A stretch of DNA of 64,000 nucleotides from Eledone cirrhosa (GCA_964016885.1 OZ024745.1:116126001-116190000), one strand, 5' to 3'. Positions 1 through 64,000 are shown, counted from the stretch's first letter. The notes: generated by a model from the sequence alone, not told the origin. Made by a program: numbers and translations.

Positions 1-1900
1 ATCCCTAAGTATTTATAGGTTTGTTCCTGCTCAAGTTCCTTTATGATTGTTTCAGCATCCAATTCAACTGAGTCTGAGTTGACAAGCTTCCCCTTCTTGA
101 AAGTGGCTTTTGCACACTTGTCAAATCCAAACTCCATCCTGATGTCATCGCTAAACGTTTTTACTGTCCGCAAAAGGCCTTCCAGTTCGTCATTATATTT
201 GCAATATAGCTTCAAATCATCCATATAAAATAGGTGGCTTATTTTTTTTTAGTCAATTCTATAACCGTACCCTGTTCTATTAAGTTCGGATGTAAGGGGT
301 ATTAAAGCTATGCAGAAAAGCAAGGGTGAAAGTGAGTCACCCTGGAATATACTACAGTTGGTGTTTATATTCCCCAGTATCCCAGTGGAATGAGACAATT
401 GGAGATTTGTGTTCCATTATGACATATTGTGTTTCAGGAAGTTTGTGATCACAGGTGAGATTTTGAAGATGTCCAGTGATTTCAGAATCCACGAGTGTGG
501 TGTGCTGCCAAGGGCTTTTTTATAATCGACCCATGCAGAATTGAAATTTCTGTGTTTATTATGACAGTTTTCAAGGATCATCCCATTAATCAAAAGTTGA
601 ACTTTGCAACCATATGAACCTCGTTGGGACCCTATTTGTTCAATGGGGAAAAGATTGTTCTCCTCCAAAAACATGTATGCTTTTTCCATGAGAATAGAGG
701 TTAATAGTTTATAAGTGGTGGACAAGCAGGTTATGGGCCGATCGTTTTTTGGATCGTTGGTTTCGTTGTTCTTTGGTAGAAGGTAGGTAATGCCAGTTGC
801 TATCCAATCAGGTGTATTTTTTGGATCTTGCATAGGCCCATTAAACAGCTTGTGAGTGCACGGGAGTGAGGAATGCCAGAATTTTGGCACCTTGTCTCTA
901 CCAGGAGATTTCCATTTATGAGATTTATTGAGTGCTGTCCTTAAGTCCGCTATAGAGATGTCTTGCCACGCTTGTTCTTCTAAATTTGTGTAGGATTTTT
1001 CCAAGCGACTAATCGAATCTACATTAGGATTATATGCCTTCTCATCAGTCCAAATCTTACTCCAGAAGTTTTCAACTTCTTCTATGGACTTCAATAATTA
1101 TTTTTTTCTTCCCTACTTCTATATAAAATGACTTGGCATTGGATGAGAACAACTTATTTTGCCTGTAGAAGATGTTTCGCTTCTCGAATCTACGAATTCG
1201 TTGGGCTTTTACTTGGACTTTTTGTTTCAGAGATTTTTTAAAAAAACTATTGCTTCTCTAGAAGACAGTCCATATGTTCTCTTTAGCTTTCTTACCTTCT
1301 TGGATTTTATATCATTTCCAGCGGTTAACTCACTCAATAAAGATATTTCTCCTCTCATTACGTCAATCTCCTTTTCGATTCTACTCCTCCAAATTGGTTT
1401 ACCTCGAAGGTTCGACTTTTTTTGTTTTTTTTGTGGTAAACAACTTGTTTCAATTACTCTAGCAGATGCATAAATGATTTCATTTAACTCAGTAAGATCA
1501 GGTTCTAGTTCTAGTATGATTTCTTTTGTCACAGAATTACCAATCATTATGTGTTTTCTATTAAGGGCGGTGGATTGGCAGTATCAGTAGAGGGTTTGAC
1601 GCCATGCTTTCCAGCATAGTTACGTCCCTTTATGATCTGAGTTCAAATCCCGCCGAGGTTAACTTTGCCTTTCATCCTTACGGGGTCGATAAAATAAAGT
1701 ACCAGTAATGCACTGGGTAATTGCTGGCCTTGTGCCTAAAGTAGAAACAATTATGTGTTTTCTATTTTGGATTGTATTTGGGAGTTTTTGAAGTGGTTCT
1801 CTATCAATTTCCTTCATAGTCTCCCTGTGTTCTTCAGCAGATGTTTGGTTTTCAATTAGTGTTTCTAAGTCCCTCACCTGGCTATTTTCAGCGGGTTCAA
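1..1900 (-). mobile_element. Degraded R4/Dong-clade (RLE-type) non-LTR retrotransposon: N-terminal region and RT, running off the window start
   Basis: Minus-strand frames give KSPGRDK, RPITCL, Q.GS.RGSYGCK.QL and WVDYKKA (ORF 417-1094), IFQGDSLSP (~325-350) and SHLFYMDDLKLY (~205-240). Frameshifts are present and a SINE interrupts it at 1563-1749. Confidence 0.88.
1563..1749 (+). mobile_element. tRNA-derived SINE (family A), full length, 17-bp TSD
   Basis: A-box-like TGGCAGTATCAG, B box GAGTTCAAATCC, central GCCTTTCATCCTTACGGGGTCGATAAAATAAAGTACC. TSD ATTATGTGTTTTCTATT at 1546-1562 and 1750-1766. Confidence 0.92.
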
Positions 1901-1920
1901 TTATTATTATTATTATAATT

Positions 1921-2105
1921 ATGGTGGATTGGCAGTATCGGTAGAGGGTCTGACGCCATGCTTTGCAGCAAAGAGTTACGGCCCTTTATGGTCTGAGTTC
2001 AAATCCCGCCGAGGTTAACTTTGCCTTTCATCCTTACGGGGTCGATAAAATAAAGTACCAGTAATGTACTGGGTAATTGTTGGCCTTGTGCCAAAAGTAG
2101 AAACA
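1921..2105 (+). mobile_element. SINE family A copy in an (ATT)n tract
   Basis: Same head, body and tail as 1563-1749, with (ATT)n on both sides. Confidence 0.9.
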
Positions 2106-2123
2106 ATTATTATTATTATTATT

Positions 2124-2600
2124 CTTTGAGTCTCAGTCATTGATGTTATTTAACTGGAAAGTTTGTTGAAATGAATATCAAGCCGCTACCTGCAGCCTCA
2201 GATATTCAGGACGTATCGGAGGGTTCTTGCTGTTCCCAGCAAGCATGCCTTTTGAAGTGTTCCAAAAAGCGGGGCTGGACTAATTTTCTTTAATCATCCT
2301 TGGTTAAAGACTGACTTCATGGCAGTTCCAAATCCTGTTTACCTCCCACTTTAAGTCCTGGTATCGATTAATTTTTTCCCTCCCCTTTTCTTGTACTCTC
2401 GTGTCAAATGGGCAAGCTACATCTACAATCACGCATGATCTTTTGTCCTTGTCCAAAACCACCAGGTCAGGCCTATTGTGTTCCAGTTTCTTGTCCGTCT
2501 GTATCCTAAAATCCCATACCACCTTCATCTGATCGTTTTCTATCACCGACTCTATGCTCATACCACTTCTCAGAATGTGGTAAATTGTTTACTTTGCCAG
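2124..2600 (-). mobile_element. 3' end of an R4/Dong-type LINE: restriction-like endonuclease, C-terminus and 3' UTR ending at (TAA)n
   Basis: ORF 2304-2561 reads VWDFRIQTDKKLEHNRPDLVV..IVDVACPFD..K..RYQDL. It is followed by QKACLLGTARTLRYVL, and the sense strand ends in (AAT)n at 2106-2123. Confidence 0.88.
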
Positions 2601-2604
2601 TGGG

Positions 2605-2706
2605 CAAAGTTAGCCTCAGCGGGATTTGAACTCAAACCGTAAAGGGGCGTAACTCTATGCTGAAAAGCATGGCGTCTGACCCTCTATCGATACTGCCAAT
2701 CCACAA
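2605..2706 (-). mobile_element. SINE family A, 5' half only
   Basis: Reverse complement gives the head GTGGATTGGCAGTATCG through the B box and GAGGCTAACTTTG. Confidence 0.85.
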
Positions 2707-5312
2707 TGTAAATTAGAATCATCCAGTTTTCTACTACTATCAGAAGTGAGAATGTTGCTTCTTGAAAATTACTTTCCACACCATAATTGTAATTATTAGG
2801 TAGAGACATTGCAGTATCCAGTTAAGAAATTGTGTTTCAAATAAAAGCCAAAACAAATATGTTTCTTATCGTACTGTCTTTGATGAATGTTTCATGTGTA
2901 TTTGTTTCAGATAACGAGAATATAGTTTACAATGCTAGGAAATTCTTTTATCTATTCACACGTTTGATACTTTGATCGTCTGGTTTTTAAATAAAATATA
3001 CAACTGTCTACATAATTACAACGAAGAGGCGATTTGTCTTTTGAGTGTATAAAGGAGGAAATATCTGTAAATATGTTCCCACAATATTCGTGATTAATAT
3101 TACTATTCTGTTTTTGTTTATCTTACCTAAGACCATATTGTTTCCAGAAAAAAAAGAAAAATCATGTAGCTCAATAAACGCATGTATCCTGAATCGAAAT
3201 TTGTTATACACGTTTACAATTGTATCTTAGGAAATGTAGTTTTATTCTTATTATCACTACGTTTATGCAAAAAAAAAAATAATAATAATACAAAGAATTG
3301 AAGTAAAATATTGATTCAACATTTCCGATCTGGAACTGTAAAAACCTTATGAATAAGTAAAATAATACAAAGAAGACATACAAGAGCATTCCGAATAGGT
3401 AATATCTTGAATTACCTCACGAAATATGATTTAGAAGGAATAAAACATCCCACTACATTTCTCCTGTCACTCAGATGGTTACATTTCTATACACCTGCTA
3501 TGTTGTGATATAATCTCAATAAATGTAGCTTACGTGTCTATGATATAACTACTACCAAAATACGATAAACATTATAGATTTCTGCAGATCAAAATAGATT
3601 TTGATCATAACGTGTAGGTTGAACCATAAAAGTGAAACTTAGATACTCGTGTTATTTGAAGTTACGTTCTCAATAATACATTTCCATATTAACAATATAT
3701 CATATAATTATAGCTAAGCTATAATTAAAGTTACGTTCCAATGTACCATAAAATCTAATAAATATTGCCATGCTAACATCATTTGGGTTATTCCATCCTG
3801 AAGATATATTTGAATATTTTCTTCATTGTCATTGTAGATTTAGTGCAAGCGATACCATAGCAGCAGAAGTAATATCAGTAACATAAATACCTCCACGGCA
3901 GGCCAGAAGAACAGTTCCATCTTCACTACTAGAAGCAATGGAAGTTTTACCTTATCCGCAATCCAGCAAAACACATAATCACTCATTCACTCTCACGTTC
4001 AATCTACCTCAGGACGTAGGGACGCTGGGGCATCATCATGTGATGAGGGAAAGTCAAGTCTTTCGAAAGAGGGCTTCGTGAGGACGAAGATAAATCAACA
4101 GATTAAAGAGGTGCACCTCCAGCTGAATGCCTGGGACTTTGACAGTGAAACAAACAGATCATCATCCTACCACTTAACAATAATACTACTACAACAATAC
4201 CCTCAGTTAAGAGGTTAAATACAACGGCAAACTTAACGAACTCCAAAAGATTAACGCACTTTAAAAAAAATACAGGAATAACAACAACAGCACCAAAATA
4301 ATCAATACCAAGGAGACACGAAATCAACACACCTTCATCAACTTCACTCGAAAAAGCACCAACTGTTTGGTGGATGAGGTAATAAATAATTTAGTAAAAA
4401 CACTGTACCAAACCGGGTTATTCTAATGAAATACCACGAACACAACTGAATATAATATATATTCAGCAAGACACAGAGACGTACAATACGATGAATGTAA
4501 AATCCGTGTTTGAGATTAGGCTTGTACGGAAAATATCAATTGAAATATTTCAGGGATGTCTATGGGGAACCTTCATCAACTACCGTGTTGTAAGGATTAC
4601 CTTCCCTTCTCCAAGATGATTAACCCCTCCGTGCTTCTCTTTGTTCCTACAGCAGAGTCGTACTCTGAGTTAAATACAATTATGGACGAGGGTTGGTGTC
4701 TGCTTAGGAGGAATGCCATTCACTCAACAATTAGTGAGACTATATATTCCGAGAGGCCTCATCTCGGGATTAATACGTCTCTTCCGGGTAATACGTGTAT
4801 AGCGATGTATAGGTGTTGTTTATAAAAGTGTTTGATTCTACAGAAAGTAGCAGTGAAGGCAATGGTGATAACTTTAAGCTAACAACCACTACATCCGCTG
4901 AAGCACTGCTACAATACTCCACCAGAGAGACAAAGTGCTATGAAAACCTCTTATAGAAACCAAAGTGGTGAACGGTACTGATGTGAGCGAGGCTCATTAC
5001 GTGTAATCGTTATTCTATATTTCGAGCTCTAATTTTACATTTTATGTTTGTTCGCTACTGTTATTGTAGTTGCTCGGTAATATGGTGGTACTTGTAATTT
5101 GTAGTATAATCGGAGACAACCCTATGTGATACATGGTAGAATGGGTTAGAATAAGACCAAATTTCGGTCGGGCGCTGGCAAATGGGTATCAGTTCAACGC
5201 TTTTATATGGCTCAACAATCTCACATAGCGGCTAATCTATGATTAGTGAGTTTCAGTCGCGAATCATTTTAATCCCTAACATATGCAGTGGCATCACATA
5301 AGGGCTCAAAAT

Positions 5313-5602
5313 ATAATGGGTTCTTATATAGGCACAAGGCTAGCTATTTTGGGGGGAGGTGACAGTCGATTATATCGACCCCAGTGCGTGACTGGTACTT
5401 TATTTTATCGACCCTGTAAGGATAAAAGACAAAGTTAACCTTGGCGGGATTTGAACTAAGATCATAAAGAGCTCAACATATAATGGTTTCTTGTATAGGC
5501 ACAAGGCCAGCATTTCTTTTTTCTTGGGGGGGGGGGTCGATTAAATTGACCCCAGTGCGTGACTGGTACTTTATGTTATCGACCCTGTAGAGATGAAAGG
5601 CG
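5313..5602 (-). mobile_element. Two tandem 3' portions of an older SINE A-related subfamily (poly-C insert before the tail)
   Basis: Repeated GGCACAAGGC..GGGGGG..GTCGATTA..GACCCCAGTGCGTGACTGGTACTTTAT..ATCGACCCTGTA. Confidence 0.75.
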
Positions 5603-6124
5603 CCATTTGAATGCGAAAAAATTTGTGTGAAAGAAAGAATTCTCATTTATTATGATTGTCACCAGTATCATTATCATCAATGATATCATCCTCATAATCT
5701 TAATTATCGTCGTCGCCATTGTAGTCGTCTTCTGTGTCATAATCGTTATCACAATAGATGTCATCGACTTTAATATCAGCAACAACAGCATAAATTAGAA
5801 ATACAAACCTCATCAACAGCAATGACATTCCTACCATCTGACAAGCAATATATTTTTGAAAAATATAATTTGAAGAGAATTTCCCCTTGAAAATCGTAAA
5901 AAGTTATGTATCTTCTGCTTATTAAGATATGGTAATAACAATGTTTCTTTAACTTACTATACTAATTGAAAACATTTCAATTTTCCCTTCCTATTCATCT
6001 GAAAGTTATGATTTGCTGAATCACGCAAAAATGTAATAATTATGTTTTCTATTTTTGAATATTTGCTTTAATTCAAATACTGCATTGCATGTATATATAT
6101 ATATATATATACATATATACATAC

Positions 6125-6162
<38 letters not shown>

Positions 6163-7009
6163 GGTGTGGGAAGGTATGGGTGTGTTTGTATTTATGTTTG
6201 TGTATGTGCATATTTATGTAAATATCTATATTACCTGTATATTCGTTGCTTCTCCTCCCCCCTCTCTCTTTCCCAAAACACACATATGTATTATTATTTG
6301 TAGTCTGCGGAATATAATTTTCTAGGTGATTTAACTCGAAGAGAGCACTCAATAATGGAATTCTTAGTTGATGCATTATGTTATTTGATGTTTACCTTAC
6401 AATTCCAATACATTCTTATAGTTTCCTATATAAATATATAACGTAATTATATTTTCTTGAAAATCGATTGATGTGTCAAAAATATTTCACTGTCTGTCGT
6501 AGAATTAAATTTACAAAATTCATCTTCAGCTATTATATCCAATTTATATTTTTCACAGATTTTAAGACCACTGAAGAGAGTGTATGGTACAAATGATAGA
6601 AAAGAATGTAACATGTATACCATATTCAGTTCAATTTCTGCATATTCAGAGATTTGCATTTTTCCCTCACTTCAATAGATTCGTTTTGGTCATCAAGTTT
6701 GCCAAATATTTTGAAAGGTGTTTTACGTAAATGAATGAAATGAGAAAAATCGTTGATTTCAATTTCAGTACTCTTATACTGTTATAACTTTAGAGAAAGA
6801 TACAATCATCGCAAATTAAACCAAAAGGAAAATATCTATAAGGCTCGTTAAGTCTTATAGCTCTTATTGATATTCCTTTCAACATCGAAAACATTTTAAT
6901 AAGCTACCTTAATAATTTTGGAAAATGTTACAACACAAAATATCTGATATACAAATTTCTCTGAAATATTACATGCAGCTTCTATTAAACACCATAGAGA
7001 TGTAATAAT

Positions 7010-7196
7010 TGTTTCTACTTGTGGCACAAGGCCAGTATTTACCCAATAGATTGCTGGTACTTTATTTGATCGAACCCGTAAGAATGAAAGGCAAAGTTAA
7101 CCTCGGCTGAGTTGAACTCAGATCGAAAAGGCACGTAACTCTATGCTGCAAAGAACGGCGTCAGATCCTCTACTGATACTGCCAATCCACCACCCT
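7010..7196 (-). mobile_element. SINE family A, full length, 15-bp TSD
   Basis: TSD TAGAGATGTAATAAT at 6995-7009 and 7197-7211. Confidence 0.9.
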
Positions 7197-7210
7197 TAGA
7201 GATGTAATAA

Positions 7211-8119
7211 TCTATATATATAAAACTGAGGATGTCTGTCTATGTTTGTGTGTGTGAGTTTGAATCCCTAAACCTCGAGAAGCACCCAACCGACTGTTTT
7301 CAAATTTACACATGTAATACTTATGTTTCAGGGAGTGCTCTGAGCAAAAGAAAAATTCAAATTTTCAATGCTCTAGGGACCGCATTAGTCGATTTAGCGA
7401 TCTCTCTCTATAATTCTTAGTCTTTCTCTTTTTAGATAGATACTTACATATAACGTCGCGCACATATAGTATCTGTCTGTATGTCTGGCTGTCTGCATTA
7501 CGTCACTTTCCTGAGGATGTCTGTGTGTGTGTCTGTGAGTTTGAATCCCTAATACTCGAGAAGTACCCAACCGACTTTTTTCAAACTTTACATGTGTATT
7601 ACTTGTTTCAGGGAGTGTTATGCACATACAAAATTCAACTTTTTCATCCCCTAGGTGAAAAACTGCATTTTTCAGGTTTTTAGGGGTTTCTTTGAGGCGT
7701 TACGTCAGACTAATTTCCTTGAAATTGTAACTATGTATTAGTCAGTCTCTTCTTCATACCGTGAGCAAAGAAATTCCAACCTTTTTATGGCCTAGGGCCA
7801 GCATTAGGTGAAAAACTTCATTTTTTCAGCTTTTTAGGGCTTTTTTAAGGGGTCACGTGTAGCCGATTTCCCCGAAATTTCAAGGCATATTATGCACATA
7901 AAAAAAATTCATTTTCTTGATCCCCTAGGGCCCGCAGTAGGTGAAAACCTACATTTTTACTGCTTTATCGAGGAAAATCTTAAAGATTATCCAGCCATCA
8001 GAGTATTCAGTTTATTTTCTTTACATATTGTCCAGGCATGCAGTTTTCCACGATTAAGTCTGTTGGCGGCCCGCGTTCCAAAATACCTTATCCACTGCAA
8101 CGCCGGGTACAACTGCTAG
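7211..8119 (+). mobile_element. Non-autonomous Helitron-type element
   Basis: 5' A|TCTATATATATAAAA and 3' GCAACGCCGGGTACAACTGCTAG|T. Inserted at AT with no TSD. The 5' block is internally duplicated (~7226-7380 vs ~7512-7655). Confidence 0.8.
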
Positions 8120-8636
8120 TATCAAATATAAATACAATCTACAGACTTCCTTCACAAAATGATTGACATAAACAGCCGTCATCAGAAGTTATTTATAAAT
8201 TCTGGTTTCAAATTATAGCGTATTCAGTAGTTTATTATATTTCATGTTTAATTAAATTACACAATTTAAATAGAAAAAGGAAAATAATTTGTTATGAATT
8301 TATTCGCATTGTTATGAAATATTTGTATATCTTCGGACAAGCATTTAGCTGAGTGATATGGCTATTATTGCACTATATATTTTAATATTTTTTTATAACA
8401 ACTAATATGCATATACGTATACATATATATATATATGTGTGTGTGTGTATGTGTGTATATGTGTGTGATTGTGTGTGTGTATGTGTGCGTGTGATTGTGC
8501 GTGCGTTTGTATGTCTGTGTGTGCGCGTGTGTGTGTGTATGAGTATATATAAAAGTATATATATATATATATATATATATTTGAATATGGCAAAGCCGGC
8601 CATTGAGCGCTCGTATACATAAAACTGACTGGCCTA

Positions 8637-8735
8637 TCTGCTGATATGCAAATCTGGCTGATCAGTGGATCTGCTAATATGCAGATCTGACTGATCAGCC
8701 AGTCTGTTAATATGCAAATAAGGCCGATCAGTCAC
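8637..8735. repeat. 3 x 33-bp tandem repeat with octamer-like ATGCA(A/G)AT motifs
   Basis: Units start at 8637, 8670 and 8703 (TCTGyTrATATGCArAT..GATCAG). Confidence 0.8.
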
Positions 8736-10939
8736 TGTATATTTTAGAAAATATCATATATTGTCACTAGCTCTGACAGTTTGGCAGGTGAACAGTGAAT
8801 TGCACTGATGAAAGGTAATCACCCAGAAACATTAGTGCCTTCAGTCCTGTTTACATGCCAACACAAGAGCGAGAATGAGGGGCTCATTCTACTGTCATGG
8901 CTTAAAAAGTGGCTTGTTTGCATAATTGCAAACGAATCGAATATTTTTATTAATATTCGAAAAACTCAGAGTACATTTATTGTATTCAGCCAAGTAGAGC
9001 GATAACTTTTTATTTTTATTTTATATATATATAAATATATATATAGACATATATATATATATTGACATATATATTTATTGGTTTTAGAAGCTATCCGAAG
9101 AGGATCTGTGCAGCTTAGGCCGTTCCCTACCTACTCAAAGATATTGTTCTTAAGTAAATAACTCAGAGCACACAATACTAGTTATAATTGCACACCTGTG
9201 CAATTATATTTGCATATCATATTCACCTGAAACTATCGATAGTTTCTGTACTACACTCTGTTCATAACAGTTATAACTGCAAGTGTCATTCACAGAAGTT
9301 ATGTAATACCCGCTCACAATACACAACTGGACGCTTAAGTGCATCCTCAGCGGGTGATCCTCCACTTCAAACGGAAACGTTTGTCTGTATCAACACATCC
9401 ATGTCCGGCTCTGCTATAGTTGGTCCAGCAACTTCTAGCTAGACTAAACGAATTAAAGTTTTAATTGTCTGTCCCATAACGTGAAAATATACAGAATGTT
9501 TATAAGAAGAAATATATGACAAAATTCCCAGGCAAATAAGTAGATCACTATATTAAATTGGGCTTAGATAATAATTTCACGAATAATGTTATATTAAATA
9601 ATCTTTCTAGTAGTTGAAATTGACAGCTTAAATCTACATATTAGCTACACATTCAATGATTTATTGTAGTCATAAAGCCGATAATGTATGCTATGTCTGG
9701 TAAGTGGCTGGTATAGTGCCGCATATTAATTTGCTTTGAATCATGGGGAGAGTATTATAATAATATTGTATATTTTATTAGCGGTTTCCCAGAAAGTTTA
9801 GGCAGAAGTAGAGACAGAACGACACTAATAAATTGGCTCGTCCTCCTACACAAATATGCTCGCGAACTTGTGATTATTTGACAGTGTGTGTGTGTTTATT
9901 TCAACGCGGAAGTCTAATACAGATTCTAATATTGAATATCTTTATTTAAAATATATATGGGTTGTTGGAGTATTAAAACTTAAAATTCAATAAAATAGCT
10001 TATTTATCCAATATACATTGTATATCTTATTGTTATCTTATTTGTCAGATTTTTGAATTTATATATTTGAAGTTTAGGAATAAATTAAGATCTTGTACAC
10101 TTTATATGAATTCGTAACCTGATTATATCTAGTATTAATGCATCAGTATTGTCAGAGTTCATATTTATAATAATATTTCGATATTTAAAATGTTTATATT
10201 TAAATCTCTATAGAAAATATTTTCCATTCTTTCTTTTGGGTGTATAACAAGCAGAATTTACTGTATACATTTCTAAACAATGCACTGCTTCCACAACAGA
10301 AACAATACAATAAGAAAACGCGCTTCGAAATACCTTAGACATTATAAACAACCATAAAGACGTGGGTAAAGAATCAATAAAGGGAGATTTCTTTTTAATG
10401 AGAACTTACAAAGGAAGTCGGTCTTCTTCAAATGAATGAGAATCCACAGACTAAGAACATAGATTATCATTATAGCACGGCAGGTAGAGAACCACAAACA
10501 GAGAAAGAAAATATACAGAATCTATAAGCAATATCTATAAGCAGAATCTATAAGTAATATCAAATAGATTCACAGAATGGGAAAAACATAAATCAAGCAG
10601 CTTTGAAAGATATGGCGAGCCAGATGAATGGAGCTACCACGTTCTATAGCAACACAGCTCACGCTCAAAGATGTAAAAGTTCTGTCATTCGATCCAACTC
10701 AGCGTTTCGTGGAATCCACTAACGATGAAAGGTGAAAACGTAAACGTTTAGGTGTTTATTGCAACAGTTATCAGTCCAACTTTATTAAAGAAACAGCATC
10801 TATACCTGGCCTCACAAACTCTTCCTAGATATATCTTTGAGTGATTGAATTTGACGAAACGCCGCAATACAACAATCGTAGTACTTTTTAATACTCAATT
10901 GGAGAGGGATCATAATAGCGTTATTGGTCAATGAAATAT

Positions 10940-11710
10940 TTATCGAGAAAAAAAACGTAGCAGAACCACGCCCCCAACTGTCGATCTACTGTCATGTGAC
11001 AGTCGCTTAATTACTGAGAGAAAGGATACAGCAATATTCTTACTACAATCACATTTAGCAATACCACCACAAACATGAACTGTGACAGCAACAGCGAGAA
11101 CACTAACTTTAAAAGAACTAATGACAACATCAACCACAGCAGTAACAAACAAAAAACAGGCAGCAGAAACCATGACAACAAAAACAACGAAATTAACACC
11201 ACTAACAAGAATATGAACAGCGACAGCAACAACACCGAGAACAATAACAGTAACTGAAACAGCACCAACAAGAACAATAATAGCATTACCAACAACAAGA
11301 AAGCTTTCACTGCGGCAGCAGCCAATAAGAGGCCATGTTTCAGCGTGGGCCTCACAAATAAAGATGAAAAGTTGGCCCAGGCCTTGAAACTCATTAAACA
11401 AGAGCAAATCTGAGCCAACTTAACTTTCCCGGCAGAAACTATTGAAGAAGTGGAGCGTAGAATGGTGAATTTCAGCAAAAACAAAGAGAGCGGCTTTAAT
11501 TGCCCAGGCAGATATTGAGCCGCGCTGAGATGCATCAGCGATGACAAGGAGTACATAGCGAGGGGCAGACAGTATGGCACCATTTCGGTGTTGTTTAAGT
11601 TAGAAGCCCTCGCTATGAATCATGCTATGACACCTCGTAAAACCAGCAAGGTCATTATGTACCCTCCCACATAGGAAAACGAACAGCTCGTGTCCGCATT
11701 CCGACGTACT
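10940..11710 (+). mobile_element. Diverged Tx1/L1 ORF1 5' relic
   Basis: Asn/Thr-rich leader, then a stop-interrupted frame GRQYGTISVLFKLEALAMNHAMTP that aligns by eye with KYGTVVVFFGTQQEAREHSITP in the downstream element's ORF1. Confidence 0.6.
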
Positions 11711-11878
11711 TCACAAAGGTTTGTTGTTTTCAGTTGTTTCAAATTGCGAGTTATGGAAAATGTTTGTTGTTAAGTGTTTATAAGTTCACATATATTGCTT
11801 ACTGAAAAGGACACTTAATAATATTGGTGCCTTGAGCCCAAAACTTAAACATTTATAATTATCAAACAAAAACTTTCT

Positions 11879-13909
11879 TTGAAAAAAAACACGGACGGCT
11901 TTCAGCCACACAAATCTGACAGCCTTCCTAACAGACTAAGATCTCCCACCACCTCCACCACCATTGTAAACATTACTACGATTGCCAATACTAAAAATAT
12001 AAGCAGTGGCAATAATTTAAATTTGTCACATGCAGACATTCATTTCCCGCCATTACCAATAACTGCAGGTGTTGAAGCCACCACCCCACCACCACAATGT
12101 CAAAAAGAAACACCAACACCACTGATACCAACACCACCACCACCACCTTCACCACCACCACAGCGACAAAAAAAATTATTATTTCGTGACATCGAAATGG
12201 ATTCACCGAGAATCGACTCTTCCACGCCGAACACCATTGACACCACCACCATCACCACCACAACTGAAACTAAAAATAATAATTAAAAAAAACAATAACA
12301 ACAACAGCAACACAGCAAGAATGAGAATAACAACAACAACATCAACACCAGCGCAAAATAAAATGTGTCGTTTGCCAAAGCAGCCATGAAAAGCGAAAAA
12401 AAAAAGAGTTAAGCCAGAATGAATTAAATGAAGCCAAGCGAATGGTAAAAAAAAGATGGGTACAGGTTCAGCCCCACCCCTCCCCCATCTAATAAAATGG
12501 AGCATCGGCGCATATGCACCGTGTCATATCGGACGATAAACACAAAATCACGCCGAGTGGAATGGACATCCGAGTTCCAAATACAAAAAGCTTTGGGACA
12601 TGTGTAGGCGAAAAAACCCCACATCAGACGTTGGCAGAAATATGGAACTGTGGTCGTGTTCTTTGGAACACAACAGGAAGCCAGAGAGCACTCCATTACC
12701 CCATTAAGAAGTGACGACTTCACACTTGTCCCAAGCTATTGTGGTCAGAGACTCGTGAAGATCAGGGTGACCCACGTTCCACCGGCCATCGAAATTCCCT
12801 GGCTAATCGCTGCCGTTCTCGCCAGCATCGAGACCAACACGAAAATAATCGAAGTAACAAAGGAAAAGCAGGAGAACTGGTCCGGATCTGGGAAGGAGCT
12901 CCTGATCCAAGCGGACCAAAAGAACATTGAGGAAATTCCAGAGGTGATAGACCTCACTGACGGCAGCCACCTCACCGTAATCGTTGAGGGTAGAAGGCCG
13001 AGGTGTGTCGTTTGTGGTGAAGGAACCCACATAAAGACTTTCTGCCCTGAGGCTAAAACGTTGAGGCCGCCTCTCTTACCCACACCAGTGACTCAACCAT
13101 CGACACCACCAGCAGCAGAAATGGCAGCAGCAACTGTAGCAGCAACAACAGAAGCAACTGTAGCAGCAACAGTAGCAAAACCAACACCCCCACCAACCAC
13201 CGCGCCAGAACAAGCACCAGCGCCTCCACATCCACCACGCCACAACCAAAACCAACGCCCGTAGAGGATTTTCTACACCCCGACCTATCGCAACTGGAGA
13301 CAGATTGTGACGACGAGGAGTGGGAAACTGTATCAGGAAAACAGTAAAAGAGAAAAAGAACCCCAAAAAGAAAAAAATCCTCTTCCTTCCCCCTCCAAAA
13401 ACAAAATACAGGGGGAAACAAATAAACTAACAAACAAAACAGTTAGGACAGCTATGCCACCATCGACATCAGCATTGCCAACCCCATCACCACAAACACC
13501 AACACCATCATTAACCCCAACACCATCATCACCAACACCACAAACGTCACCAAAAAGCAAAACAGAATCAAACCCAAAACAAACGCAAACAAAACAAAAC
13601 AACCAAAACGATACACACTACACAGCATTAAATTTGAACAACAACCAATTATTACACTACATCCAACACAACACCAGCATCACAGAAAAAGACTACACAA
13701 CACCCAAAAAATTCATACCAGCTCCACACATACAAATCACTCGCATCATACAGAAAACGTACACGACACTAACACAAAAATTCCCCAAAGACATCGGAGA
13801 CTTCCAACAAACACTCTCCAGGAAAATGTATAAGGACATCCTTCCGGAGGAGGCCACGAGCAGTGAGAAGGATGGAAAAACCATCCTACCCCTACGAAAA
13901 GTGAGGTAA
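11879..13909 (+). pseudogene. Tx1/L1 ORF1 (gag-like, RRM-like region plus CCHC zinc knuckle), frameshifted
   Basis: CVVCGEGTHIKTFC fits CX2CX4HX4C in ORF 12650-13264. Pro/Thr-rich linkers; the last frame ends TAA at 13907-13909. Confidence 0.8.
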
Positions 13910-13944
13910 GTGGTCTTTCCCATCTTTTTCCACTCCTTTTCAAC

Positions 13945-16900
13945 ATGACCTCAATCAGAATAGGCAGCATAAATGCGCTTGGATTTGGATCGTCATTGAA
14001 GTAGGGCCACCTTCTCAACGACCTCAGGTGACTAAACATAGATGTGGTGGCCATCAGCGAGACCGGATTCTCCGAAGCACGGGCCTTCGCACCTATCTTC
14101 GGCGGCTGCGATGTGTACGCATCTCCCAGCCATCCTGGATCGGGGGGAGGAGTAGCTGTGCTTTTTCGGAGAGGTTTGGATCTCGCCATACGGGCCATCT
14201 CCCTGGATCCAGAAGGTATTTTGGTGGTGCTGGACGTCACCAGCGGAGACGGGCAAGCTTTCAGGCTAGTGGCCGTCTAAGCACCGACAGGATCATTGCA
14301 GCCTGATTTCTTCCTGCGTCTGGAGACCTTTCTTGGAACGTCCCGCTCTTTAGGGTTAGTGGGCGACTGGAACGACATCCTAGATGCACGCTGGGAGTGT
14401 GTAGGATTAGCGGATAGGGGAGGAGGGTGCAAGAGCCTCACCAACCTGCTCAGGCGTTTTGACAGGTGCCGATTGGATTTCCCGAATGTGCCAATGTGGA
14501 CTTGGACAAACCGCATCGGGTTATCCAGATCATATCTAGATAGAGTATTTTGTAGGGAAATAGATACGTCTAGCATAGGCTGTCCACAATTCAAGATATT
14601 CAGCTACACGATCCACAAATTCGTGATCTGTGTGGTTGCTTAGATTGGCTTCATAGACAAGGACCCAGCTACTGGAAGCTAAACGCGTCATTAATAGCGC
14701 GCAAGGCCTACAGAGACCGGATTAGCGAACAAGTTAAGCGGGCCTTGACGGGGGTCATCGTCAACAACAAATGGTGCTTTGCTCTGAAAGAGCGATTAGA
14801 ATAGACTCCATTAAGTTTAGTAAGGCTTTAGCAATAGAGAAAAATAGAGTAGAGGGAGAACTAGTTAGAAAATTAGACGAGGTGCTTAGCAAAGGTATCG
14901 CGACCGACGTACTTGCGGCGAAATTGGCCCTTGACCAATTCTTCAATGCAAAGCACGAAGGCTGCGTTGTCAGAGCTATGGTGCGTGCTCTCAGACACAA
15001 GGGGACGAAAGCCGTTCAATGCGCCCGAGTGGCGGAGGCGCGTCGTGGCAACAAAGTCACGATCCGATCTTTGGTGGACCAGGACGGGCGCATGCTACTC
15101 GATCCCGGGCAAATGTGTGAAGCTTTACAGCGACACTTCGCTCAGCTGTTCGGGGGCAGCGGCGGGCCGGATCGAGAGATGGACTTTAGTGCCTACCTCG
15201 ACGGACTGCCGCGACTCTCGACCACTGAGGCGGAGTGTTGCGAAAAGTGTTGCGATAACAGCAGCTGAAATGCGGGAGGCAATGCCTGGCTGCACAATGG
15301 GTAAATCGCCTGATTTGGATGGTCTGAAATATGAACTTTACGTGCAGATGCCAGTTTTGTTCGGAGGCCTCTTGCCGGACGTCTACTGCAACTGGCAACA
15401 GAACGGGGGAATTCCCAGCTCTGTGAGCCGAGGAGCGGTGGCGCTCCTGAGAAAAGATCCGAACAAGGGGGATAACATAGATAATTTCAGGCCCATAACT
15501 CTGCTAAACACAGAGTTCAAGATTTTGGCCGAGGTTCTAGCAAAGAGGTTGGTGGTCTGGTGGGAAAGGTGCAGACATTCGCCATTCCAGACAGGTCCAT
15601 CTACGACAACCTCCACCTCTTGCGATACATCGTGGAGAGGGTAGCTAGGGAACTTGGCATGGGTGGTTCCTTCATCAATTTAGATCAGTCGAAAGCTTTC
15701 GATAGGGTCGACCAACGGTATCTGGCGGCAGTCCTGAGGGCGGCTGGCTTTGGACCCGTCTTCAGAGGCTGGATCGTTGCCATGCACAGCGACATCTGCT
15801 CTGTGGTGAAAGTGAACGATTACCTTTCCGAACCGTTCAACATCATGCGCTCGGTCCGCCAAGGATGTCCCCTCTCGTCCCTCTTGAACGTATTGATTCT
15901 CGAGCCATTACTGCACAAACTGGAGACGTTGAGGGGGATCCGTGTCAGCATATTCGGACGATGTCACCGTAGTGGCGTCGAACGCCAAACACATCCAGGC
16001 GATCGGCACTACACTAAGATAATACGAAGCGGTGACAGGAGCAATGAACATCCAGGAAAAGTCGGTGGGCCTGCAGCTCGGCACCTGGAGAGGCAGGTCC
16101 ATGCCGTCCAACAGCGTCGTCGGGCGCTGGAGGGACGGACCGGTTAAATTGCTAGGGGTCTGGTTCGGTCCAGACCTCCAGACGGACAAACACTGGGACT
16201 AGATGACGAGCAGGGTGGTTTCTCTCACCCAGAAATGGGCGGAGAGGAAGCTATCCTTGAAAGGACGAGGTGGCTAACGCGTACATCGCGTCCGTCATCT
16301 ACTACCGCCTGACTGTCGTGCCTTGTCCTAAGCCTCGCCTCACTGCGCTGAAGCGTTTGCTCTGTAGCTTATTGTGGAGGCGACGCGCTCCGATGGTCAG
16401 GCGGTCCATCTGCTGTCAACACCCGCTACGTGGAGGGCTGGGCGTGCCGTGGCTGATGATGCGCAGACACGCGCTCAGGCTACGACATCACCTCTTCCTC
16501 GACGGTGATCAGGTGTGGTCGCCGTTTGCTAGACGCGTCTTTCCCCAGCTCGTCTCCTTGACGGAGCTGCAGTCCTGGATCAAGCGAAGACCGAGAGGGA
16601 TCGCTTGGAGACTGGAATGTCTTCAGGCGCTCACAGCGCTCGACCAATTGGGTAATATGATCGGTGGAAACTCCACCTTGGCGTTCTATAGAGGATTAGT
16701 GGAGGGGAAGAGCGACGACGTACTTGGCGAAACTCTAGGCGTCGACGAAAATCAACTAGCCAATCTCTTCGGAATAACTTTCGGGCCTGGGCCTATGGAC
16801 AACTTCCCTGGCCTGGCAGTGCTTCCGAGGAGCTTTGCCAGTTCGGGATAAACTCTACAGGCATGGAGGTGCCGTTAGCCAGGCATGTCCGAGATGCGCG

Positions 16901-17230
16901 AAGGGCGACGAAACCGTCCTGCACGCACTCGTCCAGTGTCCGAGCATTGCTGACTTGTGGGTTTATGTCGAACACCTACTATCGCGTATAGGACGGATCC
17001 AGGTATCAGCTGAGTCCATCGTGATGAGTGCCCCGCCCGCTTCCTTTAGCCGGGAAGGGCAGGCAATTTTTATCTGTCTGGTTGCCATGGCGAAAGAGAC
17101 AGTGTGCTGGACTGGTTTGAAAAAGCTGCAGACGAGCACTTACCTCTTCGGTGATGCCCTGATTAACTTTTTCAAATTTCAAGGTAGGGAGGTAACTGCT
17201 CTCTTCCCAGCATTTTGTTGAAAGATGGGT
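13945..17230 (+). pseudogene. Tx1/L1 ORF2 (APE endonuclease, RT, C-terminal zinc finger) with multiple stops and frameshifts
   Basis: MTSIRIGSINA, AISET, GDWN, YLDRVF, YWKLN, KSPDLDGL, FRPITLLN, LDQSKAFDRV, SVRQGCPLS, SAYSDDVT, GGLGVP, CPRCAKGDETVLHALVQC. Confidence 0.92.
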
Positions 17231-17582
17231 GAGAGAGGCAAAAATGGCCTCTGAGTATGTGCCTGTAAATTGGAGGTGGAAAACTGGGAGAGGGCACTTG
17301 TCCTAGTGGTCAGGGTCACCGTGGCTTTTTTTAATAGGCTTTCTCCACGAATGTCCCTCGGAAGTCTCCACCCTATTGGGGAATTTTTCAATGTTTCTTT
17401 TTTTGTTACATCCTCTGTTTCTAGTTTTTTTTACACGCAGAAATGCCCATTTTGTACCGTCCTGTATTGTCCTGTACTGTCCTTAATGTCTACTTTGTGT
17501 AAACCCTTGTGGTTAATAAAGAAATCATTATTATTATTATTATTATTATTATTAATAATAATATTGTTATTATTATTATTCG

Positions 17583-17752
17583 ATCGGTAGAGGGTCGGAT
17601 GCCATGCTTTGACGCATTGAGTTTACGGCCCTTGCCATTCTGAGTTCAAATCCCGCCGAGGTTAACTTTGCCTTTCATCCTTACGGGGTCGATAAAATAA
17701 AGTACCAGTAATACACTGGGTAATTGCTGGCCTTGAGCCAAAAGTAGAAACA
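17583..17752 (+). mobile_element. SINE family A inserted in the (ATT)n tail of the Tx1 LINE, 11-bp TSD
   Basis: TSD ATTATTATTCG at 17572-17582 and 17753-17763. Confidence 0.9.
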
Positions 17753-17764
17753 ATTATTATTCGC

Positions 17765-18800
17765 TTACTTATTCCTGAGAGGCTCACGGGGGCAGAGTCC
17801 TCAAACACTTCATCGCGCTGCTCCTGTCAGAAGCAACTCTTTCCATCTGATTAAGGAGTTATGAGATATTTATCCTTAAATATTAGTTGAAGCGGCGCTA
17901 TTAATATCATTATTCAAAGAACTGATACTTAGTCCTTCTTGAACAGCAACGGACACCCTTACCATTTCTCTCATTAAATGTCCACTTCAATGCCATTCAC
18001 TTAATGGTTCATTACTTTTCAGATTCTCTTTACACCTGTTACTTCACAAGTTATTCAACTCTCTTATACAATCTTCTCTTCAAGTTCAACGTCAACATAT
18101 GTTTTAGTTGTTCTTCATCTATTAACAGGTAATGATATACTCACCTTTGCTATCCACAGTCAGAGATACTAATAAGTCGTCCTCCTCTAGTTTTACTTTA
18201 TATAAGACAGGTGAATGACTCCATGGTTAGTTAGAGATTACTCTATTTTCAATTTAATGCACCTATTTTGTCTTTCATATAATGTTATATATAATGTTTC
18301 ATATAATGTTATATATAATATAATCTTATGATGTTATAATTTTTGCGTTATGACTGATGACACCAACCCCTATGTGCTGATGGCTTTTATCACATCCTTT
18401 AAATCTTCAATACAATACTTCATCTTATCAAACATGTTGTTTTCATACTTTCTTTCTTTTCGTAATATATGATGTTATCATCTTTCTACTTGTCTAAGCA
18501 CTTGCGTCAATTGTCATCAAATTATAAAAGTCGTTCTTCTAATAAAACTTTTCTATTAAAATGGATTCTGTTCCACCTCTTCATAACAGAAATTCCATAA
18601 ATGTATTCACTTCCAACACTTCATACATCAAATTCCCTTTGAATATCACTGCAATATAACATTACAGTTTTAAAAAGTGAACCGATCTCTTTCTCTGACA
18701 TTTCCACTATTATTATACCATCAACAAAGAATAGATGATTTTGTTAAGATGCATTTTTCCTCAGTATATAGCCAAAAGCTGAATTTTTCTAACTGTCACT
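17765..18800 (-). mobile_element. Highly decayed LINE relic, probably RTE clade (RT and 3' end)
   Basis: Fragmentary minus-strand words DGIIIVEM, FDKM, RESEK and ERVASDRS appear in RTE ORF order, with no intact frame. Confidence 0.4.
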
Positions 18801-20044
18801 GAAAAAGTATTAGCACGATATCAGTATTGATTAACAGGCTCGTATTTCAGTCTGTTAGACGGAAACTGGTGTGGTTTTATGTGAAAGTTGCTGAGAGAGC
18901 TAACAATTCCAAAATAGGACACCATGTTGCAGGTGTTTTGAAGTCGACACACACCATGTACAGATTAATCTGTTGCTGCTTGCATTTCCCCATTATAAAT
19001 TTGTGAGTGATTGGGTGGAATTTGGCACCTTCGGGTATATTCGGCGCATATTTTGTTCAAGAAGTTGCCTTTCTTAACGCGTGAGAAATTTGTTTTCTCA
19101 ACAAAAATATATATTAGTAACCTCCATGAAGGGATACGGAAGTTAGTCAAGCGTGGAATTTTACCATATTTCACTTTACTAGGGATAAAAAAGTTGATGT
19201 TGATAGTTGATAGTTATAATAATTCTTTCTGATGTTGACACAAGGTCAGCAATTTGAGGGAGGGTTAAGTCGATTATACTTGTATCGACCCCGGAACGAT
19301 GAAAGCCATAATTGCTCTAGAATCATTGTCACTGTGTTTGGTGTGGCATCAAACGTGAAATGTGAAAAGGAGAAGCCATGATAACATAAACCGATGGAGT
19401 CACCATTATCTCAGACACATCAGTATTATAGGTACCACGCTGAGAAGTACACTAGATTATTGAAGCATTAATTAATAGAGTTTGAATCTGTTGTCTTGCA
19501 ACGTATCCTCTGGCACGTCAAATCCATGTTGGTTACAGGTGGTTTCTATCGCTTAAATAAGACGATAGATTGGTTAATTTGTGCATGCTATGGTTCCGAC
19601 TGGACATCCAAATGGAGAAAAACGTGGAAAACTTTGCAATCACACTCTCTAGTTTCACTCCAAAATGCCCAGAAATGACGCTGAGTAAATATGGACTCCG
19701 TGAATTAATATCACATTACCGTCGTAAATTGTCTCCAGAAATATCCCCAAGTGACTGAAATACATGGTCGTTTACTTCTAGCAAACAATAGTAGGCAAAT
19801 TCCATATCAGGTTGATTTGGCTATCAGCCATGTCGATTTAGAAATGTTTCGTAGTGTCCAGCAACCATCGTTGCTGTACTAGTTTCAAGCCGTACTAAGA
19901 GTGGGAAATGAAATTTCGTTTCATTTTTTCCGTTATATATATAAATATATAAATTTATATATAAATATATATAAATTTATATATAAATACAAGATGGCGT
20001 AGGACAGAACAAAGGAGTGGCTCAAAAACAGAGAAAAGAATCCC

Positions 20045-20088
20045 AGTCTCTGAAGAGGTCACAGAATGTGTGACGAAAGAACTTTGAC
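20045..20088 (+). ncRNA. Minimal type I hammerhead motif (H1, stem I closing mismatch); mirror copy at 20844-20887 (-)
   Basis: GTCT-CTGAAGA-G-GTCACA(gaatg)TGTGAC-GAAA-GAAC-TT-TGAC. Confidence 0.6.
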
Positions 20089-20104
20089 AATATATAAACA
20101 ACCA

Positions 20105-20827
<723 letters not shown>

Positions 20828-21039
20828 TGGTTGTTTATATATTGTCAAAGTTCTTTCGTCACACATTCTGTGACCTCTTCAGAGACTGGGATTCTTTTCT
20901 TTGTTTTTGAGCCACTCCTTTGTTCTGTCCTACGCCATCTTGTTTCTGTGTGTGTGTTGTGTGCTCAGGCGTAGGACAGAACAAAGGAGAGGCACAAAAA
21001 CAAAGAAAAGAATCCCCAGTCACTGAAGAGGTCACAGAA

Positions 21040-21124
<85 letters not shown>

Positions 21125-21125
<1 letters not shown>

Positions 21126-21892
21126 ACGGGATGTTTCTCTACACCTTCTTCGGAAGATGTATCTACTCCATTCCAGACACTAATTAGTTGGAAGTGATAT
21201 TTTAGTAAGTAAGTTAATTTTATAATTTTCTTATCTTACGTCTCTTATATTATTGTTCTGCAACCCCATGCATTGAACCACAATGTTATTAAGACAAAAC
21301 CTATATATTTGCTAGCATCGATATGCATTTGTATGTATATATATGTTACTAGATATAAATTCTTTATTATTATCTCCAAAATATTTGTCGAGCAATACTG
21401 GCCATGACTGCTGCTACGGTAGTAGGATGGCCGCTGTCTTATTAACAACCCACTTTCCACCGATTGACCTCGACGTCACGTGTTCGATTCTTTTTGAATT
21501 TGCCACAGACACAGAGGCAGTGATTTTCCCAATGGCTAGGAAGTAAGTCCACGCTTTGCTATTTCCTATTCACTGATTTATTTTTTAATAAGCTTCCAGT
21601 GTCCTCGCTTTGCCTGGAAACTTATATGAGAATTGACTTTCCTGATGACGGGATGTTTCTCTACACCTTCTTCGGAAGATGTATCTACTCCATTCCAGAA
21701 ACTAATTAGTTGGAAGTGATATTTTAGTAAGTAAGTTAATTTTATAATTTTCTTATCTTACGTCTATTATATTATTGTTCTGCAACCCCATGCATTGAAC
21801 CACAATGTTATTAAGACAAAACCTATATATTTACTAGCATCGATATGCATTTGTATGTATATATATGTTACTAGATATAAATTCTTTATTAT
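21125..21892. repeat. ~246-bp direct repeat pair (21125-21370, 21647-21892) with a ~276-bp spacer, flanked by (TA)n
   Basis: Offset 522 bp, about 3 substitutions by eye. Confidence 0.9.
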
Positions 21893-21978
21893 ATATATAT
21901 ATATATATATATGTCCCAAGGCGGCCCTGATACCATCAACACTATAAACACAGACCTGGCATATCTAAGAACTGACTA

Positions 21979-22034
21979 ACTGCCTGATGAGGTCATAGCC
22001 ATTCAATGTCTATCATCGAAATATATATACCGGT
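21979..22034 (+). ncRNA. Minimal type I hammerhead motif (H3), slightly decayed
   Basis: ACTGC-CTGATGA-GGTCATAGCCATTCAATGTCTATCATC-GAAA-TATATA-TA-CCGGT, followed by AATAAA. Confidence 0.65.
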
Positions 22035-22134
22035 AAATAAAGGATTATGAGTTCATGCAATTGACTTATGTGTCGTCAATATATATATATATATATATTA
22101 TATATAATACCATATATATGTATATATATGTGTC

Positions 22135-22222
<88 letters not shown>

Positions 22223-23262
22223 GAGAATATATATATTTATATATATAGAGAGAGATAGATAGCTAGATAGATATATGAGAAATTTGGAAATTATTTAATT
22301 ACATTTCGGTAAACACCAATTTAATCTGTTTGTCAAAAGAAAAAACAAACTGCTTACATCATGTAATTTTTCTCTTCGTCTGAAGATCAATTATGATCAA
22401 TCTGATTACTTTCTAGACGTTCTAAGCTTTCAGTGGGGAATTATAAAACAATCTACAGTTTACGTTGAGATTAGTAATTCTCATACATCATGAAGTATAG
22501 AAATTCGATCACAGCTCAACTGATCCGTCTAGTTCATATACAAATTCATCCGCGGACAATGTTGTTAATTAATTAATAAGGAGATACTGTGCGAGCGTTG
22601 GTCAATTTTGATTCTAATGAAGGATAAATGTTTTTGAAAATTATAAAGTCTTATCTATTCTTTGAAAAATAATACATCGGTTTCAACATAAGAATATAGC
22701 TCTATAGTAAGAAAGAATGGATCGATCTGAATAAAATCTACCCATATATACATATCTAGCGATGCCTACACAGACATACACACACTCATACACACATATA
22801 AATAGAAACATATAATCGGAAGAAGCCAGAAAATTATTCATATATACCTAGTACCAGTTTTTAACCTCTCCTTAATAATCAAATAAAGTAGGCTCACATA
22901 GACTTATAAAAATGTGTGGCTTCGTTCTATCTTGAAACACGGAAGTAGTACTATTTTTTTCTTTCCACCATTACTTTTTTCATGTTGTCTATTTGGTCTT
23001 TGGCTCGAGGCGAAACACTCGGTGATATATCCCAGCACGTCATCCCCAAACAATTATTTTCTCTAGTCAGAACAATCCTAACCACACTTCCGTGCTAAAT
23101 GAAAACACAACCACCCAAATCATGAACACGATAAGATAAGTATGATATGAGAATATATATATGTGTGTGTGTATATGTATATGCGTGTATATGTGTATGA
23201 GTGTTTATGTGTGTGGGTACATGTATGTGTGTGTACATATATATATGTGTGTATAGGTGTGA

Positions 23263-23308
<46 letters not shown>

Positions 23309-24296
23309 GATTGTGGGCACATATGTAGATGTATGTATATGTTTACATCTATTTATGCGTATGTAAGTTTTTAATTGAGTATCAATATAACAATACCTCT
23401 ATCTATAATTGGGTATATGCACTTCATGATCTATGAAATTAATGCGTTTTGACTATATGTCAACATGCATTTATCTGAGTTTGATTATTTATACATGGAC
23501 ATACTTGAAAGTATTTTAAGACGTATCATACGCTGTATTATACTATGTACAATGTACGACAACGTACTATATTATGTTACATTATATTATATTATTGTAT
23601 TACTATATTTCATTATCTTATTATAATTTTCATCTTTTAATATACTATCTTTCCTGGTCATGACCTTAATTTATATTCACCTAAAAACTCCATACAACAC
23701 AACTCAACATTTAATTTTTACATTCTTTTTAAACTTCACTATACCATATACATTCAACTATCAATATGACAATCCCCTTTTTCCTAATAGATACTTTATA
23801 GCAATTCTATTGTTAACACCATTCAACCATTCCTTTCAGAGGGCATTGACCTCAACTAAAGTGAGTTATTTTTCATCTTAACTTCATATGGGGAAAAAAC
23901 AATCTAATTTGTTTATTCTTCAGCTACCTCCAAATAAGGTCATAGAACTCAATTTACTACTAATTTTGAATAAAATTATCATTGCTTTTGACAACAGCTA
24001 GTGGTATACATGTAACTAAATATTTTCCTTATCTGATATTTTGGAACTAACCTTACATAGATCGATAACGAAGTATGGTTACGATGTATTATCTAGAAAC
24101 GATCGTAAAGCAGTGAAGTATATTTCTAATGACTTGAATTTTTATTTCATTGTTTTAACTTATATCATGACTCTGTTTTCCTTTTAATGTTTCATTGTTT
24201 TCATGGATTTATTTTAACGTACAACATTTTCAACATATGGATTACATTGAGTTCTTCATGCAGACTAGACCCCACAACTTACCGTGGGGTATAGTC

Positions 24297-24360
<64 letters not shown>

Positions 24361-24419
24361 GGGATTTAACGTCCAGTTACTAGGTAGTTGTTCTTATTAC
24401 TGTTGCAACAATAAAAGCA

Positions 24420-24513
<94 letters not shown>
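24420..24513. repeat. (CTA)n microsatellite
   Basis: About 31 perfect units. Confidence 0.97.
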
Positions 24514-25196
24514 TAGCTGCTGTTGCTGCTGCATGTTTATTTATATCAGGTTATCTATTCGGACTTTATACAGTATTAGTTGCTTTCAGACTAACTCTAT
24601 AGTGTGTTTTATTTTATTTTGCGAAATAGTAATAACAAAGAAAGCACAAATAGCTGCTGTATTTTATCTGAAAGAGAAATTTTGATGAAGCCAAATATAT
24701 ACACATGATGGCAATACTTCCTTGCAAAAAGCTTATTGTACAGCCCACATGGAATTATAATGTTTTCTTCGAAAGTAAGTGTTATATATAAACAGCGGTA
24801 AAAACCGATGTATGTATGTATGTATGTATGTATGTATGTATGTATGTATGTATGTATGTATTTATGAATGTATGTATTTATGCATGTGTGTATGTAGGTA
24901 GGTTTGTATGCATTTTTTCTTTTTATCACAATAATAATAATAATAATATATATATATATATACAAATATAAATTAGCGAGAATCGTATTTCGACTTAGGA
25001 ATTAACGAAAAACAACTTCCGAGATGTGTGGCAAGCGCTCAATGATTCAGATGAACCAGAGCTACAACATACGTTAAAGGCCAAACACATTGAGACGATG
25101 GTTAAACAATCATCCGCTCAGCCACAAAAACGACCAAGTAATTCGGGTCAAACAAATAAAAATATATGTGATTGAAAATTCATGTGATTGAAAATT

Positions 25197-25228
<32 letters not shown>

Positions 25229-25493
25229 TATACATGTATATATATATATGTATGTTTGTGAGTGTGTGTTTATGCGTGCGCGTGTGTTTGTGTATGAGCG
25301 CTTTTACCATTCTACTGGTTTCGTACCTAGATAAGCAAGGTTTCACCATATACAACATTTTGTAGAGAACATAGTACATTTCTTAACCACATCTCTTGTT
25401 GAAGACTAAGTAACGCATAATTTCTGCGTCCCACTGTTAAAATAAATTGTTTACACTATATATATATATATATATATAAAGAGAGAGAGAAAC

Positions 25494-27513
25494 TAAATCA
25501 AAGAACGCCTACATACTTATACAATTTTTATTCGCTAAAAATGTTTCATCCATACCGTGGGGCAGGAATCCCCAGAGAGTAATCAATAACAATATAGTAC
25601 TGAATATAAGCTCTACCAACCTTAGCCACCCGAACAGTAGAGAAATTGTACAGGATAGCCTGAGGGAGATTGGATATGTGAAGGAGGGAAAGAATGCGTA
25701 CTGGGTTTAACAATCATTATAACAAACCATGATAATACAATAACACAGGCAGATGTTCCCACAAGGGACTGGGGCATGTGAAGGCAAACAAAAGCAATTT
25801 TAAGCACTTAAAGATAATTAAGAAAAATATATATAAAAAAGAGGAATTTAAAAAAAAGTAATTAAAAATAATCGGAAGTAATTAAAAATAATTAAATAAT
25901 TTTAAACATTTTTAAAGGAATTAAAACATTTAAAAATTACAAAAATATAAGTAAAAATATTTAAAAATATTTAAAAATAATTAAAAGAAAATAAAAAAAA
26001 ATTTTTAAACCTAAAAATTAAAAAAATTAAAAATTAAAAAATTAAAAGATAATAATAAAAAAAAACACACATAATTGTAATTAAACAAATGGGGAAAGGA
26101 AAAAATAAATTGAGGCATATGAAGAATCAACAAAGGAGGGTATGCAATAGTTACTATAGAAGATTTAGTTTCCCATGCCCTAGAATCATGGAATACTATC
26201 AGATCCATAATATATTTTCAGAAGGTCTAAAGGGGATTTTATCCCCCCCCCCATAGTATGCGCAAACAGGGTATAACAGTAGGTTCCGGGATTGTGTGGA
26301 CAAGAGGTGTTAAACCTGCACATGGAAAGGCACCACACCGATCCGAGCCAAACACAGACAAAGCGGGGTTAATACATAAACAAGCTGAGGCGATCAAAAC
26401 AACCTGAAGCAATCAAGACACAACAAATATGGTTTAGTGGCTGTTTAAGTCATATATGGTGAGAAGTCATAAAACATGTGGATCAACAGTAGATGGTAAT
26501 CCTGTCGGTGAGAGGTCAAACAAATGAAGATTGTCCGTAGATGGTAATCCAACGTGTTCATATGTTCACCAATACATACCAACACATATGGTACTATGTG
26601 TTACAAGCTGATTTCACCCATCCAAATCTTCACACGCTCGAAACTCCAGATTGAGATGTGTTACATGTCCAAGTTATAATCTTCCTAAGATTATATGTAA
26701 CACACTCCGCATTCCATGCGCAACCGCGTCCAAATATTGCTTGATTACATGCAGCAGTAAATTATCGTTGACCCCTCGCACACAGCACGTGGATCAACAA
26801 ATAAACACAGAAAATCACATAAAAGTGCTCAGATCAGATTCCTAATTCCACCAGACACAACAGCATGTCTGTCAATTGATGTCGTACTGCGGCAGGTATA
26901 CAGTAGTTATACATGACAGCCCCCGTACTCCGCAACAATCCAAGAACCCGGCTCCGCAAAAAGTAAACACCGTCGCTTCACACTTCGTCACAATTGCGAT
27001 AGGTATATACACACCAATCCATGAAGTAAAAGGCACATACGGGGTATTACTCTTTTCCTTTAACATTTTTTAAAGTTATTTAATTATTTTTAATTACTTC
27101 CAATTATTTTTAATTACTTTTAAGTATTATTTTTAAATTATTTTTGTTAAATTTCATCTTTTTTTATATATATTTTTATTAATTATCTTTAAGTGCTTAA
27201 AATTGCCTTCGTTTGCCTTCACATACCCCAGTCTCTTGTGGGAAAATCTGCCTGTGTTATTGTATTATCATGGTTTGTTATGATGTTGACTGTTAAACCC
27301 AGTACGCATTCTCATATCCAATCCTTCATATATCCAATCTCCCTCATGCTATCCTGTACAGTTTCTCTACTGTTCTGGTGACTAAGGTTAGTAGAGCTTA
27401 TATTCAGTACTATATTGTTATTGATTACGCTCTGAGGATCCCTGCCGCACGGTATGGATGATACATTGTGAGCGAATAAAAATCGTATAAGTATGTAGGC
27501 GTGCTTTGATTTA
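25494..27513. mobile_element. Foldback-like element: diverged inverted arms of ~430-460 bp around a ~1.1-kb core with GIY-YIG-like remnants
   Basis: ~25494-25930 is the diverged reverse complement of ~27050-27513. The supplied ORFs 25622-25807(-) and 27193-27381(+) translate almost identically. Confidence 0.75.
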
Positions 27514-27921
27514 TTTTTTCTATAACGGCTCTGTTTCGTAAATTGAGCTAATACGATACTGTCACAAATATGACACTGTGCAGATGTGCTTATATACATA
27601 TGATCCGTTGTCTACATATATATATATATATATATATATGTGTAGAAGGGATTTTTAATTTGTTGGAAATCCAACAAATATAAATGTTTACAACTGATTC
27701 AGAGCTCACGACAGATTTCTGGAGTAAATATTCAATGATATTAAATAAATGGTAACTATATTTATAAACGGAAAAAATGAAACGAAATTTCATTTCCCAC
27801 TCTTAGTACGGCTGTTACTTAAATATAAGTATGTACACGTACATTCATATATGCATACAGACGTACAGTAGTATGTATATATATACATGCATGCACACAC
27901 ATATATATATATGTACGTATG

Positions 27922-29030
27922 GATTCACCGAACATTTATTTATGGTCACTCCATCCATTCCAGGTGTCTTGCTGCTGTTTAAATTTACAATGGCCTTCAC
28001 CACCTCATCAAATGAAGGAGGATCAGCCATTGCCAGCTTTGTAGGTCTGGATGAAATCGTCCGGATGAACTCATCATCGATTTCTGATGGTCTGTTCAGG
28101 AGATCATCAAAGTGATCATGCCACCTGATCGAATCTCTGAGTAATTCCTTGCCGTCTTTGAAGCGAAGTGGTGACATTTGTGGACCGGTTGGAACCTAGA
28201 CCTCCCTGAGCAGATTGTATAAGAGCTTTGTATCATGTCTATCTAAGGGTTTCTGGATTTCATCAGCCTGTTCTCCCCACCAGGTATAGTGCATGTCTCT
28301 CAATTGATGTTGCACACGAGCCTTTATCTGCTTGAAGGTCCGGTCACACCTGCCAGAACGTGTCTCACACAACAATGATGTCAGAGCTTTTTGTTTCTCT
28401 TCAAGCAAGGTCTGGATCGTTTCATTGAACCAGTCCTTATACTTTCTATTGGGGATCTAAACTCCAGCACTGACATTATAGATGGTTTTCTTCAATGATT
28501 CCTACGTGTTTTCACATTCCATGGACTCAAGAGAATTCGAAAGTTCAGCTCTGACTTCTCTCATCAGACGAGCCATTTTTAGTCATTTTGGAAATGCAAC
28601 CTTCTTATCCCTAAATTTGGGCTTCAGAACAAATTGAATCTTGCCGCGCAACCAGACGATGGTCAGTCCAACATTCCGCGCCTCGCAATACATGAACCAA
28701 TGTGATATCCCTGACATCACGTTTCCTCGTTAAAACAAAGTCATCTTGGAACCTGGATAGCATCCAAGTTGTCTTAAACTTGTCTTTCTGCAGAAAGAGC
28801 CTGCTCCCAACAACAAGATGCACTTCATCGCACATCTGCAACAGAAGTAGGCCATTGTCATTGCACCTTCCCACTCCATGTTTACCTATCACACTCCAAG
28901 CTTCCCCGTCATTTCCAGCACGTGCATTAAAGTCGCCAAGGATGACAATCTTGTCTGCATAAGTTATAGTATGGATAACCTCTCTCAGGGACATACGGAA
29001 AGCTAGCTTTTCATCATCACTAAGTGCACA
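27922..29030 (-). mobile_element. RTE-clade LINE fragment (APE endonuclease and linker up to the RT start)
   Basis: ILGDFNARAG, GKHGVGRCNDNGLLLL, CWTDHRLV, RWHDHFDDLLNRPS, SKTPGMDG. Confidence 0.88.
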
Positions 29031-29318
29031 CTAACCAGAGTCACAAAGCGGTTTTGACTCAGCGGGACTCTCATGGATATTTTCGATAATTGCATCCACA
29101 AGGATAATTTTCCAGCATTGAGACGATTCCATTCCGGAGAGTAAATGCGAGACATGCCTCTCTCTTACAACCCTATGCACTACCACTCCAATAGAAAATA
29201 TATCCACCCTTCTATTCCGCGAATTGACCCTCGCCTGCCCGATATTGTATTTCATCCAGCAAAGTGTTCAAATACCACCCTCCTCATCAAGCAAGCATAT
29301 ATATACATACACACACAC

Positions 29319-29353
<35 letters not shown>

Positions 29354-29549
29354 TAAAATGTGGAGAAGGAGCACACGACTTGGAATATATATATATAGGG
29401 TGAGAAAAAAACGATTATTAGGAAGAAAAAAAAATGTTTTCCCCTATTTTTCTCTTTTTTCTGTGTTAGAAAATGTTTAAAACAAAATATTTTACTTTGT
29501 GTGAAGTCTTAAGGTATTAGTTAATTTATTTATTAATTAACAATATCAT

Positions 29550-29597
<48 letters not shown>

Positions 29598-29839
29598 TGA
29601 TTATCAATTACCAGTTTCAGCATTTTATTCATTAGCAAATTATGTGAGTGGGAGAGAAAAAAAAGGGAATTTGTATTGGTTAGGGTGATGTTGAACATGT
29701 TATTGAAATAGTAAAGAAATAATAATATTATTTACAAACAAGGTGTTTGAAGTAAAAAAAGGGGTGATGTGGAACATGATAAGGTAACGGGAAAGAAAGA
29801 ATAATATTATTTACAAGAATTGCTTATTTAGGATAATCA

Positions 29840-30620
29840 GTTAAAAAAATGTTATTATGGTAAGACCGCTTAAAGAAGTTGATCCACGGGGGGGGGGGGA
29901 TGTCCGTCTGGGATTGGATGTATTTTCCCTTTTTAGAGAATTAATATGCATGGGGAGGTAATTCAGGGTGGTCGGGTAGGAGAAAGAGAGGAGAGGGGGT
30001 AATACATTTATATAAGAAAAAGGATTAGATAGGGTATGAGGGAGGTAACTCTTTAGAGAACGTAGGGATTTTGGACTATGGTTCATTGTTCGTTCCAGTT
30101 TTAGTTTAGTCCGAAGTTTAATCCATTAAGTAGAGGTTTGAATTTGTTAATGAAGTACGTTTCCTTATTAGTAGGATTGATGAAAGAAGCGTTTTCTATG
30201 AATTTATAAATGGGGAAAATTCTAAAGTTTGGTAGTTGGTTAACAAAGATTAAGTTTTCAGATGCACATGTAAAATTGTATTTAACTGTGAAATGTTGTT
30301 CTTGTTTAAAGTGGAATGTTGAACCTTCTATTAGATTTATGCATATACCACAGTTGGGCCTTCCGCATTCTTTTACTGTGGGGTTCATTGTGAGGGTTGG
30401 TTGGATTTTGGCTTGTGTGAGGATATTTTTTATTGATTAGGTTGTCTTTTACTCTTTATGATGTTATGTGTTTGGAGTATTTTATTCATTATTGTGTCTC
30501 TTTTTAGTAAAGGAATGTTCTGGAGGATGGTGTCGAATGCCTCATTGTTGAGGTGGTTGTGTGTGGAGATGTGTGGTAGAGTTTTCTGTTTCGGTTCATT
30601 CCTGGGTTTGGGGTGTCAGA
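29840..30620 (-). mobile_element. Penelope-like element 3' part (linker, Cys motif, internally deleted GIY-YIG)
   Basis: CGRPNCGIC, FTCASENLIF, NFRIFPIYK and ETYFINKFKPLLN, homologous to 32149-32610. Confidence 0.8.
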
Positions 30621-31223
30621 TAAATACACATGCTACACACGACTAGAAGAATTAAAGAACACATTTATCAGCAAAAACTACCCACCATCCCTAATCAACA
30701 ATGGATTCCAACGTGCCCTAAAACTCAACATCCAGAAACTCAGAGCCACATACGAGATGACCTGGATATGCTGAACCACCTACCCAAAACAGTAAGTGAA
30801 AAAACTATTCTAGTCTCCTTTGACGTAATAAATCTCTACACTAATATACACCATAACTATGGAATAAGAGCAATCCAGTTTTGTCTAGACACTCATCAAT
30901 CAGAAATACCAACACGCATCAACAAACACTTCATTATTGATGGACTCCGATTTATCTTACAGAATAATTTCTTCACTTTCATACCGGAAAATCTCAGGAA
31001 GTGCAATGGGCACAAAGGTAGCCCCACATACGCCAACTTGGTCATGGGATTCCACGACCAACAAATCTACAACCAATCCCTTCTATTATTCGGAGACTCT
31101 TTCCTTACACATCTCAAAAACAACTGGACGAGATACCTCGATCATTCCTTCATTCTATGGCAGGAAGACACAAATACACTCACCCTTTTCAAGAATATGA
31201 TTAACAACATTAACAATAACTAG
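30621..31223 (+). mobile_element. Penelope-like RT fragments
   Basis: LVSFDVINLYTNI, ILQNNFFTF, GSAMGTKVAP, YANLVMG, WTRYLDHSF, preceded by a thumb-region piece RLEELKNTFISKNYP. Confidence 0.85.
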
Positions 31224-31699
31224 CAGAAAAACCACCCTGTGGGTGGTTTTCTGTTTGCATGTATAGTGTGTATATTGATATTATACGCAGGTATATATAC
31301 ATGTAGATATGATACATCAAATAAAATCGTAATTGACAATATATAATACATAGAAATTGAACGAAGACTGCGTTACAATGTCTTATTTAATCAGTAACGT
31401 AATCCATGAACATTAAAAAAGACGATATTATATATAAACTGCATTAGGGGAAAATTAGTAACAGAAAATTAGTATGTTTATTTAAGCGATAGCCAACCGG
31501 AAGTGTTGATATTTCAGAAATTATAAAGAAGTGAATCTTTAAATAAACAAAATATATTTAATCAACAGCCACGAAATTTAGGAGATAAATTATGTAATAT
31601 CCATTCATTATTTATTCAAAGTAATACAACTAATTTTACTAATGGGATAACAAATTATAAACCGTACGCAGTCCCGCGCTCCTTAATTTATTATAGTTT

Positions 31700-32620
31700 A
31701 GATATACAATTCGCAATGGAATCTAACTCCATGGAATTAGCTTTCCTGGATATTCTCATTCTAAGATCAGATGGGAAAATAGAGACAGACATCTATTCAA
31801 ACCCACGAACTCCAAACAGTTCCTATTCACATCAAATCACCCAAAACATACAAAACCTAACATCTCTTTCAATTTAGACAAACGTATATGCACCATAGTA
31901 TCAGACTCAGCTAAACGGGAACAAAGACTAAATGAACTCAAAAACACACTTACCTTAAGAGCCTTCCCACTTAACATAATTGATAACGGTATAGATAAAG
32001 CAAAACACGCAAATGTTCATCAACCCAACAACCCAAGCACAGCACCACAAACAATACCTTACCATATGTTTCCACGTTCAACCCCAGAAACACCAAAATA
32101 TTCGACCTCCTACATAAAAACCTCTCCATTCTATTTAAAGATGAAAAAATGAAAAAAATTCTAGAAACATCCAAGATCATCAAAATCAAAAGGCAACCAA
32201 AATCATTAAAACACATCCTCACAGGAACAAGGACAAACAAACCTATCTCCAGCCTTACGATAACAAAATGCGGAAGAACGAACTGTGGAACATGCCTATA
32301 CTTAATTGAAGGGCAAAAATTCACGTTCAAAGGTGGCCAAACTTTCACAATGAAAGGATAGACGGGGGTGTCATTACGCAAAATAATTGTTTCTACTTTT
32401 GAATAATGACCATCCATCGCCAACAAATCCGAAACGTAAACACAAGGAAAATCCCCTTAAGCAGCCACATTGCAGATTGTGCAGGAATGACTCTCCCCAA
32501 CTTTAAAATCTTCCCCTTTTACAAGTGCTCCGATTCTTTTACTCAACAACAAAGAATAAATAAGCAAAAATTATTTATTAATAAATTTAAACCAAAACTA
32601 AATATGAAATCATCCTCATT
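31700..32620 (+). mobile_element. Penelope-like element 3' part (RT end, thumb, GIY-YIG remnant)
   Basis: LAFLDILI, IETDIY, SNHPKHTK, LPYVSTFNP, CGRTNCGTC, MTIHRQQIR, FINKFKPKLN. Confidence 0.85.
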
Positions 32621-32799
32621 AGTCTCCCTCCGCACACGCGCGCACTGCAGCGAGTGTGTGTGTGTGCGTGTGCATATATGCATATACATGGATATATATA
32701 TATACATATATGCATATACATGGATATATATATATATATATATTTCGTTTCTGAATTTGTTTAGCAAGATTCTTTATCTGAAATCGTGTGTTGAAACCG

Positions 32800-33342
32800 A
32801 TATTGTTATACTTTGGGAGGGTCATGTTGCCAATAAGAAACACACACACCAGTTGCTTTCACTTCAATTTAATTTATTATATATTTATAAATTTACAAAT
32901 TTATAAATTTCTGGTTGGTTGGTTGGTTCCACAACCAGATAGTTGTTTATATATATATAGTCATAGTTCTTTCGTCACACACTCTGTGACCTCTTCAGTG
33001 ACTGGGGATTTCTTTCTTCGTTTCTGTGCCTTTCCTTTCTTCTATCCTACGCCATTTTTTTGTGTGTGGGTGTGGGAACCCACACACAAACAAAATGGCG
33101 TAGGATAGAAGAAAGGAAAGGCACAGAAACGAAGAAAGAAATCCCCAGTCACTGAAGAGGTCACAGAGTGTGTGACGAAAGAACTATGACTATATATATA
33201 TAAACAACTATCTGGTTGTGGAACCAACCAACCAACCAGAAATTTATAAATTTGTAAATTTATAAATATATAATAAATTAAATTGAAGTGAAAGCAACTG
33301 GTGCGTGTGTTTCTTATTGGCAACATGACCCTCCCAAAGTAT

Positions 33343-33350
<8 letters not shown>
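32800..33350. mobile_element. ~550-bp near-perfect palindrome (head-to-head H1 units, PLE pLTR-like)
   Basis: Arms of ~270 bp, loop ~33072-33077, about one substitution and one indel seen. The right end abuts (TA)n. Confidence 0.9.
33147..33191 (+). ncRNA. Minimal type I hammerhead ribozyme motif (H1); mirror copy at 32959-33003 (-)
   Basis: Stem I AGTCA/TGACT, core CTGAAGA, stem II GTCACA/TGTGAC, GAAA, mini stem III AG-AA-CT, CUA triplet (predicted cut after 33186). Confidence 0.75.
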
Positions 33351-33398
<48 letters not shown>

Positions 33399-34433
33399 GT
33401 GTATACACCACAAAATAAGAGGAAATAAAATTTACTCATTGCAAAAGCTAATGTCACTGATATTCTGACCCTCTTCAAAGAAAGATTATTTTGAGAGAGA
33501 AAAAAATACTTTTTTCTGAAAGAATTTTTTTCTAATGTTTAAACTTTTGGATTCTGAGAATCCTTTGGCTCTTAACCTTTAACTTTCGACAATTTTCGGA
33601 ATTTTGTAGAAAAAAATGTTACTTAATTCCCTCTGTGTATATATCCATTTATTTATTCATTCATTTATATATACACGCACTGTGTTTCGTTTTGAAAAGA
33701 TTTTTAAGATCTTTTAATTTTTTAAAGAATGATTTTTTGGAGAGAAAGATTTTTTTGAAAGTTTCTTTTGAAAAGTATTTTTTAAAGCTTTTTTGAAGCG
33801 TTTTCTTAACTTTCTTAACTTCTTTAATTTTTCAATTTTTGGATTCTGGAATCCTTTCGATTTTAGCTCTTTACTTTTGACAATTTTCTGAATTTTGGAG
33901 AAAAAATAATTTTTCTTTAACAGACAGACTGAAAAAAAACACACACAACAACCTCACACATACACACACCTGTTTATGCATACATATACGCACACACTCA
34001 CATGTCTGTGCTGTTGTATATACAACCTCACACTCCCTCTATACATATATGTGTATGGGTATGTGTGTGTGTAAGCATGTACACATACCAACCTACCACA
34101 GAATTCTGCTCTTACAACCCCCCTATGCCCTTTTGAACTATTGAACATTAGATCAAACAATACATTCACAGCATATTTTTCACATCAACAGCTTCCTCCC
34201 TTACAAGTAAACAACTTGTTCTCATTTCCAACCAACTTTTCAAGAAGCAGGATGAAAAAAATATTACTCAAACATTCTTTTTTTACTCGTATCAACTCTT
34301 TTTAGTTAACTTTTTACACTACATTTGACAAGATGGATTTTAATACGTCGAAACCGGTAATTTTCCCATATACTTTATATACTTCATAAAAAAAATTGTC
34401 CCTCTCCTCTTTTAATATTATATTTTTATAACA

Positions 34434-34562
<129 letters not shown>

Positions 34563-34571
34563 ATATATATA

Positions 34572-34744
34572 TAACGAAGGAGTTGTGGTAAGGAACCAGA
34601 TGGACCATAACGCACCAGAGTACCCAATACTTAGGGTAGTAGGGTGCGTAATAGGAAAATGTATGACCCCGACGGCAGAGCTCAAGCCATTTCGATGGCC
34701 ATTCTGGACTGAGGTCTGCCGTCGGGGTCATACATTTTCCTATA
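34572..34744. mobile_element. (TA)n-associated short repeat (family P) with partial fold-back
   Basis: Homologous to 47565-47963 and 49222-49350. TAGGAAAATGTATGACCCCGACGGCAGA recurs inverted at ~34715-34742. Confidence 0.75.
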
Positions 34745-34769
34745 TACATATATATATATATATGGACAT

Positions 34770-34918
34770 ATACGTTCTGAGTTCAAATCTCACTGATGAT
34801 AGCTTTTCCTTTCATCCTTACAGGGTCAATAAAATAGCGTACCATTCATGCACTGGGGTTGATTTAACCGACTTTCTCTCCCCACTGAATTGCTGGCCTT
34901 GTGCCTAAATCAGAAACG
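34770..34918 (+). mobile_element. SINE A-related 3' portion
   Basis: B box GAGTTCAAATC, central domain, and tail CCTTGTGCCTAAATCAGAAACGATTAT. Confidence 0.75.
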
Positions 34919-37422
34919 ATTATAATACACAGTATCTTAAACGATTATAATACACAGTATCTTAAACACTCTTCCACAAAAAGCCAATTGAATTCTTTAT
35001 GAAAGGAAACAAATTCTCTGGTTTTCCAATCTGTATAACAGTTGTATAAACATTATATAACACTGAAGCTATCATACAATAGTTATATAAACATTATATA
35101 ACATTGTAGTTTACGTGATAATATATTGTATATTTATTTTAAAACATTTTGAAGACCATTCGTTATGAGTTTTAAAGTAGTGACTACGTCACTTACTTGG
35201 ATTCGGCAAAAGCAAAGGGAAGCAACCGACGGCCATTTCTCGCTCATTAGCTGTTGTTTAGATTTATAGAAGCAGAATTCTTATAGAATTCCAGTGATGG
35301 ATATTATAATTTATGTCATTAAGAATTATTTAACTTAAAACTGCATCTTTACTTCTCTCTGTTGAGAACAATTCCTTACACGAAAAACGTAGCATATCTT
35401 TATTGTATCGGCTAAACTCAACAAAATCCTTACATATCACTTCTCACATTGTTATTGAAGAAAATGCATTCTTGTAGAAACCTCGTGAAGGTTTGTTAAC
35501 TTCATTGTGTATACATTCTATAAATAGAGCTTTACTCATAGGCCAAAAATATTGAATCAATAAATGATATATAGATATTTACAAGGGTCCTTGATCGATA
35601 TCTATATTTCATTAACACAAACAATTATATAATTTCAATCAGATAAGGAATGAATTGAATAATCATGTAACATGACTGTTAAATTAAGCTGCTTTCGACA
35701 CATCATTTTAAATTTCTACCAGTTTAAATATTCAATACAATGTTACAGTAATGATATGAAACAAACAAATAGAATGCAATAACTATTGAATAAAAATGTC
35801 ATGTATATATAATATTCATTTTTCATTTATAGCACAGAATATTTACATTCTCATAAAATACTAAAATAAACGAAAATAAGACATTTAAGTTGGTCGAAAT
35901 TCCACGAGGAATCATTAAATATTGAAGACTACATTTGTAAAACTTAGCAAAGTTGAGAAAAGTAAATTAATTCTGAAAAGTAATTGGATATTTGTATTTT
36001 TATATAGAACTATTTGGCTGTTAGAAAATTATCGAATTATATTATGCTGATATAAATACAATCCATTAAATTAAAACTAACAGACAACGGTTTGTGTTTA
36101 AAATGTTTGTCTTGAATGTAGTCAAAATCAAACGAAATAGATTTTACATTGTCGAATGGTTGAAAGAATGAACACTAGAGTTGCAGTTATCAACAAGCAA
36201 ATATGCCCTACATAGAGAAGTTTAGTTCTGAAGACGTAATGACGATAAACATTTTGGAATCGTTGTAGCAATTCCTAATTCCTAATTGCTAATTGATCCA
36301 AATTCGATATATGTTCATCAATGGACGTTTTATTCTTTGCGTAAATAAACAATAGGATATTGTGATTAATGATTTATTCAACGTTAACCGAGAGACATAG
36401 CGCACCATTCGTTTAAATAATTTGTGCTTCCTTGTCTATATTGCAAAACACAATTACATTTTCATTTTTCAACATTGAAATAACTCCAATTACAGAATCG
36501 ATCATCCAATGACATATATCGATGACATATATCGTCTCACTAGAACTCTCTATTATTGGCGTCTTCATTATCAATAATAATCATTCTGCGATCAAACGAG
36601 ACAAAAGCAGAAACTCAAATTACGTTTACGTTTAGTAAATAAAGTTTGACAGTGTTCAGCACTCAGCCATTTTAGGATAACGGACGAGTTACTAAGATGC
36701 TATGAAGTATGTCGAATTATATATTTTAACTGGTTACTTTAGTCTTCTGGTAGTGTAGATTTGATCGAACTGTTATTATGAGAAAAATATATGACGTTTG
36801 AGAGTTATCCCACATCGCACAGGGTAATTATTTAAAGAAATATGTTTACTCGAATTCATGTCACATATGGTCAATACAATGGTATTGATTATAAATTGTA
36901 TTAAATATGATTTCCAAATAAATTTCATATACGGAAGATTATGTTACACTAAAATTATTATAAATCAATTCCATAAACATTGAAATCACGAATCACATTG
37001 ATGACATATAATGCAATTCATAATGTAATAAATGTCAAATATATTTAAACGACGCATTTGAAATTTAAACATGTCTTTTCTACGATCCTGTTATATATTT
37101 TTGTTACATATTCGTTCCAAATATGAGAATTATAGGACTAAACCCTTAGACTCAAGAATAAATACTGAATTAAGATCAAATAGTAGGTTTGGTTTACAAC
37201 TTCGCTTTATATATTGATGGTTCCGCGGAGCATTAAACTGTATCAGGAAATAAAATAATTTGTTTCTGAATTATGCATTATATATTTATGTATTCTCTGC
37301 AGATGTTTTTTTTTAATGGGCTGTAGATGTTTATATACATAAATCATGTTGTAGACTATTGCGAATTAATTACAAAGCAGACAATTTATATTCATATAAC
37401 ATTATATATAATTTGAATATTG

Positions 37423-37591
37423 GTGGTGGATTGGCAGTATCGGTAGAGGGTCGGACGCCATGCTTTGACGCAAAGAGTTACGGCCCTTGCCATTCTGAGG
37501 TTAACTTTGCCTTTCATCATTACAGCGTCGATAAAATAAAGTACCAGTAATACACTGGATAATTGCTGGCCTTGTGCCAAAAGTAGAAACA
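37423..37591 (+). mobile_element. SINE family A (B box deleted), 22-bp TSD
   Basis: TSD ATTATATAT(A/T)ATTTGAATATTG at 37401-37422 and 37592-37613. Confidence 0.9.
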
Positions 37592-39271
37592 ATTATATAT
37601 TATTTGAATATTGAACTGTTACTATTATATAACTCTGGCATTTGAGACAATATTAGTTTGTTCGATCTTGCATATAATAACTTAATAACTTAATAACATT
37701 TGACTAATTAACACTTAGAGAATTAACAAAAGCTCTGCACACATCATAAGTAATTCTATTTGAATATCTATTGTCTAAAACAAATATAATCCAAGGCATA
37801 GAAAGCAATGTGGATATATTTGTTCAGAATAATTATTTACTCTTTTTCTGGAGCATATCTGTTTACAGGGTCAAAAGTATTTATATGTCGTCATTCCAAA
37901 AGATTTATGTTTTTAGATAATTGATTAAAAATTAGGAATTTGAGGATTTATATATTTCCAGAAATAGAATATTTCATTACCCCTTATGATATTGTTATTA
38001 GGATGTGACTGGAATATTATATGTTAATGTGTTCGAACAGTATCCCAGTTACGTTGATGACAAGCCATCAATTGAATGGTTTTATACCGGAAATCTGTGT
38101 CAATGTTATCGCGTATCTTAGCTTATTTAAAACGTTGTTTCCTTTTATTGCATTTGACGAAGCGTAACTATTTCCATTAGTCAATATTGTTCTCTTCCTA
38201 TATCTCATAAAACAAAGGGTCTTTAAAAGACCATTGACCAATATATTTTTCAGTAAATAGTACCTGAACTGTGTAGCGTTTCACACATTTTATTTATATC
38301 ATCCACGTACTAGCGCTTAACAAACACTCTTATAAGGTAAAACATATGTACAATGTTTACTCATATTTAATCACGAAAATATATCACAGAAAAAATAAAA
38401 CTACCACATGCATGTCCTGACATTTAATGGTTTATACTTTGTTCTTGTCATTTTTATGAATTGTGGATATGAAAAAAATTTGCTATGATTCAGAACTTTA
38501 CAACACCATATGTATTGCACTTTACTTAAAAGAACAATAATACTAAATTTGACTAAATTATCGCTAAGATAAAAAAGGGGAAGACGAGTAGAAATATGTT
38601 ATATACGGATATAGAAAAAATAATTATATCGAAAGAAAAATGTTTGTTAATCTAAAGCATGTTCTTATATCGCTACGAGAAACACTAAAATTCGAATAAC
38701 AGATAAAAAAGGCAATATTCAACAAAGAATCCCAATAGCAGATACGATCAGAAAGAATTGAAAGGCAAATGTATAGCATCGGACCACGAAAGAAACTTGA
38801 TAGCTAAAAGTTTATGCAACATTGTGTATGTTTGTAAATATGTAGTAATGTACATATACATTACTATTAAAGGAAGACTATCTTAACTCACATGTCCAAA
38901 TTACTATGAAAATAAGAAGCGTCAAATGGCTGAAACAATAACATAAAAATGAATAAATAACAAAAACAGACATATGTGTGTATGTTTGCAATTCAAATAG
39001 ATGTAGTTGACCCAGAAGAAATATGGATGTCGTTATACTTTTAAAACCGTGAATTTGTTGCTTATTAATTATAAGATACGTAGATGATGGAATATATCTC
39101 AAAGAAATTGACAAGCCGACAGATTAAATAAATACTGTGTAGGAGTAAATTATTAAATCCAAATGCATGGTTAAATAATTCTAAAGAGAAAATAGAATAT
39201 AGTACAAAAGTTAACAGTTAATATTTAAATTTATTTTACGTGAAAGAGCAGTAAAGCGAGTCAATATATAT

Positions 39272-40749
39272 TTAGAACTAAATCATCAGAAGTTTAAATA
39301 TATAGCATAAGGTAGCTATATATATTTAGTTTTATCTGCTTCTAGTAATTCCGTGTTTCCAAATACGCATGTGTATACACTAATATCATCCAACGTAAAT
39401 TGTATGCAGCGTGAATTTATTCAATCTCTAAAGCAAACAACCAAATCAAAGGATTTATATTCCTCGCCGAAACTTTCGCTCATTTTATTAGTGCGTACAT
39501 TTTAATAGAAACTTTCCATAATATATTTTACTAAACATTATCAGCATGGCTGCAAATAGAGGTTTGGTAAAAGCTAAATGTTTACAAATAACACATTATT
39601 TATACTAACTATTCCCATCCCAACTGAGGTCCTAACCTGATTAACAGTGAAATATATTATTAGATAGAAGCAGTCACCTTATAAGGAGAAAAGTTTAGGA
39701 TAAAGAACTACTAAATAATATTACATAATGGTTCTTATAATTCTAATCCGAGTTGAAATGTCCACTTGAACAGAAAGCCGTCATCGACAGAGAGTAGTTT
39801 TGCTTCAATCAACTCAATATTTCTATTGCTTTGAAAAGTAAAATATTGACGACATTCGATGATAAAATGAAAATAAAGTGTCAACAGTTAAACATTGAAA
39901 ACATTGAAAATATTTAATACAGGTATTTACACACATAACCACATATACTCAGATATACGTTTATTAATTTATTTTCTAAAAGAAGAGTGACACTAACTTC
40001 AAATTTTCTGTTTAGTCGCTTTATTTCAGAATTGAAGTGACTAACTAAACCACCAAGCCACCGCCAATGTTTTTCTTAGAAAATATGTCTTCACTTAAAC
40101 GATCAGTGTGGTCATTGAGTTAATGTTTGAATGTTTTAAATACTACAATATTTAAGCACAAATTCTAAATTATATGTAGGTATGAATGTTTGTATGTGTG
40201 TGAGTTTGTGGTTGTTCAAATTCGACGCGTGATTTAGCGGTGTCTACTCTGTGATAATCGATTTTACATGATTTAGATGAAATAATTTTCAATGTTAGTT
40301 TTGTCAATAAATGACAGCTTGCTATTGAAAGACAAAGTAGAGTTCATACATATAAATACTTGTATATTCTTTTTTTTTTTACTAGTTTTAGTCATGAGTG
40401 TGCGACGATGATTTAATGGAGAATGTGGACGGTAGTGCATTTTTCATATCGGGTACGGTTTTATAGATCTCTACATCACCGAACTCCTAATTTATGTGAA
40501 ATAAACATAAACAGGCATAAACTTGAACAGAATATGTATATATTTATTTATTCATCTATACATGACGGGATTTCATACTTTACTTTACGTGAAAGATCAG
40601 AAAATCACCTCAATATAAATATAGAACTAAATCAACATTTCACTAGACGCTAAATATATGGCATAAGGTAGCTATATAAACTTAGTTTTATCTGCTTCTA
40701 ATAATTCAGTGTTTTGAAATATGCATGTGTATACACTAATGCCATCCAA
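39272..40749. repeat. Diverged ~120-bp direct repeat pair (39272-39392, 40622-40749)
   Basis: Shared TAGAACTAAATCA..GCATAAGGTAGCTATATA..TTAGTTTTATCTGCTTCTA..GCATGTGTATACACTAAT..CATCCAA. Confidence 0.8.
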
Positions 40750-41174
40750 TCTGGCCCAAATGTTCAATATAAGTATGTTGGTTATTGAGGCCAAAGGCAG
40801 AACGTGATAATGTAAAGCTAATAACATAGTTTTAAGTTTATATTGAAATGTCTTTTAAGTAGTATAATAGGGAAAAGTAATATAATAATAAAAACAATTG
40901 AACTTTCTGTGAGGGCATGTTGACATTATTTCAGACTTCTTATTCAATAACTCTAGATTAGACATGGTTATTAAGAGACAATGGGATTAACAAAAATTGA
41001 ATTTTGGTCTTACTGGCTCGTAGGATATTCAAATGAGACCAAGATAGGGAGTAAGGGGTGCTTACATTTTTCAAATCCCACTGAAGGCTTCCTGGTCTTA
41101 TATTAATAGCCTGAGTATCTTTCAATATTACCCGAATGACTAAAACTTAAAACATGCGTAGATGTTAATATAAT

Positions 41175-41357
41175 TGTTTCTACATTTGGCACAATGCCAG
41201 CAAATACCCAGTGCATTATTGGTACTTTATTTTATCGACGCCGTAAGGATGAAAGACAAAGTTAAACTCGACGGGATTTGAACTCAGACCATAAAGGGAC
41301 ATAACTATGCTGGAAAGCATGGCGTCCGACCCTCTACCGATACTGCCAATCCACCGC
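41175..41357 (-). mobile_element. SINE family A, 11-bp TSD
   Basis: TSD GTTAATATAAT at 41164-41174 and 41358-41368. Confidence 0.9.
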
Positions 41358-41502
41358 GTTAATATAATGACTTGAAGTATCATCTTTGTTTTTTCACACG
41401 AATTAAAATTATTATGATTTCTATTTTTTCCATAAGCATTTGATACATTGAGCATTCTCACATTTGGTAAAAGACGAGTGATATGCCCACACCTAATCCC
41501 CT

Positions 41503-41537
<35 letters not shown>

Positions 41538-42670
41538 GATGGATGTGAATCCGAAATATATAGGGACTATTAAATCTCTCCCAAGGTAACTCTCTCTCTC
41601 TTGTGTTGTTATTATTATTTTTATTCTTTTACTCTTCCCTTCATTCTACACATCTCACACATCTTATACACACCACGCATCTCAACGTACACCCACTTAC
41701 ATATCTCTCTCTCCACCACCGGACCTTGTTACCCGGAGATTTACCCATTTGCATTGTCGAGGCTTCCAAACGACTTATAAATATTTACTTATTGTTCCAC
41801 AATGCTTCAAGCAAACTTCAATACTCTCTTATATATATATATATATTTGAAAAAGAGGAAAAGAATGACTTCATTTGTAGTTCTAAATAATTTGATTTAA
41901 TTTTATAATATTATAATGTTATGAGTTGGTAGATCTAGTAAGTACTTTGTTAACTTCGGTGGGAAGAATTTTAAAGATTCATGGTTAACTTTCTTGGAGA
42001 ACATTCTCGCATTCATTGATGACACCTGTACTTTCAAACATTCGATCGTTGAAGAGAAGAAAAGCCCTCAGAGGTACACTAACATTTCATCAATTCCCCC
42101 TTCCCCACATCAATGTATATGTGAACTTAAATACTTGAGTAGGTGTGTGTACATATATGTGTGTGTAGATGTGTTTGTATGTATGTCAAATAGTAGTGCC
42201 TAAAGCCTTCCAGACATGAAATGCCAACAGGCGATTACACAGTGATATAGAGTTAGCGCGCTGGCTAGAATTCGAATTCTAGATAATTCGAGCAATCACG
42301 TGCGTAAACCGATCTATTTCACAACTTGTACGATTCAATAAGTGAGTGATATATATATATATATGAATATATATATAGTATATTTGGCAATATACTGTAT
42401 GCTTAATTGAAAACATTTTGAAGAACTTGCGCTATTATTTTAAAGTAGTGACTATGTCACTTACTTCTTTTTTCAACAAATAAAAGGGAGATAAGCTAAC
42501 AAATCTGTTTCACAATGTTGGTGATCATCAGAGCTTAGCACTCGCCGATGTTTGTTGAAAATTATTGATGCTGGATTCTTATGGAATTTCAGTAATAATC
42601 AGAAACTGATTATACAGAGCGATTGCCGGTCCAGCAAAAATTGAAAATTAGGATTGGTGCTCTGAAATAA

Positions 42671-42851
42671 TTGTTTCTACTTTAGGCACAAGGCCAGCAA
42701 TTACCCAGTGCATTACTGGTACTTTATTTTATCGACCCCGTAAGGATGAAAGGCAAAGTCAACCTCGGCGGGATTTGAACTCAGATCGTAAAGGGACGTA
42801 ACTATGCTGAAAGCATGGTGTCCGACCCTCTACCGATACTGCCAATCCACA
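42671..42851 (-). mobile_element. SINE family A, near-consensus
   Basis: Full head-to-tail match; TSD not evident. Confidence 0.9.
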
Positions 42852-43081
42852 TGGATAAATGAATATATATATAGTATATATATATACTATATTTGTGCCT
42901 ACAGAAAATTGATCGTTAAAACTATCCATAATACAGAGTACTCACAAACTATAATTGGATTGCCTATAACTATAATGTGTTATCCCATATACGGTACTGT
43001 CATTGATAAATATGCTGGGTCCGTCAACCTTTATTATATATATATATATATGTTTGTATGTATATATATATATATATATAT

Positions 43082-43341
43082 TGGCTGCCGGCCTCTGCTT
43101 CTCTTGCCAGCCAACCTTCCTTCCAGGAATAACCTACTCACACCACGAGTTGATCTAGTTACATGGCCGTACAGTTTGACTTGACAATTGATGTAATTAG
43201 TCTAAGTTTCGTAATGTTGAGCAGCTCACTGATACAGATAGGGTCGCTGAGCCACTTGCCAGTCATAAGTCTCATGATGTGTTTCTGGAATATAGAGAGC
43301 TTCTGAAGTGACCTTGTCGTCCAATTAACACAGTCAAGTCT

Positions 43342-43342
<1 letters not shown>
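43082..43342 (-). mobile_element. LINE (RTE-like) C-terminal fragment between microsatellites
   Basis: Reads [35 protein letters not shown], resembling the RTE post-RT region. Confidence 0.55.
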
Positions 43343-44313
<971 letters not shown>

Positions 44314-44416
44314 TTATAGTTCTGGTATCTCGAATTAGTACCATAGAACAACATTTATATTATAGACACCCTATATATCTCAATGTGTAGTTAGTACTCA
44401 GTGAGATATTTACCTC

Positions 44417-44764
<348 letters not shown>

Positions 44765-44769
<5 letters not shown>

Positions 44770-44942
44770 AGCAGAAGGGATATTTAATTTTCTCTATATA
44801 TTTTGGAGTAAATCACTCATCAAATTTAACAGTTAACAAAACAAATTGGAGTTATTTTTCCTTTCTCAATCCTGCAAACATAAACATATCGTTTGATAAT
44901 CTGTATAGCTTCGCTAAATTAACAATATTCTGAAAACATTCT
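44765..44942. repeat. ~180-bp repeat duplicated at 48017-48193; both copies begin at a (TA)n edge
   Basis: ACAAGCAGAAGGGATATT..CTGAAAACATTCT in both places with few differences. Confidence 0.85.
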
Positions 44943-45676
44943 CAATGTTGAACAACATTTTCGAATCCACAAATTGTTCTACTCTCACAACTTGAACCAC
45001 CTATTTTATAAGTAAACTACAAAATCAACATTCTTCGTAAATCATATTAGATATATAAACAACTAATAATTGGAAATTATTTCTATCTCTATAATACTAA
45101 TACATACGCAATTATTAATCTATATAGATATTTATATACATATAACCTATCCTAATGTAATAGGATAAAAATACTTACAACCATAATTCTTCATATAATC
45201 TAATTGATTATATATACAATAGTATAACTCATAATATAGGTAAATAAATTTAAATTTAAACTCAGGATTCATATTCCACTTTTTTCCCAAAAATTAACGT
45301 AAATGCTAGCTCTTCTTCCTTTCTCTCCTTTCCTACGCATACAAAAACTTATCATAATTATTTAAATTCTCCATAGCGTCTAAAATAACGTTTTTTTCAG
45401 GCCTTTTACCTAAACCTCATTTGCATACTCATCTTAATAATTTGAAATATCTGACTTTTCCTCTCTTATCCCTTCACTATCCAAGGGAACTTGAACCGTT
45501 AAGGTATATTTTCCTTGGTTATGTAAAAATTTATAAAGCACACTTCGTAATTTATCTGATGATAGTGTACGAAAATGTTGGTACACTTGAAATATATATA
45601 ATGGAATGAATATGGTTTTATAAACATAGTTTCCATTTATTTAATATTGTATACATATATATATATATATATATAC

Positions 45677-45731
<55 letters not shown>

Positions 45732-45938
45732 TAGTATATATATATTATATATATAGTATATATATATTAAATATGTTAATAATTGGAAAATATCTCTATA
45801 AAACCATCTTTATTTTATTATACCTCCTATTTCAGGGGTACTGATATTTAAGTATGCTTTCGTCAGTTAAAATATAATAATAGGTGTTAAGAGAGTGACA
45901 TATATTCATGTAAACGTAATGGTATAAGTTCACATAAT

Positions 45939-46118
45939 TGTTTCTACTTTAGGCACAAGGCCAGCAATTACCCAGTGCATTACTGGTACTTTATTTTATC
46001 GACCCCGTAAGGATGAAAGGCAAAGTCAACCTCGGCGGGATTTGAACTCAGATCGTAAAGGGACGTAACTATGCTGGAAAGCATGGAGTCCGACTCTCTA
46101 CCGATACTGCCAATCCAC
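45939..46118 (-). mobile_element. SINE family A, 8-bp TSD
   Basis: TSD CACATAAT at 45931-45938 and 46119-46126. Confidence 0.9.
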
Positions 46119-46269
46119 CACATAATAAAATAAATATGGTTTTATAAAGATATTTTCCATTTATTAATATTATTATACATTAATGATACTGCGGAGTAAT
46201 TTTGAAGAATGGTTCTAATCTATTGTGAAATTAACTTTGTTGAATAATCAACAAACCATATAACTCATT

Positions 46270-46923
<654 letters not shown>

Positions 46924-47018
46924 CACTACTCCGGAGTAACCAAACCAACCTGCGCACTTCGTCGAGTGCTCCAGCCTGCATACTGAGGTGTTGGTATACA
47001 ACCAACATAAACTCAAAA

Positions 47019-47064
<46 letters not shown>

Positions 47065-47174
47065 TTTAGTTCCCCAGTGAATTAACAACCCAACAAGGAA
47101 CTGGGCATATCAGAGTATTGACAATATCATACACCTAAACAACATATGTACTTGTCTATACCATACTAATTCAA

Positions 47175-47229
47175 ACTGCCTGAAGAGGTTACAGCCAAAG
47201 ATGGCTGTCACTGAAATATATATAGCAGT
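47175..47229 (+). ncRNA. Minimal type I hammerhead ribozyme motif (H2, third copy)
   Basis: ACTGC-CTGAAGA-GGTTACAGCCAAAGATGGCTGTCACT-GAAA-TATATA-TA-GCAGT-AATAAA. Confidence 0.8.
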
Positions 47230-47276
47230 AATAAACGAAGCTAAATTTTAATCATTTGACTTTATTTAACTTTATT

Positions 47277-47354
<78 letters not shown>

Positions 47355-47564
47355 AGAAGCAAAAAATTGCTTATTGTGATCCAGTTCTTGGTTAAGAAAG
47401 CCAGTTTCATGGATGGTTTCAACGTACGGTTAGGGGTAACTCCACAAGTTTGTAAGAATTCCGTTCAATCTTGGAGTATAAAGTATAAAAGAGAAAACAC
47501 AGTCGTAAATACCTGGATAAAATCCTTCTCTTAATGCTTACCTGTGTTTTCTCTTTTATACCCC

Positions 47565-47660
47565 GGGGTTCTACTGGTTCCTATTACCCACTCTACTACC
47601 CTAAGTATTGAGTACTTTGGTGCGTTATGGTCCACCTGGTTCCTTACCACATTTCTTTCG

Positions 47661-47728
<68 letters not shown>

Positions 47729-47733
47729 GTATA

Positions 47734-47765
<32 letters not shown>

Positions 47766-47960
47766 ACGAAGGAAATGTAGTAAGGAACCAGGTGGACCAT
47801 AACGCACCAAAGTACTCAATACTTGAGGTAGTAGAGTGGGTAATAGGAACCAGTAAGACCCCGACAGCTGAGCTCAAGCCGTTTCGACGGCTAATTCTCA
47901 ATTAAGTCAAGAATTAGCCGTCGAAACGGCTTGAGCTCAGCTGTCGGGGTCTTACTGGTT

Positions 47961-47963
<3 letters not shown>
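47565..47963. mobile_element. Family P units in alternating orientation around (TA)n and a fold-back hairpin
   Basis: ~47565-47662 is inverted vs ~47763-47860. ~47843-47897 is inverted vs ~47909-47963. Confidence 0.85.
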
Positions 47964-48007
<44 letters not shown>

Positions 48008-48186
48008 TTATATATATACAAGCAGAAGGGATATTCAATTTTCTCTATATATATTAGAGTAAATCACTCATCAAATTTAACAGTTAACAAAACAAATTGG
48101 AGTTATCTTTCCTTTCTCAATCCTGCAAACATAAACATATCGTTTGATAATCTATATAGCTTCGCTAAATTAACAATATTCTGAAA

Positions 48187-48258
<72 letters not shown>

Positions 48259-48308
48259 ATATATTATATATATATATATATTATATATATATATATATTA
48301 TATATATA

Positions 48309-48372
<64 letters not shown>

Positions 48373-48418
48373 ATTATATATATACATTATATATATATAT
48401 ATATATTATATATATATA

Positions 48419-48477
<59 letters not shown>

Positions 48478-48779
48478 AGATGATGTGTGCGTCATGTTAT
48501 AGTATTCAATTTTTAAGATAGGTCTATTTCCTGAATGATATTCAAATTACCAGTAATGTAGATATTCTCAGTACAATTATTGATTAAGTGGCTGTTCGAA
48601 AGACATGAGATGGTGACAATGTATGATTGTTATTGGAACTAATTGGTTTGCTTGATATAATGAGAAAATCTAATATTGATGAGGTTTAAACAAATAATTA
48701 TTTTGGTTGCGTTGTTTCCATAAATACATACGCCCACACGCACACACACACATTGCACACCATCCCCTATATATATATG

Positions 48780-48816
<37 letters not shown>

Positions 48817-48865
48817 TCACAAACACACACACACAGACACACACAGAGACAGATACACAGACACA

Positions 48866-48956
<91 letters not shown>

Positions 48957-49161
48957 ATATATATATATATTCCATAATTATATACCAAATATCAAGAATC
49001 ATATCTCTCAAAGTAATATTAATATATAAGGTATAGAAAGATCATTTCACTAAATATGGATGCACTACCTGTGACTCTAACGGTTTGATATCAGGAATAG
49101 GCGGGAAGACCAAAAATCAGAGTGGTAAAGTGAATGTATGTGTGTGTGTATATGAATGTGT

Positions 49162-49224
<63 letters not shown>

Positions 49225-49347
49225 ACAAAAAAAGTGTGGTATGAAACCAGGTGGACGATAATGCACCAGAGTACTCGATATTTAGAGTAATAGAGTGGCT
49301 AATAGGAAAAGAGTCAGGAACCCGACGGCTGACCTCTAGCCGTTTTC

Positions 49348-49456
<109 letters not shown>

Positions 49457-49464
49457 TGTGTATT

Positions 49465-51790
49465 TATCTTTAACACTTTCAACCTTGTCCACCACACAAT
49501 CTCTTTCGCCATTGCCACCAGGCAGATGAAAACCGCCTGCCCTTCCTCCTCAAAGGAAGACGGCGAGACCATCTGCACAATGGACTCAGACGATAATCGG
49601 ATCAGTTCTACATGCGATAGCAACTGTTCGACATAGCTCCACAAGTCAGCAATGCTCGGCACTGAACGAGTGCGTGCACGACGGTTTCGTCGCTCTGCGC
49701 GCATCTCAGACAAGCTCGGTGACGGCACTTCCGTGCCTGTAGAGCTTATCTCGAACCGGCAACGCTCCCCGGTAGCACTGCCAGGGCAGGGATTTTTGGA
49801 AGTTATCCATAGGCCCTGGGCTAATAGTTCTCCGGAAGCGAGCAAACAGCTGATCTTCTTCGACGCCCAGGATCTCTCCGAGAACGTCCTCGTTCATCCC
49901 CCTCCACTAGTTCTCTGTAGAATGCCAAGGTGGATGTTCCACCGATACTGGTGCCCAGCTGGCAGAGGTTGCTGAGCGCCTGGAGACATTCCAGTTTCCC
50001 AGCGCTATTCCTCGGTCTCTATTTGACCCAGGACTGCAGCTCCGTCAAGGACTGGCGAACGGCAACCACACCTGTTTACCGTCAAGGAAGCACCAGAGAT
50101 GTCGCAGCCTCAGCGCATGTTTGCGCATCATCAGCCATGGCATGCCTAGTCCTCCACGCAACGGGTGTTGACAGCAGATGGATCGTCTGACCATGGAAGC
50201 GCGTCCCTTCCACAAAAAGCGGAAGAGGAGGCGCTCCATTTTGGTGAGAGTTGGGCTGGGGCAAGGGACGACGGTGAGGCGGTAGCAGATGACAGACGCG
50301 ATGTACGCATTCGCCACCTCCGCCCGGCCTTTCAGGGACAGCTTCCACTAGGCCCATTTCTGGGTGAGGGAGGCCACCCTGCCCATCACCTCCCTCCAGG
50401 TTTTCTCCATCTGGAGGTCCTGTCCAAACCAGGCCCCGAGGAATTTAACCGGTCCGTCCGTCCAACGCCCGACGACGCTGTCGGACGGCATGGACTTGCC
50501 TCTCCAGGTGCCGAGCTGCAAGCCCACCGACTTTTCCTGGTTTATTGGACGGCTTTTGTCCCCTCGTGTTTCAGAGCATGCGCTCTAGCTCTGACAACGC
50601 AACCTTCGTGTTTTGCGTTGAAGAATTGGTCGAGTGCCAATCTCGCCGCAACCACGTCGCGATGCCTGTCCTAAACGCCTCTTCTAGCTTTCTGACTAGA
50701 TCTTCCTCTATTCTATTTTCCTCTATCACTAGTCTTTTGTTAAACCTAATCGACTCTACTTTAATTGCCCTTTTCAGGGCGAAACACCACCTGTTGCTGA
50801 CGACCGCTCTCGTCAACGCCCGCTTAACTAATACGCTAATCCGGTCTCTGTAGGCTTTGCACTCCGGGTAAGACACGTTCAGCTTCCAGTAACCCGGTCC
50901 TTGCCTATGAAGTTTGTCTATGTCGATCTCACAGATCACAAATTTGTGGTCTGTGTAGTCGACTATTTTAAATTGTGGACAACTTATACTAATCTTAACT
51001 TATTCTCTGCAGAATACCCTATCGAGATACGATCTGGATGACCCGATGCGGTTTGTCCATGTCCACATTGGCGCATTCGTGTGATCCAGTCGATACCTGT
51101 CAGACAGTTCAAAACGTCTGAGCAGGTTGGTGAGGCTCTTGCACCTTCCTCCCCTATCCACTAGCCCCACACAATCCCAGCGTGCATCCAAGATACCGTT
51201 CCAGTCGCCCACTAACTCTAAAGAGCAGGGCGTTCCAAGAAAGGTCTCTAGACGTCTGAAGAAATCTGACCGTCCTGTCCCTGGCGGGGCATAGACGGTT
51301 ACTAGCCAGAAAGCGTTGCCTTCGGTGCCGCTTACGTCCAGCACCACCGACTTACCTTCAGGGTCCAGGAAGATGGTCCGTATGGCGAGAACCAAGCCTT
51401 TCCGAAACAACACAGCCACTCCTTCCCCCGCTCCCGGGCGGCTCGGAGATGCGTAGACCTCGTAACCGTCGAAGATCGGTGAGAAAGCTTGCGTTTCGGA
51501 GATTCTCGTCTCGCTGATGGCCACCACATCTATGTTTAGTGACATGAGGTCGTTAAGCAAGTGACCCTGCTTCCAAACCGAGCTCAAGCCACGCACGCTT
51601 ACACTTCCGATCCTGAATACGGCCATGTTGGATGAGGAACGGGGCAGGTGAGAAAGGATCACTTACCTTTATCGTCTGGTGAAGGGACCGTTTAACCGTC
51701 CCTTCGGCTGGTCGTCGGCTCTTCTGTGAGTATATCCGAGTATACTCTCCGGTTGGGTGTCTATCCTAGGTCTCTGAAATCACCAACTCC
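49465..51790 (-). mobile_element. Tx1/L1 LINE copy: ORF1 end, ORF2 endonuclease and C-terminus, with the RT core deleted
   Basis: MAVFRIGSVSVRGL..AISET..GDWN..YLDRVF and GPGYWKLN. At ~50545 it jumps from HEGTKAVQ to QEKSVGLQLGTW, then ANAYIASVICYRL and GALPVRDKL. Confidence 0.9.
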
Positions 51791-53577
51791 TTGTCCACCA
51801 TACAATCTATTTCGCCGTGGCCACCAGGCTAATGAAAACTGCCTGCCCTTCCTCCTCCTTAAAGGAGCATGGCGGTGCTATCTGCATAATGGACTCAGTC
51901 GATAACCGGATCCGTCCTACACGTGACAGCAACTGTTCGACATAGCTCCACAAGTCAGTACTCCTCGGGCACTGTACGAGTGCGTGCACGACGGTTTCGT
52001 CGCCCTGCACGCATCTTGGAGAGGTTCGGCTGACGACACTTCCGCACCTGTAGAGCATATCTCAAACCGGTAACGCTCTTCGCTAGGACTGCTGGGCCAG
52101 GGATTTCTGAAATTTATCCATAGACCCTGGGCTGAAAGTTATCTTGAAGAGAGCGAACAGCTGATCGTCTTCTAAGCCCATGGTCTCCTCGAGAACGTCG
52201 GCAATCTTCCCCTCCACTAGTCCTCTATAGAACGTCGAGGTTGATGTTCAACCGAAACTAGCGCCTAGCTGGTAGAAGGCTGTGAGCGCTTAAAGATATT
52301 CCAGCTTCCGAGCACTATGCCTCACGGTATTTTCCTGATCCAGGACTGCAGTTCCGTTAATGAGACGAGCTGAGGAAAATATGTCTGGCAAACGGCGACC
52401 ACACATGTTCACCGTCAAGGATGCACCACAGATTTCGCAGCTTCAGCGCCTGTTTGTGCTTCATCAGCCACGGCATGCCCAGTCCTCCACGCAATAGGTG
52501 CTGACAGCAGTTGGATCGTCTGACCATGGGAGTACGCCCCATCCATAAAAAGCGGAAGAGGAGGCGCTCCATTTTCGGCCGGGGCAAGGCACATCGCTAC
52601 TTTCGCCCGACCTTTCAGGGATAACTTTCTCTCAGCCCATTTCTTCATCTGGGGGTCCGGACCGAACCAGACCCGAGCAATTTAACCGGTCCTTCTGTCC
52701 AGCACCCCACGATGCTGTTGGATGGCATGGACTTGCTTCTCCAGGTGCCTAGCTGCAAGCCCAACAACTTTTCCTGGTTTAACTTTGATCCTGTTGTTGC
52801 TTCGTATTCCTTGAGAGCCGTACCGAATATCTGGCCATGTTTGGTGCTTGACACCATCACGGTGACGTCGTCGTAAGCCGATACGGATCTCCCACATCCC
52901 AGTCCGCGTGGCACGCCTCCCATCGCCTCCAATGTGTGCAGTAACGGCTCGAGGGCCAATACGTACAAGAGGGACGAGAGGGGACAACCATTGTGGACCG
53001 ACCGCATGATGCTGAACGGCTGTGACTGGTGACCGTTCACCCTCACAACTGAGCAGATGTAGTTGTGCATCGCAGCGTTCCAACCCTGAAAACGAGCCCG
53101 AAGCCGGCCGCCTCGAGGACCGCCGCCAGGTACCGATGTTCAACCCTATCAAATGCTTTAGATCGATCCAAATTGATCAGGCCCGAACCCTGCCAGGTTC
53201 TTTAACCACCCTCTCTATGATGTATCGCATGAGGTGGAGGTTGTCGTGGATCGATCTCTATGTAAGATGGTGCATGTCTGCGCCTTTCCCACCAGATCAC
53301 AAACGACAAGCCCCAATCTCGTTGCTAACACCTTGGCCAAGATCTTGAAATCTGCATTTAGCAGAGTTATGGGCCTCAAGTTGTTTATACGCCCCATGTT
53401 CGGGTCTTTTCTCAACAGTGCCACTGCTCCCCGGCTCACAAAGCTGCGAATACTCCCGTTCTGCTGCCAGTTGCTGTAGATATCTGACAAGTGGTCACCG
53501 AACAAGTCTGGCATGTACGCATAAAGCTCGTAGGGCAGACCATGCAAACCTGGCGATTTACCCCTCGTGCAGACATC
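51790..53577 (-). mobile_element. 5'-truncated Tx1/L1 LINE copy (RT to zinc finger)
   Basis: GKSPGLHGLPYE, LRPITLLNADFKIL, GCPLS, SAYDDVT, GGLGMP, PRCVQGDETVVHALVQC. The 5' junction abuts a sense-strand (ATT)n tract at 53578-53600. Confidence 0.9.
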
Positions 53578-53717
53578 AATAATAATAATAGTAATAATAA
53601 ATACAATCATTTCTTTTAGTTGGTATGTGGTTCAAAATGACTGAGAACAGCACAAGGGTGAAAAAATAAGAACTGTAGGTTATTTACATCGTTTGAATGG
53701 TTTGGTACACTAATAAT

Positions 53718-54158
53718 TATTTCTACTTTTGGCAAAAGGCCAGCAATTATCCCAGTGTATTGCTGGTGCTTTATTTTATCGACCACGTAAGGATTAAAGG
53801 CAAAGTTAACCTCGGCGGGATTTGAACTCAGACCATAAAGGGCTGTAACTCCATGTTTACACTAATAATTGTTTCTTCTATTGGCACAAGGCCAGCAATT
53901 ACCCAGTGCATTACTGGTACTTTATTTTATCGACCCCGTAAGGATGAAAGGCAAAGTTAACCATGTTTACACTAATAATTGTTTCTACGTTTGGCACAAG
54001 GCCAGCAATTACCCAGTGCATTACTGGTACTTTATTTTATCGACCCTGTAAGGATGAAAGGCAAAGTTAACCTCGGCGGAATTTGATCTCAGAATGGCAA
54101 GGACCGTAACTCTATACGTCAAAGCATAGCGTCCGACCCTCTACCGATACTGCCAATC
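53718..54158 (-). mobile_element. Stack of three SINE family A units (one near-full, two 5'-truncated)
   Basis: CACTAATAAT at 53708, 53860, 53970 and 54159 separates the units. Confidence 0.88.
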
Positions 54159-54429
54159 CACTAATAATATTAAGTAAACATTAATAGATATTTAATAATA
54201 AAGAGATTCTAACAGTACAGTAGAAAATAGTTTCAATAGTCATTAGTTTAATTCAGGGAACACGAGACATTCCAGAGAAGTTGAACGATATGATTTCTCC
54301 CAGTTCTTGTTGCCCGTTTACAGCCGTATAATTAATTTGTAGCCATTTCGCGAGAAGTACAATTCGGAAAATAACTCCACCCAAGTAAACGATTTACATA
54401 AACACGCGTAAATATTAACAACAAAGTAC

Positions 54430-54900
54430 AAAATCAACATGCTGATCTACAATATATTGAAAAAATAAGACAAAATAAATTAACGTTAATTGCCCAGTGT
54501 CATGTAAAATGCGAGTGAGAAAAGAATTAAGCAAAAACTGAAAGTCAACTATAGCTAACATGATTTGGGCTAAAAACTGAAAGATCAAACCAGTTTTAGT
54601 TGCACATATCCAATGTTTCGCGTCAGCCAAATAAATGTAGAATATATAAAGCGATGAGAGAGTTAACCACATCATCTCTGGACACCAACCTCATGCCACG
54701 TCCAAATCACAGAATCAATCGTGACAACAAATATGACTACAAGGCAATATTGCAAATATGAAGTTGCTGATATTTCGATGCATAATTAGATTGAAGTTAG
54801 TATAAGTATGTAACACAACACTTTACAAAGACTTAGTTATAAAAACCACACGTTATTACAGCCTAAACTGAGGAGCTCGAATCAAGCTGTTCTGATATAA
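54430..54900 (+). mobile_element. Very old R4/Dong-like zinc-finger relic
   Basis: KCR..ERVNHIISG at ~54632-54682 resembles the CCHC region of R4-type elements; the rest is decayed. Confidence 0.35.
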
Positions 54901-56293
54901 TAATAAAGTTCTGAAATACCAATGAATCAACACTAATGGAGATATCGATCGCATTAGACATAAACATCTGCAAGATGATATAAATGGATATAAAAAGAGT
55001 ACTTTTATTAATTTGGGCACTCTGTAGTTGTAGGCGACAGGAGGTATTTTTTTATTCCTTATCACAACTTAAACAATACACACACTGTTCAAAACGCTTT
55101 ACCATATAACCATTATCCCTAAAACACCACGATAAATACTACTACATAAATGATATCTGAGGCTAAAAACCAAAAACCACAAAGCTATCGCTCCACACAG
55201 TTGCAACGTATACATATTACAAATCACACAACTCAAATATTCACGACCTAATGTTGCTGAATTGTTAGACACCCGATTTGTTATTTTGGGTTCCCACAGA
55301 CTTTGTTAGAAGAAATTTGTCATCGTCGATTTTATCATGCTAAATTATGTGTGGTCAAATCCCTGAGGGTAGGGACCTAGAATTCAGCAACGTATACTGT
55401 CACTTACTGCTCATGATGGTAAATTATGGCGTAGGGAAAAGTCGAACGTGCATTGTTTCATAATAAATGCAGACAATGGATGCTGTGCGCTCTCTGGCTG
55501 TATTAAGAGTGGCCTAAAACTCGAGCATTGTTATAAATTTATGGCACCCATTTAAGTGTGTTGTATTGAGGCAAATAACTTTGCCTATTGAGTACGCTAA
55601 AATGCAACCGTTACTTTCAGGGAAACTCATGCTAGTCCCGTCAACTTCGTGACAAACGAAATTTTAGCCTGGTAGTGGGTTATAAAACCCTATAAATCCC
55701 ACTATCAGGCATATATAATATATATATATATATTATTTAAAAAAATAGAGGTGTGACACACGAGTTGTGATATATTAGTAAAAAGGAAAAGAAAATGCTG
55801 ACAAATTTTTCTCAGTGAAAATTAGTTTAATTAGGAATAAGTATAAATTAGTAATAAGTATTAGTTAGTGTTCAGTTTTAGTTTTAAGTTTTTACCGGTT
55901 GCACATTTCTTATGCTTTTCAAAAATAATTTGGAGATAGAGTGCTCGTGATTTTTGCTCTAATCTGATCAGTTTTGGAAATTCTTCCTGTTTTATGTGAA
56001 AAAAGGGGCTTAGGAGGTATTAAGATTTGGTTGGTTGTTGAATGTCACGTGAATAAGCACTATAAACTCGCGCCAATTCGTGTTGCAAAAATTCTTGTAG
56101 TCAAAACAATTTTGATTGGTCGGTAGAAGTCACATGAATGTTTAAATTGATTTTAGCGCGAACTGGTTTCGCGCCAAATGTAGGTTTGTCGAAGAATGTC
56201 CTTTTCCGCTTTATTGAGTTGCAGTCATTTATGTCTATTTATAAAACAAACTTTGTATTTTATCTGAGGAAAGCGTATCAATTTATTTAATAT

Positions 56294-56336
<43 letters not shown>

Positions 56337-56584
56337 TGTCTGAATGTATGCATGTATGTAAGTATATATATGGTTATATGCATTCACAAATACATACATA
56401 CATAATTACATACACACACGTACACCTTAAAATTTAAAAGATAAACCAACAAAGTTTGTTGTGGAAGTCGGTTGCACTTTTGACCTCAAACTTAAAAACA
56501 AAGACAGAAGAAGGGAGACAACTATAGTCCGTTGATAAGGAATCTGCAAATCCAGCACCATATTAAAACTTGATGTTGAAGACC

Positions 56585-56755
56585 AGTAGATTAGCACAAT
56601 CAGACACCATGCTTCGCAGCATAGTGTTATGGCCCTTTAAGTTCTGAGTTCAAATCCCGCCGAGGTTAACTTTGACATTCATCTTTAAAAGGTCGATAAA
56701 ATAAAGCACCAGTAATGCACTGGGGATAATTGGCCTTGTGCCAAAAGTAGAAACA
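56585..56755 (+). mobile_element. SINE family A, diverged
   Basis: B box, central domain and tail CCTTGTGCCAAAAGTAGAAACAATTAT. Confidence 0.8.
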
Positions 56756-56757
56756 AT

Positions 56758-57158
56758 TATTAAATAATATGATATTGATAAACTCAACTGCTTCAGAGAC
56801 TGCCCAAATAGGGATTGCTAGGAGGAGAATATATGCCACGATATGTGCGATTTGCAGGACAGCAAGATATAAAGAATATCCGCAATTAATGAGAGAAATA
56901 ACAATATTCCTCTCTTTATAACCATTCCGTTTCCTTTCTAAACATACAACAGCAAAAGCGACATATTGAAACAAACTCTAAATTTCCAATCGGGAAAATA
57001 AAAATACAAACATAAATGCATTCATACAGTCACCCCCCCCCCCCACACACACACACATAGTCACACACACACATATATATATATATGTATATATAAATAC
57101 ATCCCTATTTGGGCAGTCTCTGAAGCAGTTGAGTTTATCAATATCATATTATTTAATA
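56758..57158. repeat. 58-bp perfect inverted repeat pair (56758-56815, 57101-57158)
   Basis: TATTAAATAATATGATATTGATAAACTCAACTGCTTCAGAGACTGCCCAAATAGGGAT and its reverse complement. Confidence 0.88.
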
Positions 57159-57849
57159 CATACATACATACACATACATACATATACATACATAATACAT
57201 ATTATATAACTACTAATACAATTAAGTTATTTTTGTTAACTCTATATACATTTTTGTCCTAATGCAATATTTTATTATCGTCAGTATTTAAAATTAGTTT
57301 TGTGGATTACGAGAAATGGAATCGTGCAAGGATGGATTCAGAGTAAGTTAATCATTTAGAAGCTAATAACGCAAAAGAACGTTTTCAATAATATGAAAAT
57401 GACATGGATTATAAGATATAAATATGTATGTGCCTCTATATTTCATTGTGTTGCCTCTGTAAAGGTGACATCTCTGGCGTTTGTCGTGAGTTTTCGGTTT
57501 CGGCGGCGTCAGCATATCTAGTGAGAATGGTTGCCTGTAAATAGAGGTAACTAATTTCATTTTTACACGATTGTATACCAAGGATAATAGAAGTCTTATG
57601 TCTCTCAAAGTCTTGCTTTTGTCCTAAGAATATCCATGCCTATCAATTCTTCGACTGATAGATGAATAGGTTAATCTTTTATCTGAGCAATTTCAGCCAT
57701 TGTCCAGTTATTAGCCATTTTTCTGTCAACCTAGAAAATAAAACGTCGGCTACGACAAACGCTACTTTCCTAGCACATCTAAGTTGTGTTCGTTGGTCGC
57801 CAGCGTTCCATTTCAGAATAAACTATAATATAACTGAACATTACAACTC

Positions 57850-58365
57850 CTGTGATGCGGTACTAGATGAGCTAAGGAAGCCTTCTCCTGAGTATGCACG
57901 TGGGTACAAGGGGGCGGACATTTGCAAGCCACGTCTTGGTCACAATGGAGAAAATGGAGAAAATATGGCGAAGAAGTCGAGAGAGACGTGTTGAAATAGC
58001 CATTACAACTAGCGAGGCTTGCTCTTGTGTGTGCCAGCGCCGATTCTATCGTCTCCGAATGTCCCCACTGTTACAGTTTTGACAATAAACCTATCGTAGG
58101 AGCGATACTTTGACAGTTTGTGATCTTCCGTTTGATGAGCAGCAGGATAGCCGCTGAATGGAACAAGTTGTCCCCCAAGGTGTCATTGCATCTAGAATCA
58201 CAGATGAGTAGCTTATCACCGCGGAACGGGATGATTTCTATGTCATCTGACCTTTGCCGTCCTCCTTTTCCTGCGCCGTCCAAGCCAAGTTTTAATTCCT
58301 CGCTGGGAACCGTATTGAGTGGGAAGCGACCGGCATCCTTTAAATATCCTCTTTCCTCAATCAAT
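57850..58365 (-). mobile_element. Decayed restriction-like endonuclease of a CRE-type non-LTR element
   Basis: LGLDGAGKGGRQRSDDIEIIPFRGDKLLICDSRCNDTL resembles the EP.GL...G.RPDG...P...G..L.WD....DTL pattern of CRE RLE domains. Confidence 0.55.
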
Positions 58366-59151
58366 CAAGTTACTGTAATATTTCATTTTAATATCACAAG
58401 GAGCTCAATTAGAAATAATTTTAAGTGTAATTGAATTTACGAAGAAAATGGTTTCATCTAATATGTTAGCATGCCATGTAATATGAAGAACAGAAATATA
58501 TCTATTTCTGATGAAAGGGAACATTCTGGTTTACTCACACTTTCTTCTCATTTAATTAACCTCTACGTCTTTCGAATAATTTTCATGGTTTAGAAACATT
58601 TCAAAAGAATGATCAGGAGTTTTCTCACTATTTTCAATCTGTGGCCACCGATGCGCATGCCAATTTTAAAATGGCATTTAAAATGAACTATTAAGGAAAT
58701 ATACACGGTGAATTATAATAGAATTATTGATTTTTAAATACTCACAAACTCCCATGCGTTACAGTAGAATATCGTATTTCCCAGCAACATAAGTGAAGTA
58801 ATGATTTGCCGTTGTGCAACCATCCCATTTTCTTTTCTTCGGCTATTTTAGAACATTGTTCGGCTTCAAACACTAGCCAACCCTGCAATGATACTTTTAT
58901 GTTGTCTCCATCAAAACACAATAGCCCGAGGAAATGTTAATATAGCTGGAAGTTTTCTAAAAATTCTGAAGTATCAAATCATAAATATATTACATTTAAA
59001 CAAAACATTAATTAATATATATTTGAAGTATTCCTTCCTCATCACACGTTCTTTGCCCCGCCCTTCCCCATTTGTGTGAATTTAGCCACTGAGACTCCGT
59101 TACCAATACAATGATAAATCTGTGATTTACTTCTCTATCACTCACTAATTG

Positions 59152-59154
<3 letters not shown>

Positions 59155-59212
<58 letters not shown>

Positions 59213-59292
59213 CTCTCTTTCTCTCTTTCCCTCTCTCTCTCCCTCTCCCCTTCTCTCCCCTATCTCCCCTCATTCTCTCCCCTATCTCTCTC
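59155..59292. repeat. (CT)n polypyrimidine microsatellite
   Basis: Direct inspection. Confidence 0.95.
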
Positions 59293-59599
59293 AACCAGGG
59301 CAATTCGAAAAGTGAGACAACGTCGCACACGTGAATAGAGGAAATGTGAGTCATTGTTACATCAATGTGACTGTAATGGTTTTAGCATTTTGATTCCTGT
59401 TTATTAATGACCTTCCTTTCTAACCCTAATCAAAGGAACCCCCTTTTATCAGTTGGTTAGGTGGTCGTGCTAGAGGCGCTTCAGTTTTGGTTTCGATATC
59501 CATTTTGATCAGTTCTGGCTTTCGCAATCAGTTTCCCTTCCGCTACGCTCTATGTCATGTATTTTAAACATTCAATCGAATATTTGAAGGCCCCACACG

Positions 59600-59915
59600 C
59601 TCACAAATGACCATGGTTTTTCACCTAGAAAGTTTCTCTCCAAGGCACAAGCATGGGTAAGGTTTGTGGAAAACCAGTAGTCGCCCATGCATACAAGTTC
59701 CCCCTCTCCATACCACCGATGTTGTCCAAGGAAAAGGCAATGACCAATACAACTTGGCACTAGTGACATCGCAACTCATTTTCACAGCTGTGTAAACTGG
59801 TGCAATGTGAAATAAACATGATCAAGCACATAGCGCATCACCGGGTCCGATAATCGCACTCACAAACTCTCAATTGCAAGCCCAATGTTCTAACAACTAA
59901 ACCATGCGCCTTCAC
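59600..59915 (-). mobile_element. Second, older tRNA-derived SINE family (B)
   Basis: Minus strand begins GTGAAGGCGCATGGTTTAGTTGTTAG (tRNA-like head), then a decayed B box and TTTATTTCACATTGC body shared with ~63640-63690. Confidence 0.6.
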
Positions 59916-60230
59916 AATTTAATATAGTTTGAGATAAATCACTGGTTATCAGTTTCTTTTATCTCCATGTATAGTGTTTAAATTTAGCGTTTGAGATTCT
60001 GTGTGTGTTTCTATGAGAGGGGGGGGGGGTGTCTGGCAAATCTGTTGCCAAGGCGTATATATGTATAACACGCTATTTCAAACTTGTCAAAACCAAAAAC
60101 CGTTGTTTAGCTCATTGGCGCAAATCAGCTGACGATAAGTTGGGAAAATGTTGGCCTTAATTCTTGAAAACATTGTTATCATTTAGTTTCGTTTATTATA
60201 GTTATTTAAAATCATTATGTTATTGTTGTC

Positions 60231-60937
60231 AGGGCGGTGGATTGGCAGTATCGGTAGAGGATCGGACGCCATGCTTTGCAGCACAGTTACGTCCCTTTAC
60301 GGACTGAGTTCAAATCCACCAAGGTTAACCTTGCTTCTCATCCTTACGGGGTCGATAAAATAAAGTACGAGTAATGTACTGAGTAATTGCTGGCCTTGTG
60401 CCTAAAGTAGAAACAATTATTTTATTGTTGTTAGAGAGTTGGATTGCCAGTATCGGTAGGGCGTTGGACGCCATGCTTTGTAGCATTGAGTTACGTCCTT
60501 TTACGTTCTGAGTTCAAATCCAACCGAGGTTAGCTTTGCCTTTCATCCTTACGGGGTCGATAAAATAAAGTACCAGTAATGAACTGGAGTCGGTTTAATA
60601 GACTCCCCCCCCCCAAAGTTGCTGGCCTTGTGCTTATAGTAGAACCAATTATCATTATTACGTTGGTTTCATCCTTACGGGGTCGATAAAATAAAGTACC
60701 AGTAATGCACTGGGTAATTGCTGGCCTTGTGCCTAAAGTAGAAACAATTATTACGTTGTATGGCAGTTTCGGTAGAGGTTCCAACGCCATGCTTTGCAGC
60801 AAAGAGTTACGACCCTTGCCATTCTGAGTTCAAATCCTGCCGAGGTTAACTTTGCCTTTCATCCTTACGGGGTCGATAAAATAAAGTACCAGTAATACAC
60901 TGTGATAATTGCTGGCCTTGTGCCAAAAGTAGAGACA
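60231..60937 (+). mobile_element. Stack of four SINE family A units of different subtypes and lengths
   Basis: TSD-like ATTAT(G/T)TTATTGTTGT(C/T)AG at 60214 and 60416; ATTATTACGTT at 60654, 60747 and 60938. Confidence 0.88.
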
Positions 60938-61699
60938 ATTATTACGTTTTGCGTGTGGATACCGATGGGCTTTCATTTATTCTTATTATGTGCACATAAA
61001 ATATGCTTTACACATTTAGATTAAAACAAACATATATATTGTATGAAATCCCAGGTTAACTTCTTCCTTCGTTCAAATATATTAATACATTTTCTAAACG
61101 AGGGGCGTAATTAACTTTATATTTCTAAATATATATATGTTTGTGTCGAGTTATTTGCTATCGTATTACTATAACTACCACCTCCAATTCCTTATCACTT
61201 TTCAACCCTTCTCTTTTCATAGTACATCTAAACTTTCTTTTGTTTGTAGTCACCACCGTCACCACACTGCTTAATCAAACTGGTTTACTGTTTGTCTCTG
61301 CCTTTCTATAATTTTCTCTCATGTAGCACAATGCATCAGATAGCGGACAGCTATAAAGGTTAGGGAAAAAATATTCTTACAAAAAAAGTTTTCATGTAAA
61401 ATCCAATATTGATCTATTAATCCGAATATGTTTTTATTAAGAACATTTATGGTACATTTATGTTTAAATTCCTATCCGAACAAAATGAGATATTCTGCAA
61501 GACTTCGTATATATGTCTTTATTTGATTTTATAGATGTATCATGTCTTTTTTCACGAGTGGAAAAATTGAATGATTGTATTACAATGATTTAGGTATGTA
61601 TTTTATAGCGCTTCACAACATGGTGAATTATAGCTAACTTTGCTAATTAATGACTGTTCAGATTCCGCTGTTTTTACTGATATGGCAATAAATTCCATG

Positions 61700-62460
61700 T
61701 ACACTGCCTAATGTACCTGTGATTATCGATTCACTGAGGAAGCGTTAAATGCTCTCTCTCTCGGTTAGAAACAGCAAGCAATCTAATGCAATTCACATGT
61801 CATCTTAGTTGTGAATAGTGCGATCTTAGATGGTGAATAACGAAACTAAAAGAAGTAGTTGGAACACGGCTGGAATGCTTGTGAACCTTATCGACCAAGA
61901 TTAAAAAATGATAAATCAACCACAAAACCAACATAAATATTTTTATCAACGATAGTACTACACCAAATAGTTTAAAAGTTTTAAAGAATAGTACAGTCAA
62001 ATTTACTAAGCTTTTGCCGTTGGAATTTCTTGTGCTGTTTTTAATGCTCACGAAACGCGACTCCCCTGGCAATTACAGTGGAATTTGGTCTTGTAGAAGG
62101 ATGTATGCTCATTGTATACACAGGCCCTCCCCGAGACCGTTGTGATTTATGTGGTTAACTTATCGCTTGGACAGTTGCACATCGTGTGTTATATAAAAGC
62201 CATGTGCAGGTATTCCCAGAGGTAATACCTTCTGCGGAGAACACGATAGAGCCAAGTCGTTATTGTAGAGCTTAATGGTTATTGAAGTGGAGACCAGTGT
62301 TCATGAATACTTCAATAGTAAAAGCCTATAAACAGACAACCTCGAACAGCAAAACCATTGTAAGAGTCATAGAACACGCGGTGAAAGGAACCAGCATCTT
62401 ATAACGTCCAGACTCCGGAGAGTGGGCGACTTCATGCTAGTGAAATGTTGGGTTTTTCTT
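61700..62460 (-). mobile_element. Possible ancient Tx1/L1 endonuclease relic
   Basis: Weak in-order echoes of the intact copies (GKSLVNL, LVDKV, AVSNR); heavily decayed. Confidence 0.3.
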
Positions 62461-62563
62461 TGTAAGTGGTGTAGAAGGTTTGTGAGATGGTATTTCAATT
62501 ATCCGGTCAATAACTGTTAACATAGATTGCAACAATATAATAGATAAATATTATTATATATAT

Positions 62564-62951
62564 GGGCGGTGGATTGGCAGTATCGGTAGAGGGTCTGACA
62601 CCATGCTTTGAAGCAAAGAGTTACGGCCCTTTATGGTCTGAGTTCAAATCCCGCTGAGGTTAACTTTGCCTTTCATCCTTACGGGGTCGATAAAATAAAT
62701 TACCAGTAATGTACTGCGTAATTGCTGGCCTTATGCCAAATGTAGAAACAATTATTATATATATGGGCGGTGGATTGGCAGCATCGGTAGAGAGTCGGAC
62801 GCCATGATTTCCAGCATAGAGTTATGCCCCTTTACGATCTGAGTTCACATCCTGCCGAGGTTAACTTTGCCTTTCATCCTTACGGGGTCGATAAAATAAA
62901 GTGCCAGTAATGTACTGGGTAATTGCTGGCCATGTACCAAAAGTAGAAACA
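62564..62951 (+). mobile_element. Head-to-tail dimer of two distinct SINE A copies with a triplicated 17-bp target
   Basis: ATTATTATATATATGGG at 62550-62566, 62751-62767 and 62952-62968. Confidence 0.92.
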
Positions 62952-63574
62952 ATTATTATATATATGGGGATCATATAATATTTAATTATATCAGCATCTC
63001 AAATTATGGGCCAGTGTAATCAAAGAAACCTAATATTTTGAAGTATGAGTATTTCTTTTGATACTTGCTTCGCGCGAATCCCTTCTGAATTCTAGGATAC
63101 ATTTAACTTAGTTGGCCTTCATTAAAAAACTATATACAATGACGTCTATGAAATGAAATATGTAAAAAGAAGACGCAAGAAATTTTATAAACAAGTAATT
63201 ACCCGGAGAAATGAGTTTATAGAATGAGAAATAATTACGAACGAAACATTGTCATTTTAAACTATTGAACACGTCATATTAACTATAAAGTATCAGATGT
63301 AATGCTGAAGATTCATTTAAATTGAATATTTCTCGTTTTAATGCCTGATATCAAACATGTCAGGAATTACAATATAACAGGAATTACAATATAATTGGAA
63401 AATAGAAAGAAGAGAGGTTCAATTATTTATATAGATATTTATTTCTAAATTAAGGTAGAGTATAAATTATTCATTAATGTATGAACATTTACACACATTC
63501 TGAAGCACACATACACATAAAATATATATAAAGACCTACCAACGTAGAAAAAAATACAAGCCTATATATATTTT

Positions 63575-63840
63575 TTAAAGTGGTTACGATGCTGGAAACA
63601 AGTTCGTAAGAGAGTGAGTTGGATTTCCAGATCGGACTATGCGTTGTATCCTTGAGCAAGAAACTTTATTTCACGTTGCAACAGTACATTCATTTGGAAA
63701 AAATAGTTGTTTCATTAATTCAAGGAACCAACCTTGTAACATATTCTGAGAAATACGTTAAAAGATGCCCGTATATGTGGAATGCTCAGTCACTCGCACG
63801 TTAATTTCATGTGTAGTCAATTTCGTTGACTGAATCAACG
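63575..63840 (+). mobile_element. Decayed CORE-like SINE (family B related)
   Basis: GCGTTGTATCCTTGAGCAAGAAACTTTATTTCACGTTGC resembles the CORE-SINE core, with a decayed tRNA-like head upstream. Confidence 0.5.
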
Positions 63841-64000
63841 AAATTGACTCCGCATTTTCGGAATCGATGGAGGGCAAACGTATCTACATGTTGAACATAA
63901 AACTTTCTCTTGTAGTCTTCTGTGTGTTTCTCCTCACACTTCTATTTAATATTCATTCTTTTTGATAGTAAATATTTTTACATGGAAATGTATAGCTGAC

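Follow-up and report, generated by a model that had tools for sequence, protein, structure and literature searches.

A SINE family of Eledone cirrhosa inserts at genomic ATTAT and shares a predicted 3' hairpin with an L1/Tx1-group LINE

A SINE family in Eledone cirrhosa inserts at genomic ATTAT in one orientation and one register, without an added tail. We observed this in a window of 64,000 nucleotides (GCA_964016885.1 OZ024745.1:116126001-116190000; positions are counted from its first letter), which also holds an L1/Tx1-group LINE predicted to end in the same hairpin as the SINE. On balance, we consider it probable that the SINE enters ATTAT by target-primed reverse transcription through that LINE.

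The SINE family and its target

The family is of the tRNA type and occurs throughout the window on both strands as short, non-coding copies of ~190 nt with A and B boxes and TSDs of 6-22 nt. Twenty-five blast pieces lie within the 64 kb, 5' truncations occur, and coverage was very deep in four read runs; no RNA run was among those listed as carrying the sequence. Scored against generic box motifs, the A box was found in 11/11 full-length copies and the B box in 10/11, with 64-67 nt between them. No Rfam match was found up to E=5 (query 62540-62980), and ARAGORN predicted no tRNA genes across the window. The SINE core, possibly the Nin domain of the Nin-DC/Deu superfamily, contains a 27-nt pattern found also in at least 120 metagenome-contig loci, where it belongs to unrelated SINE-like repeats that differ in head and tail. 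No copy of the window family was among these loci, and scans of viral contigs and of prokaryote genomes with the SINE pattern gave no hits. As a rough control with heuristic windows, ATTAT started none of the eight flanking repeats (at least 8 nt) among 42 of the metagenome core loci. Octopus tRNA-derived SINEs OR1/OR2/OK and the Nin-DC/Deu and CORE superfamilies are named in PMC4824008, PMC4758252, and PMC8967140, whose excerpts state neither a partner LINE nor a target for octopus SINEs. Like these, the window SINE has a tRNA-type head with A and B boxes and a central core that also occurs in SINEs of another animal; the comparison is by the excerpted descriptions, and the family assignment of the window SINE is putative.

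SINE 3' ends were located with an anchor consisting of the 3' stem-loop and AGAAAC, which contains no ATT. One base and then ATTAT followed 22/22 ends found in this way, in DNA that is 64% AT and has ATTAT at 0.37% of positions. In a tail-blind test, we skipped the ATTAT, sought the remainder upstream, and read the five bases preceding the match. ATTAT stood before the left duplicate in 15/22 SINE ends and in 11/454 non-SINE ATTAT sites (Fisher p=1.3e-16). With arrays merged, the window contains 16 SINE loci with a 3' end, ten of which have an outer TSD of 6-22 nt with ATTAT first; a TSD starting with anything else was found at none of the 16.

Single insertions with a clear TSD include one with 15 nt from ATTAT (6995..7211, minus strand), a slightly 5'-truncated copy with 11 nt where the LINE's ATT run ends (17572..17763, plus), and others with 22 nt and one mismatch (37401..37613, plus), 11 nt (41164..41368, minus), and 8 nt (45931..46126, minus). 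A Helitron-like element starts at the last base of the upstream TSD copy of the SINE at 6995..7211. The old 5'-truncated SINE at 19219..19313 (minus; locus 19223), which has a compensatory stem pair, has a TSD of 5-6 nt that is just (A)ATTAT. The SINE at ~1921-2105 (plus) interrupts an (ATT)n run that separates two R4/Dong-like LINE pieces (1899..2123) and is present on both flanks, and at locus 5317 the left copy of an inner TSD is the end of an older SINE. The TSD is unreadable at 3/16 loci, one of them young: 34919, an old long-type SINE (34776..34967, plus) with a 25-nt tandem duplication starting at its 3' end; 42671, a young SINE (42667..42850, minus; 1.7% from the majority of copies) with an ATTAT end; and 56756, a 5'-truncated SINE (56600..56760, plus) with a MITE at its 3' junction. 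The terminal repeat of this MITE, which abuts the SINE end, may supply the last base of ATTAT.

No extra bases lie between the SINE end and the TSD at 10/10 independent sites, and there is no poly(A). Position by position, the TSDs match (ATT)n in 10, 10, 10, 10, 10, 5, 4, 4, 4, 3, 2, and 4 of 10 sites. Because the match falls after base 5, the target rule of the SINE is 5 nt and not microsatellite targeting, which we rejected as the SINE rule given matches in only 2-5/10 sites from position 6 onward. Base +6 is T in 5/10 sites (p=0.31), without excess match past the five bases, and two of the ten sites run on as ATTATTAT. At the base before the TSD (-1), the ten sites have C5 T4 G1 A0 compared with T208 A142 C53 G47 (C, p=0.003, post hoc); this bias comes from 10 sites only, and an eleventh (19223) has A. 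An earlier note on this DNA had claimed that every readable SINE TSD starts with ATTAT. Its nine TSD pairs were recovered letter for letter at the coordinates it gave, which for minus-strand SINEs are the low coordinate of each copy, its observation that poly(A) is lacking agrees with the junctions, and the enrichment over background that it proposed as a test proved far above background.

Several loci are arrays. At 53708..54168 (minus), three SINE units lie head to tail with boundaries that all start ATTATTAGTG and inner spacers identical over 19 nt, and at 60214..60948 (plus), four units, one of the long type, are separated by ATTAT-initiated spacers within an outer TSD of 16 nt (one mismatch). 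The locus at 62550..62968 (plus) reads TSD-SINE-TSD-SINE-TSD, with three identical 17-nt TSD copies around two SINEs that differ at 22/184 positions. Two older long-type pieces lie head to tail at 5313..5601 (minus), where the spacer of the first and the flank of the second both begin with ATTAT and are alike over ~14 nt with one mismatch. Among read joints in the four runs, 15/15 of the top joints listed (of 4027) lead from a SINE end into another SINE. We also considered the arrays as recent segmental duplications and rejected this, as neighbors were no closer than random pairs (25th-71st percentile) in a comparison of 80 nt with little power; over the same 80 nt, and with equally little power, 4/5 neighboring pairs had no private change in common.

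Two reading frames show that ATTAT was present in the target before SINE insertion. The first is at 1546..1766 (plus), where a SINE (1563-1749) with a 17-nt TSD (1546-1562, 1750-1766) lies antisense in the ORF of an R4/Dong-like LINE. In a protein-level empty-site test with homologues of the R4/Dong-like RT piece, the duplicated TSD peptide aligned a single time and without gaps to 30 R4-like homologues; the ORF piece adjoining the site, used as a query, yielded no homologue. The second, absent from the earlier note's list, is a 14-nt stub of the SINE 3' tip (32388-32401) with the 6-nt TSD ATTATT (32382..32407, minus), which splits a Penelope-like reading frame on the plus strand with a putative GIY-YIG domain; Pfam assigned no family to the three Penelope-like pieces around it. 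The stub is 13-14/14 identical to 16/17 SINE tips (chance ~5e-6), and its junction is as in full SINEs. An empty site lacking ATTAT had been named as the finding that would overturn target choice, and at both of these sites the word appears to predate the SINE. Among reads on 11500-19900, no listed joint skips the SINE at 17583, so that no DNA-level empty site was obtained there; run X1 may be the window's own sample.

An L1/Tx1-group LINE with the SINE's 3' end

The likely partner family is represented by a near full-length but broken LINE at 12187..17526 (plus; start approximate). It carries an ORF1 with a CCHC knuckle and an ORF2 with an AP-type endonuclease and RT. Exo_endo_phos (E=3.5e-11) and RVT_1 were matched on the window pieces of this LINE, and its full-length homologues have the order EN-RT-zf. 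The homologue P0137 matched human L1 ORF2p at 3e-83 and R2 at 7e-16. By these sequence features the LINE belongs to the L1 group, with Tx1 proper as a candidate; the name Tx1 was carried by 0/20 looked-up homologue clusters. Its own TSD is suggested by a 9-nt left copy at 12175; repeat-level depth goes on upstream of this point, but one deep X4 contig would, assuming colinearity, begin near 12177.

The interval 49477..53577 (minus) is occupied by two rearranged pieces of related LINEs, which are 75-80% identical to the copy at 12187-17526 and preserve no 3' ends. Both readable junctions of the group (2/2) abut sense-strand (ATT)n in the same polarity as the SINE: the run at 17527..17571 (plus) at the 3' end, and that at 53578..53600 (minus) right at a 5'-truncation point, as had been noticed earlier. 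The link between the SINE and the Tx1-type LINE drawn in the earlier note is supported and gains a common 3' stem-loop in exact register; its interpretation is refined here by the 5-nt rule.

The LINE 3' end (17502..17531, plus) consists of a 4-bp stem, a CTTGT loop (17506-17510), 12 nt, and ATTAT, the layout of the SINE 3' end. CTTGT occurs 129 times in the window, and ATTAT lies 15-17 nt behind it in 18 cases, namely 17 SINE ends and the LINE 3' end; the distance from loop to ATTAT is exactly 16 in all 18. Over the 25 nt preceding its ATTAT, the LINE agrees with SINE ends at 14.2/25; among 455 non-SINE ATTAT sites (mean 6.6, sd 1.9), only the SINE stub scored higher. In the stem, 3/4 pairs change on both sides, and the covariation score was reached by 0/500 shuffles, a signal that comes mostly from the LINE row and one old SINE and that relatedness can inflate. 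When 51 nt were folded, fewer than half of the 22 SINE ends had the hairpin as their minimum-energy structure. The LINE and the SINE share a predicted 3' hairpin, with a 4-bp stem, a CUUGU loop, and ATTAT spacing, in a comparison that includes one LINE end. What appears to be new is an L1/Tx1-group LINE ending in the stem, CUUGU loop, and ATTAT spacing of a SINE, with compensatory changes in the stem.

A proposed mechanism and its alternatives

In the proposed mechanism, the ORF2 protein of the LINE would bind the hairpin of the SINE RNA, and its AP-type endonuclease would cut the bottom strand on the 3' side of ATAAT, weakly favoring a purine as the next base. The ATAAT end released by this cut would pair with AUUAU 16 nt behind the loop and prime copying, and a second nick would fall 6-22 nt downstream. 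Target choice would be governed mainly by this 5-bp pairing, whose position the hairpin fixes, and biased more mildly by the endonuclease. Human L1 is reported to prime on four matched terminal bases (PMC3649969, in excerpt). Because each insertion leaves two ATTAT copies, sites would be hit again and head-to-tail arrays would grow. Against the LINE as partner, there is one LINE 3' end in the window, with modest identity to the SINE tip (14/25), and the copy at 12187-17526 is broken; RTE, CR1, and further LINE families are reported to be active in O. vulgaris (PMC13282606).

It is possible, at clearly less than even chances, that pairing alone sets the target. Nicking would then be loose and AT-rich, and only nicks that expose ATAAT would prime, which is compatible with the same partner LINE. 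The five fixed bases are the element's own next five, with no excess match beyond them, as this reading predicts, whereas base -1, which lies outside the primer, looks weakly non-random.

We regard as unlikely a driver outside the window, whereby the target rule is real and the SINE carries the 3' tail of another LINE (RTE, CR1/L2, or similar). Most known SINE/LINE pairs involve CR1 or RTE (PMC3747384, in excerpt), both are among the active families of O. vulgaris (PMC13282606), and the tip identity of just 14/25 leaves room for them, but the L1/Tx1-group end has the exact register and the compensated stem in common with the SINE. The RTE signature, a T just before the TSD and a T-run ~10 nt upstream (PMC13295347, in excerpt), fits the SINE poorly, since -1 is T in 4/10 and C in 5/10 sites, yet -9 and -8 are T in 7/10 and 6/10 in this small sample.

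More doubtful is an endonuclease that alone is specific for ATAAT, with an RNA end that merely came to match. The drop after base 5 is sharp, and many Tx1-clade elements are target-specific, a choice credited mainly to the endonuclease (PMC4494074, in excerpt); such specificity by itself gives no account of the invariant register, with 0 bases added or lost at 10/10 sites.

The R4/Dong-like LINE at 1-2588 is a very improbable driver and largely refuted as one. It consists of a 5'-truncated RT piece (1..1898, minus) and a 3' end (2124..2588, minus) with a PD..D..K..KY motif, which we take to be the R4/Dong restriction-like endonuclease; in the sense orientation of the LINE, (AAT)n precedes the first piece and follows the second. 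The motif is found in the window piece and in 64/79 long homologues, no AP endonuclease was detected in three scanned homologues, and the RT, the motif, and (AAT)n assign the element to R4/Dong by sequence features. It lies beside the same microsatellite as the SINE, and Dong targets (TAA)n in molluscs (PMC7998251, in excerpt) and is active in O. vulgaris (PMC13282606). However, at 2/2 junctions its own sense strand reads (AAT)n, which is the SINE target in reverse complement and thus of opposite polarity, and its 3' end matches the SINE tip at 6.9/25, the background level.

That ATTAT is merely the SINE's own tail, picked up as an artefact of AT-rich DNA and TSD choice, is hardly credible: the word does follow every SINE end, TSD readable or not, in DNA that is 64% AT, but left copies across the element carry it too, and at two sites the interrupted reading frame has the word a single time.

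Relation to known systems and significance

Alu and other poly(A) SINEs mobilized by mammalian L1 (TT/AAAA, snap-velcro priming; PMC3649969, PMC13295347, both in excerpt) resemble the window SINE in that the TSD starts with bases matching the RNA 3' end, the first nick falls at the left edge of the TSD, and few matched bases suffice. The first nick of the window SINE would likewise lie between T and a purine. Unlike Alu, the window SINE has no poly(A) and no added tail, its matched word is ATTAT, its register is fixed, and its 3' hairpin is common to the LINE, whereas L1 recognition is relaxed (same excerpts). In crocodilians, SINEU and Tx1-Mar also pair a SINE with a Tx1-type LINE of common target preference, often in tandem, but SINEU has snRNA heads, poly(A) tails, and a Mariner transposon target, with its partner inferred from the target only (PMC4494074, in excerpt); the window SINE differs in its tRNA-type head, 5-nt genomic word, and 3' hairpin in common with the LINE. 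According to the same excerpt, Kibi, Koshi, and crocodilian Tx1 families target (TC)n, (TTC)n, (TTCC)n, and (TTTC)n. The window's Tx1-type LINE is likewise found at a simple repeat, here (ATT)n, while its SINE needs just one ATTAT.

The stringent pairs UnaL2/UnaSINE and maize LINE1-1_ZM/ZmSINE2 (PMC3472496, in excerpt; see also PMC1636434) combine a conserved loop and conserved 3'-flanking bases with a stem that varies but is compensated, as in the window pair. In the Bov-B/Sauria SINE Tn-TA signature, the first TSD base correlates with the element's 3' microsatellite, which is akin to the window SINE; there, one or two bases and an upstream T-run are informative and targets rarely resemble the 3' repeat (PMC13295347, in excerpt), whereas the window SINE has five invariant bases identical to the element's end. 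If an animal L1/Tx1-group LINE does have its hairpin in common with a SINE, stringent 3'-end recognition would no longer be limited, among L1 elements, to the examples from plants and algae. With a tailless junction in fixed register, nuclease choice versus RNA-DNA pairing becomes directly testable through the five bases.

In O. vulgaris, SINEs account for 11.6% of the genome, most recently active families being unclassified (PMC13282606), and neither the partner LINE nor a target rule of these SINEs is named in the papers cited here. A strict 5-nt rule would explain SINE landing sites, head-to-tail piling, and piling at ATT repeats, and would give precise boundary calls down to 14-nt abortive insertions. 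We put forward only tentatively that an animal L1/Tx1-group LINE, using the CUUGU hairpin as a ruler, drove the SINE expansion in octopods, with copying that starts only at five-base ATAAT pairing 16 nt behind the loop. If so, the target would be written in the RNA, a tail would never be added, and each insertion would seed new targets, so that one 5-nt rule would have positioned a large part of the genome and given rise to its SINE arrays.

ATTAT at SINE insertion sites

The window is animal DNA (GC content 35.5%, with abundant simple repeats) and holds about 25 pieces of the 190-nt tRNA-type SINE, a family with a short type and an older long type that have a common 3' end; full-length copies carry a Pol III A box in 11/11 cases and a B box in 10/11. 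SINE 3' ends were located by an anchor without any ATT, and all 22 ends found in the window run on with one base and then ATTAT, the last base at 56756 possibly being supplied by a MITE. An earlier note had listed nine pairs of target site duplications (TSDs) and stated that every readable TSD starts with ATTAT. The nine pairs were confirmed as stated, and the general claim holds as well. An outer TSD of 6-22 nt opening with ATTAT was found at 10 of 16 loci, three further loci (19223, 1921, and 5317) are consistent with this start, the TSD is unreadable at three (34919, 42671, and 56756), and none of the 16 SINE loci in the window has a TSD that starts otherwise. As a guard against circularity, the ATTAT itself was skipped, the bases following it were sought upstream, and the pentamer preceding the best match was read. 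Enrichment over background, which the note had set as a test, was evident from this tail-blind reading, with ATTAT at 15/22 SINE ends versus 11/454 non-SINE ATTAT sites treated alike (p=1.3e-16); six of the 15 are non-independent, their left copy being a neighbouring SINE end or an inner spacer. The pattern is real, clearly exceeds chance expectation, and is more sharply defined than in its first description; we regard the target rule as practically certain.

At 10/10 sites the last bases of the element are GTAGAAACA, directly followed by the TSD, with no backward extension and no added base between the two, in agreement with the claim that there is no poly(A) tail. Agreement with (ATT)n by TSD position was 10, 10, 10, 10, 10, 5, 4, 4, 4, 3, 2, and 4 (of 10), and T at +6 is no more frequent than in the background (p=0.31). 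Because agreement falls from 10 to 5/10 after position 5 and T shows no excess at +6, a microsatellite as the target was rejected and the rule is one of five bases. The base at -1 is C5 T4 G1 A0 at the 10 sites versus T208 A142 C53 G47 at other ATTAT sites (post hoc enrichment, C p=0.003, pyrimidines p=0.036); at 19223, where the TSD is short, this base is A. The cut strand thus reads ATAAT and then mostly purine, which resembles the pyrimidine-purine cut step of the human L1 endonuclease as given in the available text of PMC13295347 and PMC8565326.

Other features were also noted in the window. A perfect 25-nt tandem duplication (34914-34967) begins at an old SINE's 3' end; it may reflect an insertion that aborted after hardly any cDNA was made, or simply slippage. 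The MITE-like element at 56757-57155, with terminal inverted repeats of about 58 nt, sits at a SINE 3' junction. The element at 7211-8119, which we take from its terminal features to be Helitron-like, starts with TC and TA-rich bases, ends in CTAG, and sits at the border of a SINE TSD, with A on one side and T on the other. Self-comparison gave inverted-repeat pairs at 25486-27521 (467 nt at 86%) and 46409-47345 (279 nt at 98%), which are probably DNA transposons.

The target before insertion and its re-use

The SINE copy at 1563-1749 breaks the ORF of an R4/Dong-like LINE (1-2588), and the TSD-encoded peptide NRKHI both closes the ORF piece before it and opens the piece after it. Since the two NRKHI copies align, without gaps, to one and the same set of columns in the homologue alignment (the best 30 of 74 homologues matched, 79 long homologues having been tried), the target sequence was present once before the SINE inserted. 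When the window's 455 other ATTAT sites were searched with a profile, a second reading-frame case emerged, a 14-nt SINE stub that is identical to, or one base off, 16/17 SINE tips and has ATTATT on both sides (chance ~5e-6). One reading frame stops at the left ATTATT copy and another resumes at the right copy, in an ORF that we take to be Penelope-like; Pfam gave no family for the pieces around the stub. The expectation that an empty site should contain ATTAT is therefore borne out at the protein level at the 1546 site and by the stub, while the sequencing runs yielded no DNA-level empty site. ATTAT is part of the target sequence. The region 30100-32600 holds several Penelope-like fragments of RT and endonuclease on both strands, one of which contains the stub.

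In three SINE arrays the spacers resemble TSDs. The array at 62550 consists of two SINEs, which differ at 22/184 positions, set among three copies of one 17-nt sequence. In the array at 53708, the two inner spacers agree at every base over 19 nt and exceed the outer TSD in length, a pattern that suits SINEs having entered one after another at the end of the first element. Array neighbours are no closer than random SINE pairs, a comparison of little power. Of 4027 joints drawn from four runs, four studies, and three organism labels (run X1 possibly being the sample of the window itself), the 15 top ones listed all lead from a SINE end back into a SINE, and SINE-to-SINE joint contigs numbered 345 in X1, 309 in X4, and 8 in X6; head-to-tail arrays therefore look common. 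SINE-like repeats from another animal are numerous in metagenome contigs (L001-L120); they have the central core of the window SINE, but their heads differ, their tails are C/T-rich, and most lack long TSDs.

Two LINEs beside one repeat

Two kinds of LINE in the window adjoin the ATT/AAT repeat. The LINE at 1-2588 encodes an RT together with a restriction-like motif at the C-terminus, the latter present in 64/79 long homologues, and both of its junctions show (AAT)n in the element's sense orientation, in line with what the accessible part of PMC7998251 reports for Dong in molluscs. The SINE target reads as the reverse complement of this repeat, and the match of this LINE's 3' end to the SINE tip is no better than background (6.9/25). 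At 1899-2123, two R4/Dong-like pieces in head-to-tail order flank a single (AAT)n run, which a SINE entered in the opposite orientation, so that one repeat is used by two systems with opposite polarity.

The second LINE (~12187-17526, with relatives at 49477-53577) carries a zinc knuckle in ORF1 and encodes an AP-endonuclease/RT in ORF2; a full-length homologue matched human L1 ORF2p at 3e-83 versus R2 at 7e-16; none of 20 looked-up homologues is named Tx1. The best two named homologues of a LINE endonuclease in the window are from Argonauta hians and Octopus sinensis, which makes an octopod host likely. An O. sinensis protein annotated as tectonic-3-like (P0003) has a stretch 61% identical to the endonuclease and is probably a gene model incorporating a LINE fragment. 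The 3' end of this L1/Tx1-group LINE and one 5'-truncation point both adjoin (ATT)n in SINE polarity, confirming the two junctions named in the earlier note. Of 129 CTTGT words in the window, 18 have ATTAT 15-17 nt behind, all at exactly 16, and these are 17 SINE ends and one L1/Tx1-group LINE end. The last 25 nt of the LINE match SINE ends at 14.2/25, second of 455 sites (mean 6.6, sd 1.9) and ranked after only the 14-nt stub. The SINE/LINE 3'-end alignment is ungapped over 35 columns; 90.8% of stem cells pair and 3/4 pairs change on both sides in this comparison with one LINE 3' end, and the covariation score, whose changes come from the single LINE row and one old SINE, was reached by 0/500 shuffles. 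The hairpin is the minimum-energy fold in some SINE copies only, which counts against a link with this LINE, as do the single LINE end, the narrow source of the stem changes, and the lack of a Tx1 name among the 20 homologues. Shared 3' layout and (ATT)n polarity support the proposal of target-specific insertion linked to a Tx1-type LINE, and on sequence grounds this LINE is the likely partner of the SINE.

Read depth between 17421 and 17449 rises 7-fold in X1 and 20-fold in X4, but just 1.7-fold in X7, and drops to 0 in X6, at most a hint that another abundant repeat has the LINE's last 80 nt (17440-17526) in common. Multi-copy sequence also lies directly upstream of the LINE (11500-12060).

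Proposed insertion mechanism and known systems

The target word, its register, the absence of a tail, the shared 3' layout, and the polarity are all seen directly. ORF2 of the L1/Tx1-group LINE would bind the 3' hairpin and nick 3' of ATAAT, the ATAAT primer would pair with AUUAU and copying begin at a fixed base, and a second nick would yield TSDs of 6-22 nt. In human L1, four terminal bases that match are enough for efficient priming, and priming acts in addition to nuclease preference (PMC3649969, in its available text). We lean towards this whole account of target rule, LINE partner, and priming mechanism.

The system resembles Alu/L1, except that AUUAU takes the role of poly(A). As in SINEU/Tx1-Mar, the target is common to the SINE and a Tx1-type LINE (PMC4494074), and as in stringent SINE/LINE pairs, a hairpin is common to both partners (PMC3472496), so far as the accessible portions of these papers describe them. 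The available text of PMC3747384 mentions Tx1 five times, always outside its table of 58 SINE/LINE pairs. That of PMC13282606 reports families of Dong-R4, L1-Tx1, CR1, and RTE as active, together with 893 active SINE families that are unclassified, and contains no target or partner analysis; octopus tRNA-Core and tRNA-Deu SINEs are named with no target given in the accessible parts of PMC8967140, PMC4824008, and PMC4758252. The literature searched, which excludes most subscription papers, Repbase, and supplements, held no account of an ATTAT rule for a SINE. The kind of mechanism is already known; the strict, tailless 5-nt rule and a hairpin common to a SINE and an animal L1/Tx1-group LINE appear to be new.
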